Origin: Rhodospirillaceae bacterium bin65
GTDB lineage: Bacteria > Pseudomonadota > Alphaproteobacteria > Bin65
Assembly (NCBI GenBank): GCA_002238725.1
Contig: MPMX01000005.1
Span: forward strand, 28,150 to 52,149
Reading direction: 5' to 3'
Length of the DNA: 24,000 bases
Within the stretch, counting starts at the first letter, position 1. Each line of letters opens with the position of its first letter. The notes beneath the pieces were generated by a model. It was not told the DNA's origin, made no database searches, and was given only the letters and a program-made list of their open reading frames with translations. Below are positions 1 to 24,000 of the stretch, one piece after another. A program made the translations under genes and the position numbers.

Positions 1-2732
1 TTCGACTGGCTCTCGTTGTCGAGCCAGTTCGTCGCCTCGTCGAGCAGCAGGATGCGGGGGCTGCGGATCAGCGCCCGGGCGATCATGATGCGCTGGCTCT
101 CGCCGCCTGACATTACGGCCGCGCTGGCGCCCACCGGGGTCAACATGCCCATCGGCATCGCCTTGATTTCGTCGTCGACGCCGGCAATCCCGGCCGCCAG
201 CCACGCTTCCTCGGACGTCACCCCCTCGTGATGGGCAACGATATTGTCCCACAGGTCCTGCGGATGAAGCTGCACCGCCTGGGGAACCACGCCGATCTTG
301 CGGCGTACCTGCTTGACGTTGAGGTGCCGCAAATCGCGCCCGTCGTAAAACACCGCGCCGCCGGACGGCTGATCCAGGCCGAGTGCGAGCCGGAACAGGG
401 TGCTCTTGCCGGCCCCGGATTCGCCGGCAATGGCGATGAATTCGCCGGGTCGGGCATGGATCGTTACGTCGTCCAGAATCAGCGGGCCGTCGGGGTCGTA
501 GCGGAACGAGACATGGTCGAACAGGATGTGGCCGCCAAGATGCTCGACGGATTCGCCTTCGGCGCTGGCTTCCGGGGTTTCGGCGAGGAAGGGCCGAAAC
601 TGCTCGAAGGCCGGCAGGGCGGCGGCGACCGCGCCGAAAGAATCCCCGAGGCGGGCCACGGCCGTCTGGAACACCATGAACACGGTATAGACGATCAGGA
701 AATCGCCGACGCCGATGGCTGCCCGGCCCGGCAACGCGGCTGCAAAGAGCAGCGCTGCCCCGGCGAGAAACGGCAGCGCCGTGCAGAAGGCCTGCAGATG
801 CTCTTCCAGATTGCCCAGTTCAAGTTCTGCCTGCTTCTGCGCACGGTAATCCTGCGCCCAAACGGCAAAGGCCGATCCTTCGGCGCAATCGACGCGCAGC
901 TTGGTAATACCATTGACGATCTGGAAAAGCCGGCCGGCCACCCGGCGGACGGCGCCGATTATCCGGCCACGGGGCGAGACTTGCCGCAGTCCGAGGATCG
1001 CGGTCACGATCAGGAACAGAAGGCTGAAGGCCACGGCCACGCCGCCCAGCACGGCATCGTAGAAAAAGATAACCAGAAAAGCCGGCAGCAGGAAAAGAAC
1101 CGACAGGATGGCATTGGCGACGACGCCCTGCACAGCATTGCGGAGATTCTGGAACGTCATGCCCCGCATCGCCAGATCGCCGGCCGGGTAGCGGTGCAGC
1201 ATGCCCGGCGGCAGCCGGAGCAATCGGTCCCAGAATGCGGCTTCGAGCCGGGATGTCGTGCGCCCTTCCAGACGCATCAGCGCCATTCCCTGCAGGACGT
1301 GCAGCACCACCCCGATCAACGCCAGGGCCGCCAGCCCCGCGGTCGCCGCATAAAGCAGCCCGGTATCGCCGCCCGGAATGATGTCATCCACAACCAGGCC
1401 CAGCACCAGGGCCGGCAGCAGCATGATCAGGCCGCCGGGCAGGCCGGCCAGCACCAGGCGCGCCAGATCGGCTGTCAATCCCTTTCCCGCGATCCTGAAC
1501 AGATCGGCGGGTTCGGCGCTGCCGGGCGGCAGCGGTCGATAGAACATCCAGGCGTCGGAGCGCAGCCTGCCGGCGCGTTCCGCCGTCACACGGGCGCTGC
1601 GCCGGCCGACGGGATCGACTTCCCGGTAGCGTCCCGACAGGCCGGGCACCAGCGCCACCGGGCGGTCGTCCTCCGCTCGAAAGGCCAGCATCGAATTACT
1701 GTCGCCGAACCACCACGCGTCTTCCCGTCTGAGCCGCACCTGCCGGGCGCGCACGCCGGACGCATCGAGAATATCGTCCAGGCCGATGGCGGATTCGGAA
1801 CGGCTCGAAGGCGGCCGGATCTTGAACGCGATTCCTTCGCGCTGTCCGATGATCCGCAGCGCATCCGGCAGCGCCGAATCGCCGGCGTCGGCGCCGCCCT
1901 CTTTGGATATGTCATACAGGTTGAACAGGCGCCGCCGGGCGCCTTCCTCATCGCTGCGGCGGCTTGTTGCCCGCGCCCGCTCCAGATTTGCCTGGTCGAC
2001 GACCGCCAGCTTCCGGTTGAGCCGCTCCAGGGCAAAGGCAGCGGCGTGGAATGACAACAGGGCGGGCAGCAACAGGCCTTCTTCGGCCAGAGTCACCGAA
2101 GCACGGGCGGCAGACGGCGCCGGTTCCAGCATGGCGACCCAGCTTGTCGACGTTAGCGGAATGGAAGTTGCGCCGTCGTCCGGTCCGTACTCCGCCGGGT
2201 CGATCAGGTCGAGGTACAGACTCGCTCCCGCAGTCAGATCGGTAACCCACACCACGCCCCGACGCGCCGAAAGCGTCCGCCGATCCGCCGGCAGAGCCTG
2301 TCCCGGCGCGAGGAGCGCGTCCGGCCGCGGCCGGTTCATGACGTCGCGGACCAGCATGGCCGAAAGGTCCGACAGCCAGGCATCGACCTGCGCCGCCAAC
2401 TCGACCGGGCGGGCTGCGCCGAGATCGGCAACCGGCAATCGCCGGATCGCCGTGCCGGGCAAACCCTTTGCGATCAGGCTGAAGGTCGTTTCCCCGTCGT
2501 GCGGCGCGACGCCCGGCAACAGCCGGCCGGCGTCGGCGCGCAGCAGGTGCTGTGGCGCCGATTGCTGCACGCCGTCTCGCTTCTCGACCAGAAACAGGTC
2601 GACGGCGCCTCGGTCGACGAAACAGAAGAAATCCGGATCGTCCAGATCGACCGGCAGATTGCCGGCGCAGGCGACGGGCGGCCCGGCCCGGGCGGCGAGA
2701 TCGGCGAGCGAACGGCGTTCGGGTGGCGTCAT
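1..2732 (-). CDS. ABC transporter permease/ATP-binding protein, the non-peptidase second subunit of an NHLP-type bacteriocin export system; the 3' end runs off the window
   Basis: Absent from the ORF track because it has no stop inside the window. My translation of the minus strand from ATG 2732-2730 (4 nt after the upstream gene's stop) stays open to nt 1, about 910 codons. It reads MTPPERRSLADLAARAG..., then a long soluble N-terminal region, a hydrophobic ABC membrane domain, Walker A IAIAGESGAGKSTLFRL (nt ~390-445), signature MSGGESQR and Walker B ILLLDEAT (nt ~30-110). There is no C39 Cys/His motif. The + ORF 228..2054 is its antisense shadow. Confidence 0.85.
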   Translation of the reverse strand, partial: MTPPERRSLADLAARAGPPVACAGNLPVDLDDPDFFCFVDRGAVDLFLVEKRDGVQQSAPQHLLRADAGRLLPGVAPHDGETTFSLIAKGLPGTAIRRLPVADLGAARPVELAAQVDAWLSDLSAMLVRDVMNRPRPDALLAPGQALPADRRTLSARRGVVWVTDLTAGASLYLDLIDPAEYGPDDGATSIPLTSTSWVAMLEPAPSAARASVTLAEEGLLLPALLSFHAAAFALERLNRKLAVVDQANLERARATSRRSDEEGARRRLFNLYDISKEGGADAGDSALPDALRIIGQREGIAFKIRPPSSRSESAIGLDDILDASGVRARQVRLRREDAWWFGDSNSMLAFRAEDDRPVALVPGLSGRYREVDPVGRRSARVTAERAGRLRSDAWMFYRPLPPGSAEPADLFRIAGKGLTADLARLVLAGLPGGLIMLLPALVLGLVVDDIIPGGDTGLLYAATAGLAALALIGVVLHVLQGMALMRLEGRTTSRLEAAFWDRLLRLPPGMLHRYPAGDLAMRGMTFQNLRNAVQGVVANAILSVLFLLPAFLVIFFYDAVLGGVAVAFSLLFLIVTAILGLRQVSPRGRIIGAVRRVAGRLFQIVNGITKLRVDCAEGSAFAVWAQDYRAQKQAELELGNLEEHLQAFCTALPFLAGAALLFAAALPGRAAIGVGDFLIVYTVFMVFQTAVARLGDSFGAVAAALPAFEQFRPFLAETPEASAEGESVEHLGGHILFDHVSFRYDPDGPLILDDVTIHARPGEFIAIAGESGAGKSTLFRLALGLDQPSGGAVFYDGRDLRHLNVKQVRRKIGVVPQAVQLHPQDLWDNIVAHHEGVTSEEAWLAAGIAGVDDEIKAMPMGMLTPVGASAAVMSGGESQRIMIARALIRSPRILLLDEATNWLDNESQS

Positions 2733-2736
2733 CGGG

Positions 2737-5073
2737 TCAACCTGCCCTCACCAGTTTGAAATAGGTGCCGTCCTCGTCGGAGATCAATTCCTCATGGGTG
2801 CCGCGCTGCACCTCCACACCCTTGTCGAGCACGATGATCTCATCGCAATCCCGAACCGTGCTCAGCCGGTGCGCAACGATCAGGCAGGTCACCCCCCGGC
2901 GCCGCAGTGCGTCGTCGACCAGTTCCTCGGTGGCGGCATCGAGGGCGCTGGTCGCTTCGTCCAGAACCAGCACGGTCGGGTTGCCGACTAGGGCTCGGGC
3001 AATCTCGAACCGTTGCCGCTGACCGCCGCTGAAATTCGCACCGCCTTCATCCACCGGCGTCGCATATCCGAGCGGCCGGCTGAGGATATCGTCGTGAATG
3101 CATGCGTCCCGCGCCGCCGAGATGATCGCTTCGTCGGGTATCGCCGGATTCCACAGGGTAATGTTCTCGCGCAGGGTCGCGGAGAAGAGCACGATTTCCT
3201 GGTCCACCATCGACACGGAGCGCCGCAGCACCTCCTCCGGAATTTCGTGGCGCGGATGGCCGTCGAACAGGATCTCGCCGGACCAAGGCTGGTAGACCCC
3301 TGAAACCAGGCGCGACAGGGTCGACTTTCCGGAGCCGCTCGGCCCGACCACCGCGACCCGCTGTCCCGGCCCGATCGTCAGGTTGAAATCCTCGATCAGG
3401 GGCTTCCGGCCCCGATTGTAACCGAATGTAACGCCGCGCAATTCCACCTGGCCGGCCAGCTGCAGCCGGCCGTTGAACGTAGGGATGGAATCCACCTCCG
3501 GGTTCCGGCGCGCGAAACCCGGATCTTCCGAAGACCTCGTGATGTCTTCCAGCCCCTGCATGTCGACTTCGAGCGCCTGATACTTGTCGGCGAACTCGAC
3601 GAAACGCCCGACAGGCGCCAGGAACATTGCCGCTACGATGTAGAATCCGACCAGCACGCCGAGCGTGATTTCGCCCGCCATGACCTGGGTCGCCCCGATG
3701 GTCAGGACCGCTACGTTGCTCAAAATCGTGAGCAGGCCGGGCAGCGCCGTGTTGATGTAGCCCAGTTCGGAGTAGCGCTGGTAGGCGTCCAGTTCGCGAG
3801 CCTGGTGGCCGCCCCAGCGCGAGAAGAAGCGATCGTCCGCGGCGGTCATCCGCAACGTGTCGGCGTGCTGCAGCATCAACATGCCGACTCCGTGCAGAAG
3901 CCCCTGTTCGCGCCCCAGGGCATGGCCCTTTTCGATCCTGAGGCGCGCGATCGTGCGCACCAGTACGCCGTTGATCACCGCCAGAGCCAATACGATCAGG
4001 CCCAACACCGGATCGTAAACCAGCATGACGGCCAGAAAGACGGCGCTCATCACAAGCTCGACCAGGAGGCCGAGGAAATGGTCCGACAGGCTCCTGGCAA
4101 TTCTGTCGATAGCGAGAATGCGGGTTGTCAGTTCGCCGACAAGCCGATGGCTGAAAAATTCGACCGGCAGCCGCAGCAATTGCGAGACGCACCGATTGCC
4201 GGCGGCGACGGAAATCCTGACAGCCAGACGCTTCAGACAACGCTGTTTGAGCCAGGTGAGGCCGTAGACCAGCACGGCCGCAGCAGCCAGCACACCGGCC
4301 ACAAGCGCTCCCCAGGGTTCTTTGTCTTCGAGCACCCGGTCGACAAAAACGCTCAACGACGCCGGAAGCACCAGCGCGAGCAGGGCCAGCATCGCGCCGC
4401 AGGCAACCGTGTAGGCCAGCACGCCCCGGGCTCCGGCGAGCCAGAGCGGGAGCTGCCGGAGAATGCTGGGCCGGGCGCCGCCGCTCTGGAAGTCCGGCCC
4501 GGGATTGAATTGCAGCGCAATCGACGAAAAGCCTTCTGCAAACTCTTCGACCGTCAGTTTGCGACGCCCGGTGGCAGGATCGTTGAGATAGAAATGCCCG
4601 CGGTCGAAGCCTTCGAGGATGAGAAAGTGGTTGAATTCCCAGAACAGAACCAGCGGCAGCGGCAGCTTCCTGATCTGGTTGAGATCGACGCTCCGGCCCG
4701 TGCATTCGAGGCCGTAATGCCGGGCCGCCCGCAGAATGCCCGCGGCGGTCGAGCCGTCGCGGCTGACCTCGCATTTCTCGCGCAGCTCGGTGAGCGGCAC
4801 CCAGCGCCCGAAATGGGCGAGCACGCTGCCGAGGCAGGCGGCGCCGCACTCCGTTACATGCATCTGCAGCAGGAGCGGCGTGGTCACCCGCCGTTCGGCG
4901 GGGTCCCCGGACGGCCTCGGTCCCGCTTTTGCCGACGCGTGCCGGGGGGGCGGCGGGCATCTGGGCCGTCCCGGGGCGGGGGAGGGGGGGGGGGCGTCCC
5001 CCCGCCGTTCGGCGGGTTCCCCGGCAGGCTTCGTTCCCGATTTGGCAGACGCGTCCGGGGCGCGCGACGACAT
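2737..5073 (-). CDS. C39 peptidase-domain ABC transporter (bacteriocin leader-cleaving exporter, NHLP-system type)
   Basis: C39 motifs QMHVTECGAACLG (catalytic Cys), NHFLILEG (His) and LNDPATG (Asp). These are followed by a multi-TM ABC membrane domain, Walker A GPSGSGKSTL, signature FSGGQRQR, Walker B VLVLDEATS and H-loop IVAHRLS. ATG 5073 directly abuts the hlyD-like stop (TGAATG). An alternative GTG at 4887 would remove a 62-aa repeat- and proline-rich N-terminal extension, so the start is uncertain. Confidence 0.9.
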   Translation of the reverse strand: MSSRAPDASAKSGTKPAGEPAERRGDAPPPSPAPGRPRCPPPPRHASAKAGPRPSGDPAERRVTTPLLLQMHVTECGAACLGSVLAHFGRWVPLTELREKCEVSRDGSTAAGILRAARHYGLECTGRSVDLNQIRKLPLPLVLFWEFNHFLILEGFDRGHFYLNDPATGRRKLTVEEFAEGFSSIALQFNPGPDFQSGGARPSILRQLPLWLAGARGVLAYTVACGAMLALLALVLPASLSVFVDRVLEDKEPWGALVAGVLAAAAVLVYGLTWLKQRCLKRLAVRISVAAGNRCVSQLLRLPVEFFSHRLVGELTTRILAIDRIARSLSDHFLGLLVELVMSAVFLAVMLVYDPVLGLIVLALAVINGVLVRTIARLRIEKGHALGREQGLLHGVGMLMLQHADTLRMTAADDRFFSRWGGHQARELDAYQRYSELGYINTALPGLLTILSNVAVLTIGATQVMAGEITLGVLVGFYIVAAMFLAPVGRFVEFADKYQALEVDMQGLEDITRSSEDPGFARRNPEVDSIPTFNGRLQLAGQVELRGVTFGYNRGRKPLIEDFNLTIGPGQRVAVVGPSGSGKSTLSRLVSGVYQPWSGEILFDGHPRHEIPEEVLRRSVSMVDQEIVLFSATLRENITLWNPAIPDEAIISAARDACIHDDILSRPLGYATPVDEGGANFSGGQRQRFEIARALVGNPTVLVLDEATSALDAATEELVDDALRRRGVTCLIVAHRLSTVRDCDEIIVLDKGVEVQRGTHEELISDEDGTYFKLVRAG
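4887..5060. repeat. Imperfect ~60-bp direct repeat (4887-4947 and 5001-5060) flanking a G-run-rich spacer (G7 at 4944-4950, G11 at 4984-4994, C6 at 4998-5003)
   Basis: Unit A is CCCGCCGTTCGGCGGGGTCCCCGGACGGCCTCGGTCCCGCTTTTGCCGACGCGTGCCGGGG. Unit B is CCCGCCGTTCGGCGGGTTCCCCGGCAGGCTTCGTTCCCGATTTGGCAGACGCGTCCGGGG. By hand alignment most positions are identical. On the minus strand they encode the duplicated peptide (D/H)ASAK(S/A)G..P.G(E/D)PAERR around a PPPSPAPGRPRCPPPP linker. Confidence 0.8.
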
Positions 5074-5964
5074 TCAGGACCGTCCGGGGTCGAGGAGCGA
5101 GATTGGCGCGCGTCTGCCGAGTTCAACCCGTATCCGGCAGATTGTGCCGTCCGGCACGGTGAGGTCCGACGCCCCGTCGAGGCGGATGTCGATCCGGCGC
5201 CGGGACGGCGGAACGGCGGGCTTCAGCCCTGCCAGCCAGCCCGGCAGCGGACTGGCGACCGCCCCGGCGACCGTGCCGTTCAGTCGGTGTGTCGCACCGT
5301 CGGGCAACGCAAATTCGACGGTAGCCGCCATGCCGGGCCGGATGCGCTGCGCCGTGGGCCGGTCGACCCGCAGCACCGCCTGAAGCGGCCGGTTCCCGGC
5401 TCGGCGAATTTGTGCGACGGCCGTGCCGGCCGGCAGAAAATCTCCGGCGGTCCTGGAAAGGACCATGACTTCGCCCGCGGTCCGGCTAACGATCGTCTGC
5501 CGCGCCGAGCGCCGGGCCTCCATCCGCAGCAACGCAACCCGGGTCGAGGCCAGCAGCGACCGCAGCGCGCTGCCGGTGCCGCCGGATCGCGCGATTTCCG
5601 CGCGCAACACGTCCACCCGCTCCCGAAGTGCGGTCGTTTCGCGTTCCAGATCGGGCACGGTCTGGCGCGCAACCGGCTGGCCTGCCCGGACGCGGTCGCC
5701 CGGCCGGACCAGATACTCGATCAGTTGACCGGGTTCAGCCGAAACCGCGGCATGGCGCTCTCCCGGCGCGATCAGCACGCCGTCGACCGTCACGCTCCTG
5801 ACGACGCTGCCGAACAGCAGCCAGGCCACGAACGCCGCAACGACCAACCCGATGGCGGCGAGCGCCAGACGTTCGTGCGGCGCGGTTATTCTGAGAAGTC
5901 GGTCGAGCTGCTCGCGCTCGTTCTTGGCGTCGGCGGATAAATTGTGAAACGGGTTGTTGAACAA
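5074..5964 (-). CDS. HlyD-family membrane-fusion/secretion adaptor of the bacteriocin export system
   Basis: N-terminal ...EREQLDRLLRITAPHERLALAAIGLVVAAFVAWLLFG, a single TM anchor after an LD-rich segment. Then a lipoyl-like segment (GQLIEYLVRPGDRVRAGQPVAR), a coiled-coil stretch (LERETTALRERVDVLRAEIAR) and beta-barrel-like repeats. It is first in the operon with the two ABC genes. At 296 aa it is shorter than most HlyD proteins, and there is no obvious SD before the ATG. Confidence 0.8.
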   Translation of the reverse strand: MFNNPFHNLSADAKNEREQLDRLLRITAPHERLALAAIGLVVAAFVAWLLFGSVVRSVTVDGVLIAPGERHAAVSAEPGQLIEYLVRPGDRVRAGQPVARQTVPDLERETTALRERVDVLRAEIARSGGTGSALRSLLASTRVALLRMEARRSARQTIVSRTAGEVMVLSRTAGDFLPAGTAVAQIRRAGNRPLQAVLRVDRPTAQRIRPGMAATVEFALPDGATHRLNGTVAGAVASPLPGWLAGLKPAVPPSRRRIDIRLDGASDLTVPDGTICRIRVELGRRAPISLLDPGRS

Positions 5965-6422
5965 GGAGCGCTATTCCCGTTTACGCCATTCGCAGAAGGG
6001 AGCCGGCATGACCGTGTTCGACCCAGCTTCGCGACCGCACTCAAACACGGGACACGGCGTTGGGCAACCGCCGACGCGAAAGCCGGGACCGATCCGGCGT
6101 GAGAAAGGCCCAATTCTGTAAATGGTCGTATCCGGAGAAAGTGCAAATTCAAACGAATTGGCAGTACCGGGAAGCCTGTTTGAGACCTCCCTGCCGGCGA
6201 ACCGGCGGCAAGATACCGGACCGATCGCGGACCTGAGGCAGAAATCAGCGGGCGGCCGCGGGGCGCAGGGCCGAGGACCCGCGCCGGCATTCCGGTCGAT
6301 TGCTCCCAGATTTTATTATTTATATCAACAGGTTACCATCCGACTGCCCAGCCTGCGGAACACCGGTTTCCGGACGTTTTCCTGAAATTAGAAAATCTTA
6401 TCAAGATAGCAAGAAAACAGTA

Positions 6423-6451
6423 TTAGAAATTATTCGACACGAGGCTAGAAT
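6423..6451 (+). promoter_or_regulatory. Candidate sigma70-type promoter of the precursor gene (TTAGAA-N17-TAGAAT)
   Basis: It lies in the only strongly AT-rich patch of the window (about 6300-6500). The -10-like TAGAAT is at 6446-6451 and the -35-like TTAGAA at 6423-6428, with a 17-nt spacer. This would give a ~70-nt leader containing the hairpin GTCCAG(6459-6464)/CTGGAC(6476-6481) and the strong SD GAGGGAG before ATG 6529. It is a motif match by eye only. Confidence 0.3.
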
Positions 6452-6528
6452 TCATCAAGTCCAGTCCCGGTCCTGCTGGACAGGATATTGAATTTCGCAA
6501 ACAGGACTGACAACGAGGGAGACACATC

Positions 6529-6783
6529 ATGCAATCAGCAGAGGACATGCGCGCCCATCTCACGAACAGGGCCGCCGAGGATTCGGCGTTCCGGGCGCAA
6601 CTTGTCGCCGATCCGAAAAGCGTCATGAATCAGGAATTCGGAATTACGGTTCCGGATAACATCGATATCGTGGTGCACGAGAGCGACATGCGCACCGTCC
6701 ATCTCGCGTTGCCGCCGGATCCCGTCATGGACGAGGAGCAGCTCGAAGCGATCTCCGCCGGGCTTTGCTGCTGCGGCATCTGA
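6529..6783 (+). CDS. NHLP (nitrile hydratase leader peptide) family RiPP precursor; predicted core LCCCGI
   Basis: 84 aa. The leader matches the NHLP pattern as I remember it: AAEDSAFRAQLVADPKSVMNQEFGITVPDNIDIVVHESDMRTVHLALPPDP, then EEQLEAISAG as a double-glycine-type (AG) cleavage site. Only LCCCGI follows before the stop. Strong SD GAGGGAG lies 6 nt upstream. The gene is divergent from the C39-ABC export operon and is followed by hairpins. Confidence 0.9.
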   Translation: MQSAEDMRAHLTNRAAEDSAFRAQLVADPKSVMNQEFGITVPDNIDIVVHESDMRTVHLALPPDPVMDEEQLEAISAGLCCCGI

Positions 6784-6799
6784 ACGACGCCAGCCGCTT

Positions 6800-6824
6800 C
6801 CGGCCCGGCTGCCGGCCGGGCCGG
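6800..6824 (+). terminator. Perfect 10-bp GC hairpin just after the precursor stop (stabiliser/attenuator candidate)
   Basis: CCGGCCCGGC (6800-6809), loop TGCCG, GCCGGGCCGG (6815-6824). No clear U-tract follows (GGCTATTCTG), so it is more likely an mRNA-stabilising or pausing structure than a full intrinsic terminator. Confidence 0.35.
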
Positions 6825-6848
6825 GGCTATTCTGCAGTCTGGATTATT

Positions 6849-6892
6849 CGGGCGCGGCTATTGTACTAGCCTCTATGCGCCCGATTTTTTTT
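6849..6892 (+). terminator. Rho-independent terminator/attenuator between the precursor and the RND gene
   Basis: Two-tier stem: CGGGCGC(6849-6855) GGCTA(6856-6860), loop TTGTAC, TAGCC(6867-6871), bulge TCTAT, GCGCCCG(6877-6883). This is followed by A and a T8 run (6885-6892), the longest T run I saw in the window. Confidence 0.6.
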
Positions 6893-6972
6893 CAGCCGGC
6901 TGCAAATTCTCCGAGCGGGTTCCGCGATGAACGGAACCGTGCGGTTTTGGCTGCCTGACGCGTTCACGGCTC

Positions 6973-9348
6973 GTGGCTCCGACGATGGCAGACCAGCCCG
7001 GCAACCCGACGCGGCCGTTCGAGGCACGCTTTGCCGAGCGTGTGGTTGCGTTGCGCTGGCCGATCATTGCGGCCAGTCTCATCCTGGTGTTGATCGCTGG
7101 AGCCGGCGGCGCCTTTCTTCAATTTTCGACGAATTACCGGATCTTTTTCAGCCAGGATAATCCCGAGCTCTTAGCCTACGAAGCGCTGGAGAACACCTAC
7201 GGGAAGACTGAAAACGTCCTCTTCATGATCGTGCCGGAGGCCGGCGACGCCAGCTCGGAACCGGCCCTCAAGGCCGCGGTCTGGCTGACCGAACGGGCCT
7301 GGCAGACGCCCTATTCCCGCCGGGTCGATTCGATCGCCAATTTCCAGCATACGACGGCGGTCGGCGACGATCTGGTGGTGCGCGACCTCGTCGATTCCGC
7401 AAAGCTGGGCGATCCGGAGGAACGGGCGCGGATCCGCGCCGCGGCCCTCGCCGACCCGCGGCTCAAGGGCAGCCTCCTGGCGCGGGACGGCCGCGTCAGC
7501 GCTGTCAACGTCACCGTCGAGTTGCCGGAGGAAGACCAGGCGATCCGGGTACCCGAGGTGGCCGGGTTCGCCCGCAAGCTCGCCGCCGAGGCGGAAAAGC
7601 GTTTTCCGGGCGTCGATGTCCGCGTCGTCGGGACGGTGATGATCAACCACACCTTCTCCCAGGCGTCGGTCGACAGCCAGAAAGTCTTCCTGCCCGCCAG
7701 CCTTGCGATCATGGCCCTGGTCCTCATCCTCCTGACCCGCGGCTTTGCAGGCGTCGCGGCGACCGGGCTGGTCATGGTCTTCTCCATCGTCGTGTCGATG
7801 GGGATGGGCGGATGGGTCGGCCTGCCGTTCACACCGCCGACGGCGCCGGCCCCGACCATCGTGCTGATGATCGTCGTCGCCAACTGCGTACATCTGCTGG
7901 TGACGTTGCAGCAGCGCCTGCGGGCCGGCGATTCGAAACGCGAGGCCATTGTCGAAGCCGTCAGGATCAACCTGCATCCGGTCTTTCTGGCCAGCGTGAC
8001 GACGGCGCTCGGCTTCCTGACCATGAACTTCTCCGAAGTGCCGCCCTACCGGCATCTCGGGAATTTCGTGGCCTTCGGCATTGTCGCCTCCTTCCTGCTC
8101 TCGGTCACCTTTCTGCCGGCGCTGCTTTCGCTCCTCCCCCTGCGCGCGCGCGGCTCCGGACGGCAGGACGACCGGGCCATGGCGGCCCTCGCGGACTTCG
8201 TGGTGCGCCGCCGCACGGCCGTGCTGTGGGGCTCGGTGGCGGTCGTGCTCGCGCTGCTGGCCGCCATCCCGCGCAACGATCTGAACGACGTGCTGGTCCA
8301 CTTCTTCGACGAGAGCACGGAGTTCCGGCAGGATACGGATTTCCTGGACGAACGGCTGAGCGGCAACACCCTGCTCGAATATTCGCTGCACGCGGCCGAA
8401 CCGGGCGGCGTCACCGATCCCGCCTTTCTCGCCAATGTCTCGGCCTTCGCCGACTGGTACCGCAAACAGCCGGAAACGCGGCACGTCGACTCGATTACCG
8501 ATACCTTCCGGCAACTCAACAAGAGCATGCATGGCGACGATCCGGCGACCTACCGGCTGCCGGCAAGCCGCGATCTCGCCGCGCAATACCTGCTGCTCTA
8601 CGAGCTTTCCCTGCCCCAGGGCCTGGACCTGAACAACCGGATCGACACGGCCAAATCGGCAACGCGCCTGACCGTGACGACCAGGACGCTCTCTTCCGGG
8701 GACGTGCTGGCCCTGAATGCGCGTGCGCGAGCCTGGCTGAAGGGCAATGCGCCGAAAATTACACGGGTCGACAGTTCAGGACCGGCGCTGCTGTTCGCCC
8801 ATATCGGGCAGCGCAACATCCGCGCCATGCTGCTCGGAACCGCGGTTGCGCTGCTCGGCATTTCGCTCATCCTGATTGCCGCCTTCCGTTCGCTCCGCCT
8901 CGGCTTCATGAGCCTCGTGCCCAATTTCGTGCCCGCCGTGATGGGATTCGGCGTTTGGGGGCTGATCGTCGGGCAGGTCGGCCTCGCCCTGTCGGTGGTG
9001 GTCGCCATGACAATCGGCATCGTCGTGGACGATACGGTGCACTTCCTCAGCAAATACCGCCGCGCGCGGCGCGAACTCGGCCATTCGTCGGAGGAGGCGG
9101 TTCGCTATGCCTTCCAGGCGGCCGGCCGGGCGCTCGTCACGACCACGGCCGTGCTGGTGGCGGGCTTCCTGATCCTCCTCCTGTCGCCGTTCATCCCGAC
9201 GGCGCAGGTCGGCCTTCTCACCGCGATGATCATCGGCTTCGCGCTGGTCGCCGACCTGCTGCTCCTGCCGGCGTTGCTGCTTGCGATCGACCGCGGCGAC
9301 CCGGCTTCCGGAAAGGCCGATACAGTCTCAGGCGACGCTGCCGCCTGA
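6973..9348 (+). CDS. RND-superfamily exporter, MMPL/COG1033-like (two-fold 6+6 TM architecture with two large periplasmic loops)
   Basis: 791 aa. An N-terminal TM (WPIIAASLILVLIAGAGGAF) and a ~170-aa loop are followed by a 5-TM bundle (...IVLMIVVANCVHLLVTL...FLASVTTALGFLTMNFSE...). The pattern then repeats in the second half (...GIVVDDTVHFLSKYRRAR...ALVTTTAVLVAGFLILLLSPF...). The track start at 6973 is a GTG; ATG 6985 is an alternative. No strong SD precedes either. Confidence 0.85.
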   Translation: MAPTMADQPGNPTRPFEARFAERVVALRWPIIAASLILVLIAGAGGAFLQFSTNYRIFFSQDNPELLAYEALENTYGKTENVLFMIVPEAGDASSEPALKAAVWLTERAWQTPYSRRVDSIANFQHTTAVGDDLVVRDLVDSAKLGDPEERARIRAAALADPRLKGSLLARDGRVSAVNVTVELPEEDQAIRVPEVAGFARKLAAEAEKRFPGVDVRVVGTVMINHTFSQASVDSQKVFLPASLAIMALVLILLTRGFAGVAATGLVMVFSIVVSMGMGGWVGLPFTPPTAPAPTIVLMIVVANCVHLLVTLQQRLRAGDSKREAIVEAVRINLHPVFLASVTTALGFLTMNFSEVPPYRHLGNFVAFGIVASFLLSVTFLPALLSLLPLRARGSGRQDDRAMAALADFVVRRRTAVLWGSVAVVLALLAAIPRNDLNDVLVHFFDESTEFRQDTDFLDERLSGNTLLEYSLHAAEPGGVTDPAFLANVSAFADWYRKQPETRHVDSITDTFRQLNKSMHGDDPATYRLPASRDLAAQYLLLYELSLPQGLDLNNRIDTAKSATRLTVTTRTLSSGDVLALNARARAWLKGNAPKITRVDSSGPALLFAHIGQRNIRAMLLGTAVALLGISLILIAAFRSLRLGFMSLVPNFVPAVMGFGVWGLIVGQVGLALSVVVAMTIGIVVDDTVHFLSKYRRARRELGHSSEEAVRYAFQAAGRALVTTTAVLVAGFLILLLSPFIPTAQVGLLTAMIIGFALVADLLLLPALLLAIDRGDPASGKADTVSGDAAA

Positions 9349-10665
9349 AGCCGCCGGGTTTCCGTCGAACGGCATGCCTTCGCCGCCGAAAACCCGGTTC
9401 GGGTCGAACTCGTTTTTCCAGCGGATGGCCGTTTCAAGCATGTCGCCATAGTGTTCCCGCCATTCGCCGGGTCCGTAACCCACGCGGCCCGACAGATAGG
9501 CTTTCCCGCCGAGTCCGATCAGCGTTCTGTCGATCCTCCGCAGCCGTTCCGCCAGTTCGTTTGCCCGTTCGAACTCGTCGAAAACGGCGAGGACCGAGTA
9601 TGAGAACATCCGTTCGCCCGCGGGGTGCATGAAAAGCGGCGCGCCGATATCCTGCGTTGCGATCGGGTAAATGCCGATCCAGATGTCCGGCGTGCGCGGC
9701 ACCCGGTCCGGGTCGAGCCACGGTTGGGCGAGCACCGTTCGAAGGGCCTCCCAGGGCATGAACCAGTCCCGCCAGGGGTGAAACATCCTCCGGCTGAACG
9801 CCCATCTCGGATACATTCCGGCGCGTCCGACGTCGGCTGAGTCCTTGGCGGAAACGATCTCGTCGTATCCCAAACCACTGAGCGTCCTGCCCTCGTCGTG
9901 ATCTTCGTCATATTCGACGCCGGCGCTCATGACGATATCCCGGTCATGGACCCGGGTTTCCGCCCGAATATGGTCGAACCTGTCTTCGCGGACGGCTTGT
10001 TCGAAGTCGTTCGCGAACCGGTCGAAGTCACGGTAGCGGAGCTCGTATTGCCGGATCCGTTTGCCGGCCTTTCGAAGCCGGATCCAGGCGTCGGTTACGA
10101 TGCCGAACTGGCCCTGACCGCCCCTGACTGCATCGAACAGGCCGGAATTCCTGCTGTTTGAGCACAAAACCTTCTCGCCGGTTCCGGTCACCACCTCGAG
10201 TTGCTCGACCTGCCCGGCCTGCACCCCGTGCCGATGGGACGTCGTTCCGAATCCTCCCGCAGACAGCGTGCCGCCCACGCTGACTTCCGCCGTGTCTACG
10301 AGAATCCGCGGGAGTCCGCTCGTTTCGCGCAGCGCGTCGACAATCGAGCCCCACTGCGCTCCCCCTTGCGCGCGCACCAGGTCCGGGCCGGCGGTTTCGA
10401 CCCGACCGAGCCAGACCGTGTCGACCACCAGCCCGCCGTCGGTCAGGCTCTGGCCGCCCTGGGAGTGCCCGCCGCCGCGAATGGAAAGCCGAACGTCCTC
10501 TTTCGCCGCCCACCGGACAATGCCCGACACGTCCTCGACGCTCTTCGGCCGCGCCACCGCGCCCGGCGTCCGTTCGATCATTCTTCCGAAGTCGCGGGAC
10601 CGCGGATCGAGGTCCACCTGTTCTCTGCTCAGGCCCGGAATGACACCTCGTTCGTTCATTGGCAT
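9328..10665 (-). CDS. FAD-linked oxidase, PCMH/FAD_binding_4 type with a cytokinin-dehydrogenase-like C-terminal domain
   Basis: N-terminal FAD-binding block PKSVEDVSGIVRWAAKEDVRLSIRGGGHSQGGQSL (a GHS motif typical of covalent histidyl-FAD enzymes), then VGGTLSAGGFGTTSHRHG. The C-terminal LGGKAYLSGRVGYGPGEWREHYGDMLETAIRWKNEFDPNRVFGGEGMPF resembles the CKX C-terminal signature (YL...W..HFG..W......K..DP..i..PGQ.IF). The 3' end overlaps the convergent RND gene by 21 nt. Confidence 0.85.
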   Translation of the reverse strand: MPMNERGVIPGLSREQVDLDPRSRDFGRMIERTPGAVARPKSVEDVSGIVRWAAKEDVRLSIRGGGHSQGGQSLTDGGLVVDTVWLGRVETAGPDLVRAQGGAQWGSIVDALRETSGLPRILVDTAEVSVGGTLSAGGFGTTSHRHGVQAGQVEQLEVVTGTGEKVLCSNSRNSGLFDAVRGGQGQFGIVTDAWIRLRKAGKRIRQYELRYRDFDRFANDFEQAVREDRFDHIRAETRVHDRDIVMSAGVEYDEDHDEGRTLSGLGYDEIVSAKDSADVGRAGMYPRWAFSRRMFHPWRDWFMPWEALRTVLAQPWLDPDRVPRTPDIWIGIYPIATQDIGAPLFMHPAGERMFSYSVLAVFDEFERANELAERLRRIDRTLIGLGGKAYLSGRVGYGPGEWREHYGDMLETAIRWKNEFDPNRVFGGEGMPFDGNPAASGGSVA

Positions 10666-10819
10666 CCACTTTCCACGCTCGTTGTCGATGTCTTCGGGGC
10701 CCGGCGTTTCGGAGGCCCCGATACCTATCGCAGCAAAGCCTTTCCGCAGGCAACTCCCTGCACCGCCCGGAAGTCTGCGTCCTTGTAAAGCGCTTTGGGT
10801 CTACCTACGCTGCCGCGCG

Positions 10820-11689
10820 ATGAATCGAATTCAGCAACCGCCGGATACCGGGACCGAGATGGAAACCACTGTTTCCGAGCACTACGCCGACCTGACCGAG
10901 CGCATGGAAATGTTCGGCGGCGACCTGCTGGCCTGTCATTTCGGCCTTTGGGGCCCGGACACGACGACGGACCGGGAAGGCCTGCTGCGCGCCAACCGGA
11001 CGCTCGTGCAGGGGTGCGACCTCGGACCGGGGCGGCACGTGCTGGATGCCGGCTGCGGCGTCGGCGGCACTGCGATTACGCTGGCCGAGACCTGCGGCGT
11101 ACGCGTCACCGGCCTGACGATCTGCGAACCTCATATCGCCGTGGCGACGCAGCACGCGGAAGAGCGCGGAGTAGGCCACCTGGTCGACTTCCGTTACGGC
11201 GATTTCATGGATCTGCCGTTTCCCGATGCCAGTTTCGACGCTGTCCTGAATCACGAATCCTTCTGCTATGCGGAGGACAAGCTCGCCTATCTCCGGGGCG
11301 TGTACCGGGTGCTCAAGCCCGGCGGGCGCTGGCAGGCTCTCGAAGGGCTGCTGAGCGGTGCGCCCATGTCCGAAGAACAGGAAGCAAATCATGCCACCGC
11401 GCAGCGCGGCTGGCGCATGCCGCCGCTCGAGCGGTGGCGCGACGTGATTGCATTGCTCGACGAAGCCGGATTCGTCGACATTCGGGAGCGGGATCTTTCG
11501 TCGGAAGCGGCGCCGGCGACGAAACGGCTTCGCGACGGGTGGCTGTTGCTGACTTTCCTGAACCCCCGGTCCGGCGGGCTGAACAAGGCGTCCCAGGAAT
11601 TTATGGAAGCGACTGTCGGCTACGATCAGGGTCTGCGCGAAGGCGTGTTCACCTATCATTTCCTGTCCGGGGCCAAGCCGGATCGGTGA
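10820..11689 (+). CDS. Class I SAM-dependent methyltransferase (paralog 1)
   Basis: SAM motif I VLDAGCGVGGTAITLA, post-I acidic GLTICE, motif II/III FDAVLNHESFCY and VLKPGGRW. The N-terminal EHYADL...HFGLWGP block is as in the sarcosine/tocopherol/GPP-C-methyltransferase-type family. The track ORF (10268..) extends upstream into sequence antisense to the oxidase. I place the start at ATG 10820 (MNRIQQ...); ATG 10859 (METTVSEHY) is an alternative. Confidence 0.8.
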   Translation: MNRIQQPPDTGTEMETTVSEHYADLTERMEMFGGDLLACHFGLWGPDTTTDREGLLRANRTLVQGCDLGPGRHVLDAGCGVGGTAITLAETCGVRVTGLTICEPHIAVATQHAEERGVGHLVDFRYGDFMDLPFPDASFDAVLNHESFCYAEDKLAYLRGVYRVLKPGGRWQALEGLLSGAPMSEEQEANHATAQRGWRMPPLERWRDVIALLDEAGFVDIRERDLSSEAAPATKRLRDGWLLLTFLNPRSGGLNKASQEFMEATVGYDQGLREGVFTYHFLSGAKPDR

Positions 11690-11701
11690 CCTGTCCGGTC
11701 G

Positions 11702-11719
11702 CGGAATCTGTAAATTCCG
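11702..11719. terminator. Small hairpin between the two convergent methyltransferase genes
   Basis: CGGAAT (11702-11707), loop CTGTAA, ATTCCG (11714-11719). The stem is only 6 bp with no flanking T/A runs, so this is a weak candidate for a bidirectional terminator. Confidence 0.25.
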
Positions 11720-11747
11720 AACGCCCGAGGCCTGGATGGCGGCCGGA

Positions 11748-12647
11748 CTATGCGGGTTTCTGTGCGCAATACCGCTTGAGCTCGAAGCTCCCGTTTTTCC
11801 AGGCTTCGTACAGCGTTCCGAACTGATCGATCAGCCCGCGGATCCCCGGCGTTTCGACTCCGGCAAACTGTAGCGTGGCAAGGAAATTGTAGCTGTTTCC
11901 GACAAGCCGCAGGTTATCCGAATCCTTGCCGTCGAATCCCTCGAACTCGAGAATTTCCAAACCCGCTTCGTGCAGTTTCTCCGTGTAGGTGGACTGGGTC
12001 TCCAGACCGTCCACGGCAAATGGCTTGCACAGCGGCACGATGTGCTTCTCGTAGACATCGGCCGCCAGGCCGTCGCGCGCCATCCAGTCCATTGCCGCGA
12101 TCTTTCCCGAGGGCTTCAGTATCCGGCCCACTTCGAGAAGAAATTGCCTCCGGTCGCTGTAGTGGCAGGCGCTCTCTATGTTGACGACAGTATCGATCGA
12201 ATCGTCGGCGAAGGGCAGACTCTGCGAGCAATCCGCATATTCGAAGGAAATCCGGTTATCCAGATCCGCATCTGCCGCTTTTCCGGCGGCAATTTCCAGC
12301 TGCATCCTGTTGATGTTGACGCCGGTGACGGTGCATCCCCTGGACCGGGCCAATAGAATGGCGGTTCCGCCGACGCCGCATCCCGCATCCACCACATGGT
12401 GGCGTTCCTCGATTCCGGCCGGCGCAACAATGGCCTCGACCATGCGCTCCACGGCCCGGGCGAGGCCCGGTGAATCGACGAGAGATTCGCCGGGTTCGGG
12501 ACACTCCCCGGGCTCGAACAGTCCGAAATGGATATGGTCGCGGTTCCACCCGTTGAGGTAGATGCCGGGCGTGTTTTCGTCGTAGTAGCGTTCGGCCGCA
12601 CTTTTCTCTTCTGACGCGGATGTCTCCGGACGTTCGTTCACTGTCAT
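11748..12647 (-). CDS. Class I SAM-dependent methyltransferase (paralog 2)
   Basis: 299 aa. N-terminal ERYYDENTPGIYLNGWNRDHIHFGLF, SAM motif VVDAGCGVGGTAILLA, GVNINR, IDTVVNIESACHY and ILKPSGKIAAMDW. It aligns by eye with the 10820-11689 product along the whole Rossmann core. It is last in the minus-strand biosynthetic gene string. Confidence 0.85.
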   Translation of the reverse strand: MTVNERPETSASEEKSAAERYYDENTPGIYLNGWNRDHIHFGLFEPGECPEPGESLVDSPGLARAVERMVEAIVAPAGIEERHHVVDAGCGVGGTAILLARSRGCTVTGVNINRMQLEIAAGKAADADLDNRISFEYADCSQSLPFADDSIDTVVNIESACHYSDRRQFLLEVGRILKPSGKIAAMDWMARDGLAADVYEKHIVPLCKPFAVDGLETQSTYTEKLHEAGLEILEFEGFDGKDSDNLRLVGNSYNFLATLQFAGVETPGIRGLIDQFGTLYEAWKNGSFELKRYCAQKPA

Positions 12648-12748
12648 CGCCTCAGGATTGCGCTACCGTTCCGCAGGATGTCCGAACATAACATTTCCGC
12701 GGTCCCGGAGCGAGGGCCGGGCGTTCGTATCGGGATGTCGACCGACGA

Positions 12749-13867
12749 TTATGAAGTCGGCGCGGCGATCAGCACCATGTAAACGTAGCCCTTGACCTGC
12801 CCGATGCCGTCGCCGTCCAACACGATCTTGAAGTGGTGAATGCCGCGCAGCAGCACAAACTGGCCGGACCTCGAAAACAGCGTCGTCGGCCCCGCCGTCC
12901 ATCCTGACAGCGCGGACAATTTCTGCGGCACGCCAAGACCTTCCGTGCGCAGGCCGTCGACGAAGGTATTCCAAAGGCGGGGATCGTCCAGCCAATAGCG
13001 CGGATCCTTAGACACCCTTTCCTTGGCAATGAAACTCAGTCCGAGCGTTGGGCCCAGACCGCCGGACAAGACGTCGAAATGCGCCCCCAGGGCGACGAAC
13101 CCGCCATGTTTTTCGAAGCGCGAGACAGCGGCCGCGGCGGCCGGGCGCTGTCCCGGCCAGCCCGCGCGTTCGAGGAATGCCGCCAGATCCTGCGAGTTCC
13201 GAAACCCCGTCACTGCAAGCCGGAGCGCTCGTTCCCGCGAAGGGAAGGCGCCAAAGGATTCGACTCGCGTGTCCGGCCTTTGCGCCAGGTAAATCCGCTC
13301 TGCATGCTGCCGCTCGGCGGCATCGGGGCTCCAACCAACGGCGGATACCAGCGCGTCGAGCACCGTACCGACATCGCCGAGGCATCGGCCGTCGCCCACC
13401 ATCGGCCGTTCTGCCGGCCGGAGAAAGATGCCGGGATCCGCCGGCGCGTCGTCGGGTCTCGAAGCGACGTCGTATTCGAGCATCATCTTCCGTCCGACGA
13501 CCTGGCAAAGCGGCGAATCGTCGGGCTCGGTTTGCTCCAGCAGTTGCGCGATGGCCGAAGCTGACGGAACCGGTTTGTCCAGCCGCGCCTGTTTTTCGAA
13601 ATACGCCGCCGGTCCGGTGCCGCCGACAACCGAAACTCCGAGGTCGGCGCCCGGCCGGGTCTCGTGCAGCGGCAGTTCGAAGCCGAACGGGAAGGCGGCC
13701 ACGGCCGCCGGCAGGTCCCGGGCGCGCTCCAGGACACTTTCCCACTCACGGTCACCGATCAGGACGGGCGATATCTGGCCCCTCAACCGTTCCAGCACTT
13801 CGGCCATGGAGCCGGCTTCGCCGGCGAGGCGCTCCTGGGTCACGGCCAGGCCTTCCTCAAAATTCAT
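12749..13867 (-). CDS. Hypothetical protein, 372 aa, with no family motif I recognise; translationally coupled to the cyclodehydratase
   Basis: Excellent SD GAGGAG 5 nt before ATG 13867, sitting inside the last codons of the upstream gene (stop at 13877). The composition is protein-like rather than the R/G/P-rich shadow type. There are five pairs of beta-strand-like segments separated by helix-like segments (see finding). No cofactor or catalytic motif was identified. Confidence 0.7.
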   Translation of the reverse strand: MNFEEGLAVTQERLAGEAGSMAEVLERLRGQISPVLIGDREWESVLERARDLPAAVAAFPFGFELPLHETRPGADLGVSVVGGTGPAAYFEKQARLDKPVPSASAIAQLLEQTEPDDSPLCQVVGRKMMLEYDVASRPDDAPADPGIFLRPAERPMVGDGRCLGDVGTVLDALVSAVGWSPDAAERQHAERIYLAQRPDTRVESFGAFPSRERALRLAVTGFRNSQDLAAFLERAGWPGQRPAAAAAVSRFEKHGGFVALGAHFDVLSGGLGPTLGLSFIAKERVSKDPRYWLDDPRLWNTFVDGLRTEGLGVPQKLSALSGWTAGPTTLFSRSGQFVLLRGIHHFKIVLDGDGIGQVKGYVYMVLIAAPTS

Positions 13868-13876
13868 ATCCGCTCC

Positions 13877-16267
13877 TCACGCGATAACCGGCACAGGATT
13901 GAGGTCGGCTTCCGGCAGCGGCGACTCGCGCCAGCCCATTTCGACCGGAACGTCGTACAGGCGCCCGGGCGCGAAACGCTCCCAGAAATGGCGCAGGCCG
14001 GGCACGATGACCCGCGCCACCGGCATGCCGATATCCGGCCGCGTCTGGTCGAGCACCAGAAATTCCATGTCCCTGGCCTCGACCAGCGCCCGGCACCGCT
14101 CGACCTCTTCGCGCGCGTCGGCTGTATCCGGGACAGGATAGTCCGCATTGCCGCGCGTGGGCGCCCCCGCCGCCGGCGCCAGCCAGGGATGGTCCGCCAG
14201 CGTCGCCGTCTTCCACCACCACAGCGCCAGCGGATCGTCGATCGCCGGGCCGCCGCCGCCCGGCCGCGGCAGCCAGGTCAGGCACTGGTTCAGCTCGCAC
14301 ACCGCGCGCAGGGCCGCGATGCGCGGGTCGGTATGCGCCCCGGCGCCGTAGATGATGTCCTCGGTTTCGCCGCCGATCTTGCGCGAGACGGCGACGAAGG
14401 CGGGAATGCCGAGGTCGGCGGTGACGTCGAGCACCCACATGTCGCGCTCATGCCGGCGGTAATAGTCCGGCGCCGAGGCCAAGTAATCGTCGCCGAAACT
14501 TTCCAGATCCACGCCCGGCACGCGCAACCGGTTGTACCACCAGATCGCGAAGGCGTCGCGTTCGACCAGTTCGAAGAAGCCCTGGAGGATCGCCTCTTCA
14601 AGGGTATTGCCGGCGGCGCAGCCGTTCGAATCCGCGATGAAATCGGCGCTGCCCCGTTGCTCGGCCGGCGTGCTGTAGAGCATCGATGTCGGCAGATGGC
14701 GGTGGCGATCCTGCGTCAGCGACCAGACCGGCGACCAGCTTATTTCGGCGTCCGGATCGAGCCGCTGCGGCACGATATTGTACGGATGGCCCCGGGCGTT
14801 GATTTCGTCCGCATTTTCCAGCTGGCGTTCGCTGAACAGCTGGACGTCGTTCGGGTGGATCGCCGCTGCATTGCCGGCTGCGCCCAAATCCACATACCGC
14901 CCGAGCCGGCGGATCTCGTCGCCGTGGAAGGCGCCGGAGTAGCGCTCGATCGCTTCGCACAAGGCGCTGGCCTCGGACTGCGCCCGCGTGCTGCCCTTGC
15001 CGGCGCTCTTGCTGCGCAGGCTACGCCTCAGCGAGCTCAATTTCCGGCTTCGCAGTCCGTAGTTGGTCCCCGCCCAGTAAACGTGGAGCCAGGAATCGGC
15101 CTCTTCCGTGGTGCGCGCCACCCAGGTCACGACGCCGCTGACCGGGCTGATCAGATTGCGGTATCGGGCCAGGGTCGCTTCGGGGGAGACTGCGCGCACG
15201 CCGCCGCTGTTGCTGATGCCGGTCGGGCTCGGCTGCAGGCGCACCGGAACCGGCGGCCGGTCGGCGCGGTACAGGCCCTCGTCGCCGCACGCGAAACATT
15301 GCGGCCGGCGCATGACCGGATGCCGCTCGCCGGCGAGACGGCCGACATCGAGCGAGATGGCCTGCGCATGGAGCGGTGCCGCTTCGTCCAGAACCAGCCA
15401 TTTGGCGATCTCGGCCGCGATCAGGCCGTAGACCGCGTCCAGCACGGCGGGCTCTGCGGCGCCGGGCCGGAAGGCGGCCTCGTCGCCCGCGATGTTGCGC
15501 AGGAAGTTGTGGACCTCCCGGTGGCTGCGCATCCGGTAGGCGAGGCAGGCCCAGCACGGCCCCCGTTCCGCCGGCCGGAACACCGGGCCGAACAGCGGTT
15601 GCAGGCCCTTCGGCCGAACGAGCACCCACGGTGCGCCGGTTTCGATGCGCTTCCGGTTGATGGCGTCGCAGCGTTCTTCGAGATAATCGGCGCAGACGAC
15701 CGCTGTGAGGGCGATATCCTCCCGGCCCGTCGCGACGCCCATCGCCTCGAGCCGCCGGGAAAACTGTCCGCCGTCGCCGTCGACCGCCACGCGCGCCGCC
15801 GCCAGGCGCTGTTCCGCCCAGCGCGGCGCGGCGCCGAGGGCAGACCAGTAGGCCGCCCGGCCCCGGTCCATCGAATGTTCGGCGGAAACGGCATAGCCCC
15901 TGGACGCTAGGCCGGCGAGCGCGGTGCGGATATCGGCAGCGGCATGGGCGCCGGCGAGTGCCGCAACGATGTCGCCCTGCGGCCGGCCGTCGAGCAGTGG
16001 CAGCAGATCGCGGTAGATCGGCCGGCGCAGCAGCGTATTGAAGGTTTCGGAAACCAGCAGGGTCTGCTGCCCGTCGACCGGATGAAAGTCGAGATGCGGC
16101 GTGAGCGTCGGCCGTTCGACAAGCCCCCGGTCCTCGGCCGAGACCCTTGTCAGGATTCCCGGCGGCGACGGTCTGGCCGGCGAAGCGGGCGCGTCTGTCT
16201 TGCTGTCCGGGGCCGGGGCGGCGGAACGGCGCGATGGACTGCCGTCGGGTCGATGCCTGTCAGTCAT
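13877..16267 (-). CDS. Fused E1-like (SagC/ThiF-like docking) plus YcaO (SagD-type) azoline-forming cyclodehydratase
   Basis: 796 aa. The N-terminal half carries the cyclodehydratase-domain pattern (PHLDFHPVDGQQTLLVSETFNTLLRRPIYRDLLPLLDG ... PWVLVRPKG...GPVF...GPCWACLAYRMR ... CFACG). The C-terminal half is YcaO-like (GKGSTRAQSEASALCEAIERYSG, DSNGCAAGNTLEEAILQGFFELVERDAF, GIPAFVAVS, GAGAHTDPRIAALRAVCELNQ, proline-rich C-terminal tail ...IVPGLRHFWERFAPGRLYDVPV). The first ~50 aa are a P/S/A-rich low-complexity extension. Confidence 0.9.
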   Translation of the reverse strand: MTDRHRPDGSPSRRSAAPAPDSKTDAPASPARPSPPGILTRVSAEDRGLVERPTLTPHLDFHPVDGQQTLLVSETFNTLLRRPIYRDLLPLLDGRPQGDIVAALAGAHAAADIRTALAGLASRGYAVSAEHSMDRGRAAYWSALGAAPRWAEQRLAAARVAVDGDGGQFSRRLEAMGVATGREDIALTAVVCADYLEERCDAINRKRIETGAPWVLVRPKGLQPLFGPVFRPAERGPCWACLAYRMRSHREVHNFLRNIAGDEAAFRPGAAEPAVLDAVYGLIAAEIAKWLVLDEAAPLHAQAISLDVGRLAGERHPVMRRPQCFACGDEGLYRADRPPVPVRLQPSPTGISNSGGVRAVSPEATLARYRNLISPVSGVVTWVARTTEEADSWLHVYWAGTNYGLRSRKLSSLRRSLRSKSAGKGSTRAQSEASALCEAIERYSGAFHGDEIRRLGRYVDLGAAGNAAAIHPNDVQLFSERQLENADEINARGHPYNIVPQRLDPDAEISWSPVWSLTQDRHRHLPTSMLYSTPAEQRGSADFIADSNGCAAGNTLEEAILQGFFELVERDAFAIWWYNRLRVPGVDLESFGDDYLASAPDYYRRHERDMWVLDVTADLGIPAFVAVSRKIGGETEDIIYGAGAHTDPRIAALRAVCELNQCLTWLPRPGGGGPAIDDPLALWWWKTATLADHPWLAPAAGAPTRGNADYPVPDTADAREEVERCRALVEARDMEFLVLDQTRPDIGMPVARVIVPGLRHFWERFAPGRLYDVPVEMGWRESPLPEADLNPVPVIA

Positions 16268-16355
16268 TCAACCGGTCCGTGGCGTATCGATGGCGCCGGG
16301 GCATCGCGCGCTTCCGCGGCGCCTGCAATCCACCCTTCTTGCGGCAGGGCCGGGC

Positions 16356-18830
16356 TCAGGACGGGCCGGCCGCGGCGTCCGCCGTCGCGTCCAGCGCGCC
16401 GATCACGGCGGCGGCGCGCGCCGCCGTTTCGCCGGCCGCGGCATCCAGCGCGTCGAAATCGTCCTGGCCGCAGGACTGCGCGAGCACGTCCCTGGCACTC
16501 GATCCCAGCGCCTCGGCCTGGACGCCATCGCCTGCGACGAGCCGCTGGGCGCCGTGCAGGTTCCGCCACAGCGCCGCGGCGTCCGCCAGGTCCGCCGCCG
16601 GACCGTCAGCGATCTTTCCCTGTGCGGCTGCGGCGCGAAAGACCGAAGCCGCGGCGGGTGCGGGATCGTCCGGGGCGTCCCCGGCAAGGACCAGTTGCAG
16701 GAGCCGTGCAGCGCGTTCGACATCAAAAAGGCCGCCGCGCATGTTTTCATACGCAGCAAGCCCGGTTCCGGCATCGCCGTTGCCGGCGGTGTGCAGTTCG
16801 GCGATCAACCTGCCGCGCGCGGCGCCCGCGGCCAGGGCTTCGCGCCGCGCCTGGTCGAACCGCTCTCCGATTCCGGCCGCGCCGTGTTCGAAAATGCAGC
16901 GCGCGCGGGTCAGTTCCAGAAGTTCGCTTGCCGGCGCGGCGGTCCGGCAGTGCTCCGCGAAACCGGTCAGGGACCGCACAGGGCGCCCTTTCCGGCTGCC
17001 GGGGATCGGCGCGAAAATCAGGCTGTCGCGCGACAGTTCCCTGAGCGCATCGTGGAAACGCCAGCACAGGCCATCGTAGCTGTCGTCGGAGCCGCCTTCG
17101 TAGACGAAGAGAATTTCGAGCGCAGCGCCGGGCGCCGTTTCCCGGCTCGCCGGATCGCCCAGGATTGCAGCGGCGACACCGCCCCCGCTCCCCGGCACGA
17201 GCCGGCCGGCGAATTGCTCGGCGACCGACGACAGGACGGCGGAAATCGAGGCTTCGGCCAGATTGGACAGGGCCGTCCCCGCCTCGATCGGCGTCAGGTT
17301 GCCCCGCAATGTGTGCATGCCGATCTGGAACGCCTTGTCGTTCGACCAGTTGCGCAGCGTCTCCACCGTGTCCCGAACGTCCTGGACCGGCGTTTCGGCG
17401 ATGCGTTCCTTCATTTCGGCGACGCCGAATTCGTGCGTCCAGTAGAGGCGTGTCAGGCCCTGGCGGGCGATCGCCTCGGCCTCCGGGTCCGGGCCGAAGC
17501 CCTTGGGCAGGTCGAGATCGGTGAATTCCCTGTCCTGCAGGCTGTCGAGCAGTTCCGGATGCCGCTCGATCCATCCTGCGAGATGCGGCGCGGCGGCGAA
17601 TATCTCGACGATGGCGTCGAACGCTTCCGGGCGCGCGGTCGAAACCGGGCTGTCGTAGGCGCTCCAGTCCTCGATCTCGGGATAGAACTGCGCGCGCCAC
17701 CGGTCGACCAGCGGGTCCATGGTCTCGAACCATCGCTTGGGACGCACTGCCAGGTTGAACATCCTGGCGTAGCTGCCCGGCAGTTGCGGCGACTCGTCGG
17801 CGCCGCGATTCTGCAGCAGGGGATAGGGCCGGCTCGCCACGGCGTGGTGATCCGGGTGCCGCTGCATGTTGTAGAACATCCAGTTGCTGAACTTGTAGTT
17901 GGCGTTCCACGAGTGCCGGGGCCGGACCTTCTCGAACCGGCCGCTGCGCAGGCGGACCCGGCGCAATCCGTAGTGCTGCATGTAGTTGCTGATCTTCATC
18001 GAGAAGACGGTGCCGAGGCACAGGACGGCATAAGCCAGAACCGCCCACAGGCCGCCCATCCAATAGATAAGCGCATACCAGAAACCGGTTTCGATCCCGT
18101 ACCGCCAGAACGGGTTGCAGTAGTGCCAGATCGGCAGGGGGGGGGGGGCCCGCCCCCCCCCCCCCGCCCGCCCCCCCACCCCCCCCCGCGCGCCCCGCCA
18201 GGAGCCGGTAAGATTGCTCGCGACTTCCCGGGGAAAGTACTGCCAGAAGCTCTGGCCCCTGGGCGCGGAGCCGACGTCCAGCGGCGTGCCGACCAGGGCG
18301 TGGTGGATGTAGACATGCTCGGTGGCGTATTGCGGGTAGGAGGCGGACGCGAGCAGGAACTCGCCGAGCCGCCGCTCCCAGGTTGCGCGCCGGTGGATCA
18401 GTTCGTGGCCGACGATGAAGACCGCCTGGGCTTCGCCCGTGAGCACAACCGCCAGCAATATGCATTCCCAGACCGAGAACTGGCCGGCGGCAAGGATCTG
18501 CCAAAGCCCGAACACGAGAGTCGGCGGCCAGAGAAATGCCCAGAACCAGACCGGCAGGTTGTGCCAGAACAGCTTTCGTTCGGGAGTATTTGCGGGGTCC
18601 ATGTTCCGCTCGTCGTCGCCGAAGGCGATGTCCAGCGGGCCCGCGAGCATGAAGAAGGCAAACGGCGCCGCAATCCACCAGCCGCCGTGGATTAGGGCGA
18701 GGATAATCAGCGGAAAAATTGCCAGCGGCAGGAAATGGGGCAGGGCGTTGCGGAACGAAGGTTCGATTGCCTTCGCTGCGCGGGTGTTTCCGGAGTTCAG
18801 ACCGCCCGGTTCGACGATATTTTCCGCCAT
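16356..18830 (-). CDS. Fusion protein: N-terminal AlkB-type membrane di-iron hydroxylase/fatty-acid-desaturase-fold domain, C-terminal GlnE-like (glutamine synthetase adenylyltransferase half) domain with a degenerate active site
   Basis: 824 aa; SD AGAGG lies 6 nt before ATG 18830. AlkB hallmarks appear in order: HELIHR, EHVYIHH, NYMQHYGL, HSWN, LQRH-like NMQRHPDHH, and the C-terminal MDPLV. From about aa 400 it aligns by eye to one GlnE half: AAAPHLAGWIERHPELLDSLQD; VETLRNWSNDKAFQIGMHTLRGNLTPIEAGTALSNLAEASISAVL; then AILGDPASRETAPGAALEILFVYE where GlnE has GKLGG.ELGY.SDLDLIFL; then LELTRARCIF and GGLFDVERAARLLQLV. The frame stays open across the G12/C13 tract at 18137-18187. Confidence 0.8.
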   Translation of the reverse strand: MAENIVEPGGLNSGNTRAAKAIEPSFRNALPHFLPLAIFPLIILALIHGGWWIAAPFAFFMLAGPLDIAFGDDERNMDPANTPERKLFWHNLPVWFWAFLWPPTLVFGLWQILAAGQFSVWECILLAVVLTGEAQAVFIVGHELIHRRATWERRLGEFLLASASYPQYATEHVYIHHALVGTPLDVGSAPRGQSFWQYFPREVASNLTGSWRGARGGVGGRAGGGGRAPPPLPIWHYCNPFWRYGIETGFWYALIYWMGGLWAVLAYAVLCLGTVFSMKISNYMQHYGLRRVRLRSGRFEKVRPRHSWNANYKFSNWMFYNMQRHPDHHAVASRPYPLLQNRGADESPQLPGSYARMFNLAVRPKRWFETMDPLVDRWRAQFYPEIEDWSAYDSPVSTARPEAFDAIVEIFAAAPHLAGWIERHPELLDSLQDREFTDLDLPKGFGPDPEAEAIARQGLTRLYWTHEFGVAEMKERIAETPVQDVRDTVETLRNWSNDKAFQIGMHTLRGNLTPIEAGTALSNLAEASISAVLSSVAEQFAGRLVPGSGGGVAAAILGDPASRETAPGAALEILFVYEGGSDDSYDGLCWRFHDALRELSRDSLIFAPIPGSRKGRPVRSLTGFAEHCRTAAPASELLELTRARCIFEHGAAGIGERFDQARREALAAGAARGRLIAELHTAGNGDAGTGLAAYENMRGGLFDVERAARLLQLVLAGDAPDDPAPAAASVFRAAAAQGKIADGPAADLADAAALWRNLHGAQRLVAGDGVQAEALGSSARDVLAQSCGQDDFDALDAAAGETAARAAAVIGALDATADAAAGPS
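18137..18187. repeat. Extreme G/C homopolymer block inside the alkB-like CDS (G12, then C13, C7, C9)
   Basis: G12 at 18137-18148, CCCG, C13 at 18153-18165, GCCCG, C7 at 18171-18177, A, C9 at 18179-18187. G12 and C13 are self-complementary and could form a GC-only hairpin. The block encodes RGARGGVGGRAGGGGRAPPPLP in the annotated frame. Confidence 0.9.
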
Positions 18831-18984
18831 GGCGACCTCTTGCCTTTACCGGGGAGCGCGTTTCTCTTGAGCAGCCATTGTCTCCGCACGGGCGGCTTCG
18901 GTAAAGCGTTTCCGAAAGGCGGCCGCAGGCGCCGGGCAGCCTGTGTGACGTGGTTTTCCTGCGCGATCCGGGCAACTCGCCGGG

Positions 18985-19017
18985 CGTACGCATGCAATTT
19001 GCACGTACAATTGCAAT
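18985..19017. promoter_or_regulatory. Repeated motif CGTAC-N3-TGCAAT (two copies, 19-bp period) overlapping the inverted repeat TGCAATT-N9-AATTGCA; candidate operator upstream of the biosynthetic operon
   Basis: CGTACGCATGCAAT (18985-18998) and CGTACAATTGCAAT (19004-19017) match at 11 of 14 positions. A third TGCAAT is at 19043-19048 and a third CGTACG at 19027-19032. The inverted repeat is TGCAATT (18993-18999) / AATTGCA (19009-19015). It lies 155-200 bp upstream of ATG 18830 in a locally AT-richer patch. No regulator gene is visible in the window. Confidence 0.3.
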
Positions 19018-19075
19018 AAGTACACACGTACGGAGCGCGCCGTGCAATGGCCGGCGGCGCAAAGACTGTCCGGCG

Positions 19076-19321
19076 GGCCTGTACGGCGCCTTCGCGGTCG
19101 GATTTCTCGCCCCGGTGTTCGGGGGCACGCGCTCCCAGACGTCCGGCCCCACGGCGCCGATGACCGTCGCCATGGCGGCCGTCCTCACCAGCCAGGCGGA
19201 CAGCCTGACCGAAGCCTTGACCGTGGTCGTTCCGGCCGACGTGCCCGCGCACCGGACCGTCGGAACGTTGGACGAAGTGCGCCGGGCCGCCAGGGACATA
19301 TTCGCGCCGGCAGGCAGGTGA
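19076..19321 (+). pseudogene. Remnant of a SulP-family anion transporter gene (N-terminal TM2-3 segment joined to a short C-terminal tail)
   Basis: The frame of ORF 18950..19321 reads GLYGAFAVGFLAPVFGGTRSQTSGPTAPMTVAMAAVL. This matches the conserved SulP block (compare E. coli DauA from memory: [33 protein letters not shown]). Sequence upstream of GLY is not SulP-like. The ORF stops about 80 codons later, whereas SulP proteins have roughly 500 or more residues. Confidence 0.45.
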
Positions 19322-19583
19322 CGGGCTACTTCATCTCGCCCGGGCCGGCGCGCCCGGCAGGCCTCTTACCGCTCCCTCGCCCGGACCCTGCAGTTCCCGG
19401 AGGTCAATGAAACACCCGGTCGGTCTTCCAATTCTTCAATGATTCAACATCTGCGCAGGAATCTGCTAAAAGGGGTTCCGGCAGCGCTGCCGGCCAAAGG
19501 CCCACCCGAATTCCGGTCCGTCGAATACGCAGGGAATGGCGGGGCGATTTCAGCGCTCCACGACCGCGACAGGGGGGGGCCGC

Positions 19584-20849
19584 ATGCGAAGGGTGACTAG
19601 GAGAGCGGTGCTCGGCGCAAGTGCCGGCGGCTTGCTCGTCCCACCTTGGTCCATGGCGCAAGGCGCATCCGCCAATCCATCCGGCCTGACCGACACGGAA
19701 ATCATACTCGGGATGTCGGCCGCCTTTTCGGGCCCGTCCCGCGGTCTCGGCATTGAACTCTATCGCGGCGCCAGCGCCTATTTCACTCATGTCAATCGCG
19801 GCGGCGGCGTCGGGGGCCGCAAGATCGTCCTCAGGACCTACGACGACGGCTATCAGCCGAACCCTTCGGTGGAGAATACGGTCAAGCTGATCCTGAAGGA
19901 TAAGGTGTTCGCCCTGTTCGGCTATGTCGGCACGCCGACTGTGACCCGGGTGCTGCCGCTCCTGAAGAAATTCCAGGACGAGAAGACGTTCCTTTTCTTC
20001 CCTTTCACCGGCGCCCAACCCCAGCGCCAGCCGCCCTATGGCGAATTCGCGTTCAACCTCCGCGCCTCCTACCGCCAGGAAACCGCCGGTCTGGTCGACA
20101 ATTTCGTATCGATCGGCCGGAAGCGCATCGGCATGTTCTACCAGGCCGACGCTTACGGCCGCAGCGGCTGGGCCGGCGTGCGGCGCGCGCTCAGGAAATA
20201 CGACCTGCGGATCGTCGGCGAGGCGACCTACCGGCGCGGCAGCAAGTTTACCAGCGTGATGCGCCGGCAGGCCCAGATCCTCAAGAACGCGAAGGCCGAT
20301 GCCGTGATCTGCATCGGCGCCTACGCCGCCTGCGCCGCCTTCCTGCGCGATGCGGTCGATAACGGATTGCGCGTGCCGATCGCCAATCTTTCCTTCGTCG
20401 GCAGCGAAAACTTGCTGAAGCTGATTGCCGAGTCGCAGGACGAGCCGCGGCGCTATACCGAACTGCTGGTCAATTCGCAGGTCGTCCCGAGCTACGAGGA
20501 CGCTTCGATCCCGGCTGTGCGCGAATATCGCGAGTTGATGCAGCGCTACGATCCGCAGCCGCCCAAAGAACTGCTCAAGGAAGCCTACACGCCCTTTTCC
20601 CACAGCTTCGTCAGCCTGGAGGGTTTTCTCGACGCCAAGCTGATGGTTGAAATCCTGCGCCGCATGGGCGACCGGCCGGATCGCAGCAGGCTGGAAAATG
20701 CCGTTTTCTCGGTCAGGGATTTCGATCTCGGCGTCGGCGTTCCGGTCTCGTTTTCCGCCAACCGCCGGCAAGGCCTGGACCGTGTCTACTACACCGTCGT
20801 CGACGGCGGCCGTTTCGTTCCCCTGCACGACTGGAAAGGCAGGCTTTAG
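19584..20849 (+). CDS. Periplasmic substrate-binding protein, LivK/Peripla_BP_6-like (branched-chain amino acid/amide type)
   Basis: I place the start at ATG 19584 (MRRVTRRAVLGASAGGLLVPPWSMAQG), a twin-arginine-like signal peptide. The mature part reads TDTEIILGMSAAFSGPSRGLGIELYRGASAYFTHVNRGGGVGGRKIVLRTYDDGYQPNPSVENTVKLI..DKVFALFGYVGTPT, typical of type I binding proteins. The track start 19536 adds 16 unlikely residues. A G8 run (19572-19579) sits just upstream. Confidence 0.85.
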   Translation: MRRVTRRAVLGASAGGLLVPPWSMAQGASANPSGLTDTEIILGMSAAFSGPSRGLGIELYRGASAYFTHVNRGGGVGGRKIVLRTYDDGYQPNPSVENTVKLILKDKVFALFGYVGTPTVTRVLPLLKKFQDEKTFLFFPFTGAQPQRQPPYGEFAFNLRASYRQETAGLVDNFVSIGRKRIGMFYQADAYGRSGWAGVRRALRKYDLRIVGEATYRRGSKFTSVMRRQAQILKNAKADAVICIGAYAACAAFLRDAVDNGLRVPIANLSFVGSENLLKLIAESQDEPRRYTELLVNSQVVPSYEDASIPAVREYRELMQRYDPQPPKELLKEAYTPFSHSFVSLEGFLDAKLMVEILRRMGDRPDRSRLENAVFSVRDFDLGVGVPVSFSANRRQGLDRVYYTVVDGGRFVPLHDWKGRL

Positions 20850-20853
20850 CGAT

Positions 20854-21591
20854 ATGAAGATTCAAAAGCTGTTCCAGAAGACGCTGTTCGGCATGTTTAT
20901 GCTGTTCGGCGTTATCGGCATCTCGACGTCGATGCTGGCCATCTACACCGTCGATTCCCAGTTGACCGAGGAATACGAGTCCAACGCCAAGGGCATCGCC
21001 AAGACGATCGCCGACTCCAGCGTCGATATCATCCTGAACCGGGACCTGTCGGCGCTGCAGTCCCTGATCGACCAGTTCGTCGAGATCCAGGGCATCAGCT
21101 ATATCTACATCATCAACGATAACGGCGAATATCTCGCCCATACTTTCGTACCCGGCATACCCGAGGAAATCCTGCGCGGCGAGGGGCACGGCGCGGCGTC
21201 GGTCCGGCGCAGCCTGCCGGGCATGGGCGATTTCGTGGAAGTCAGCAGCCCGATTCTCGCTGGTGTGGCCGGCAAGGTTTACATCGGCATGGATACCGGG
21301 CTGGTCGCCCTGAAGATTCAGCGCGCGATCGGCCAGCAGGTCTATCTGTTCTCGACCATCTTCGTGATCGGCATCATCGCGGCGATCTGGCTGGTGAACC
21401 TCGCGGCACGGCCGGTCGCGAACTTGCTGGCCTACGCCGTTGATCTGGCGCGCGAACAATCCGGCGCCGAGGAAAACGGCGTCCTGGTCCGCGATGACGA
21501 GGTCGGCCAGCTCGCGCGGCTGTTCCAGTATTTTTCCGGAACGGGCGATCTTCCTGATCCCGAGCGGCCATCCCCGGCGGCCGGGACCTGA
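20854..21591 (+). CDS. Membrane protein with a periplasmic sensor-like domain and a HAMP domain but no output domain
   Basis: ATG 20854 lies 4 nt after the binding-protein stop. Order of elements: TM1 (LFGMFMLFGVIGISTSMLAIY), a ~170-aa extracytoplasmic domain, TM2 (VYLFSTIFVIGIIAAIWLV), then a HAMP-like segment ARPVANLLAYAVDLAREQSG...DDEVGQLARLFQYF. The protein ends 20 aa later, at 245 aa. Confidence 0.7.
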   Translation: MKIQKLFQKTLFGMFMLFGVIGISTSMLAIYTVDSQLTEEYESNAKGIAKTIADSSVDIILNRDLSALQSLIDQFVEIQGISYIYIINDNGEYLAHTFVPGIPEEILRGEGHGAASVRRSLPGMGDFVEVSSPILAGVAGKVYIGMDTGLVALKIQRAIGQQVYLFSTIFVIGIIAAIWLVNLAARPVANLLAYAVDLAREQSGAEENGVLVRDDEVGQLARLFQYFSGTGDLPDPERPSPAAGT

Positions 21592-21635
21592 GTCCGGCTG
21601 GATCCGGACTCCCGGCAGGCAGAGCGCCGCCTTCC

Positions 21636-22943
21636 ATGACGATACCCCGCGCCCTAACGCTCCTGCTCTGTACGGTGCTGCAGATCTGCCTCGGCACCGT
21701 ATACGCATGGAGTTTTTTCCAGACGCTGCTCGTCCGGCAGCACGACTGGTCGTACACCGAAACCGCGATCGCCTTCAGCGTCACCATCTTTTCACTGGGC
21801 TGCTCGGCGGCCTGGGCCGGCGCGGCCCTGCCGCGGCTGGGCCCGCGCAAGCTCGCGATCATCGGCAGCCTGATGTTCTCCGGTGGCTATGTCATCGGCG
21901 GCTTCGCCCTGCAGATCGACTATATGCCGCTGTTCTACCTCGGCTACGGGGTGATCGGCGGAGCGGGAATCGGCCTGGGCTATGTCACCCCCGTGGCGAC
22001 GGCCGCCAAGTGGTTTCCCGACCGCAAGGGGCTGGCGACCGGCATCGTCGTCATGGGTTTCGGCGTCGGCGCCTTCCTGTTGAGCAAGGTGCTGGCGCCC
22101 ATTCTCATTCTGGCCACCGAGGGCAACCTGCCGTCCGTCTTCATCTGGCTCGGCGTCCTATTCGCCGTAATTCTGTTGCCGTCCAGCTTCCTGCTGCACG
22201 ATCCGCCGACCGGATACCGGGTGACGGCCGCCGGCGTCATTTCCGGCGTGTTGGAAGAGGAGGAATCCGGCTCCGTTCGCCAGTGCATCGGTTCGCGCGA
22301 ATTCGCCGTCATGTGGATCGTCTTCTTCTTCAACATCGCAGCCGGGATTTCGGTCATCAGCTTCCAGTCGTCGCTGCTCCAGGATGTCTGGGGGCTGGCC
22401 GATCCGACCGTCGAACCGGAGGTGCTGGCGCAATACGGCGCGACGCTGATTGCCGTGAGCTCGCTGTGCAACGGGGCGGGGCGGCTGTTCTGGGGCCTGC
22501 TGTCGGACCGGATTGGCCGGGTCCGCGTTTTCCGGATTCTTCTCGGCAGTCAGATGATCGTGTTCGGCATCCTGATGACCGAGAATAATCCGTGGGTGTT
22601 CTCCGCCCTGGTCTGCTATGTGCTGCTGTGTTTCGGCGGCGGCTTTGCGACCATGCCGTCATTCGTGCTCGACGTATTCGGCGCCAGGCGCATGTCGGTC
22701 ATCTACGGCGCGCTGCTCACGGCCTGGGCGGCGGCCGGCATCTTCGGCCCGGTCTATGTCGGCTATATCAAGGACCAGTATCCGGATCGCGCGGTGATCT
22801 ACTGCTTCCTGATCGGGGTTCTCATCCTCGGGCTCGGCTTTTCCTTCTCCTACCTGCTGAACGACGACAGGATTCGCCTCGGCAAGCCGACCCTCGAAGG
22901 CACCCTGCGCCGGTTCGGCATTCCGGTGCCGGCGCGGAAATAG
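21636..22943 (+). CDS. MFS transporter, oxalate/formate antiporter (OFA) family-like
   Basis: 435 aa with about 12 predicted TM segments. The N-terminal [18 protein letters not shown] motif is typical of the OFA family. [33 protein letters not shown] is an MFS loop 2-3-like motif. Confidence 0.85.
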
Positions 22944-23040
22944 CTGCGCAGCGGCAGAGCGCCGGAACATTTGCAGTTTGCCCGCACGCCCGCGAGGCCG
23001 CACATTGGCGGCACAGGCAACACGATCCGGAAGGCTGGCC

Positions 23041-23523
23041 ATGCAAGGCGACAAACAGGTTATCGCCTACCTGAACAAGATCCTGCGCAACGAACTGACC
23101 GCCATCAACCAGTATTTCCTGCATTCGCGAATGCTGAAGGACTGGGGCCTGCACCGGCTGGGCAACTACGAATACGAAGAATCCGTCGACGAAATGAAGC
23201 ATGCCGACCGGCTGATCGAGCGGATCCTGTTTCTGGAGGGGCTGCCGAACCTGCAGGATCTCGGCAAGCTGCTGATCGGGCAGGACGTTAAAGAGATCCT
23301 CGAATGCGATCTGAAGCTGGAAGAGTTGGCCATTCCGGACCTGCGCGAAGCGATCGCCCATTGCGAAAGCGTGCGGGACTATATCTCGCGCGAAATTCTC
23401 GAAGACATCCTCGAATCCGAGGAGGAACATGTCGACTGGCTGGAAACCAACCTCGAACTGATCGGCAGAGCCGGAATCGAGAACTATCAGCAATCCCAGA
23501 TGGGTGAGAGCGGGAGTTCCTAG
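23041..23523 (+). CDS. bfr: Bacterioferritin
   Basis: [77 protein letters not shown]... is near-colinear with E. coli Bfr as I remember it, including the heme-ligand Met in DEMKHAD and the ferroxidase residues (E..H pairs, EEEHVDWLE). SD GGAAGG lies 6 nt upstream of ATG 23041. The track start 22978 is too far upstream. Confidence 0.92.
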
Positions 23524-23547
23524 CCTCCCGGTTCCGTCCCGCAGCGC

Positions 23548-23727
23548 CTATTCGGCAGGGTGAATCGCTTCCGACGCCGGGTCTCCGGCTTCAACGCGCC
23601 GCTGCCTCTCGGCTGAAGGCGGTTCGGCGTCCGTGCTGGCCAACTCCAGTTTCTCGGCGCGTCTCTGGCTCATGCCGATACAGGCGTCGACAATCGTTTC
23701 GGCCTTGAGGTTTTTCCACAGCATCAT
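23548..23727 (-). CDS. Possible small ORF (59 aa) translationally coupled to bfd
   Basis: Its ATG (23727-23725) overlaps the bfd stop TGA (23726-23724) in an ATGA arrangement. It encodes MMLWKNLKAETIVDACIGMSQRRAEKLELASTDAEPPSAERQRRVEAGDPASEAIHPAE. No recognisable family; support is positional only. Confidence 0.25.
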   Translation of the reverse strand: MMLWKNLKAETIVDACIGMSQRRAEKLELASTDAEPPSAERQRRVEAGDPASEAIHPAE

Positions 23728-23954
23728 GGCGCAGGCGCCCCGGCCTCGGGCGTTACTGAGCGTTTCATGGTCCGGTTGTGGTTTGGTGCGTCCGGGCCGG
23801 CGTCCGCCAGGATCGCTTCGGCATAGTCGACACACCGCCGACAGGCCGGGCTGCCGCCGAGTATCTCGTAGGCATGCTCGACGCACGCAACGCCGGACCG
23901 GGCGAGGGTCTCAAGCTGCTGGCTGGTATGGCCGTTGCACAGACAGACATACAT
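23724..23954 (-). CDS. bfd: Bacterioferritin-associated ferredoxin (BFD-like [2Fe-2S] domain)
   Basis: MYVCLCNGHT... with the C-x-C ... C-x-x-C pattern (CLC ... CRRC) characteristic of Bfd. It is a small protein (76 aa) next to bfr, although here convergent rather than co-directional. Confidence 0.85.
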   Translation of the reverse strand: MYVCLCNGHTSQQLETLARSGVACVEHAYEILGGSPACRRCVDYAEAILADAGPDAPNHNRTMKRSVTPEAGAPAP

Positions 23955-23986
23955 GACGGGCGACCGTGAACGTCGATTTCATGCCT

Positions 23987-24000
23987 GATAATGAAAATGC
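23987..24000. promoter_or_regulatory. Fur-box-like sequence upstream of bfd, cut by the window edge
   Basis: GATAATGAAAATGC compared with the first 14 nt of the classical Fur box GATAATGATAATCATTATC: 11 of the first 12 positions match, then it diverges. It lies 33-46 nt upstream of bfd ATG 23954. The rest of the site is outside the window. Confidence 0.4.

Follow-up and report, generated by a model that had tools for sequence, protein, structure and literature searches.

Described systems related to the cluster

The proteusin clusters designated srp (sponge-derived RiPP proteusin), introduced by Nguyen et al. (JACS 2021) and considered here through later reports (PMC10286304, PMC10858898, 10.1101/2023.06.09.544420), encode a precursor (SrpE), a YcaO cyclodehydratase (SrpC) and a brominase (SrpI), and characterization within the family is reported for these three components only. 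The SrpE core is LCCCW, with published boundary; SrpC has been shown experimentally to install three thiazolines in it, SrpI brominates its Trp, and the final product is described as cryptic (PMC10286304, PMC10858898). SrpC by itself shows poor activity in E. coli, its products being modified only in part (PMC10286304), and the characterized pathway lacks a dehydrogenase, stopping at thiazolines. The srp literature further describes LCCC as a conserved motif whose ends are diverse.

NHLP/TOMM systems (Haft, Basu and Mitchell 2010, PMC2887384), as well as the mpr cluster (MprC/MprD), combine an NHLP leader, an E1-like/YcaO cyclodehydratase and a three-gene export module, and include a SagB/McbC-type FMN dehydrogenase. 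Lipidation of leader-bearing peptides has precedents. MppC, a leader-dependent ABBA prenyltransferase acting on a Nif11-leader peptide, geranylates a Trp indole and is encoded, alongside an SrpI-like brominase, in a lanthipeptide cluster (PMC12715784), and PalQ prenylates the C-terminal Trp of the NHLP precursor PalX (PMC10853753).

The cluster analyzed here shares with srp the leader end, the LCCC core start, the YcaO, AlkB-GlnE and 372-aa neighbor genes, the NHLP ABC export genes, the HAE3 RND pump and an origin in sponge-symbiont MAGs distributed over many phyla. It differs in the end of its core, which is G-[IVLF...] where srp has W, in the addition of two methyltransferases and a CKX-like oxidase, and in that neither a Trp_halogenase or SrpI-type flavin-dependent brominase nor an NHLP-toroid protein is found among the window genes. 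It likewise presents the leader, cyclodehydratase and export module of NHLP/TOMM and mpr systems, but not their dehydrogenase.

Organization of the gene cluster

The window, by which we refer to the entire 24,000-nt stretch analyzed, contains within positions 1-18830 the eleven cluster genes that an earlier note had delineated from the sequence. All were confirmed at the coordinates first assigned, the sole addition being MT2 on the plus strand, and the domain calls made for them hold under HMM searches, PDB sequence matches and motif inspection.

<1..2732, minus strand: ABC2, NHLP export ABC transporter, second subunit (TIGR03797; ABC_membrane and ABC_tran)
2737..5073, minus strand: C39-peptidase ABC transporter (TIGR03796; Peptidase_C39, E 1e-31)
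5074..5964, minus strand: short HlyD-like periplasmic adaptor of the NHLP export module (TIGR03794, E 9e-27; HlyD_3)
6424..6451, plus strand: promoter-like site (consensus match only)
6529..6783, plus strand: NHLP (proteusin) precursor, 84 aa (TIGR03793)
6800..6892, plus strand: two GC-rich hairpins 3' of the precursor gene (MFE -57.4 kcal/mol, z = -2.9)
6973..9348, plus strand: MMPL/HAE3-type RND transporter (MMPL, E 1e-30; TIGR00921 (HAE3), E 5e-50; HpnN-like, E 3e-35)
9328..10665, minus strand: CKX-like VAO/PCMH-family flavoprotein oxidase (FAD_binding_4, E 1e-24; RGGGHS motif)
10859 (or 10820)..11689, plus strand: MT2, class I SAM methyltransferase (Methyltransf_11, E 4e-23)
11748..12647, minus strand: MT1, class I SAM methyltransferase (Methyltransf_11, E 7e-19)
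12749..13867, minus strand: orphan, 372 aa, putative SrpD equivalent (predicted PT-barrel (ABBA) fold)
13877..16267, minus strand: fused E1-like/RRE and YcaO cyclodehydratase, putative SrpC equivalent (TIGR03882; TIGR03604; YcaO, E 6e-95)
16356..18830, minus strand: AlkB-GlnE, putative SrpB equivalent (FA_desaturase, E 4e-27; GlnE, E 5e-8)

The eleven genes leave no unassigned coding space above 300 nt in 1-18830, other than the 565 nt that precede the precursor gene. Direct reading of three close junctions agreed with their earlier description: the HlyD-like stop codon abuts the C39-ABC start codon (TGA-ATG, 5076-5071), 4 nt separate ABC2 from C39-ABC (2733-2736), and 9 nt containing GGAG separate the orphan from the YcaO gene (13868-13876). 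An antisense ORF opposite MT2 (10805..11659) was rejected as spurious, presenting an Arg-rich translation and a codon-position GC of 0.77/0.47/0.70, compared with about 0.65/0.45/0.80 in the real genes of the window.

The precursor scores 64.1 bits against TIGR03793 (cutoff 50.9), and its leader (...MDEEQLEAISAG) precedes a predicted core, LCCCGI, that contains no aromatic residue. The region 5' of the gene is AT-richer and carries the promoter-like site, and a GAGGGAG ribosome-binding site lies at ~6517-6523. On the 3' side, the second hairpin is followed by U8, which gives it the appearance of an intrinsic terminator or attenuator separating the precursor gene from the RND gene.

The models proposed earlier for verification of the NHLP module gave a mixed outcome. 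TIGR03793 and TIGR03796 (871.5 bits on the C39-ABC protein; cutoff 853.3) score above their cutoffs, whereas TIGR03797 and TIGR03794 fall below theirs while being the best matches of their respective proteins. The TIGR03797 match on ABC2 (E 1.5e-177, 592 bits, cutoff 709, profile positions 2-624 of 686) comes from a gene cut by the left edge of the window, beyond which its 3' end lies; the full product, a permease/ATPase without peptidase domain, has 972 aa in a related locus (L001). TIGR03794 scores 94 bits (cutoff 156) on the HlyD-like protein, which is short (296 aa). The C39-ABC protein is predicted to cleave after ...ISAG and to export the peptide. The RND transporter, which contains a sterol-sensing-like domain, is present in 20 of 23 related loci with LCCCG-x cores and in 17 of 57 with LCCCW cores.

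For the cyclodehydratase, TIGR03604 (270.9 bits) and TIGR03882 (141.1 bits) both exceed their cutoffs, and no nitroreductase or SagB model (TIGR03605) matched any of the eleven genes, confirming the reported absence of a SagB/McbC-type FMN dehydrogenase. The lack of a gene for an azoline dehydrogenase makes it probable that the rings, as in srp, are not oxidized beyond the thiazoline stage. The earlier proposal that the CKX-like oxidase takes the place of SagB is doubtful, given that srp also lacks a dehydrogenase and that 10 of the 23 LCCCG-x loci do not carry the oxidase.

Comparison with related loci

A comparison of 80 related loci (23 LCCCG-x and 57 LCCCW), drawn from sponge-type MAGs that represent ten or more taxonomic groups in many phyla, revealed that the gene set co-occurs in other genomes as a conserved cluster. 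The orphan, YcaO and AlkB-GlnE genes are found together in 17/23 LCCCG-x and 40-43/57 LCCCW loci, the precursor and exporters co-occur with them within this set across many phyla, and AlkB-GlnE is as tightly linked to YcaO as is the precursor. The same set appears in dozens of genomes, far beyond chance.

The window leader end is near-identical to that of the LCCCW lineage (...EEQLEAISAG|LCCCGI, versus ...EEQLEAISAG|LCCCW in 49 loci), and its YcaO, AlkB-GlnE and orphan proteins are, respectively, 67-70%, 56-63% and 50-53% identical to those of most LCCCW loci, with the same gene order. The window cluster and the published sponge srp proteusin clusters are sister lineages, and gene order suggests that AlkB-GlnE, YcaO and the orphan correspond to SrpB, SrpC and SrpD.

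The accessory genes differ between lineages. MT1 and MT2 occur in 22 and 21 of the 23 LCCCG-x loci, and the CKX-like oxidase in 13, whereas all three are absent from the 57 LCCCW loci. Conversely, a halogenase (21/57) and an NHLP-toroid protein (49/57) are encountered in LCCCW loci, the halogenase not being part of LCCCG-x clusters. The methyltransferases and the oxidase thus stand in place of the LCCCW halogenase and NHLP-toroid protein. This methyltransferase/flavin-oxidase lineage had not been highlighted before, although parts of it may already be contained in the founding JACS 2021 srp report.

The assertion that the enzyme set matches no described class was therefore mistaken. It can hardly be maintained that the cluster defines a RiPP class of its own, without kinship to any family described so far: AlkB-GlnE, the orphan, the CKX-like oxidase and the RND pump are foreign to textbook TOMM/LAP pathways, but the leader is near-identical to that of SrpE and the core starts with the same LCCC, three central genes are shared with the LCCCW/halogenase loci, and the family, with its diverse LCCC ends, already bears a name. 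The earlier note had listed membership in an already characterized family as grounds for refutation; the family is indeed published, but its characterization extends to the three components mentioned above, with a cryptic product.

The 372-residue orphan protein

The orphan family comprises at least 1096 clusters at a 50% identity level, and the orphan had no match in Pfam or NCBIfam scans or in a PDB profile search. Known prenyltransferase families (PTase_Orf2, Trp_DMAT, cyanobactin) likewise gave no Pfam match to the orphan and 30 distant members, even at E <= 10. An AlphaFold2 model (pLDDT 92, pTM 0.90) displays repeated alpha-alpha-beta-beta elements, and the best 50 Foldseek matches to this model in the PDB were all ABBA prenyltransferases (E 6e-7 to 5e-4), with TM-scores against solved prenyltransferases of only 0.35-0.57. 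The orphan is thus predicted to adopt the PT-barrel fold of ABBA aromatic prenyltransferases, lending support to the prenyltransferase-like barrel that had been surmised from its periodicity. Several residues (E, E-Y-D, R, R, K, H-x-K and K-x-Y) are invariant even in members with ~30% identity, and the charged and aromatic ones map, in the model, on or beside predicted strands.

Distant orphan homologs adjoin NHLP precursors without YcaO in 7/7 of the longer contexts examined, which indicates that the orphan acts as an independent tailoring enzyme. The cores next to these homologs are usually Cys-free and carry Trp or Tyr, an aromatic residue being present in nearly every one, and most of the distant precursors have a short core with Trp at its end. 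One such YcaO-free NHLP cluster (L093) encodes, next to a Cys-free WSPSSPSLGP precursor, a diverged orphan (30% identity) and immediately behind it a CKX-like oxidase with 33% identity to the window enzyme, an arrangement that fits the previously suggested link between orphan and oxidase. A partial protein (P0351) joins a toroid-like C-terminal stretch to an orphan domain.

These features make the orphan most likely a peptide prenyltransferase, a candidate role for which MppC and PalQ offer partial parallels. Like the predicted orphan, MppC is a soluble enzyme of the alpha-beta-beta-alpha type from a RiPP cluster whose precursor has a long and structured leader, and it provides precedent both for leader-dependent lipidation and for a prenyltransferase and a brominase acting on one peptide. 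It is, however, recognizably of cyanobactin type, whereas the orphan has no detectable sequence similarity and its substrate in the window has no Trp. In the PalX/PalQ system, a dedicated prenyltransferase lipidates an NHLP precursor with a terminal Trp on its short core, a feature shared by srp and by most precursors next to distant orphans, but PalQ has an all-alpha isoprenoid-synthase (ComQ-like) fold and no PT barrel.

Additional putative tailoring enzymes

AlkB-GlnE comprises a membrane AlkB-type di-iron oxygenase (residues ~40-380) followed by a GlnE adenylyltransferase-like C-terminal region. All four His boxes of AlkB are present (HELIHR142, EHVYIHH171, NYMQHYG282 and QRHPDHH323), and among solved structures AlkB 8F6T is the closest (E 1e-41, residues 51-378). 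Matches to glnE NCBIfam models (E 1e-22) are partial and low-scoring, and the aligned segment reads ...GAALEILFVY, without the intact nucleotidyltransferase motif (G-x-S ... D-x-D), in agreement with the degenerate GlnE-like domain described previously. There are at least 932 homologs; among the 120 listed, nearly all have ~800 aa and most contain both domains. No rubredoxin or rubredoxin reductase for AlkB was found among the window genes, the fused domain being GlnE-like and not a rubredoxin.

The best 14 PDB sequence matches to the oxidase are all cytokinin dehydrogenases (best 6yaq, E 4e-39), in alignments that span the FAD domain only (residues 22-238), and the histidine motif RGGGHS is present. 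The Pfam families suggested for verification (FA_desaturase, GlnE, FAD_binding_4 and MMPL) were matched, with the exception of Cytokin-bind, which scores 20.7 bits on the window oxidase (cutoff 23); the L093 homolog has a precomputed match to it.

MT1 and MT2 are convergently oriented paralogs (36% identical). The nearest PDB entries are AtM, RebM, MitM and TleD for MT2, which also shows weak similarity to CypM and LahSB, methyltransferases of peptide termini, and RebM, MitM and TleD for MT1, on which the prenyl C-methyltransferases BezA and GPPMT score lower. The closest solved relatives of the pair are small-molecule O-/N-methyltransferases as much as prenyl C-methyltransferases.

Proposed pathway and alternative interpretations

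The reading that we regard as on balance probable is that of an srp-type cluster of the LCCCG-x lineage in which the orphan alkylates the peptide. The precursor would be transcribed from its own promoter, with the terminator-like hairpin behind it. By analogy with SrpC, the E1-like/YcaO protein would bind the leader and convert the three consecutive Cys to thiazolines in an ATP-dependent manner, and the rings would probably be left in that state, as in srp. The orphan may then alkylate the peptide, most likely from an isoprenoid diphosphate donor; the window genes do not include an isoprenoid-diphosphate synthase. Because LCCCGI contains no aromatic residue, candidate acceptors are the N-terminal amine, the C-terminal carboxylate and the sulfur or nitrogen of the Cys-derived rings. 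The AlkB-type enzyme might oxidize an aliphatic group, either on a lipid tail or on a Leu/Ile side chain. The two SAM methyltransferases would add lineage-specific tailoring, replacing the Trp-6 brominase and NHLP-toroid protein of LCCCW, and the CKX-like flavin amine oxidase would contribute to it in about half of LCCCG-x loci. Finally, the C39-ABC protein would remove the leader by cleavage behind ...ISAG and, with ABC2 and the HlyD-like adaptor, carry the product out of the cell, and the HAE3/MMPL pump could handle a hydrophobic product or protect the producer. The steps of transcription, thiazoline formation and retention, and cleavage and export are well supported, whereas alkylation, AlkB oxidation and methyltransferase/oxidase tailoring are proposed on the basis of fold, family and gene association.

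The PT barrel could conceivably serve another purpose, and we deem it rather unlikely, though deserving of attention, that the orphan is a leader- or peptide-binding partner presenting the core to YcaO, or that it performs other chemistry, for instance metal-dependent via its invariant His, Asp and Glu. The 9-nt gap to the YcaO gene, which likely entails translational coupling, the poor activity of SrpC alone (PMC10286304), the absence of detectable similarity to prenyltransferase families in Pfam and PDB profile searches and a core without aromatic acceptor would all accord with such a function. The orphan cannot be merely a YcaO accessory, however, since its distant homologs retain NHLP precursors in all seven longer contexts examined, none of which has a YcaO. 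Moreover, the conserved basic and Tyr residues predicted on or next to its strands appear to resemble diphosphate-binding patterns, and to our knowledge the PT barrel is otherwise known from prenyltransferases only.

It also appears improbable that the product is a plain linear azol(in)e peptide without lipid, with the CKX-like oxidase making thiazoles in lieu of SagB, the methyltransferases capping the termini, and AlkB-GlnE and the RND pump providing immunity or membrane adaptation. The cluster has no gene of SagB type, dehydrogenation of C-N and C-C bonds is a known activity of VAO-family oxidases, and terminal methylation, to which the similarity of MT2 to CypM and LahSB might point, has precedent in azole peptides such as plantazolicin and the aeruginosamides. 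Yet 10/23 LCCCG-x and 57/57 LCCCW loci do without the oxidase, in the L093 cluster its homolog accompanies a Cys-free precursor that offers nothing to aromatize, and AlkB-GlnE is tied to YcaO as tightly as the precursor itself.

Under the alkylated srp-type reading, the chemotype closest to the proposed product, a short linear azol(in)e peptide, is that of the linear cyanobactins with protected termini, as in the aeruginosamide AgeMTPT and muscoride MusF1/MusF2 systems, where prenyl and methyl groups are placed on the termini. Their pathways rely on cyanobactin leaders, PatA/PatG proteases and leader-independent prenyltransferases, and differ from the window in lacking AlkB, CKX-like and RND genes. 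A further combination is seen in loci with WCCCG[NTQ] cores, where the orphan persists with the RND pump and the pair of methyltransferases but no YcaO or AlkB-GlnE lies within 10 kb, implying that this module is either separable from cyclodehydration or dependent on a second cluster in trans.

Gene content of the window

Many long antisense ORFs occur in the window owing to its high GC content (60-72%), and real genes were told apart from antisense artefacts by means of their translations and codon-position GC content. ORFs at 10805..11659 (-), 19404..20828 (-) and 20713..21708 (-) presented Arg-rich translations and the wrong codon-position GC profile, and were discarded.

Genes of the cluster in the window
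<1..2732, -, ABC2; right best HMM match, gene truncated at the window edge
2737..5073, -, C39-ABC; TIGR03796 above cutoff
5074..5964, -, HlyD-like short adaptor; right best HMM match, score below cutoff
6529..6783, +, NHLP precursor; TIGR03793 above cutoff
6973..9348, +, MMPL/HAE3 RND pump
9328..10665, -, CKX-like FAD oxidase; among solved structures, closest to plant cytokinin dehydrogenases (E 4e-39)
10859..11689, +, methyltransferase MT2
11748..12647, -, methyltransferase MT1
12749..13867, -, 372-aa orphan; nothing in Pfam or NCBIfam
13877..16267, -, E1-like/YcaO cyclodehydratase; TIGR03882 and TIGR03604
16356..18830, -, AlkB-GlnE fusion

The gene set described in the earlier note was accurate, with a single addition: MT2 lies on the + strand, so that the genes for MT1 and MT2 (36% identity) are convergent. 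The three gene junctions quoted there were exact when read from the sequence, and the HMM searches suggested for the precursor, the C39-ABC protein and the cyclodehydratase returned the expected models. The claimed absence of a SagB-type gene was also upheld, with none among the window genes and no unassigned coding space to hold one. Genes for a prenyl-diphosphate synthase or for an electron-transfer partner of the AlkB-type enzyme are likewise missing from the window. In the AlkB-GlnE fusion, all four His boxes are retained in the AlkB part, which matches AlkB 8F6T (E 1e-41); the catalytic Asp motif of the GlnE-like part is lost. Between His boxes 2 and 3, the AlkB domain contains a low-complexity insert rich in Gly, Arg and Pro, GGVGGRAGGGGRAPPPLP (window 17020-17080, residues ~215-235).

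To the right of the cluster, a 123-aa ORF (18950-19321, +) matches just residues ~40-100 of SulP/BicA transporters (E 2e-11) and is probably a gene remnant marking the right-hand cluster edge. The genes that follow (19536-23523) are ordinary ones, for a bacterioferritin, an MFS transporter of L-lactate type, an sCache_3_2 sensor fragment and a Peripla_BP_6 binding protein, and were placed outside the cluster because they are absent near it in more distant loci, such as L007.

Family membership and host range

The earlier note had stated that no described class fits this cluster. Precursors extracted from related loci outlined a different picture, with 49 loci encoding a precursor ending in ...EEQLEAISAG-LCCCW. 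In the published descriptions (PMC10286304, PMC10858898), LCCCW is the core of SrpE from the sponge-derived srp proteusin clusters. By precursor sequence, the window cluster is hence a member of the srp family, with the leader end and LCCC core in common with SrpE-type precursors. The srp clusters are spread over bacteria of many phyla inside sponges, and their product is still cryptic (bioRxiv 10.1101/2023.06.09.544420). According to a 2025 survey (PMC11832590), features common to the proteusin clusters of sponges are a precursor, a YcaO, two transporters, "several genes of unknown function" and an "LCCC" motif whose ends vary. A full-text literature search, the reach of which did not extend to the founding srp paper, returned nothing relevant for the LCCCG core. 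Five years on, srp chemistry is understood for the YcaO and the brominase only. The refuting case named in the earlier note, an already characterised family, thus applies in part: the family has been published as srp, but is incompletely understood; what the present cluster adds to it is a variant tailoring set and a fold assignment for the orphan.

An identical locus is present in the Rhodospirillaceae MAG GCA_026710645.1, and several metagenome assemblies contain it as well. The orphan has at least 727 close homologues, none with a Pfam domain, and a scan of one genome per species yielded 363 relatives. The best 79 loci all derive from MAGs, several with sponge-derived names or bin labels (e.g. 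Candidatus Poriferihabitaceae, Spongia_Bin9), and encompass Alpha- and Gammaproteobacteria, Nitrospirales, Binatia, Thermodesulfobacteriota, Opitutales, Bryobacterales/Terriglobia, Nitrospinota and Rhodothermales.

Two lineages with distinct tailoring sets

The window proteins served as tblastn queries, the ORFs of the loci were clustered all against all, and one or more representatives of the clusters were scanned with Pfam; the resulting comparison of 80 loci defined two lineages. Lineage A (23 loci, including the window's own contig) presents LCCCG[IVLF], WCCCG[NTQ] or MCCCGI cores and orphans mostly 58-100% identical to that of the window; lineage B (57 loci) presents LCCCW cores, rarely LSCCW, LCCSW or LCCCGW, and orphans with 48-53% identity. 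One locus with a 52% identical orphan (L037) was assigned to lineage A by its LCCCGL core.

Loci with each gene in lineage A and lineage B
MT1: 22/23 and 0/57
MT2: 21/23 and 0/57
CKX-like oxidase: 13/23 and 0/57
RND pump: 20/23 and 17/57
YcaO: 17/23 and 43/57
AlkB-GlnE: 17/23 and 40/57
NHLP-toroid protein (~450 aa): 1/23 and 49/57
Trp_halogenase (representative matches PF04820, E 2e-44): 3/23 and 21/57

Conservation is thus not limited to the precursor, YcaO and exporters, the pattern that the earlier note had named as a refutation. The LCCCG-x lineage constitutes a natural experiment, combining a common core machinery with another tailoring set and no Trp, which helps separate the roles of shared and lineage-specific enzymes. 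Two of the three lineage A halogenases belong to LCCCW clusters adjoining the LCCCG-x cluster (L022, L026), and the remaining one (L010) is found upstream of AlkB-GlnE at a distance of ~4 kb. In lineage B, the RND pump is often accompanied by LolA-like and DUF1302 outer-membrane partners. The gene order in this lineage (toroid, AlkB-GlnE, YcaO, orphan, precursor ... halogenase) fits the published srpA-E ... srpI lettering, in which C is the YcaO, E the precursor and I the halogenase; from this order we infer that SrpB corresponds to AlkB-GlnE and SrpD to the orphan.

The toroid protein (~440-500 aa; L046:3797-5167 and 48 other LCCCW loci, and also L025:11127-12449) combines an N-terminal NHLP-leader-like domain (NHase_alpha, E 1e-5) with a squalene-hopene-cyclase/prenyltransferase-like alpha/alpha toroid (SQHop_cyclase_C, E 4e-6). 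In LCCCW loci its gene lies on the upstream side of AlkB-GlnE; the window has no such gene. To our knowledge, a leader-peptide mimic carried by an enzyme is unusual.

Three loci with WCCCG[NTQ] cores (L014, L018 and L021, all with the orphan at 10001-11119) retain the precursor, orphan, RND pump, ABC genes and both methyltransferases, with no YcaO or AlkB-GlnE within 10 kb. Their Cys residues could be left uncyclised, or the enzymes of a second cluster could act in trans. The latter is possible because at least one such genome (OZ219785.1) also has a full LCCCW cluster at another site (L018 and L075). In L022 and L026 (about 700-21000), a WCCCG-x cluster lies beside an LCCCW cluster with halogenase and LolA-like genes on one contig, and L023, L051 and L069 each contain a second precursor, with an MCCCGI core, besides the main one.

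The orphan belongs to a large family with a predicted PT-barrel fold

The AlphaFold2 model of the orphan, built on 22 homologues (pLDDT 92, pTM 0.90), encompasses ~10-11 strands, mostly paired and alternating with helix pairs. Foldseek searches against the PDB returned 61 matches at E <= 0.001 (best E 6e-7), and the 50 listed among them are all ABBA/PT-barrel aromatic prenyltransferases (TM-scores 0.35-0.57), with matches including EpzP, NphB, AmbP1/3, FamD1, FunA, DMATS1, TleC, CymD, FtmPT1 and AtaPT. The model hence supports a PT-barrel fold, lending fold-level backing to the prenyltransferase-barrel guess that the earlier note had made from sequence periodicity. No sequence link to prenyltransferase families was detected in Pfam, NCBIfam, a PDB-sequence profile search or Pfam scans of distant members. 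The family comprises at least 1096 representatives at 50% identity clustering and has no Pfam model. Invariant charged and aromatic residues map on or beside the predicted strands, and are kept even at ~30% identity; R150, R211, R213, K282/R284, H345, K347, K359 and Y361 are among the conserved positions.

Distant contexts were analyzed in seven longer loci (L086, L091, L093-L097) encoding members ~30-35% identical to the window orphan; a metagenome scan gave just five short loci. NHLP precursors were present in all seven longer contexts and YcaO in none (0/7), and the short fragments L087, L089 and L090 also contain NHLP precursor arrays.

Gene content and precursor cores of distant loci
L091 (scaffold labelled NGUY21-1, metagenome assembly): HlyD, C39-ABC, ABC2, orphan-like protein, methyltransferase, ten precursors; cores SHEFFAW, GHHPFW, HHTGLWG, ...PPPLW
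L093: orphan-like protein, CKX-like oxidase directly after; core WSPSSPSLGP
L094, L096, L097: JmjC protein, several paralogues of the orphan, proteins lacking annotation (in L094, one with a toroid-like sequence); precursor arrays, cores mostly with a ...DW end
L095: orphan-like protein and methyltransferase; Tyr-containing cores AEIYTDI, PDVGVDNPY

The L093 oxidase has a precomputed Pfam Cytokin-bind match and shares 33% identity with that of the window; the respective orphans share 30%. In the arrays of L091 (11159-16539), L094, L096 and L097, the 5-10 NHLP precursors have short, hypervariable cores, most of them with Trp at or close to the end (e.g. ...DW). The arrays adjoin genes for methyltransferases, JmjC/cupin proteins and one or more orphan paralogues. 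Free of YcaO, they look like an undescribed proteusin family. A partial 449-aa protein (P0351, MGI9311175.1) joins a toroid-like C-terminal stretch (weak Pfam match, E 0.076) to an orphan-family domain (residues 90-446), and is a possible Rosetta-stone link between the toroid protein and the orphan. In L095 (4428-7134), a bona fide glnE (split, 640 + 277 aa; beside glnA genes) adjoins the orphan/NHLP/methyltransferase/ABC cluster, which might hint at how the GlnE C-terminal half became fused to an AlkB-type enzyme, or be a coincidence.

Possible function of the orphan and proposed pathway

The association with NHLP precursors outside YcaO clusters in all seven distant contexts indicates that the orphan family acts as an autonomous tailoring enzyme for NHLP peptides. 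A role as YcaO accessory would suit its position beside the YcaO gene in the window, but is less likely given that distant homologues have no YcaO nearby. Judging from the cores, the usual substrates of the family would contain Trp or Tyr, aromatic residues classically used as acceptors by ABBA prenyltransferases. Trp as the family-wide acceptor was considered and set aside: most distant cores have it, but L095 has Tyr only and the window core, LCCCGI, contains no aromatic residue.

The recurrent partners of the orphan (CKX-type amine oxidase, class I methyltransferases, terpene-cyclase-like toroid, AlkB-type oxygenase and lipid-type RND pump) fit isoprenoid chemistry, and solved relatives of the methyltransferases include TleD, BezA and GPP/FPP C-methyltransferases. 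As precedents, MppC is an ABBA enzyme that prenylates in a leader-dependent manner within a RiPP cluster with a long leader (PMC12715784), and PalQ, with an unrelated fold, prenylates an NHLP precursor at its C-terminal Trp (PMC10853753). The constant presence of a "hypothetical" protein with a predicted PT barrel, its family of NHLP partners with or without a YcaO and its recurrence with CKX-like oxidase, methyltransferases and a terpene-cyclase-like protein together offer lipidation as a concrete, testable hypothesis for the missing srp chemistry. A wider reading, which we regard as rather doubtful, is that the orphan could be the founding member of a large family, so far unrecognised, of leader-dependent peptide prenyl (lipid) transferases that serve NHLP precursors independently of YcaO enzymes; the cryptic, highly transcribed srp products of sponge symbionts would then be lipidated poly-thiazoline mini-peptides.

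On this wider reading, further enzymes would work on the isoprenoid tail. In LCCCW loci, the AlkB-type enzyme would oxidise it and the NHLP-toroid protein would cyclise it; in the lineage of the window, its methylation and oxidation would fall to the two methyltransferases and the CKX-like oxidase. The lipopeptide would be passed to the HAE3 RND system and placed in or beyond the outer membrane. The question of the srp product becomes directly testable through the variant tailoring set, the fold assigned to the ever-present "hypothetical" protein and the breadth of its YcaO-independent family.

In the proposed pathway, the well supported steps are those in which the leader would guide formation of three thiazolines, the rings would stay as such without dehydrogenation, and C39 cleavage after ...ISAG would be followed by ABC export. 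For the remaining steps, we infer that the PT-barrel protein would alkylate the peptide, probably by prenylation, AlkB-GlnE would oxidise an aliphatic group, the two methyltransferases would methylate, the CKX-like oxidase would perform a C-N oxidation and the RND pump would handle the hydrophobic product. The earlier note had placed the CKX-like oxidase in the role of the missing SagB; its patchy distribution and its occurrence beside a Cys-free precursor make this less likely.

Transcription of the precursor gene

After the precursor stop (6800-6892, +), two strong hairpins were detected (MFE -57.4 kcal/mol, z -2.9), the second with a U8 tail, suggestive of an intrinsic terminator or attenuator between the precursor and RND genes. 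A promoter-like site is present upstream of the precursor gene, which comprises 84 codons (252 bp). The srp precursor genes have been reported among the most transcribed genes of high-microbial-abundance sponge microbiomes (bioRxiv 10.1101/2023.06.09.544420), and the promoter-like site and U8 hairpin fit the disproportionate transcription reported for a precursor gene of the same length, 252 bp.

Follow-up and report, generated by a model that had tools for sequence, protein, structure and literature searches.

A locus of the srp proteusin family in a Rhodospirillaceae bacterium encodes a likely precursor with the core LCCCGI beside a protein of predicted prenyltransferase fold

The srp clusters (sponge-derived RiPP proteusin) were reportedly described by Nguyen et al. 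in JACS in 2021. According to later work from that group (PMC10858898 and PMC10286304), these clusters encode a precursor, SrpE, that ends in the core LCCCW, a YcaO enzyme, SrpC, and a flavin-dependent tryptophan brominase, SrpI. The three contiguous cysteines of the SrpE core are converted to thiazolines by SrpC (PMC10858898; likewise PMC10286304), and cyclodehydration of the cysteines has been shown both for the SrpE/SrpC pair and for LCCCW placed on an MprE leader (PMC10858898, PMC10286304). SrpC is a poor enzyme, and in E. coli SrpE is obtained from it as a mixture of incompletely modified forms (PMC10286304); the physiological substrate of SrpI is described as carrying all three cysteines as thiazolines (PMC10858898). 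No mature srp natural product is reported in the papers surveyed here, those that followed the original 2021 JACS description. Another system with NHLP leaders is the mpr cluster of Methylovulum psychrotolerans, which encodes the precursors MprE1-10, the YcaO enzyme MprC and the FMN oxidase MprD (PMC12455567). Here, we analyze a 24,000-nucleotide stretch of contig MPMX01000005.1 from Rhodospirillaceae bacterium bin65 (the window), and argue that its open reading frame at 6529-6783 is very probably a genuine srp-family proteusin (NHLP-leader) RiPP precursor of the non-Trp branch, processed by the pathway proposed below.

The precursor gene (6529..6783, plus strand) encodes 84 residues followed by a stop, starting with ATG at 6529 and ending with TGA at 6781-6783, and a Shine-Dalgarno-like GAGGGAG element (6515..6521, plus strand), read from the sequence, lies 7 nt 5’ of the ATG. 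Its identification draws on the score against the NCBIfam model TIGR03793 (leader_NHLP), identity to SrpE, a match to the structure 8TB1 and conservation of the CCC triplet. Specifically, the protein scores 64.1 bits against TIGR03793 (E 7.8e-18; curated cutoff 50.9), and its residues 5-78 align with positions 3-77 of the 77 in the model. As the leader model stops exactly at Gly78, a six-residue core is left, and the C-terminal sequence reads ...EEQLEAISAG|LCCCGI. The NHLP leader thus spans codons 1-78 (6529-6762, plus strand) and the core LCCCGI occupies 6763-6780 (plus strand), with Cys80-82 encoded by TGC TGC TGC at 6766-6774 (plus strand). The best PDB match of the precursor is the NHLP structure 8TB1, and the junction after Ala77-Gly78 coincides in the alignment with the GG|core junction engineered into MprE7-TH1 in that entry, as well as with the ‘AG’ boundary marked by the authors of the SrpE work (supplement of PMC10286304). 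The leader is therefore closed by a double-glycine-type motif, as in proteusins, with the core after it, and it contains an M/L(X)4L motif at residues 67-72. Both the boundary after EAISAG and the six-residue core had been proposed in the first-pass annotation, and the end of the model alignment and the two junctions agree with that proposal. An intrinsic-terminator-like hairpin followed by T8 (6848..6892, plus strand; folding energy -21.3 kcal/mol) lies between the precursor and the downstream MMPL gene; a similar element is found 3’ of 20 of the 85 related precursors, compared with 4 of 243 random control windows. Samples from ENA, NCBI and JGI yield 20 contigs that carry the identical 84-residue sequence, its NCBI record (MCY4394179.1) is named ‘NHLP leader peptide family RiPP precursor [Rhodospirillaceae bacterium]’, and no second precursor was found in the window.

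A search for homologues of the precursor returned 578 sequences at E<=1e-3. Relatives come almost exclusively from MAGs of uncultured bacteria, and some of these bear sponge-specific names (Poriferihabitaceae, Porisulfidus ‘lac_sponge’). Conservation within the family is highest in the tail: the CCC triplet is present in 115 of the best 120 of these 578 homologues, and synonymous TGT/TGC changes that leave the amino acid unchanged occur at the cysteine codons in 12 of 82 orthologous genes. Conservation of the triplet is far above chance, in line with what the first-pass annotation had asked of the orthologues. Beyond the triplet, family tails carry zero to two residues (LCCC, LCCCW/L/V/F and LCCCGx), and LSCC and LCGC are rare variants. 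A full-text literature search for LCCCGI and related strings returned the known LCCCW paper as its sole relevant match. The novelty that had been implied for this core does not hold, since the precursor belongs to the srp family already published, and a survey (PMC11832590) has noted LCCC as a motif whose ends vary.

When compared with SrpE as given in the supplement of PMC10286304, the precursor shows 65% identity over 82 residues in a gap-free alignment (E 4e-41), and the stretch LPPDP..EEQLEAISAGLCCC is nearly identical in the two proteins. The window shares with srp the NHLP leader, the same AG boundary, a core starting with LCCC and an orthologous fused YcaO enzyme, in addition to a prenyltransferase-fold (PT-fold) protein (53% identity), an AlkB-GlnE fusion (61% identity), an MMPL transporter and C39 ABC exporters. 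However, its core ends in Gly-Ile and not in Trp, and a SrpI homologue is absent from the window, as tblastn with published SrpI and with a locus halogenase gave no match at E<=1. A SrpI-type halogenase is encoded in 27 of 80 related loci. The distribution of the Trp halogenase follows the tail, with 24 Trp loci and 0 non-Trp loci in raw locus counts that ignore kinship. The window also differs from srp in having neither an NHLP-domain/alpha-toroid fusion protein nor a LolA-like or DUF1302 gene; LolA-like and DUF1302 genes occur in Trp-type loci. Conversely, it contains two methyltransferases and a FAD oxidase resembling cytokinin dehydrogenases (CKX-like), types that are found only in non-Trp loci. 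As judged by sequence, the window is a member of the known srp family and falls within a non-Trp branch in which methyltransferases and a FAD oxidase appear to replace the brominase.

The enzyme predicted to form the thiazolines is a fused E1-like/RRE and YcaO cyclodehydratase of the SrpC type (13877..16267, minus strand), identified by NCBIfam, Pfam and PDB comparisons. It passes the cutoffs of both TIGR03604 (270.9 versus 219.25) and TIGR03882 (141.1 versus 36.9), matches the Pfam YcaO family at E 6e-95, and aligns over residues 55-794 with LynD (4.6e-163) and TruD (1e-157), and also with MusD (5e-148). Over 96% of its length, it shares 70% identity with the YcaO enzyme of locus L050, whose precursor is 99% identical to SrpE and whose halogenase is 96% identical to SrpI; L050 is essentially the published srp cluster. 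In domain searches, none of the genes in the tightly packed cluster showed an FMN-dependent azoline dehydrogenase (SagB/McbC type) or any other nitroreductase-type domain, so that formation of thiazoles is unsupported. The earlier expectation that the YcaO enzyme would turn the triplet into three contiguous thiazolines or thiazoles is thus retained for the thiazolines, given the SrpE/SrpC precedent and the LynD/TruD-type enzyme, and set aside for the thiazoles. By analogy, the 13877-16267 enzyme is predicted to make three contiguous thiazolines from the cysteines of the precursor.

Several further enzymes encoded in the window could tailor the core. The gene at 16356..18830 (minus strand) encodes an AlkB-like integral-membrane di-iron oxygenase joined at its C-terminus to a GlnE-like region whose nucleotidyltransferase core is degenerate, as assigned from Pfam (FA_desaturase E 4e-27, GlnE 5e-8) and PDB matches, the latter to alkane 1-monooxygenase (8F6T, 1e-41 over residues 51-378). 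Across 38 homologues, the histidine boxes of the oxygenase (HELxHR, EHxxxHH, NYxQHYGL and QRHxDHH) are conserved and the nucleotidyltransferase core is not, so that the GlnE-like half of the 824-residue fusion is unlikely to be an active adenylyltransferase. A gene for this fusion is present in 56 of 81 loci. The two class I SAM methyltransferases are MT1 (10820..11689, plus strand; Pfam Methyltransf_11 E 4e-23), whose nearest PDB relatives are sugar O-methyltransferases, MitM and TleD, and MT2 (11748..12647, minus strand), a paralogue with 35% identity to MT1. The methyltransferase family occurs in 24 non-Trp loci and 0 Trp loci (raw locus counts, kinship ignored). Finally, a VAO/PCMH-type FAD oxidoreductase with a GGGHS motif (9328..10665, minus strand; Pfam FAD_binding_4 E 1e-24) is closest to cytokinin dehydrogenases (4e-39 over residues 22-238) and also matches EncM (5e-26); it is encoded in 13 non-Trp loci and 0 Trp loci, again as raw locus counts without regard to kinship. 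This CKX-like protein might act as an azoline oxidase, or on an N-prenyl amine in the manner of cytokinin dehydrogenase; as its significant similarity is confined to the FAD-binding half, this role is put forward as a lead.

A conserved 372-residue protein (12749..13867, minus strand), encoded 9 nt downstream of the YcaO gene, is predicted to adopt the ABBA (PT-barrel) prenyltransferase fold. Searches of Pfam, NCBIfam and PDB sequences gave no match for the protein, nor did Pfam for ten of its distant relatives. Its AF2 model (pLDDT 92.6, pTM 0.91) contains five alpha-alpha-beta-beta repeats, and in a Foldseek search of the PDB the top 50 matches are all aromatic (ABBA) prenyltransferases (probability 1.0, TM 0.45-0.57, E from 5e-7). 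The first-pass annotation had guessed at a prenyltransferase-like protein in this cluster, and the modeled barrel bears that guess out. The invariant residues E63, D132, R210, R215, K346, K358 and Y360 lie on or beside predicted strands, and in the later strands conserved polar residues occupy alternate positions (R340-H344-K346 and K358-Y360), a pattern that in the model would resemble the interiors of diphosphate-binding barrels. The gene recurs in 68 of 81 loci, each sub-cluster of a dual locus (L013) has a separate copy, and distant relatives within the family, which comprises 1165 cluster representatives, adjoin other NHLP precursors with cores of four to five residues. ABBA peptide prenyltransferases are known to modify Ser, Thr, Tyr, Trp, His and Arg side chains, and some ABBA-fold proteins of RiPP pathways, such as PatF, are non-catalytic. 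LCCCGI contains none of these six residues; because the core lacks a canonical acceptor, either an unusual acceptor is needed or the ABBA-fold protein may be non-catalytic. If the protein is a prenyltransferase, prenylation would have to occur at a thiazoline, a cysteine sulfur, the C-terminal carboxylate or the N-terminus exposed after cleavage. A precedent for the pairing is MppC, a leader-dependent ABBA prenyltransferase that acts on a related long-leader (Nif11) precursor (PMC12715784).

Leader removal and export can be assigned to a set of genes on the left side of the window. The gene at 2737..5073 (minus strand) encodes an ABC transporter of the NHLP export type, which carries a C39 peptidase domain at its N-terminus and is predicted to serve as both leader protease and exporter (TIGR03796 871.5 bits versus a cutoff of 853.3; Pfam Peptidase_C39 E 1e-31); the peptidase domain contains the motif ...ECGAACL..., and would be expected to cleave after AG. 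Such an exporter next to the precursor is a further feature of proteusin loci, and it is adjoined here by a second ABC transporter subunit of the NHLP system (3..2732, minus strand; ABC_membrane and ABC_tran domains), whose C-terminus lies beyond the left end of the window, and by an HlyD-family adaptor of the NHLP secretion system (5074..5964, minus strand; TIGR03794 E 9e-27, below cutoff; Pfam HlyD_3). On the other side of the precursor is a gene for an MMPL/RND transporter of the HAE3 type (6985..9348, plus strand; Pfam MMPL E 1e-30, TIGR00921 E 5e-50), for which the gene call of 787 residues was taken from identical contigs, and which is present in 42 of 81 loci.

Our proposed pathway is as follows. 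The structured 78-residue leader would dock, via its M/L(X)4L motif, on the LynD-type YcaO enzyme at the latter’s RRE/E1-like part, as homologues suggest, and the enzyme would then use ATP to convert Cys80, Cys81 and Cys82 to three contiguous thiazolines, the reaction shown for SrpE/SrpC. Tailoring of the core by the two class I methyltransferases and the covalent-flavin-type FAD oxidase would follow, in place of the brominase. The ABBA-fold protein, whose gene appears to be translationally coupled to that of the YcaO enzyme, and the AlkB-like membrane oxygenase, both of which recur in almost every srp cluster, probably also modify the core, judging from fold and sequence. The C39-peptidase ABC transporter would cut after Ala77-Gly78 and export the product, and the MMPL/RND transporter would suit a hydrophobic one. 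The mature product is most likely a small methylated, possibly prenylated Leu-(thiazoline)3-Gly-Ile peptide. Since the PT-fold protein, the AlkB-like oxygenase and the MMPL exporter are conserved together, the family’s gene content suggests a lipidated tri-thiazoline. The broader possibility that the 372-residue protein may found a group of sequence-orphan ABBA-fold peptide prenyltransferases for NHLP precursors with cores of four to six residues, with lipidated tri-thiazolines as the srp products, is offered tentatively, as an idea that we think could well be wrong.

Comparison with other azoline-forming systems helps to place these predictions. The mpr cluster has in common with the window an NHLP leader with an L(X)4L motif and a fused RRE-YcaO enzyme that installs azolines (predicted in the window), and the structure of the MprE7 leader is the best PDB match for the precursor family of the window. 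However, mpr has ten precursors with longer and varied cores and a dedicated FMN azoline oxidase, whereas the window encodes a single precursor, whose core is six residues long, and lacks an FMN oxidase. Linear cyanobactins, whose enzymes include LynD/TruD heterocyclases, ABBA prenyltransferases and the methyl/prenyl transferase AgeMTPT, undergo N-prenylation and C-terminal methyl esterification. The window resembles cyanobactins of this aeruginosamide/viridisamide type in that its YcaO enzyme is a full-length homologue of LynD, TruD and MusD, and in that an ABBA-fold protein and methyltransferases are predicted to accompany a short linear thiazol(in)e peptide. Domain searches of the window found neither PatA/PatG subtilisin-type proteases nor a PatE-type precursor. 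Unlike in cyanobactins, the leader is of the NHLP type, its removal can be assigned by sequence to the C39 ABC transporter, and sequence comparison does not link the ABBA-fold protein to any known prenyltransferase family. The MppC system likewise pairs an ABBA-type soluble protein (predicted in the window) with a precursor bearing a long structured leader, but MppC geranylates the Trp indole of a lanthionine-cyclized core (PMC12715784), whereas LCCCGI has no aromatic acceptor and the window has no lanthionine synthetase. Plantazolicin and microcin B17, both linear azole-containing peptides, carry azol(in)es that YcaO enzymes install side by side, as predicted for the window. They differ in having much longer cores, short unstructured leaders, separate C and D proteins and an obligatory FMN dehydrogenase. 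In the plantazolicin pathway, a SAM methyltransferase acts on the processed peptide.

The gene content of the window also bears on other explanations of the triplet. The first-pass annotation had compared the C-terminus of the precursor to a CaaX box, and the likeness, although superficial, is easily seen: a cysteine stands four residues from the C-terminus in the LCCCGI variant, and a PT-fold protein and methyltransferases are encoded nearby. The comparison fails, as the register is unconserved, with zero to two residues after CCC, and a cysteine at position -4 is not fixed across family tails. Moreover, the modeled fold of the PT-fold protein is of the ABBA, soluble type and not that of an alpha/alpha-barrel zinc enzyme. 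A domain search of the window revealed no CaaX protease, ICMT-type methyltransferase or alpha/alpha-barrel prenyltransferase, and the methyltransferases that are present are soluble class I enzymes of the Methyltransf_11 class, not ICMT. One version of the idea retains a functional analogy to CaaX and supposes no homology, namely that heterocyclization spares at least one cysteine, whose thiol receives an S-prenyl group from the ABBA-fold protein while the methyltransferases cap the peptide. Conservation of the PT-fold protein next to the YcaO enzyme would fit it, as would cysteine being the sole possible canonical prenyl acceptor in the core, the LSCC and LCGC variants, which indicate that the triplet tolerates some change, and the partial modification of SrpC products (PMC10286304); even so, we regard it as improbable, because all three cysteines are thiazolines in the physiological SrpI substrate (PMC10858898) and because the CaaX register is unconserved. 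To our knowledge, moreover, there is no precedent for S-prenylation by ABBA peptide prenyltransferases.

Two further readings concern the product and the gene itself. A tri-thiazol(in)e could, along the lines of the first-pass annotation, be a secreted metal chelator comparable to yersiniabactin, pyochelin or methanobactin. Thiazoline nitrogen and sulfur atoms are established metal ligands in thiazoline siderophores, so that three contiguous thiazolines would be plausible N/S ligands, and an MMPL gene is conserved in related loci; in mycobacteria, some siderophores are exported by members of this transporter family. However, the window genes include no TonB-dependent receptor, metal-responsive regulator or metal-related domain, such genes are likewise missing from the recurrent families of the 80 related loci, and an Rfam scan of the window found no riboswitch or other Rfam element. 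In addition, the PT-fold protein, the AlkB-like oxygenase, MMPL and, in Trp-type loci, the LolA-like and DUF1302 proteins point to a lipophilic product and away from a soluble chelator, and we therefore consider a metallophore unlikely. An intercalator-like function, also raised in the first-pass annotation, likewise finds no support in the gene content. At a more basic level, the reading frame might encode no processed precursor but a small nitrile-hydratase-like protein, or be a decayed remnant, with a cysteine-rich tail that is incidental, since the leader shares homology with the alpha subunits of nitrile hydratases (Pfam PF02979, E 4e-8; PDB matches). That match is limited to the C-terminal part of the alpha subunit, whereas the dedicated NHLP model TIGR03793 is matched above its cutoff, the gene is flanked by an NHLP-specific C39 ABC exporter set and a YcaO gene, and the tail is the family’s most conserved part. 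Relatives of the precursor are, furthermore, the top-transcribed genes of their own clusters in sponge metatranscriptomes (bioRxiv 10.1101/2023.06.09.544420), and the reading as a relic is effectively refuted. An srp-family precursor bound for thiazoline formation, tailoring and export remains the reading that we prefer.

Few biosynthetic loci of sponge microbiomes are as widespread or as highly transcribed as the srp clusters, which extend over many bacterial phyla; studies of them to date have focused on the use of the brominase as a tool. A large branch of the family, to which the window belongs, does without bromination: it retains the tri-Cys core, and methyltransferases and a flavin oxidase take the place of the halogenase. 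The genes found family-wide, which encode the YcaO enzyme, the ABBA-fold protein and the AlkB-like oxygenase, lead to a concrete hypothesis, that of a lipidated tri-thiazoline; should it fail, the window would be one more member of a known RiPP family. If the 372-residue protein is indeed a prenyltransferase, the AlkB-like oxygenase and the methyltransferases would act next on its product, which the MMPL pump would export, and lipidated tri-thiazolines would constitute a RiPP chemotype so far undescribed. Such a product, if real, would represent new acceptor chemistry for peptide prenylation, and might explain why the srp natural product has escaped detection.

The precursor gene at 6529-6783 (+) is genuine: it encodes 84 residues with the C-terminal end ...VMDEEQLEAISAGLCCCGI, and a ribosome-binding site, GAGGGAG, is positioned 7 nt 5' of its ATG. 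The first-pass annotation had proposed that the core comprises only the six residues LCCCGI, and this boundary is reproduced by the NCBIfam NHLP leader model TIGR03793, which scores the precursor at 64.1 bits (curated cutoff 50.9) and aligns its residues 5-78 with model positions 3-77 of 77; as the alignment ends at residue 78, the leader terminates at Ala77-Gly78 and LCCCGI remains as the core. A search of 5.8 billion proteins returned 578 relatives of the precursor, nearly all of which are 83-84 aa in length. The cysteine triplet singled out in the annotation is retained in the tails of 115 of the 120 best relatives, the endings being LCCCGI or a close variant of it (LCCCG[IVLFA]), LCCCW (26 proteins), WCCCG[NTS], LCCC[LV] or bare LCCC. 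Conservation is strongest in the final 20 leader residues and LCCC, and in 12 of 82 orthologous genes the codons of the Cys triplet differ synonymously (TGT/TGC). The exact window peptide, named by NCBI as an NHLP RiPP precursor of a Rhodospirillaceae MAG, is present on 20 contigs, which stem from independent samples in ENA, NCBI and JGI. A homologue that is 71% identical (locus L021:10001-10246) carries the tail MVSCL in place of LCCC; it is isolated, with no cluster gene within 10 kb, and may represent an orphan or a copy in decay.

By the literature, the precursor family is srp (sponge-derived RiPP proteusin), in which the SrpE core is LCCCW, and a 2025 survey describes the 'LCCC' motif as conserved and the ends as diverse (PMC11832590). 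Using reference sequences of SrpE and the brominase SrpI from the supplement of PMC10286304, the window precursor aligns with SrpE without gaps over 82 residues (65% identity, E 4e-41). One related locus, L050, closely matches the published srp cluster, as its SrpE and SrpI are 99% and 96% identical to the references; relative to its counterparts there, the window YcaO is 70%, the 372-aa protein 53% and the 824-aa fusion 61% identical. A genomic scan of one genome per species gave 287 relatives, and the 80 best, taken for locus comparison, are nearly all uncultured MAGs, several with sponge-specific names, from the Alpha- and Gammaproteobacteria, Nitrospirales, Binatia, Thermodesulfobacteriota, Vicinamibacteria, Chloroflexota and Gemmatimonadota.

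The genes of the window cluster are tightly packed. A second ABC subunit (3-2732, -; cut by the window edge), a C39-peptidase ABC exporter (2737-5073, -; TIGR03796, 871.5 bits, above cutoff) and an HlyD adaptor (5074-5964, -) lie on one side of the precursor, and on the other are an MMPL/RND transporter (6985-9348, +), an FAD oxidoreductase (9328-10665, -), the methyltransferases MT1 (10820-11689, +) and MT2 (11748-12647, -), a family-less 372-aa protein (12749-13867, -), a YcaO protein (13877-16267, -) and an 824-aa fusion (16356-18830, -). The YcaO exceeds the cutoffs of both TOMM models, TIGR03604 and TIGR03882, and is homologous along its whole length to the cyanobactin heterocyclases LynD (4.6e-163), TruD and MusD; an FMN-type azoline dehydrogenase was not found among the cluster genes. 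As shown for homologues, the leader would bind the RRE/E1-like part of the YcaO, three thiazolines would be formed on the core, and the C39 ABC transporter would cleave after AG and export the product. The core has a calculated [M+H]+ of 611.235 when free, 557.203 as the tri-thiazoline and 551.156 as the tri-thiazole; the published mass of MprC/MprD-treated LCCCW, 569.15, corresponds in the same calculation to two thiazoles and one thiazoline. Downstream of the cluster, at 19536-22943 (+), are three genes, for a periplasmic binding protein (Peripla_BP_6), a protein with sCache_3_2 and a transporter of the MFS type; the same trio (65-72% identity) occurs in loci L084 and L085 2314-5787, in another metagenome, where the neighbouring NHLP/PT-fold/C39-ABC cluster is a different one. 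The trio may mark a hot-spot of insertion common to both, or may be a functional partner.

A terminator-like hairpin followed by T8 (6848-6892, +; -21.3 kcal/mol) separates the precursor from the MMPL gene, and counterparts of it lie 3' of 20 of 85 related precursors, versus 4 of 243 random control windows. Precursors are by far the top-transcribed genes of srp clusters in sponge metatranscriptomes (bioRxiv 10.1101/2023.06.09.544420), and a terminator directly 3' of the gene would explain this high transcription of the precursor alone. The 6300-6490 stretch, from which the exporter operon and the precursor diverge, is AT-rich (GC 0.58 in the 1-kb bin 6001-7000, about 0.65 elsewhere), and each strand of it carries promoter-like hexamers (6424-6451, +; 6458-6429, -).

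When every ORF in the window and in the 80 loci was grouped into gene families, a common set emerged: the precursor, a YcaO in 62 loci, the 372-aa protein in 68 and the 824-aa fusion in 56, often joined by MMPL and ABC exporters. Accessory genes follow the tail of the precursor: a Trp halogenase (24 loci) and a 433-aa protein (33 loci) occur in LCCCW loci and in no non-Trp locus, whereas methyltransferases (24 loci) and the FAD oxidase (13 loci) occur in non-Trp loci and in no LCCCW locus (Fisher p 2e-16 to 9e-7, uncorrected for phylogeny). LolA-like and DUF1302-like genes are a further feature of LCCCW loci. Searches of the window with published SrpI and with a halogenase from one of the loci gave no match. 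Two different precursors lie side by side in six loci, LCCCW with MCCCGI in five (L014, L015, L019, L023 and L025) and LCCCW with WCCCGN in L013, which consists of two sub-clusters with one 372-aa PT-fold gene each. The protein of about 433 aa, encoded at L071:16318-17616 (-) and in 38 other LCCCW-type loci, begins with an NHLP-like domain (Pfam NHase_alpha, E 1.5e-5; 42% identity with the window precursor across 73 aa). Fused to this is an alpha/alpha-toroid-like domain whose repeats, with the motifs REDGSW and EEGGYG, are squalene-cyclase/prenyltransferase-like, so that the protein is in effect a leader-like domain joined to an enzyme. Neither the window nor any non-Trp locus among the 80 encodes it.

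Gene content suggests that in the non-Trp branch two methyltransferases and a flavin oxidase would take the place of bromination. Among solved structures, the paralogues MT1 and MT2 (35% identity) are closest to sugar O-methyltransferases, MitM, TleD and prenyl-chain C-methyltransferases, a range that does not fix the methylation target. The FAD oxidase has a GGGHS motif, and its FAD-binding half alone shows clear similarity to solved proteins, with cytokinin dehydrogenases (4e-39) and EncM the nearest. The N-terminal domain of the 824-aa fusion is an AlkB-type alkane hydroxylase (PDB 8F6T, 1e-41, residues 51-378) in which every His box is conserved among homologues. The GlnE-like C-terminal third of the fusion (16356-17250, -) still contains a helical segment (residues ~390-530) that is well conserved, but has lost conservation of the nucleotidyltransferase core, and is therefore probably a non-catalytic module. 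A low-complexity Gly/Arg/Pro-rich insertion, RGARGGVGGRAGGGGRAPPPLP (residues ~213-233, about 18130-18200, -), occupies a loop of the AlkB-like domain and is not conserved in homologues.

The 372-aa protein has no sequence match in Pfam, NCBIfam or the PDB. Its AlphaFold2 model, which is of high confidence (33-sequence alignment, pLDDT 92.6, pTM 0.91), contains an N-terminal helical extension followed by five alpha-alpha-beta-beta repeats, and the top 50 Foldseek matches in the PDB are exclusively ABBA aromatic prenyltransferases, including EpzP, NphB/Orf2, AmbP3, FamD1, DMATS1, FunA, TleC, CloQ, CymD, AtaPT and NotF (E-values from 5e-7, probability 1.0, TM-scores 0.45-0.57, identity 8-15%). 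An exhaustive HMM search expanded the family to 1165 cluster representatives, whose distant members (24-33% identity) again lack a Pfam domain. E63, D132, R210, R215, K346, K358 and Y360 are invariant even in these members and are located on or beside predicted strands, the later of which show conserved polar residues at alternate positions, a pattern that suggests a polar, diphosphate-binding barrel interior. Distant members adjoin other NHLP precursors, with tiny cores in L082:2391-7453 (...AGG|KSDG and ...AGG|KPDG; with two P450s and the PT-fold gene in three tandem copies) and L083:7519-9068 (...AGG|RGGNW), and with a longer core in L086:5464-7092 (a 104-aa precursor accompanied by a WelO5-like enzyme); these three clusters look like unexplored proteusin families. 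In L084, the PT-fold gene is accompanied by a C39 ABC pair.

Fold and gene content suggest that the ABBA-fold protein and the AlkB-like oxygenase would modify the core in all srp clusters, and the conserved MMPL pump would fit a hydrophobic product. Leader-dependent ABBA prenylation of a RiPP precursor has precedent in MppC, which acts on a Nif11-leader precursor (published December 2025; PMC12715784). No mention of prenylation was found in the accessible srp literature. To our knowledge, LCCCGI lacks any side chain used by known ABBA peptide prenyltransferases, and the acceptor would be the main puzzle of a putative prenylation. The likeness to a CaaX terminus raised in the first-pass annotation does not hold, since zero to two residues follow CCC among relatives and the register is not conserved; the window also lacks a CaaX protease or ICMT, and the prenyltransferase fold is of a different kind. 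The suggested metallophore role, while chemically reasonable, is unsupported by anything in the locus: the window genes and the gene families that recur in the 80 related loci include no receptor or metal regulator, and an Rfam scan found no regulatory RNA.

The window system is a member of the family described in 2021, and the observation and core prediction are correct. What is undescribed in the accessible literature is this non-Trp branch, which has a tailoring set of its own, and the prenyltransferase-fold identity that modelling predicts for the widely conserved 'hypothetical' 372-aa gene.

Follow-up and report, generated by a model that had tools for sequence, protein, structure and literature searches.

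What does a 372-residue protein with no recognizable domain do when its gene directly follows that of a fused YcaO cyclodehydratase? The question arises in a 24,000-nucleotide stretch of the Rhodospirillaceae bacterium bin65 genome (contig MPMX01000005.1, positions 28,150 to 52,149 of the forward strand; hereafter "the window"), whose features are listed in Table 1. We use "PTB" as a label for this 372-aa PT-barrel (ABBA-fold) protein. The open reading frame proposed in the initial annotation was confirmed on the minus strand, as was its GAGGAG Shine-Dalgarno sequence (SD) at the end of the YcaO gene: the sequence 5' of PTB reads GTT ATC GCG TGA GGAGCGGAT ATG, with the SD overlapping the YcaO stop codon by two bases and lying five bases from the ATG. 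A junction of this type (stop, purine-rich SD, ~9–10 nt, start) recurs in 54 of 79 related genome loci. Tight coupling of PTB to the cyclodehydratase is specific to one clade.

Table 1. Features of the window, with positions counted from its first nucleotide.
Feature	Position	Strand	Basis or remark
Second ABC transporter, cut at window edge	1..2736	-	63% identical to ABC2 of srp locus L040
Peptidase-C39 ABC transporter (PCAT), leader cleavage and export	2737..5073	-	
HlyD-type membrane-fusion protein	5074..5964	-	
NHLP (proteusin) precursor, 84 aa	6529..6783	+	NHase_alpha match, E=4e-8
MMPL/RND transporter (HAE3, HpnN-like)	6973..9348	+	Domain matches
VAO/PCMH-type FAD_binding_4 oxidoreductase	9328..10665	-	Closest solved relatives cytokinin dehydrogenases, E=4e-39
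MT2, second class I SAM methyltransferase	10859..11689	+	Start uncertain: ATG 10859 or 10820
MT1, class I SAM methyltransferase	11748..12647	-	Domain matches; window-type clade only
PTB, putative peptide prenyltransferase	12749..13867	-	372 aa; ORF and predicted fold
YcaO stop TGA (13879-13877) and PTB SD GAGGAG (13878-13873)	13873..13879	-	Translational-coupling junction
Fused cyclodehydratase (SrpC-like), 796 aa	13877..16267	-	Pfam/NCBIfam matches
824-aa fusion, FA_desaturase/AlkB-like and GlnE-like nucleotidyltransferase	16356..18830	-	Domain matches

PTB had been described as an orphan, which proved wrong: its homologs form at least 727 clusters at 90% identity (405 representatives at 50% identity), are spread over at least 8 phyla, are almost always ~370 aa long, and are called "hypothetical protein" wherever a source gives a name. 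Because hundreds of these homologs are conserved over their full length, a chance open reading frame of a GC-rich genome is excluded. As the initial annotation had noted, PTB displays no cofactor or catalytic motif, and it has zero matches in Pfam and NCBIfam. No Pfam match at E<=10 was obtained for any of 64 aligned family members, no prenyltransferase (PT) was retrieved from PDB sequences by phmmer or with family profiles, and a scan of members of 390–540 aa returned no informative fused domain. WD40 and PRP40 matches at E ~1 were discarded as noise. Sequence profiles thus place PTB neither in an unrelated family (Pfam, NCBIfam, PDB sequences) nor in the Pfam Trp_DMAT, PTase_Orf2, or cyanobactin PT families, and the PTB family is unnamed, with no Pfam or NCBIfam model.

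Structure prediction was more informative. The AlphaFold2 (AF2) model of PTB (pLDDT 93.8, pTM 0.92) contains, according to DSSP, ten long strands arranged as five hairpins with helix pairs between them, i.e., five alpha-beta-beta-alpha units. Five strand pairs had been picked out by eye in the initial annotation as a possible PT barrel, and all ten segments overlap the ten long strands of the model, seven being covered completely and three over most of their length. The comparison suggested there, with NphB, CloQ, DMATS, and PagF structures, came out in favor of this reading: all 50 of the 50 matches listed by Foldseek against the PDB are ABBA (PT-barrel) prenyltransferases, including EpzP, NphB, FunA, FamD1, AmbP1/3, DMATS1, CloQ, TleC, and FtmPT1, with a best E-value of 1e-6, moderate TM-scores of 0.44–0.56 (the highest normalised to the PTB query being 0.56, with DMATS1), and rmsd values of 7–9 Å. 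The model is therefore more similar to solved ABBA members than to any other fold. The model of a homolog only 29% identical to PTB (P0219, pLDDT 91.6) has the same five-unit layout of strands and helices, and its Foldseek search placed PTs at ranks 1–32, among them the RiPP enzymes PirF, PagF, and DciF, with noise thereafter. With the ten antiparallel strands in five alpha-beta-beta-alpha units of the ABBA superfamily found in both models, PTB is confidently predicted to have a PT-barrel fold, one known to date from no enzymes but those that transfer prenyl groups.

Residue conservation was compared across 67 PTB-family sequences with identities as low as 25%. P53 and H345 do not vary, and conservation reaches at least 90% for E64, D75, L130, E131, D133, R211, R216, K316, K347, K359, and Y361. 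From strand polarity we infer that the conserved strand and loop residues share one end of the barrel, that of the hairpins, and strand alternation and polarity further suggest that they line its lumen; K316, equally conserved, is on a helix and not assigned to a barrel end. In ABBA PTs, as published, basic residues balance the charges of the diphosphate and Tyr forms hydrogen bonds with it, or Mg2+ is bound via an Asp at the polar end (PMC7973389); the predicted placement of the conserved PTB residues would match this description. Since Y361 is the only strand Tyr that is strongly conserved in the family, a DMATS-style four-Tyr shield is not evident.

The surroundings of the gene relate it to the sponge-derived RiPP proteusin (srp) clusters, reportedly described by Nguyen et al. 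(JACS 2021). Shared by these clusters and the window are an NHLP leader, a CCC motif, a fused SrpC-like YcaO, an AlkB-like/GlnE-like fusion, and PCAT/HlyD and MMPL genes, and the window is syntenic with the 79 loci. Its precursor has a leader ending in ...EEQLEAISAG followed by the core LCCCGI, whereas the canonical srp core, LCCCW, carries a C-terminal Trp and is accompanied by the Trp-6 brominase SrpI. Given that the core ends in GI and that no halogenase homolog was found in the window, we consider this locus a variant of the srp cluster rather than its canonical form. The NHLP::terpene-cyclase-like fusion of srp loci is likewise missing from the window, which has instead two methyltransferases and a cytokinin-dehydrogenase-like flavoenzyme. 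A PTB ortholog 50–53% identical to that of the window is present in canonical LCCCW loci, and in sponge symbionts PTB belongs to the standard gene set of the srp proteusin clusters, as a core, near-universal member. Neither the PTB protein nor prenylation is mentioned in three reports that describe these clusters (PMC10286304, PMC10858898, and bioRxiv 10.1101/2023.06.09.544420). In sponge microbiomes, the srp clusters rank with the biosynthetic loci that are most widespread and show the highest transcription (bioRxiv 10.1101/2023.06.09.544420; PMC9426513). Their product is still cryptic. Studies so far have been confined to the YcaO, the precursor, and the brominase.

The conserved junction could mean that PTB serves the YcaO as a non-catalytic or regulatory partner, its barrel holding the core or leader and aiding three consecutive cyclodehydrations, with translational coupling ensuring that both proteins are made together. 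A missing partner would also fit the observation that SrpC alone is poorly active and leaves SrpE partly modified (PMC10286304). However, no YcaO lies within 10 kb of PTB in 17 of the 79 loci. Distant PTB members directly adjoin NHLP precursors with Cys-free cores where YcaO is absent (L081, L083, L084-L093), which argues that PTB is not a YcaO accessory and leads us to reject a docking protein for YcaO. In addition, the window YcaO, which matches TIGR03604 and TIGR03882, already carries, fused to its YcaO/SagD domain (aa 422-793), a winged-helix/RRE-like region (aa 56-125, a weak match) and an E1-like leader-binding domain (TIGR03882, aa 212-380), and the conserved residues of PTB are of the charged or polar types (E, D, R, K, H, Y) that catalysis or ligand binding would call for. 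No Pfam or NCBIfam model of a known YcaO partner (E1-like/Ocin-ThiF-like, TfuA) matches PTB, whose predicted fold is a PT barrel and whose co-occurrence with YcaO is not obligate. The YcaO-less members and the E1-like and RRE domains of the YcaO itself thus make a partner role improbable, and weaken the substrate-recognition or scaffold function offered earlier as an alternative.

The position of the gene directly 3' of the YcaO, together with the lack of a SagB-type FMN dehydrogenase among the assigned ORFs of the window, would fit the suggestion that PTB replaces the missing azoline dehydrogenase and converts thiazolines to thiazoles. We reject this reading as very improbable: PTB has no flavin or redox-cofactor motif and no match to nitroreductase families, and its predicted fold is a PT barrel and not the nitroreductase fold with an FMN site of SagB-type enzymes. 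The family moreover occurs with Cys-free, Ser/Thr-poor cores and without YcaO, and other redox candidates, the FAD enzyme and an AlkB-like di-iron domain, are encoded in the cluster.

What PTB does follow is the precursor. An NHLP precursor is present in 71 of the 79 PTB loci, no more than 900 bp away in 50 of them, and genomes with two precursor types encode two PTB paralogs (L017, L021). The best reading of these associations is that PTB is a precursor-linked tailoring enzyme and not a YcaO subunit. The cores hint at its acceptor. Trp occurs in every one of the five Cys-free core families (RGGNW, WDGSFADW, NGLISSWARA, F/YGAFWG, and SGSMLDLASAWNSLNQNS), with a probability of about 1e-5 of this occurring by chance, and one locus (L083) is a minimal system consisting of a precursor with the core RGGNW and PTB. 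Based on these core sequences, the acceptor in the Cys-free relatives of the window system is probably Trp. Most CCC cores also have a C-terminal Trp; LCCCGI (the window), LCCCMG, MCCCGI, and RCCC offer neither Trp nor another aromatic acceptor, and yet the window PTB keeps every conserved residue.

Such cores, along with a sequence unrelated to known PTs, could instead indicate a PT-barrel enzyme with another chemistry or substrate, be it a non-isoprenoid electrophile, a small aromatic acceptor, or a cyclisation or rearrangement of the core. Four predicted lumen-facing positions that differ between the CCC and Trp-core clades (P/R66, T/R274, S/E278, and H/N344) may point the same way. Against this, every significant structural match uses a prenyl diphosphate, the link between PTB and NHLP precursors is tight and specific and extends to matching paralogs, and the PTB neighbors point to isoprenoid or alkyl handling. 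We consider a different chemistry unlikely, while giving it some weight.

Among these neighbors, the cytokinin-dehydrogenase-like FAD enzyme of the window has a counterpart in L081 that is similarly close to cytokinin dehydrogenases (E=3e-42), and this enzyme is found together with PTB in two distant clades, including the distant YcaO-less one. The AlkB-like/GlnE-like fusion gene, located upstream of YcaO in most related loci, combines an N-terminal membrane di-iron domain, whose best solved relative is alkane 1-monooxygenase (E=1e-41), with a C-terminal GlnE-like nucleotidyltransferase domain. LCCCW loci encode a squalene-hopene-cyclase-like protein (a weak match, below the Pfam threshold), and in L082 a gene of the MpaB/Lcp rubber-oxygenase family (E=1e-11) sits immediately 5' of a PTB paralog. 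An unsystematic scan of neighbor proteins in inspected loci yielded no isoprenoid-diphosphate synthase gene. The argument from the neighbors of PTB (cytokinin-dehydrogenase-like, AlkB-like, MMPL/HpnN-like, terpene-cyclase-like, and MpaB/Lcp) is one of guilt by association: they resemble families in which the enzymes and transporters characterised so far handle isoprenoid or alkyl chains.

Taken together, we propose that PTB represents a new sequence family of peptide prenyltransferases, a predicted activity that we hold to be probable; our confidence is lowered by the lack of a sequence link to known PTs, the moderate TM-scores and rmsd, the single conserved strand Tyr, and the Trp-less core of the window. 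PTB would most likely be a soluble enzyme whose barrel takes up an isoprenoid diphosphate (DMAPP, GPP, or FPP) at its polar end, an end putatively lined by R211, R216, K347, K359, H345, and Y361 and also by an acid cluster (E64, D75, E131, D133, and D265). Once bound, the diphosphate would be ionised and its prenyl group transferred by PTB to the short core with the leader still attached; as the leader is removed by the C39 ABC exporter, modification is expected to precede cleavage. In the window, PTB may act with, or just after, the coupled YcaO, which would make thiazolines from CCC. Later tailoring of the prenyl group could fall to the two methyltransferases, the flavoenzyme resembling cytokinin dehydrogenases, and the AlkB-like/GlnE-like fusion, and the lipidated product could be exported via the PCAT/HlyD and MMPL transporters.

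For CCC clusters, including the window, a more speculative extension, which we rate as possible but doubtful, is that the isoprenoid is placed on a non-aromatic site and that the product is a peptide-terpenoid hybrid with a further-tailored chain. Candidate sites would be a Cys thiol, a heterocycle-flanked position, or the C-terminus, the first of which would be a bacterial equivalent, by an enzyme of the ABBA fold, of CaaX or Rab-type CC/CXC prenylation. The chain of such a hybrid might be hydroxylated and adenylylated by the AlkB-like/GlnE-like fusion, oxidised by the cytokinin-dehydrogenase-like enzyme, cyclised (squalene-hopene-cyclase-like protein of LCCCW loci), or cleaved (MpaB/Lcp-like enzyme).

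The predicted PT fold of a core srp gene, alongside neighbors that look like isoprenoid-handling enzymes, suggests a lipid-like prenyl group on the product that sponge-associated bacteria make from the srp clusters. If true, lipidation of the mature product may explain why it has escaped detection, and the prediction narrows down the substrates and mass shifts that experiments should target. Minimal members of the family consisting of a precursor and the enzyme, as in L083, could become leader-guided tools for peptide lipidation.

Among known systems, MppC from Moorena producens is a leader-dependent lanthipeptide PT of the ABBA fold, which attaches a geranyl group to Trp of a RiPP whose leader is long and structured (PMC12715784). 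MppC and, by prediction, PTB are both soluble alpha-beta-beta-alpha barrels encoded in RiPP clusters; the long structured leader of the MppC precursor is Nif11-like, a sister class of NHLP, and MppC acts on Trp in a short core within a cluster family that also has a Trp brominase. However, the MppC substrate is a lanthionine macrocycle while the partner of PTB is a YcaO or nothing, the activity of MppC is demonstrated and that of PTB predicted, and MppC is placed by its authors in one family with the cyanobactin PTs while PTB matches no known PT sequence family in Pfam, NCBIfam, or PDB sequences.

The cyanobactin F-family enzymes PagF, PirF, and DciF, which are among the structural matches of the distant PTB homolog, are PT-barrel RiPP tailoring enzymes like the predicted PTB. 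In linear cyanobactins, whose prenyltransferase is AgeMTPT, very short cores receive prenyl and methyl groups as well as YcaO-made heterocycles, and a PTB cluster could combine the same modifications. Yet cyanobactin PTs are ~300 aa long and belong to IPR031037, whereas PTB has 372 aa, an extra N-terminal helical region, and no sequence match to them, and its predicted structure ranks closer to the DMATS/AmbP/NphB type. No PatA/PatG-type proteases were found in PTB clusters. Cyanobactin PTs act after leader removal and independently of the leader (PMC12715784). PTB does not fit the F-family by sequence group, and its action, expected to precede leader cleavage, would differ from leader-independent action on processed or macrocyclic cores.

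The best TM-scores (0.50–0.56) were obtained with DMATS-type and bacterial indole PTs (FgaPT2, DMATS1, CymD, PriB, and IptA), which resemble PTB in length and in the basic residues and Tyr on their barrel strands, and whose acceptor, Trp, fits the Trp-containing cores of the Cys-free PTB clade. Their substrates, however, are free Trp or small molecules rather than leader-bearing peptides, and their sequence identity to PTB, which lacks a Trp_DMAT match and an evident four-Tyr shield, is 9–16%. A functional parallel comes from Paenibacillus alvei, in which PalQ adds a prenyl group to the Trp at the C-terminus of an NHLP precursor (PMC10853753). Like L083 with PTB, PalQ/PalX is a minimal system that pairs an NHLP precursor, whose short core ends in Trp, with one prenyltransferase, and PalQ activity is enhanced by the leader; as PalQ has an all-helical isoprenoid-synthase (ComQ-like) fold and not a PT barrel, the likeness is one of functional analogy and not of homology. 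Beside these systems, we propose that PTB founds a new, hitherto unannotated sequence family of RiPP tailoring enzymes acting on NHLP/proteusin precursors, a PT-barrel family tied to NHLP leaders.

The 372-aa barrel protein of the window (the target) belongs to a large family that shares the ABBA-prenyltransferase fold, lacks annotation, and is embedded in srp and related NHLP RiPP clusters. Pfam, NCBIfam, and the PDB sequences gave no match for the target. Among 5.8 billion proteins searched, there were 727 hits, nearly all 369–384 aa long, which contained no Pfam domain and were called "hypothetical protein" wherever they were named, and when 1.84 billion representatives were scanned exhaustively with HMMER, 405 clusters passed E<=1e-3 and 89 passed E<=1e-30; the target is thus not the orphan described in the initial annotation. 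Profiles from two family alignments (A1 and A2) found no prenyltransferase among PDB sequences, and no prenyltransferase Pfam model matched any of 64 family members, even at E<=10 (0/64). Membership in the PT-barrel fold thus cannot be detected by sequence.

The target structure was predicted with AlphaFold2 from the 64-sequence alignment A1 (mean pLDDT 93.8, pTM 0.92). The model contains strand hairpins at residues 61–66/75–81, 127–132/146–149, 201–207/215–222, 259–267/270–280, and 335–351/354–368, with two helices between successive hairpins, and each of the ten strand segments initially picked out by eye matches one of its ten long strands. A Foldseek search of 350,542 PDB chains returned 75 matches at E<=0.001, the best 50 of which were all ABBA-type prenyltransferases. 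Listed matches include EpzP, NphB/Orf2, FunA, FamD1, AmbP1/3, DMATS1, CloQ, TleC, 6-DMATS, AtaPT, FtmPT1, and NotF, with query-normalised TM-scores up to 0.56 and sequence identities of merely 9–15%. The test was repeated for P0219, a homolog 29% identical to the target, modelled from 37 aligned distant members (A3; pLDDT 91.6, pTM 0.91). Foldseek ranks 1–32 were prenyltransferases only, including CymD, PriB, IptA, FgaPT2, and the RiPP enzymes PirF, PagF, and DciF, beyond which probabilities were at noise level except for one more DciF chain. Because both predicted structures lead to prenyltransferases, the PT-barrel assignment is robust and valid family-wide, and the PT-barrel first suspected by eye was confirmed by this route.

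Conservation was assessed in A2, which aligns 67 full-length members with identities as low as 25%. No substitution occurs at P53 or H345, and conservation is 90% or more at E64, D75, L130, E131, D133, P145, G146, G206, P209, R211, R216, L232, W299, K316, L320, K347, K359, and Y361. Charged residues on strands alternate i, i+2 as for one strand face (K127/M129/E131/D133, R341/I343/H345/K347, K359/Y361), and strand polarity would place the conserved charges of strands and hairpin loops at a common (hairpin) end of the barrel. ABBA enzymes have a polar "upper" barrel end where basic residues balance the charge of the diphosphate and Tyr forms hydrogen bonds with it or, alternatively, where Asp holds Mg2+ (PMC7973389), a description with which the conserved set is compatible. 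With just a single conserved Tyr on the strands, there is no evident counterpart of the four-Tyr shield of DMATS enzymes. At predicted lumen-facing positions, distant members beside Cys-free cores (Trp-core clade) carry R66, R274, E278, and N344, whereas members beside CCC-core precursors (CCC clade) carry P66, T274, S/T278, and H344, a systematic difference that would be consistent with a change of substrate.

Genes of the window and their coordinates
Feature	Position	Strand	Basis
ABC transporter, truncated at window edge	1-2736	-	
C39-peptidase ABC exporter	2737-5073	-	
HlyD protein	5074-5964	-	
NHLP precursor, 84 aa, ...EEQLEAISAG/LCCCGI	6529-6783	+	
MMPL/RND transporter	6973-9348	+	
FAD_binding_4 oxidoreductase	9328-10665	-	
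Methyltransferase	10859-11689	+	
Methyltransferase	11748-12647	-	
Target, 372 aa	12749-13867	-	ORF call + structure model
YcaO	13877-16267	-	
Desaturase-like/GlnE-like fusion, 824 aa	16356-18830	-	
Periplasmic binding protein Peripla_BP_6	19536-20849	+	
MFS transporter	21636-22943	+	

The gene upstream of the target encodes a 796-aa, three-part fused cyclodehydratase, with a weak winged-helix/RRE-like match (aa 56–125), the E1-like leader-binding domain TIGR03882 (aa 212–380), and a YcaO/SagD domain (aa 422–793). As the sequence before the target ATG reads GTTATCGCG-TGA-GGAGCGGAT-ATG, the SD GAGGAG (13878–13873) overlaps the YcaO stop codon (13879–13877), in line with its initial placement at the YcaO gene end. 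Overlapping long ORFs occur on both strands of 12663–13887, e.g. 13008–13745 (-) and 13048–13887 (+); these match no family and were rejected as by-products of the ~65% GC. The window transporter is MMPL/HAE3/HpnN-like. Past the desaturase-like gene, the Peripla_BP_6 and MFS genes show no conservation among related loci and probably represent the cluster edge.

Scanning one genome per species identified 383 relatives, and 79 loci, all from MAGs, were examined. These span Alpha- and Gammaproteobacteria, Nitrospirales, Nitrospinota, Binatia, Poriferihabitaceae, Opitutales, Bryobacterales/Acidobacteria, Thermodesulfobacteriota, and Rhodothermales, with a sponge origin stated outright for several. 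Judging from record titles (L002–L080), MAGs from at least eight phyla, many of them sponge-derived, share a near-identical layout; this implies that sponge symbionts have exchanged the cluster extensively by horizontal transfer, in agreement with earlier reports on srp clusters. The precursor core in most loci is LCCCW, which marks them as "srp" (sponge-derived RiPP proteusin) clusters, in which the YcaO protein SrpC turns three Cys of SrpE into thiazolines and SrpI brominates its C-terminal Trp (PMC10286304, PMC10858898, bioRxiv 10.1101/2023.06.09.544420). L040, a canonical srp locus, includes two ABC transporters, an NHLP-leader::squalene-hopene-cyclase-like fusion, a desaturase/GlnE fusion, YcaO, the barrel protein, a precursor, an MMPL transporter, and a Trp halogenase. 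The window is an srp variant with a core of the LCCCG[I/V/L/F] type: the halogenase and cyclase-like fusion of L040 are absent from the window, whereas two methyltransferases and the FAD enzyme are present. Related cores begin with [L/W/M/R]CCC and either stop there or continue with W, G-x, or MG; within the window clade, cores that start with L have a hydrophobic final residue (I/V/L/F), and those that start with W have a polar one (N/T/Q). Neither the barrel protein nor prenylation is mentioned in the accessible srp literature, which does not cover the original JACS 2021 description, nor is srp mentioned in a December 2025 peptide-prenylation paper from the laboratory of the srp papers.

YcaO is encoded directly upstream of the barrel gene on the same strand in 54 of the 79 loci (anywhere in the locus in 62), and 71 include an NHLP precursor (<=900 bp from the barrel gene in 50). 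The initially proposed coupling to YcaO thus holds in the CCC clade but not beyond it, as distant members (25–35% identity) lack YcaO. L081 encodes, in order, a precursor (core WDGSFADW), a FAD_binding_4 enzyme (8589–10001) whose stop overlaps the start of the barrel gene, the barrel protein, and exporters, with no YcaO. In L083, a precursor (core RGGNW) lies directly upstream of the barrel gene, with no other tailoring gene in the locus; four secreted Cys-rich ~125-aa proteins, each with a signal peptide and three of them clear paralogs, flank this pair (8274–9163 and 11619–12517). L084–L093 have precursors on either side of the barrel gene (cores NGLISSWARA, F/YGAFWG, SGSMLDLASAWNSLNQNS), along with a FAD_binding_4 gene and PCAT/HlyD. 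Two loci, L017 and L021, each combine an LCCCW precursor, YcaO, and a barrel paralog with a WCCCGx precursor and a second paralog (~10.0–11.1 kb and ~19.6–20.8 kb), which suggests that a dedicated barrel enzyme is kept for each precursor type. L082 (core RCCC; regions 3624–5981 and 6099–12709) also encodes two paralogs, one after YcaO and the other after an MpaB/Lcp gene. Although the CCC-clade arrangement is what a YcaO helper would show, this role is unlikely for the target, given that the L081 and L083 barrel genes accompany NHLP precursors without YcaO. Because distant members accompany precursors in this way and paralogs accompany precursor types, the barrel protein is a tailoring enzyme tied to NHLP precursors, not a YcaO accessory.

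Cores and neighbours provide clues to its chemistry. Trp is found in all five Cys-free core families (5/5; chance probability ~1e-5) and is the C-terminal residue of most CCC cores; it is the classic acceptor for the ABBA prenyltransferase fold. The closest relatives of the FAD_binding_4 oxidoreductase are plant and bacterial cytokinin dehydrogenases, which oxidise N-isopentenyl groups and make up the top 14 PDB matches of both the window (E=4e-39) and L081 (E=3e-42) enzymes. Two distant clades have this enzyme together with the barrel protein (window; L081; L092, 9513–11102), and canonical LCCCW srp loci lack it. The 824-aa fusion, a membrane di-iron FA_desaturase/AlkB-like domain joined to a GlnE-like nucleotidyltransferase domain, has alkane 1-monooxygenase AlkB as closest solved relative (E=1e-41), lies just upstream of YcaO in ~57/79 loci, and does not occur in the clade without YcaO; candidate roles are that of the missing azoline oxidase or that of an alkyl hydroxylase combined with an adenylyltransferase. 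LCCCW loci encode a protein weakly matching class II terpene cyclases (Pfam E=3e-4; drimenol synthase E=2e-3). This ~436–470-aa protein (L040, 3851–5161 (+); most LCCCW loci, L023–L079) has an NHLP-leader-like N-terminus, with ...TGA/AS... at the position of the precursors' SAG/L cleavage site, followed by a weakly squalene-hopene-cyclase/drimenol-synthase-like alpha/alpha-toroid domain, and may be a substrate of the C39 transporter for export and cleavage. The MpaB/Lcp gene of L082 (rubber oxygenase family, E=1e-11) is directly upstream of its barrel paralog. Each of these is an association alone, but taken together they are read most economically as pointing to a product that carries an isoprenoid or alkyl substituent.

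We infer prenyl transfer, and the target is probably a peptide prenyltransferase. Several cores lack any aromatic residue, namely LCCCGI (window), LCCCMG, MCCCGI, and RCCC, and the PT-barrel might instead serve a different chemistry or substrate; we regard this as rather improbable. Despite its non-aromatic core, the window enzyme keeps all conserved residues, and it differs from LCCCW-type orthologs by mostly conservative changes. B-type (window-clade) enzymes for LCCCGx and WCCCGx cores are alike, and this argues against the first core residue as acceptor. In the CCC clade, the acceptor could be the C-terminal Trp where the core has one, a Cys or Ser side chain (LSCCW and LCCSW occur as rare variants), a terminus, or something unanticipated.

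Overall, identification of the target brings the long-cryptic srp product within experimental reach. Among characterised enzymes, PalQ, which differs from the target in fold, acts on an NHLP precursor and prenylates its C-terminal Trp (PMC10853753), and the ABBA prenyltransferase MppC geranylates C5 of Trp and depends on the entire long leader (PMC12715784). The target would be a new variant within the known class of RiPP ABBA prenyltransferases.

Follow-up and report, generated by a model that had tools for sequence, protein, structure and literature searches.

The window analysed here, a 24,000-nt stretch of an alphaproteobacterial contig, contains an open reading frame in which an AlkB-type membrane hydroxylase continues into one half of a glutamine synthetase adenylyltransferase (GlnE), next to genes of a RiPP cluster. 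This raises the question of whether such a fusion is genuine and what a membrane oxygenase with a GlnE-like tail would do for a peptide product. We confirmed that the fusion gene (hereafter FUS) encodes a real, widely conserved AlkB-type membrane oxygenase fused to a GlnE-like half, and its identity, its architecture and its membership of the srp cassette are held with high confidence. The interpretation given by a first-pass annotation made from the letters of the window was, as a whole, partly supported.

As written, the FUS reading frame has 824 codons, and its GC3 of 0.84 is typical for the real genes of the window. The length of 824 aa given by the first-pass annotation has to be corrected. 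A poly-G/poly-C smear at 18137..18202, where VVRERLARRR is replaced by GARGGVGGRAGGGGRAPPP, is missing from the corresponding contigs (L081-L083) of three independent assemblies of this organism, which are otherwise 99.9% identical to the window. This 27-nt excess adds nine spurious residues to a cytoplasmic loop, so the true product has 815 aa (P0001). One might suspect from this local corruption that FUS as a whole is an artefact, with two genes run together by a frameshift or by the assembly, but the patch sits in the AlkB half, away from the junction. Moreover, the one-ORF architecture recurs in more than 120 full-length homologues among the matches listed and in 471 genomic matches from independent assemblies, complete chromosomes included. 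The linker between the two halves is conserved in the homologues, where eight junction residues (W378, R379, P384, D388, W389, D393, S394 and R400) are invariant. Both halves are under purifying selection, as dN/dS stays below 0.35 throughout (0.05-0.18 in the AlkB half, 0.18-0.34 in the GlnE-like half). Homologues, genomic matches and invariant junction residues together rule out an artefactual join, whose chance we regard as negligible.

The N-terminal half is an AlkB-type diiron enzyme with six predicted transmembrane helices, and none of its histidine ligands is missing. Its boxes HELIHR (aa 142-147), EHVYIHH (171-177), NYMQHYG (282-288), HSWN (306-309) and HPDHH (325-329) are all found in the translation, as are the other motifs that had been quoted for this protein (MDPLV, HPELLDSL, LTRARCIF, GGLFDVERAARLLQL and AILGDPASRETAPGAALEILF). 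Nine of these histidines (H142, H146, H172, H176, H177, H286, H306, H325 and H329) do not vary among 84 homologues, and H328 is kept in 83. Pfam FA_desaturase matches aa 120-358 (E 4.4e-27), and a profile of the 84 homologues matches the solved AlkB structures 8f6t and 8sbb with E-values of 5e-62 and 9e-52. The AF2 model (pLDDT 78.6, pTM 0.73) places helices at residues 26-47, 51-74, 84-114, 120-145, 240-259 and 261-286, and in Foldseek it matches both AlkB-AlkG (8f6t) and GlnE (1v4a/3k7d). The AlkB-rubredoxin fusion of Fontimonas thermophila (8f6t, 8sbb) likewise has six transmembrane helices and the motifs HxxxH, EHxxxHH, NYxxHYGL, HSW and QRHxDHH, at about 29% identity to FUS (8f6t), although NYxEHYG of known AlkB is NYxQHYG in FUS. 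Both proteins carry an extra domain at the same C-terminal position, which is the electron carrier rubredoxin in Fontimonas and a dead GlnE half in FUS. AlkB enzymes act on membrane-partitioning substrates, adding a hydroxyl group to terminal methyls and turning terminal alkenes into epoxides. The context of FUS is a RiPP cassette, whereas that of AlkB alkane 1-monooxygenase is alkane catabolism.

The proposed combination of an AlkB-type hydroxylase with one GlnE-like half is borne out by Pfam, PDB profiles, BLASTP and Foldseek. A domain scan finds GlnE homology in the C-terminal half, where PF03710 covers aa 471-547 (E 4.7e-8) and its 33.2 bits exceed the cutoff of 24. NCBIfam GlnE models match FUS through their C-terminal halves only, and the equivalog score of 79.5 bits lies far under the cutoff of 724. 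The 84-homologue profile matches the GlnE adenylylation domain 3k7d (E 1.5e-16), and a genuine 1013-aa GlnE (P0150) aligns through its residues 570-1006 with 34% identity over 441 columns (E 1e-65), the helical domain included. Thus FUS shares the fold of GlnE (3k7d, P0150) and keeps GlnE-specific residues such as REFTDLxLP, RxW..K.FQ.G.H.LRG and GGL.DVE, but it has one GlnE half where GlnE has two, and this half is tethered to a membrane enzyme. In the alignments, all three nucleotidyltransferase signatures of GlnE are lost or altered, which goes beyond the degeneracy first noticed: GKLGS reads GD(L/P)AS in the FUS family (GDLAS in FUS itself), DLD is reduced to xL(D/E) and the (V)DxRLRP segment is missing. 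A561 is invariant at the Gly position of GlnE in the 84 homologues, the column of the first Asp of DLD holds A in 36, E in 22 and D in 6, also T or P, and that of the second holds D in 61 and E in 17.

GlnE-type nucleotidyltransferases act on protein substrates. This half could still be active, with the peptide, the oxygenase itself or another protein that partners it as the target of adenylylation. The fold is kept, S562, E564 and an acidic residue at 572 are conserved in 93-98% of homologues, and selection is purifying. However, the Gly of G-[GS] is invariably Ala, the Lys of GKLG is Asp, the first metal-binding Asp column is variable, DxRLRP is gone and the equivalog score is far too low, which makes an active enzyme very improbable. 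Judged from the alignments and the model, in which its pLDDT is mostly above 85, the GlnE-like half is folded, selectively maintained and catalytically dead, and it is likely a non-catalytic docking or regulatory module.

This dead module occurs outside srp loci too. More distant AlkB-pseudo-GlnE proteins adjoin a sulfotransferase, or a PAF-AH-type lipase and an MFS transporter, in non-RiPP contexts, and AcrB-type RND pumps (P0166, P0177) carry a module that is 32% identical to that of FUS, equally without DxD and DxRLRP and, as in FUS, attached to the cytoplasmic C-terminal end of a protein with several transmembrane segments. There the module is joined to a transporter, in FUS to an oxygenase; the pump genes stand with MFP and RND genes near SQS_PSY genes and without RiPP genes, whereas FUS lies in a RiPP cassette. 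From this we conclude that the module is older than its link to RiPP genes and is not confined to that setting, which weakens the suggestion that it serves as a RiPP-specific scaffold for binding peptide or nucleotide.

Features of the window around the fusion gene, with coordinates, strand and evidence
Feature	Coordinates	Strand	Evidence
FUS: AlkB-type membrane diiron oxygenase + pseudo-GlnE domain	16356..18830	-	ORF, translation, GC3, Pfam, homologues
AlkB-like half, aa 1 to ~390, six predicted transmembrane helices	17661..18830	-	8f6t/8sbb profile matches; AF2; Foldseek
Histidine-box span	17844..18407	-	Translation; homologue columns
Corrupted poly-G/poly-C patch, in frame, 27 nt too long	18137..18202	-	Sequence; same-organism contigs L081-L083; homologue alignment
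Pseudo-GlnE half, aa 396-824 (NTase domain + helical domain)	16359..17645	-	PF03710; NCBIfam; 3k7d; P0150
Degenerate NTase motif AILGDPASRETAPGAALEILF (GlnE counterpart FGKLGSREMTVSSDLDLLF)	17106..17168	-	Profile and pairwise alignment
GlnE YDVDMRLRP (third carboxylate, RLRP) deleted/replaced by F----APIPGS	16995..17021	-	Pairwise alignment with P0150
SrpC-type fused cyclodehydratase, leader-binding + YcaO domains	13877..16267	-	PF02624 E 6e-95; TIGR03604, TIGR03882 above cutoffs
ABBA (PT-barrel) prenyltransferase-like fold (first called an orphan)	12749..13867	-	AF2, Foldseek
SAM-dependent methyltransferase, cluster-subtype specific	11748..12647	-	Pfam Methyltransf_11/25; in only 7/81 loci
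Second SAM-dependent methyltransferase	10859..11689	+	Pfam; gene call in same-organism contig L081
FAD_binding_4 oxidase, cluster-subtype specific	9328..10665	-	Pfam; in 4/81 loci
MMPL/HAE3-type RND transporter	6973..9348	+	Pfam MMPL, Sterol-sensing; NCBIfam HAE3, HpnN-like; 34/81 loci
SrpE-type precursor: NHLP leader ending ...EEQLEAISAG, then core LCCCGI	6529..6783	+	TIGR03793
HlyD-type adaptor, NHLP bacteriocin secretion system	5074..5964	-	TIGR03794, Pfam HlyD_3
C39-peptidase ABC exporter (NHLM_micro_ABC1)	2737..5073	-	TIGR03796 871.5 bits vs 853.3; Pfam Peptidase_C39, ABC_membrane, ABC_tran
Second ABC exporter subunit (ABC2), truncated by window start	3..2720	-	tblastn 58% identity, 910 aa, ABC2 of L062

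The neighbours of FUS are listed in the table. The 88-nt gap to the next gene was correctly given in the first-pass annotation; it holds no terminator-like site, and FUS is co-operonic with the SrpC-type YcaO gene. A rubredoxin partner had been noted as missing, and indeed no rubredoxin-type motif was found in the window, nor within ±8 kb of FUS in 80-81 related loci. A Bfd-type ferredoxin adjoins bacterioferritin at about 23724..23954 in the window and is not conserved with FUS elsewhere. The 372-aa protein described as an orphan has in fact no Pfam or NCBIfam match, but its fold can be assigned. Its AF2 model (pLDDT 93.7, pTM 0.92) has five alpha-alpha-beta-beta repeats, and the top 50 Foldseek matches are all aromatic prenyltransferases, including EpzP, NphB, AmbP3, DMATS1, LimF and CymD. 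Given this ABBA fold, a lipidated peptide becomes a likelier substrate of the oxygenase than a bare soluble one.

The cluster is not new and belongs to a known type: the srp (sponge-derived RiPP proteusin) gene clusters, reportedly described by Nguyen et al. (JACS, 2021). The accessible text on these clusters describes an SrpE precursor, an SrpC YcaO and an SrpI brominase (PMC10858898; bioRxiv 10.1101/2023.06.09.544420), and in the same portions of text AlkB-GlnE, prenyltransferase-like and cyclase-like genes are not mentioned. The precursor gene there has 252 bp (bioRxiv 10.1101/2023.06.09.544420), and that of the window matches. Both encode an 84-aa NHLP precursor with EEQLEAISAG followed by an LCCC core, together with a fused YcaO protein and C39-ABC export. 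Judged by this gene content, the window is a variant of the published srp cluster. Its precursor scores 64.1 bits against the TIGR03793 cutoff of 50.9 and is 54-63% identical to related-locus precursors, which end SAG-LCCCW. The window differs from canonical srp in its core (LCCCGI instead of LCCCW), in having two methyltransferases and the FAD oxidase, and in being without halogenase, LolA-like and N433 genes.

We further compared 81 related loci, which represent about eight bacterial lineages. The YcaO gene lies directly downstream of FUS on the same strand in 69, and at least one other srp-type gene is present in 77, so the RiPP link of the architecture is real in the FUS clade; about 12 loci are without an adjacent YcaO and four without any srp gene. 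FUS and YcaO overlap by 4 nt (ATGA) in at least 13 loci, and their identities to a reference locus are correlated (r = 0.87). FUS proteins are 68-87% identical across phyla, and the closest relatives come from MAGs of many phyla with names pointing to sponge microbiomes. FUS thus travels with YcaO, the ABBA prenyltransferase-like protein (54 loci), the LCCC-core NHLP precursor and the exporters across many lineages, and is a core part of the srp cassette, which is spread among many bacterial phyla of marine sponges. LCCCW cores with ITEEQLEAISAG occur in 37 loci, a Trp halogenase in 40 and a LolA-like gene in 22. Canonical loci encode an extra protein (N433 family), in which an NHLP-like domain is joined to one that resembles class II terpene cyclases; of its 15 members, 14 combine NHase_alpha-like and SQHop_cyclase_C-like parts, and the family shows a QDLDST motif and a match to drimenol synthase (E 5e-5). 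The place of FUS is fixed, with N433 on one side and YcaO on the other, and stop codons overlap start codons there. FUS belongs to the gene set common to halogenase-type and methyltransferase-type subclusters, which suggests that it modifies what the products of both types share. Across the cassette, no SagB-type or nitroreductase gene and no oxygenase other than FUS is conserved.

We propose that FUS would use O2 on the cytoplasmic side of the inner membrane to oxidise the thiazoline peptide at a hydrophobic portion while it matures, ahead of its export. The chemistry would be hydroxylation, desaturation or terminal epoxidation. The likeliest target would be an isoprenoid chain attached by the adjacent ABBA prenyltransferase-like protein, and in canonical loci the FUS product may be a substrate of the N433 protein. 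The pseudo-GlnE half would perform no chemistry but offer a docking or regulatory platform, with the protein-like NHLP leader, the NHLP-like domain of the cyclase-like protein or YcaO as candidate partners, and the gene for the electron donor would lie in another part of the genome. The ABBA fold, the cyclase-like parts of N433, the MMPL/HpnN-like transporter and the LolA-like protein give the cassette its isoprenoid or lipid flavour. Prenylation followed by epoxidation and class II cyclisation is a known logic, for example in phenalinolactone PlaT1-T3 (PMC11317874). Bacterial meroterpenoid and diterpenoid pathways resemble the srp operon in keeping prenyltransferase-like, oxygenase and class II cyclase-like genes together, but their oxygenase is a flavoenzyme and not a membrane diiron AlkB type; the srp scaffold would moreover be a ribosomal thiazoline peptide, and each step there is putative.

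It seems somewhat probable that the substrate of FUS is the srp product and not bulk lipid. A prenyl or aliphatic tail as its target is a tentative assignment. A prenyl acceptor is not obvious, since in published srp work SrpC turns all three Cys into thiazolines and LCCCGI in the window has no aromatic residue. Several observations weigh against the model of a membrane tailoring oxidase for a hydrophobic, probably isoprenoid, peptide part with a docking or regulatory GlnE half: the window is without the cyclase-like N433 gene, no electron donor is encoded within ±8 kb of FUS in the 81 loci, some loci are without adjacent YcaO or any srp gene, and distant AlkB fusions and AcrB fusions stand in non-RiPP contexts. 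Taken as a whole, we place this model slightly under an even chance.

Alternatively, FUS might oxidise the peptide backbone or side chains directly, converting thiazoline to thiazole or hydroxylating the first Leu of the core. The FA_desaturase superfamily performs desaturations, FUS is tightly and often translationally coupled to YcaO, and LCCC is the core part common to all subtypes. The thiazole version would also stand in for the SagB-type FMN dehydrogenase missing from the cassette, which has no nitroreductase gene either. However, AlkB-type active sites are entered from within the membrane and take aliphatic chains, we know of no membrane diiron enzyme with a peptide substrate, and some FUS loci keep halogenase and exporters without YcaO. 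Moreover, published srp work reports azolines, not azoles, and its reconstitution was without FUS. Direct action on the peptide is thus unlikely.

Somewhat less likely still, FUS may modify a lipid and never the peptide, through membrane lipid or hopanoid-like hydroxylation that serves self-protection of the producer or MMPL/LolA-like export; FUS would then be merely co-inherited with the cassette. The MMPL/HpnN-like and LolA-like genes, the 4 to 12 loci with FUS but without YcaO, the lipid-type, non-RiPP contexts of distant members and the pump-borne module adjoining SQS_PSY genes are consistent with this. Against it stand the fixed, overlapping position of FUS before YcaO and its retention in both cluster subtypes, while the LolA-like gene is found in only 22 of the 81 loci. 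An ordinary alkane-degradation AlkB lying beside a RiPP cluster by chance would account for the 29% identity and all the signature motifs common to solved alkane monooxygenases. Yet such a reading is extremely improbable: no rubredoxin, reductase or alk catabolic genes are nearby, the FUS-YcaO synteny is conserved across phyla, and so is the extra 430-aa domain.

The fusion gene (FUS) is genuine and encodes one protein, in which an AlkB-type half is joined to a GlnE-like half, as the first-pass annotation had proposed. All the motifs quoted there are present in the translation of the ORF, whose GC content by codon position (0.69/0.51/0.84) follows the pattern of the other real genes in this 65% GC window, and the Pfam scan suggested there as a check finds both FA_desaturase and GlnE (PF03710). 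Among the matches listed, more than 120 are full-length homologues (about 800 aa, 60–98% identity) in which both Pfam domains occur, several of them from complete chromosomes, and a genome scan yielded 471 relatives. Moreover, the linker residues W378, R379, P384, D388, W389, D393, S394 and R400 are invariant.

One patch of the gene is nevertheless corrupted in this record. Residues 213–232 of the window protein (GARGGVGGRAGGGGRAPPP) occur in no homologue, and the DNA beneath them consists of smeared runs of G and C. In three other assemblies of this organism, made independently (NCBI GCA_026710645.1, one ENA record and one JGI record) and 99.9% identical across 17.6 kb, the site reads TGGCGGGTCGTGCGGGAGCGGCTGGCGCGCCGCCGCCTG, which encodes VVRERLARRR. 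The patch is 27 nt over its true length, in frame, and adds nine false residues; an error of sequencing or assembly is almost certainly the cause. The true product is a protein of 815 aa (P0001), and the fusion junction is unaffected. An apparent triple fusion, a single ORF of 1571 aa joining FUS and YcaO (L075:3264-7979) with the look of a "Rosetta stone", was rejected, as the record has a masked run of N.

In the AlkB-type half, Pfam places FA_desaturase (PF00487) at aa 120–358 (E = 4.4e-27, 95.9 bits against a cutoff of 29.7), and a PDB search with a profile of 84 FUS homologues retrieved two alkane monooxygenases of known structure, 8f6t (E = 5e-62) and 8sbb (E = 9e-52). The AlphaFold2 model of FUS (pLDDT 78.6, pTM 0.73, the C-terminal half mostly above 85) matched the same structures as the profile search in Foldseek, 8f6t at E = 9e-12, together with the GlnE-like AMPylase DrrA. 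The AlkB ligand motifs HxxxH, HxxHH, NYxxHYG, HSW and HxxHH form a complete set, with nine of the ten histidines unchanged throughout the 84 homologues and H328 kept in 83 of them, and six long hydrophobic helices are predicted in the model, corresponding to the six transmembrane helices of AlkB. AlkB enzymes hydroxylate the terminal methyl groups and epoxidise the terminal alkenes of membrane-partitioned aliphatic substrates. By sequence and structure FUS belongs with this family and, as a protein, would be expected to work like an AlkB, but it lacks both a rubredoxin partner, fused or nearby, and a catabolic context. In fact, no rubredoxin motif was found in the window or within 8 kb on either side of FUS in 80 related loci, which bears out the earlier remark that no such partner is visible. 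In AlkB-rubredoxin fusions, the rubredoxin occupies the C-terminal position where FUS has its dead GlnE half. The window's only small redox protein is a Bfd-type [2Fe-2S] ferredoxin-like ORF adjoining a bacterioferritin gene, and it is not kept near FUS in the other loci.

The likeness of the C-terminal half to GlnE is, by sequence comparison, far beyond chance. Pfam finds PF03710 at aa 471–547 (E = 4.7e-8, 33.2 bits against a gathering score of 24), and aa 396–824 align with residues 570–1006 of P0150, a genuine GlnE of 1013 aa with both Pfam GlnE halves, at 34% identity over 441 columns (BLASTP, E = 1e-65). In the search with the 84-homologue profile, the adenylylation domain of E. coli GlnE (3k7d) was matched at E = 1.5e-16 and the N-terminal domain 1v4a less strongly; the FUS model matched both at about E = 1e-10 in Foldseek. 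Yet FUS is not a GlnE, since it consists of a single half, lacks the catalytic signature and stays under the equivalog cutoffs in score. Genuine GlnE carries tandem deadenylylation and adenylylation halves (about 950 aa), of which only the C-terminal one is present here. Among NCBIfam models, FUS matches those of GlnE only, in their C-terminal halves only and far under the cutoffs (79.5 against 724, 41.7 against 487 and 26.2 against 625 bits).

All three GlnE catalytic signatures, G-x-L-G-[GS], D-x-D and (V)DxRLRP, are affected, which agrees with the earlier statement that the nucleotidyltransferase motif is replaced. The genuine motif FGKLGSREMTVSSDLDLLF has become ILGDPASRETAPGAALEILF in FUS. 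Across the 84 homologues, G-x-L-G-[GS] reads GD(L/P)AS, the Gly of G-[GS] always being Ala and Lys being changed to Asp; the position of the first metal-binding Asp holds Ala in 36, Glu in 22, Asp in 6 and other residues in the rest, and the second holds Asp in 61 and Glu in 17. The segment YDVDMRLRP, with the third carboxylate and the (V)DxRLRP signature, is deleted in the alignment with P0150. In seven pairs, dN/dS is 0.18–0.34 for the GlnE-like half against 0.05–0.18 for the AlkB half, and such values despite the lost signatures argue for a functional pseudoenzyme domain rather than decaying sequence. Three cysteines in this half (aa 589, 645 and 787) are kept in 88–94% of the 84 homologues, and we know of no cofactor for a GlnE-like domain. 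A helix face formed by W495, K499, Q502, H506 and R509 is conserved as well. Glutamine synthetase is the natural partner of GlnE; a Gln-synt_C gene lies within 8 kb of FUS in four of the 81 loci (L005, L027, L031 and L048), probably by coincidence.

Features of the window discussed in the text, with positions in nucleotides of the window
Feature	Position	Strand	Remark
Second ABC exporter subunit (ABC2)	3..2720	-	cut by the window edge
ORF	228..2054	+	rejected; antisense shadow of ABC2
ORF	1786..2991	+	rejected; antisense shadow of ABC2
Precursor, 84 aa, NHLP leader	6529..6783	+	TIGR03793, 64.1 bits vs 50.9
372-aa protein	12749..13867	-	
Fused leader-binding/YcaO cyclodehydratase	13877..16267		
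FUS	16356..18830	-	AlkB-type half and pseudo-GlnE half
Segment with three conserved Cys of FUS	16470..17066		aa 589, 645, 787
Corrupted patch in FUS	18137..18202		almost certainly sequencing or assembly error
Bacterioferritin	22978..23523	+	
Bfd-type [2Fe-2S] ferredoxin-like ORF	~23724..23954	-	
C39-peptidase ABC exporter			in window; passes NHLM_micro_ABC1 equivalog cutoff
HlyD adaptor			in window
MMPL transporter			in window
Two methyltransferases			in window
FAD_binding_4 oxidase			in window

The cluster around FUS represents a variant of the srp cluster already published, a sponge-derived RiPP proteusin cluster. The srp clusters carry a 252-bp NHLP precursor gene with the core LCCCW, in which the YcaO protein SrpC converts the three Cys to thiazolines and SrpI brominates the C-terminal Trp; they are found in many sponge symbiont phyla and rank among the most widespread and most strongly transcribed biosynthetic loci of sponge microbiomes, and the enzymes studied so far are the YcaO and the brominase only (PMC10858898; bioRxiv 10.1101/2023.06.09.544420). 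The window has the NHLP leader and an SrpC-type YcaO, 62–86% identical to those of loci with canonical LCCCW precursors, but its precursor ends in EEQLEAISAG-LCCCGI and no halogenase (SrpI-type tryptophan brominase) was found in it, which is consistent with a core lacking Trp. It is accordingly an srp variant with neither a Trp in the core nor a halogenase, which has methyltransferases and an FAD oxidase instead. The precursor was not mentioned in the earlier finding on FUS. Near the window edge, the two plus-strand ORFs listed as shadows of ABC2 had seemed conserved, with tblastn matches in 36–44 loci.

The 80 best of the 471 genomic relatives of FUS are all MAGs and fall into about eight lineages, labelled Alpha-, Gamma- and Deltaproteobacteria, Acidobacteriota, Nitrospinota, Nitrospirales, Thermodesulfobacteriota and Poriferihabitaceae. 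Many bear names that suggest a sponge source (Spongia_Bin9, Poriferihabitaceae, SB06xx, RHO, COS and IRC bins). Among these 80, precursors ending in ITEEQLEAISAG-LCCCW are present in 37 loci, and a Trp halogenase is present in 40 of the 81 loci. The canonical order is (MMPL) HlyD, ABC-C39, ABC2, N433, FUS, YcaO, 372-aa protein, precursor (on the opposite strand), LolA-like protein, 410-aa protein and halogenase, N433 being a family of about 433 aa. The halogenase-type and methyltransferase-type subclusters share FUS, YcaO, the 372-aa protein, the precursor and the exporters.

It is very likely that FUS is what its domains indicate and is a member of the srp cassette. YcaO lies directly downstream of it on the same strand in 69 of the 81 loci, and at least one other srp-type gene lies within 8 kb in 77. 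In at least 13 loci the FUS stop and the YcaO start overlap by 4 nt; in the window they are 88 nt apart, as first reported, without a terminator-like site. The divergence of FUS and YcaO from a reference locus is correlated (r = 0.87), and FUS is 68–87% identical between phyla, which fits horizontal spread of the cassette. Four Paracoccaceae MAG loci (L010, L011, L013 and L016) keep FUS, the Trp halogenase, the LolA-like gene and the ABC/HlyD genes and have long non-coding stretches, with no YcaO, prenyltransferase-like gene or recognisable precursor within 8 kb. A search for an alternative precursor in L010 and the related YcaO-less Paracoccaceae loci found none, and these may be decaying clusters. 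About eight FUS loci lie in unrelated neighbourhoods.

Several neighbours in the cassette point to isoprenoid or lipid chemistry. The 372-aa protein had been called an orphan, and it indeed has no match by Pfam, NCBIfam or PDB profile search; by structure, however, it is confidently predicted to have the ABBA (PT-barrel) aromatic-prenyltransferase fold. Its model (pLDDT 93.7, pTM 0.92) has five alpha-alpha-beta-beta repeats, and its 50 best PDB matches in Foldseek are without exception aromatic prenyltransferases of the ABBA/DMATS type, among them LimF, which prenylates peptides. It is kept in 54 of the 81 loci. N433, which directly precedes FUS in 47 loci (e.g. L062:6482-7867, plus strand), combines an NHLP/nitrile-hydratase-alpha-like N-domain with a squalene-hopene-cyclase-like (class II terpene cyclase-like) domain. 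Of 15 members, 14 contain PF13243 (E = 7e-7 at best), drimenol synthase 9mhs was matched at E = 5e-5, and the family has an invariant QDLDST motif that is reminiscent of the acid motif (DxDD/DxDTT) in class II cyclases. From its sequence, N433 looks like an enzyme with a leader-like tag. The cassette also carries an MMPL/HpnN-like transporter and the LolA-like protein.

We infer that, in the srp pathway, FUS serves as the membrane-bound enzyme for oxidative tailoring. The model that we consider most economical rests on AlkB chemistry and on the presence in the same cassette of a protein with a prenyltransferase fold and, in most cases, one that is class II cyclase-like: YcaO would make the thiazolines, the ABBA protein would add an isoprenoid, FUS would hydroxylate or epoxidise the isoprenoid tail, the cyclase-like protein might then act, and the product would be exported. 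Enzymes of the GlnE type act on proteins and the NHLP leader resembles one, on which ground we propose that the pseudo-GlnE half may be a docking site for a partner protein or have a regulatory role. Prenylation, epoxidation and cyclisation in succession are a known logic (PMC11317874). The main weaknesses of the model include the absence of N433 from the window, a core (LCCCGI) with no obvious prenyl acceptor, and the missing rubredoxin. That FUS acts on the srp product is somewhat more likely than not, while the prenyl tail as its target is a tentative choice, somewhat short of even odds. The joint reading is more doubtful still: FUS would tailor a prenylated thiazoline peptide, the dead GlnE would bring either the NHLP leader or the cyclase with its NHLP tag to the membrane, and the cassette (YcaO, ABBA prenyltransferase, AlkB-pseudo-GlnE, class II cyclase-like protein and lipid-type exporters) would make a peptide-terpenoid hybrid and would have passed horizontally among about eight sponge-symbiont lineages.

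FUS might instead oxidise the peptide directly, converting azoline to azole or hydroxylating Leu; the core offers both thiazolines and a Leu, and no SagB-type dehydrogenase is encoded in the cassette. We consider this unlikely, given the preference of AlkB enzymes for aliphatic substrates. A role on lipid only would suit the MMPL/HpnN-like and LolA-like neighbours, and with YcaO so regularly next to FUS we give it a slightly smaller chance again. A GlnE-like half that is still an active nucleotidyltransferase is very improbable: it is under purifying constraint, but the changes to all three signatures speak against catalysis. Ordinary alkane catabolism, which the AlkB fold alone would allow, is even more improbable, with no alk catabolic genes near FUS. 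That the fusion itself is an artefact has practically no chance given its full-length homologues, whatever the corrupted patch in this record might suggest.

Our literature search found no paper on an AlkB-GlnE fusion or on AlkB in a proteusin, NHLP or YcaO context. The other papers and supplements of the authors of the srp cluster do not mention the FUS gene, and no link of srp to a prenyltransferase or cyclase was found in the literature, the gene-by-gene annotation of the published cluster lying outside this comparison. If the joint reading is true, RiPP maturation would gain in FUS its first membrane diiron enzyme, and a pseudo-nucleotidyltransferase would have been put to a new use. With an intact AlkB-type oxygenase in the conserved core, a neighbour with a prenyltransferase fold and, in canonical loci, a further neighbour that is cyclase-like, the picture of the srp product shifts from a small brominated azoline peptide to possibly a lipidated, membrane-processed peptide-isoprenoid hybrid. 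For enzymology, FUS would take AlkB chemistry out of hydrocarbon catabolism into another setting and add a clear pseudoenzyme case, with a dead GlnE half as an appendage of oxygenases and RND pumps.

The AlkB-pseudo-GlnE architecture is in fact older and wider than its link to RiPP genes. An exhaustive search with the C-terminal half of FUS gave 701 cluster representatives, comprising srp-clade fusions, distant AlkB-pseudo-GlnE proteins (25–44% identity, PF00487 confirmed), AcrB/RND pumps and genuine GlnE (about 30% identity). The association with RiPP genes seen in the first-pass annotation therefore holds for the srp clade, with its downstream YcaO, but not for the distant fusions. Those at L085 and L086/L087 (27–39% identity in the C-terminal half) have a sulfotransferase, or a PAF-AH-type lipase and an MFS transporter, as neighbours, with no RiPP genes adjoining. 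The occurrence of the module on both oxygenases and RND pumps indicates that dead GlnE is a general cytoplasmic appendage of membrane proteins, and it was not invented for peptide recognition. Two such pumps of about 1520 aa (P0166 and P0177) carry the same degenerate module at the C-terminus, and the pump gene L084:10001-14578 follows a membrane-fusion-protein gene in an MFP-RND operon, near two SQS_PSY (squalene/phytoene-synthase-type) genes.
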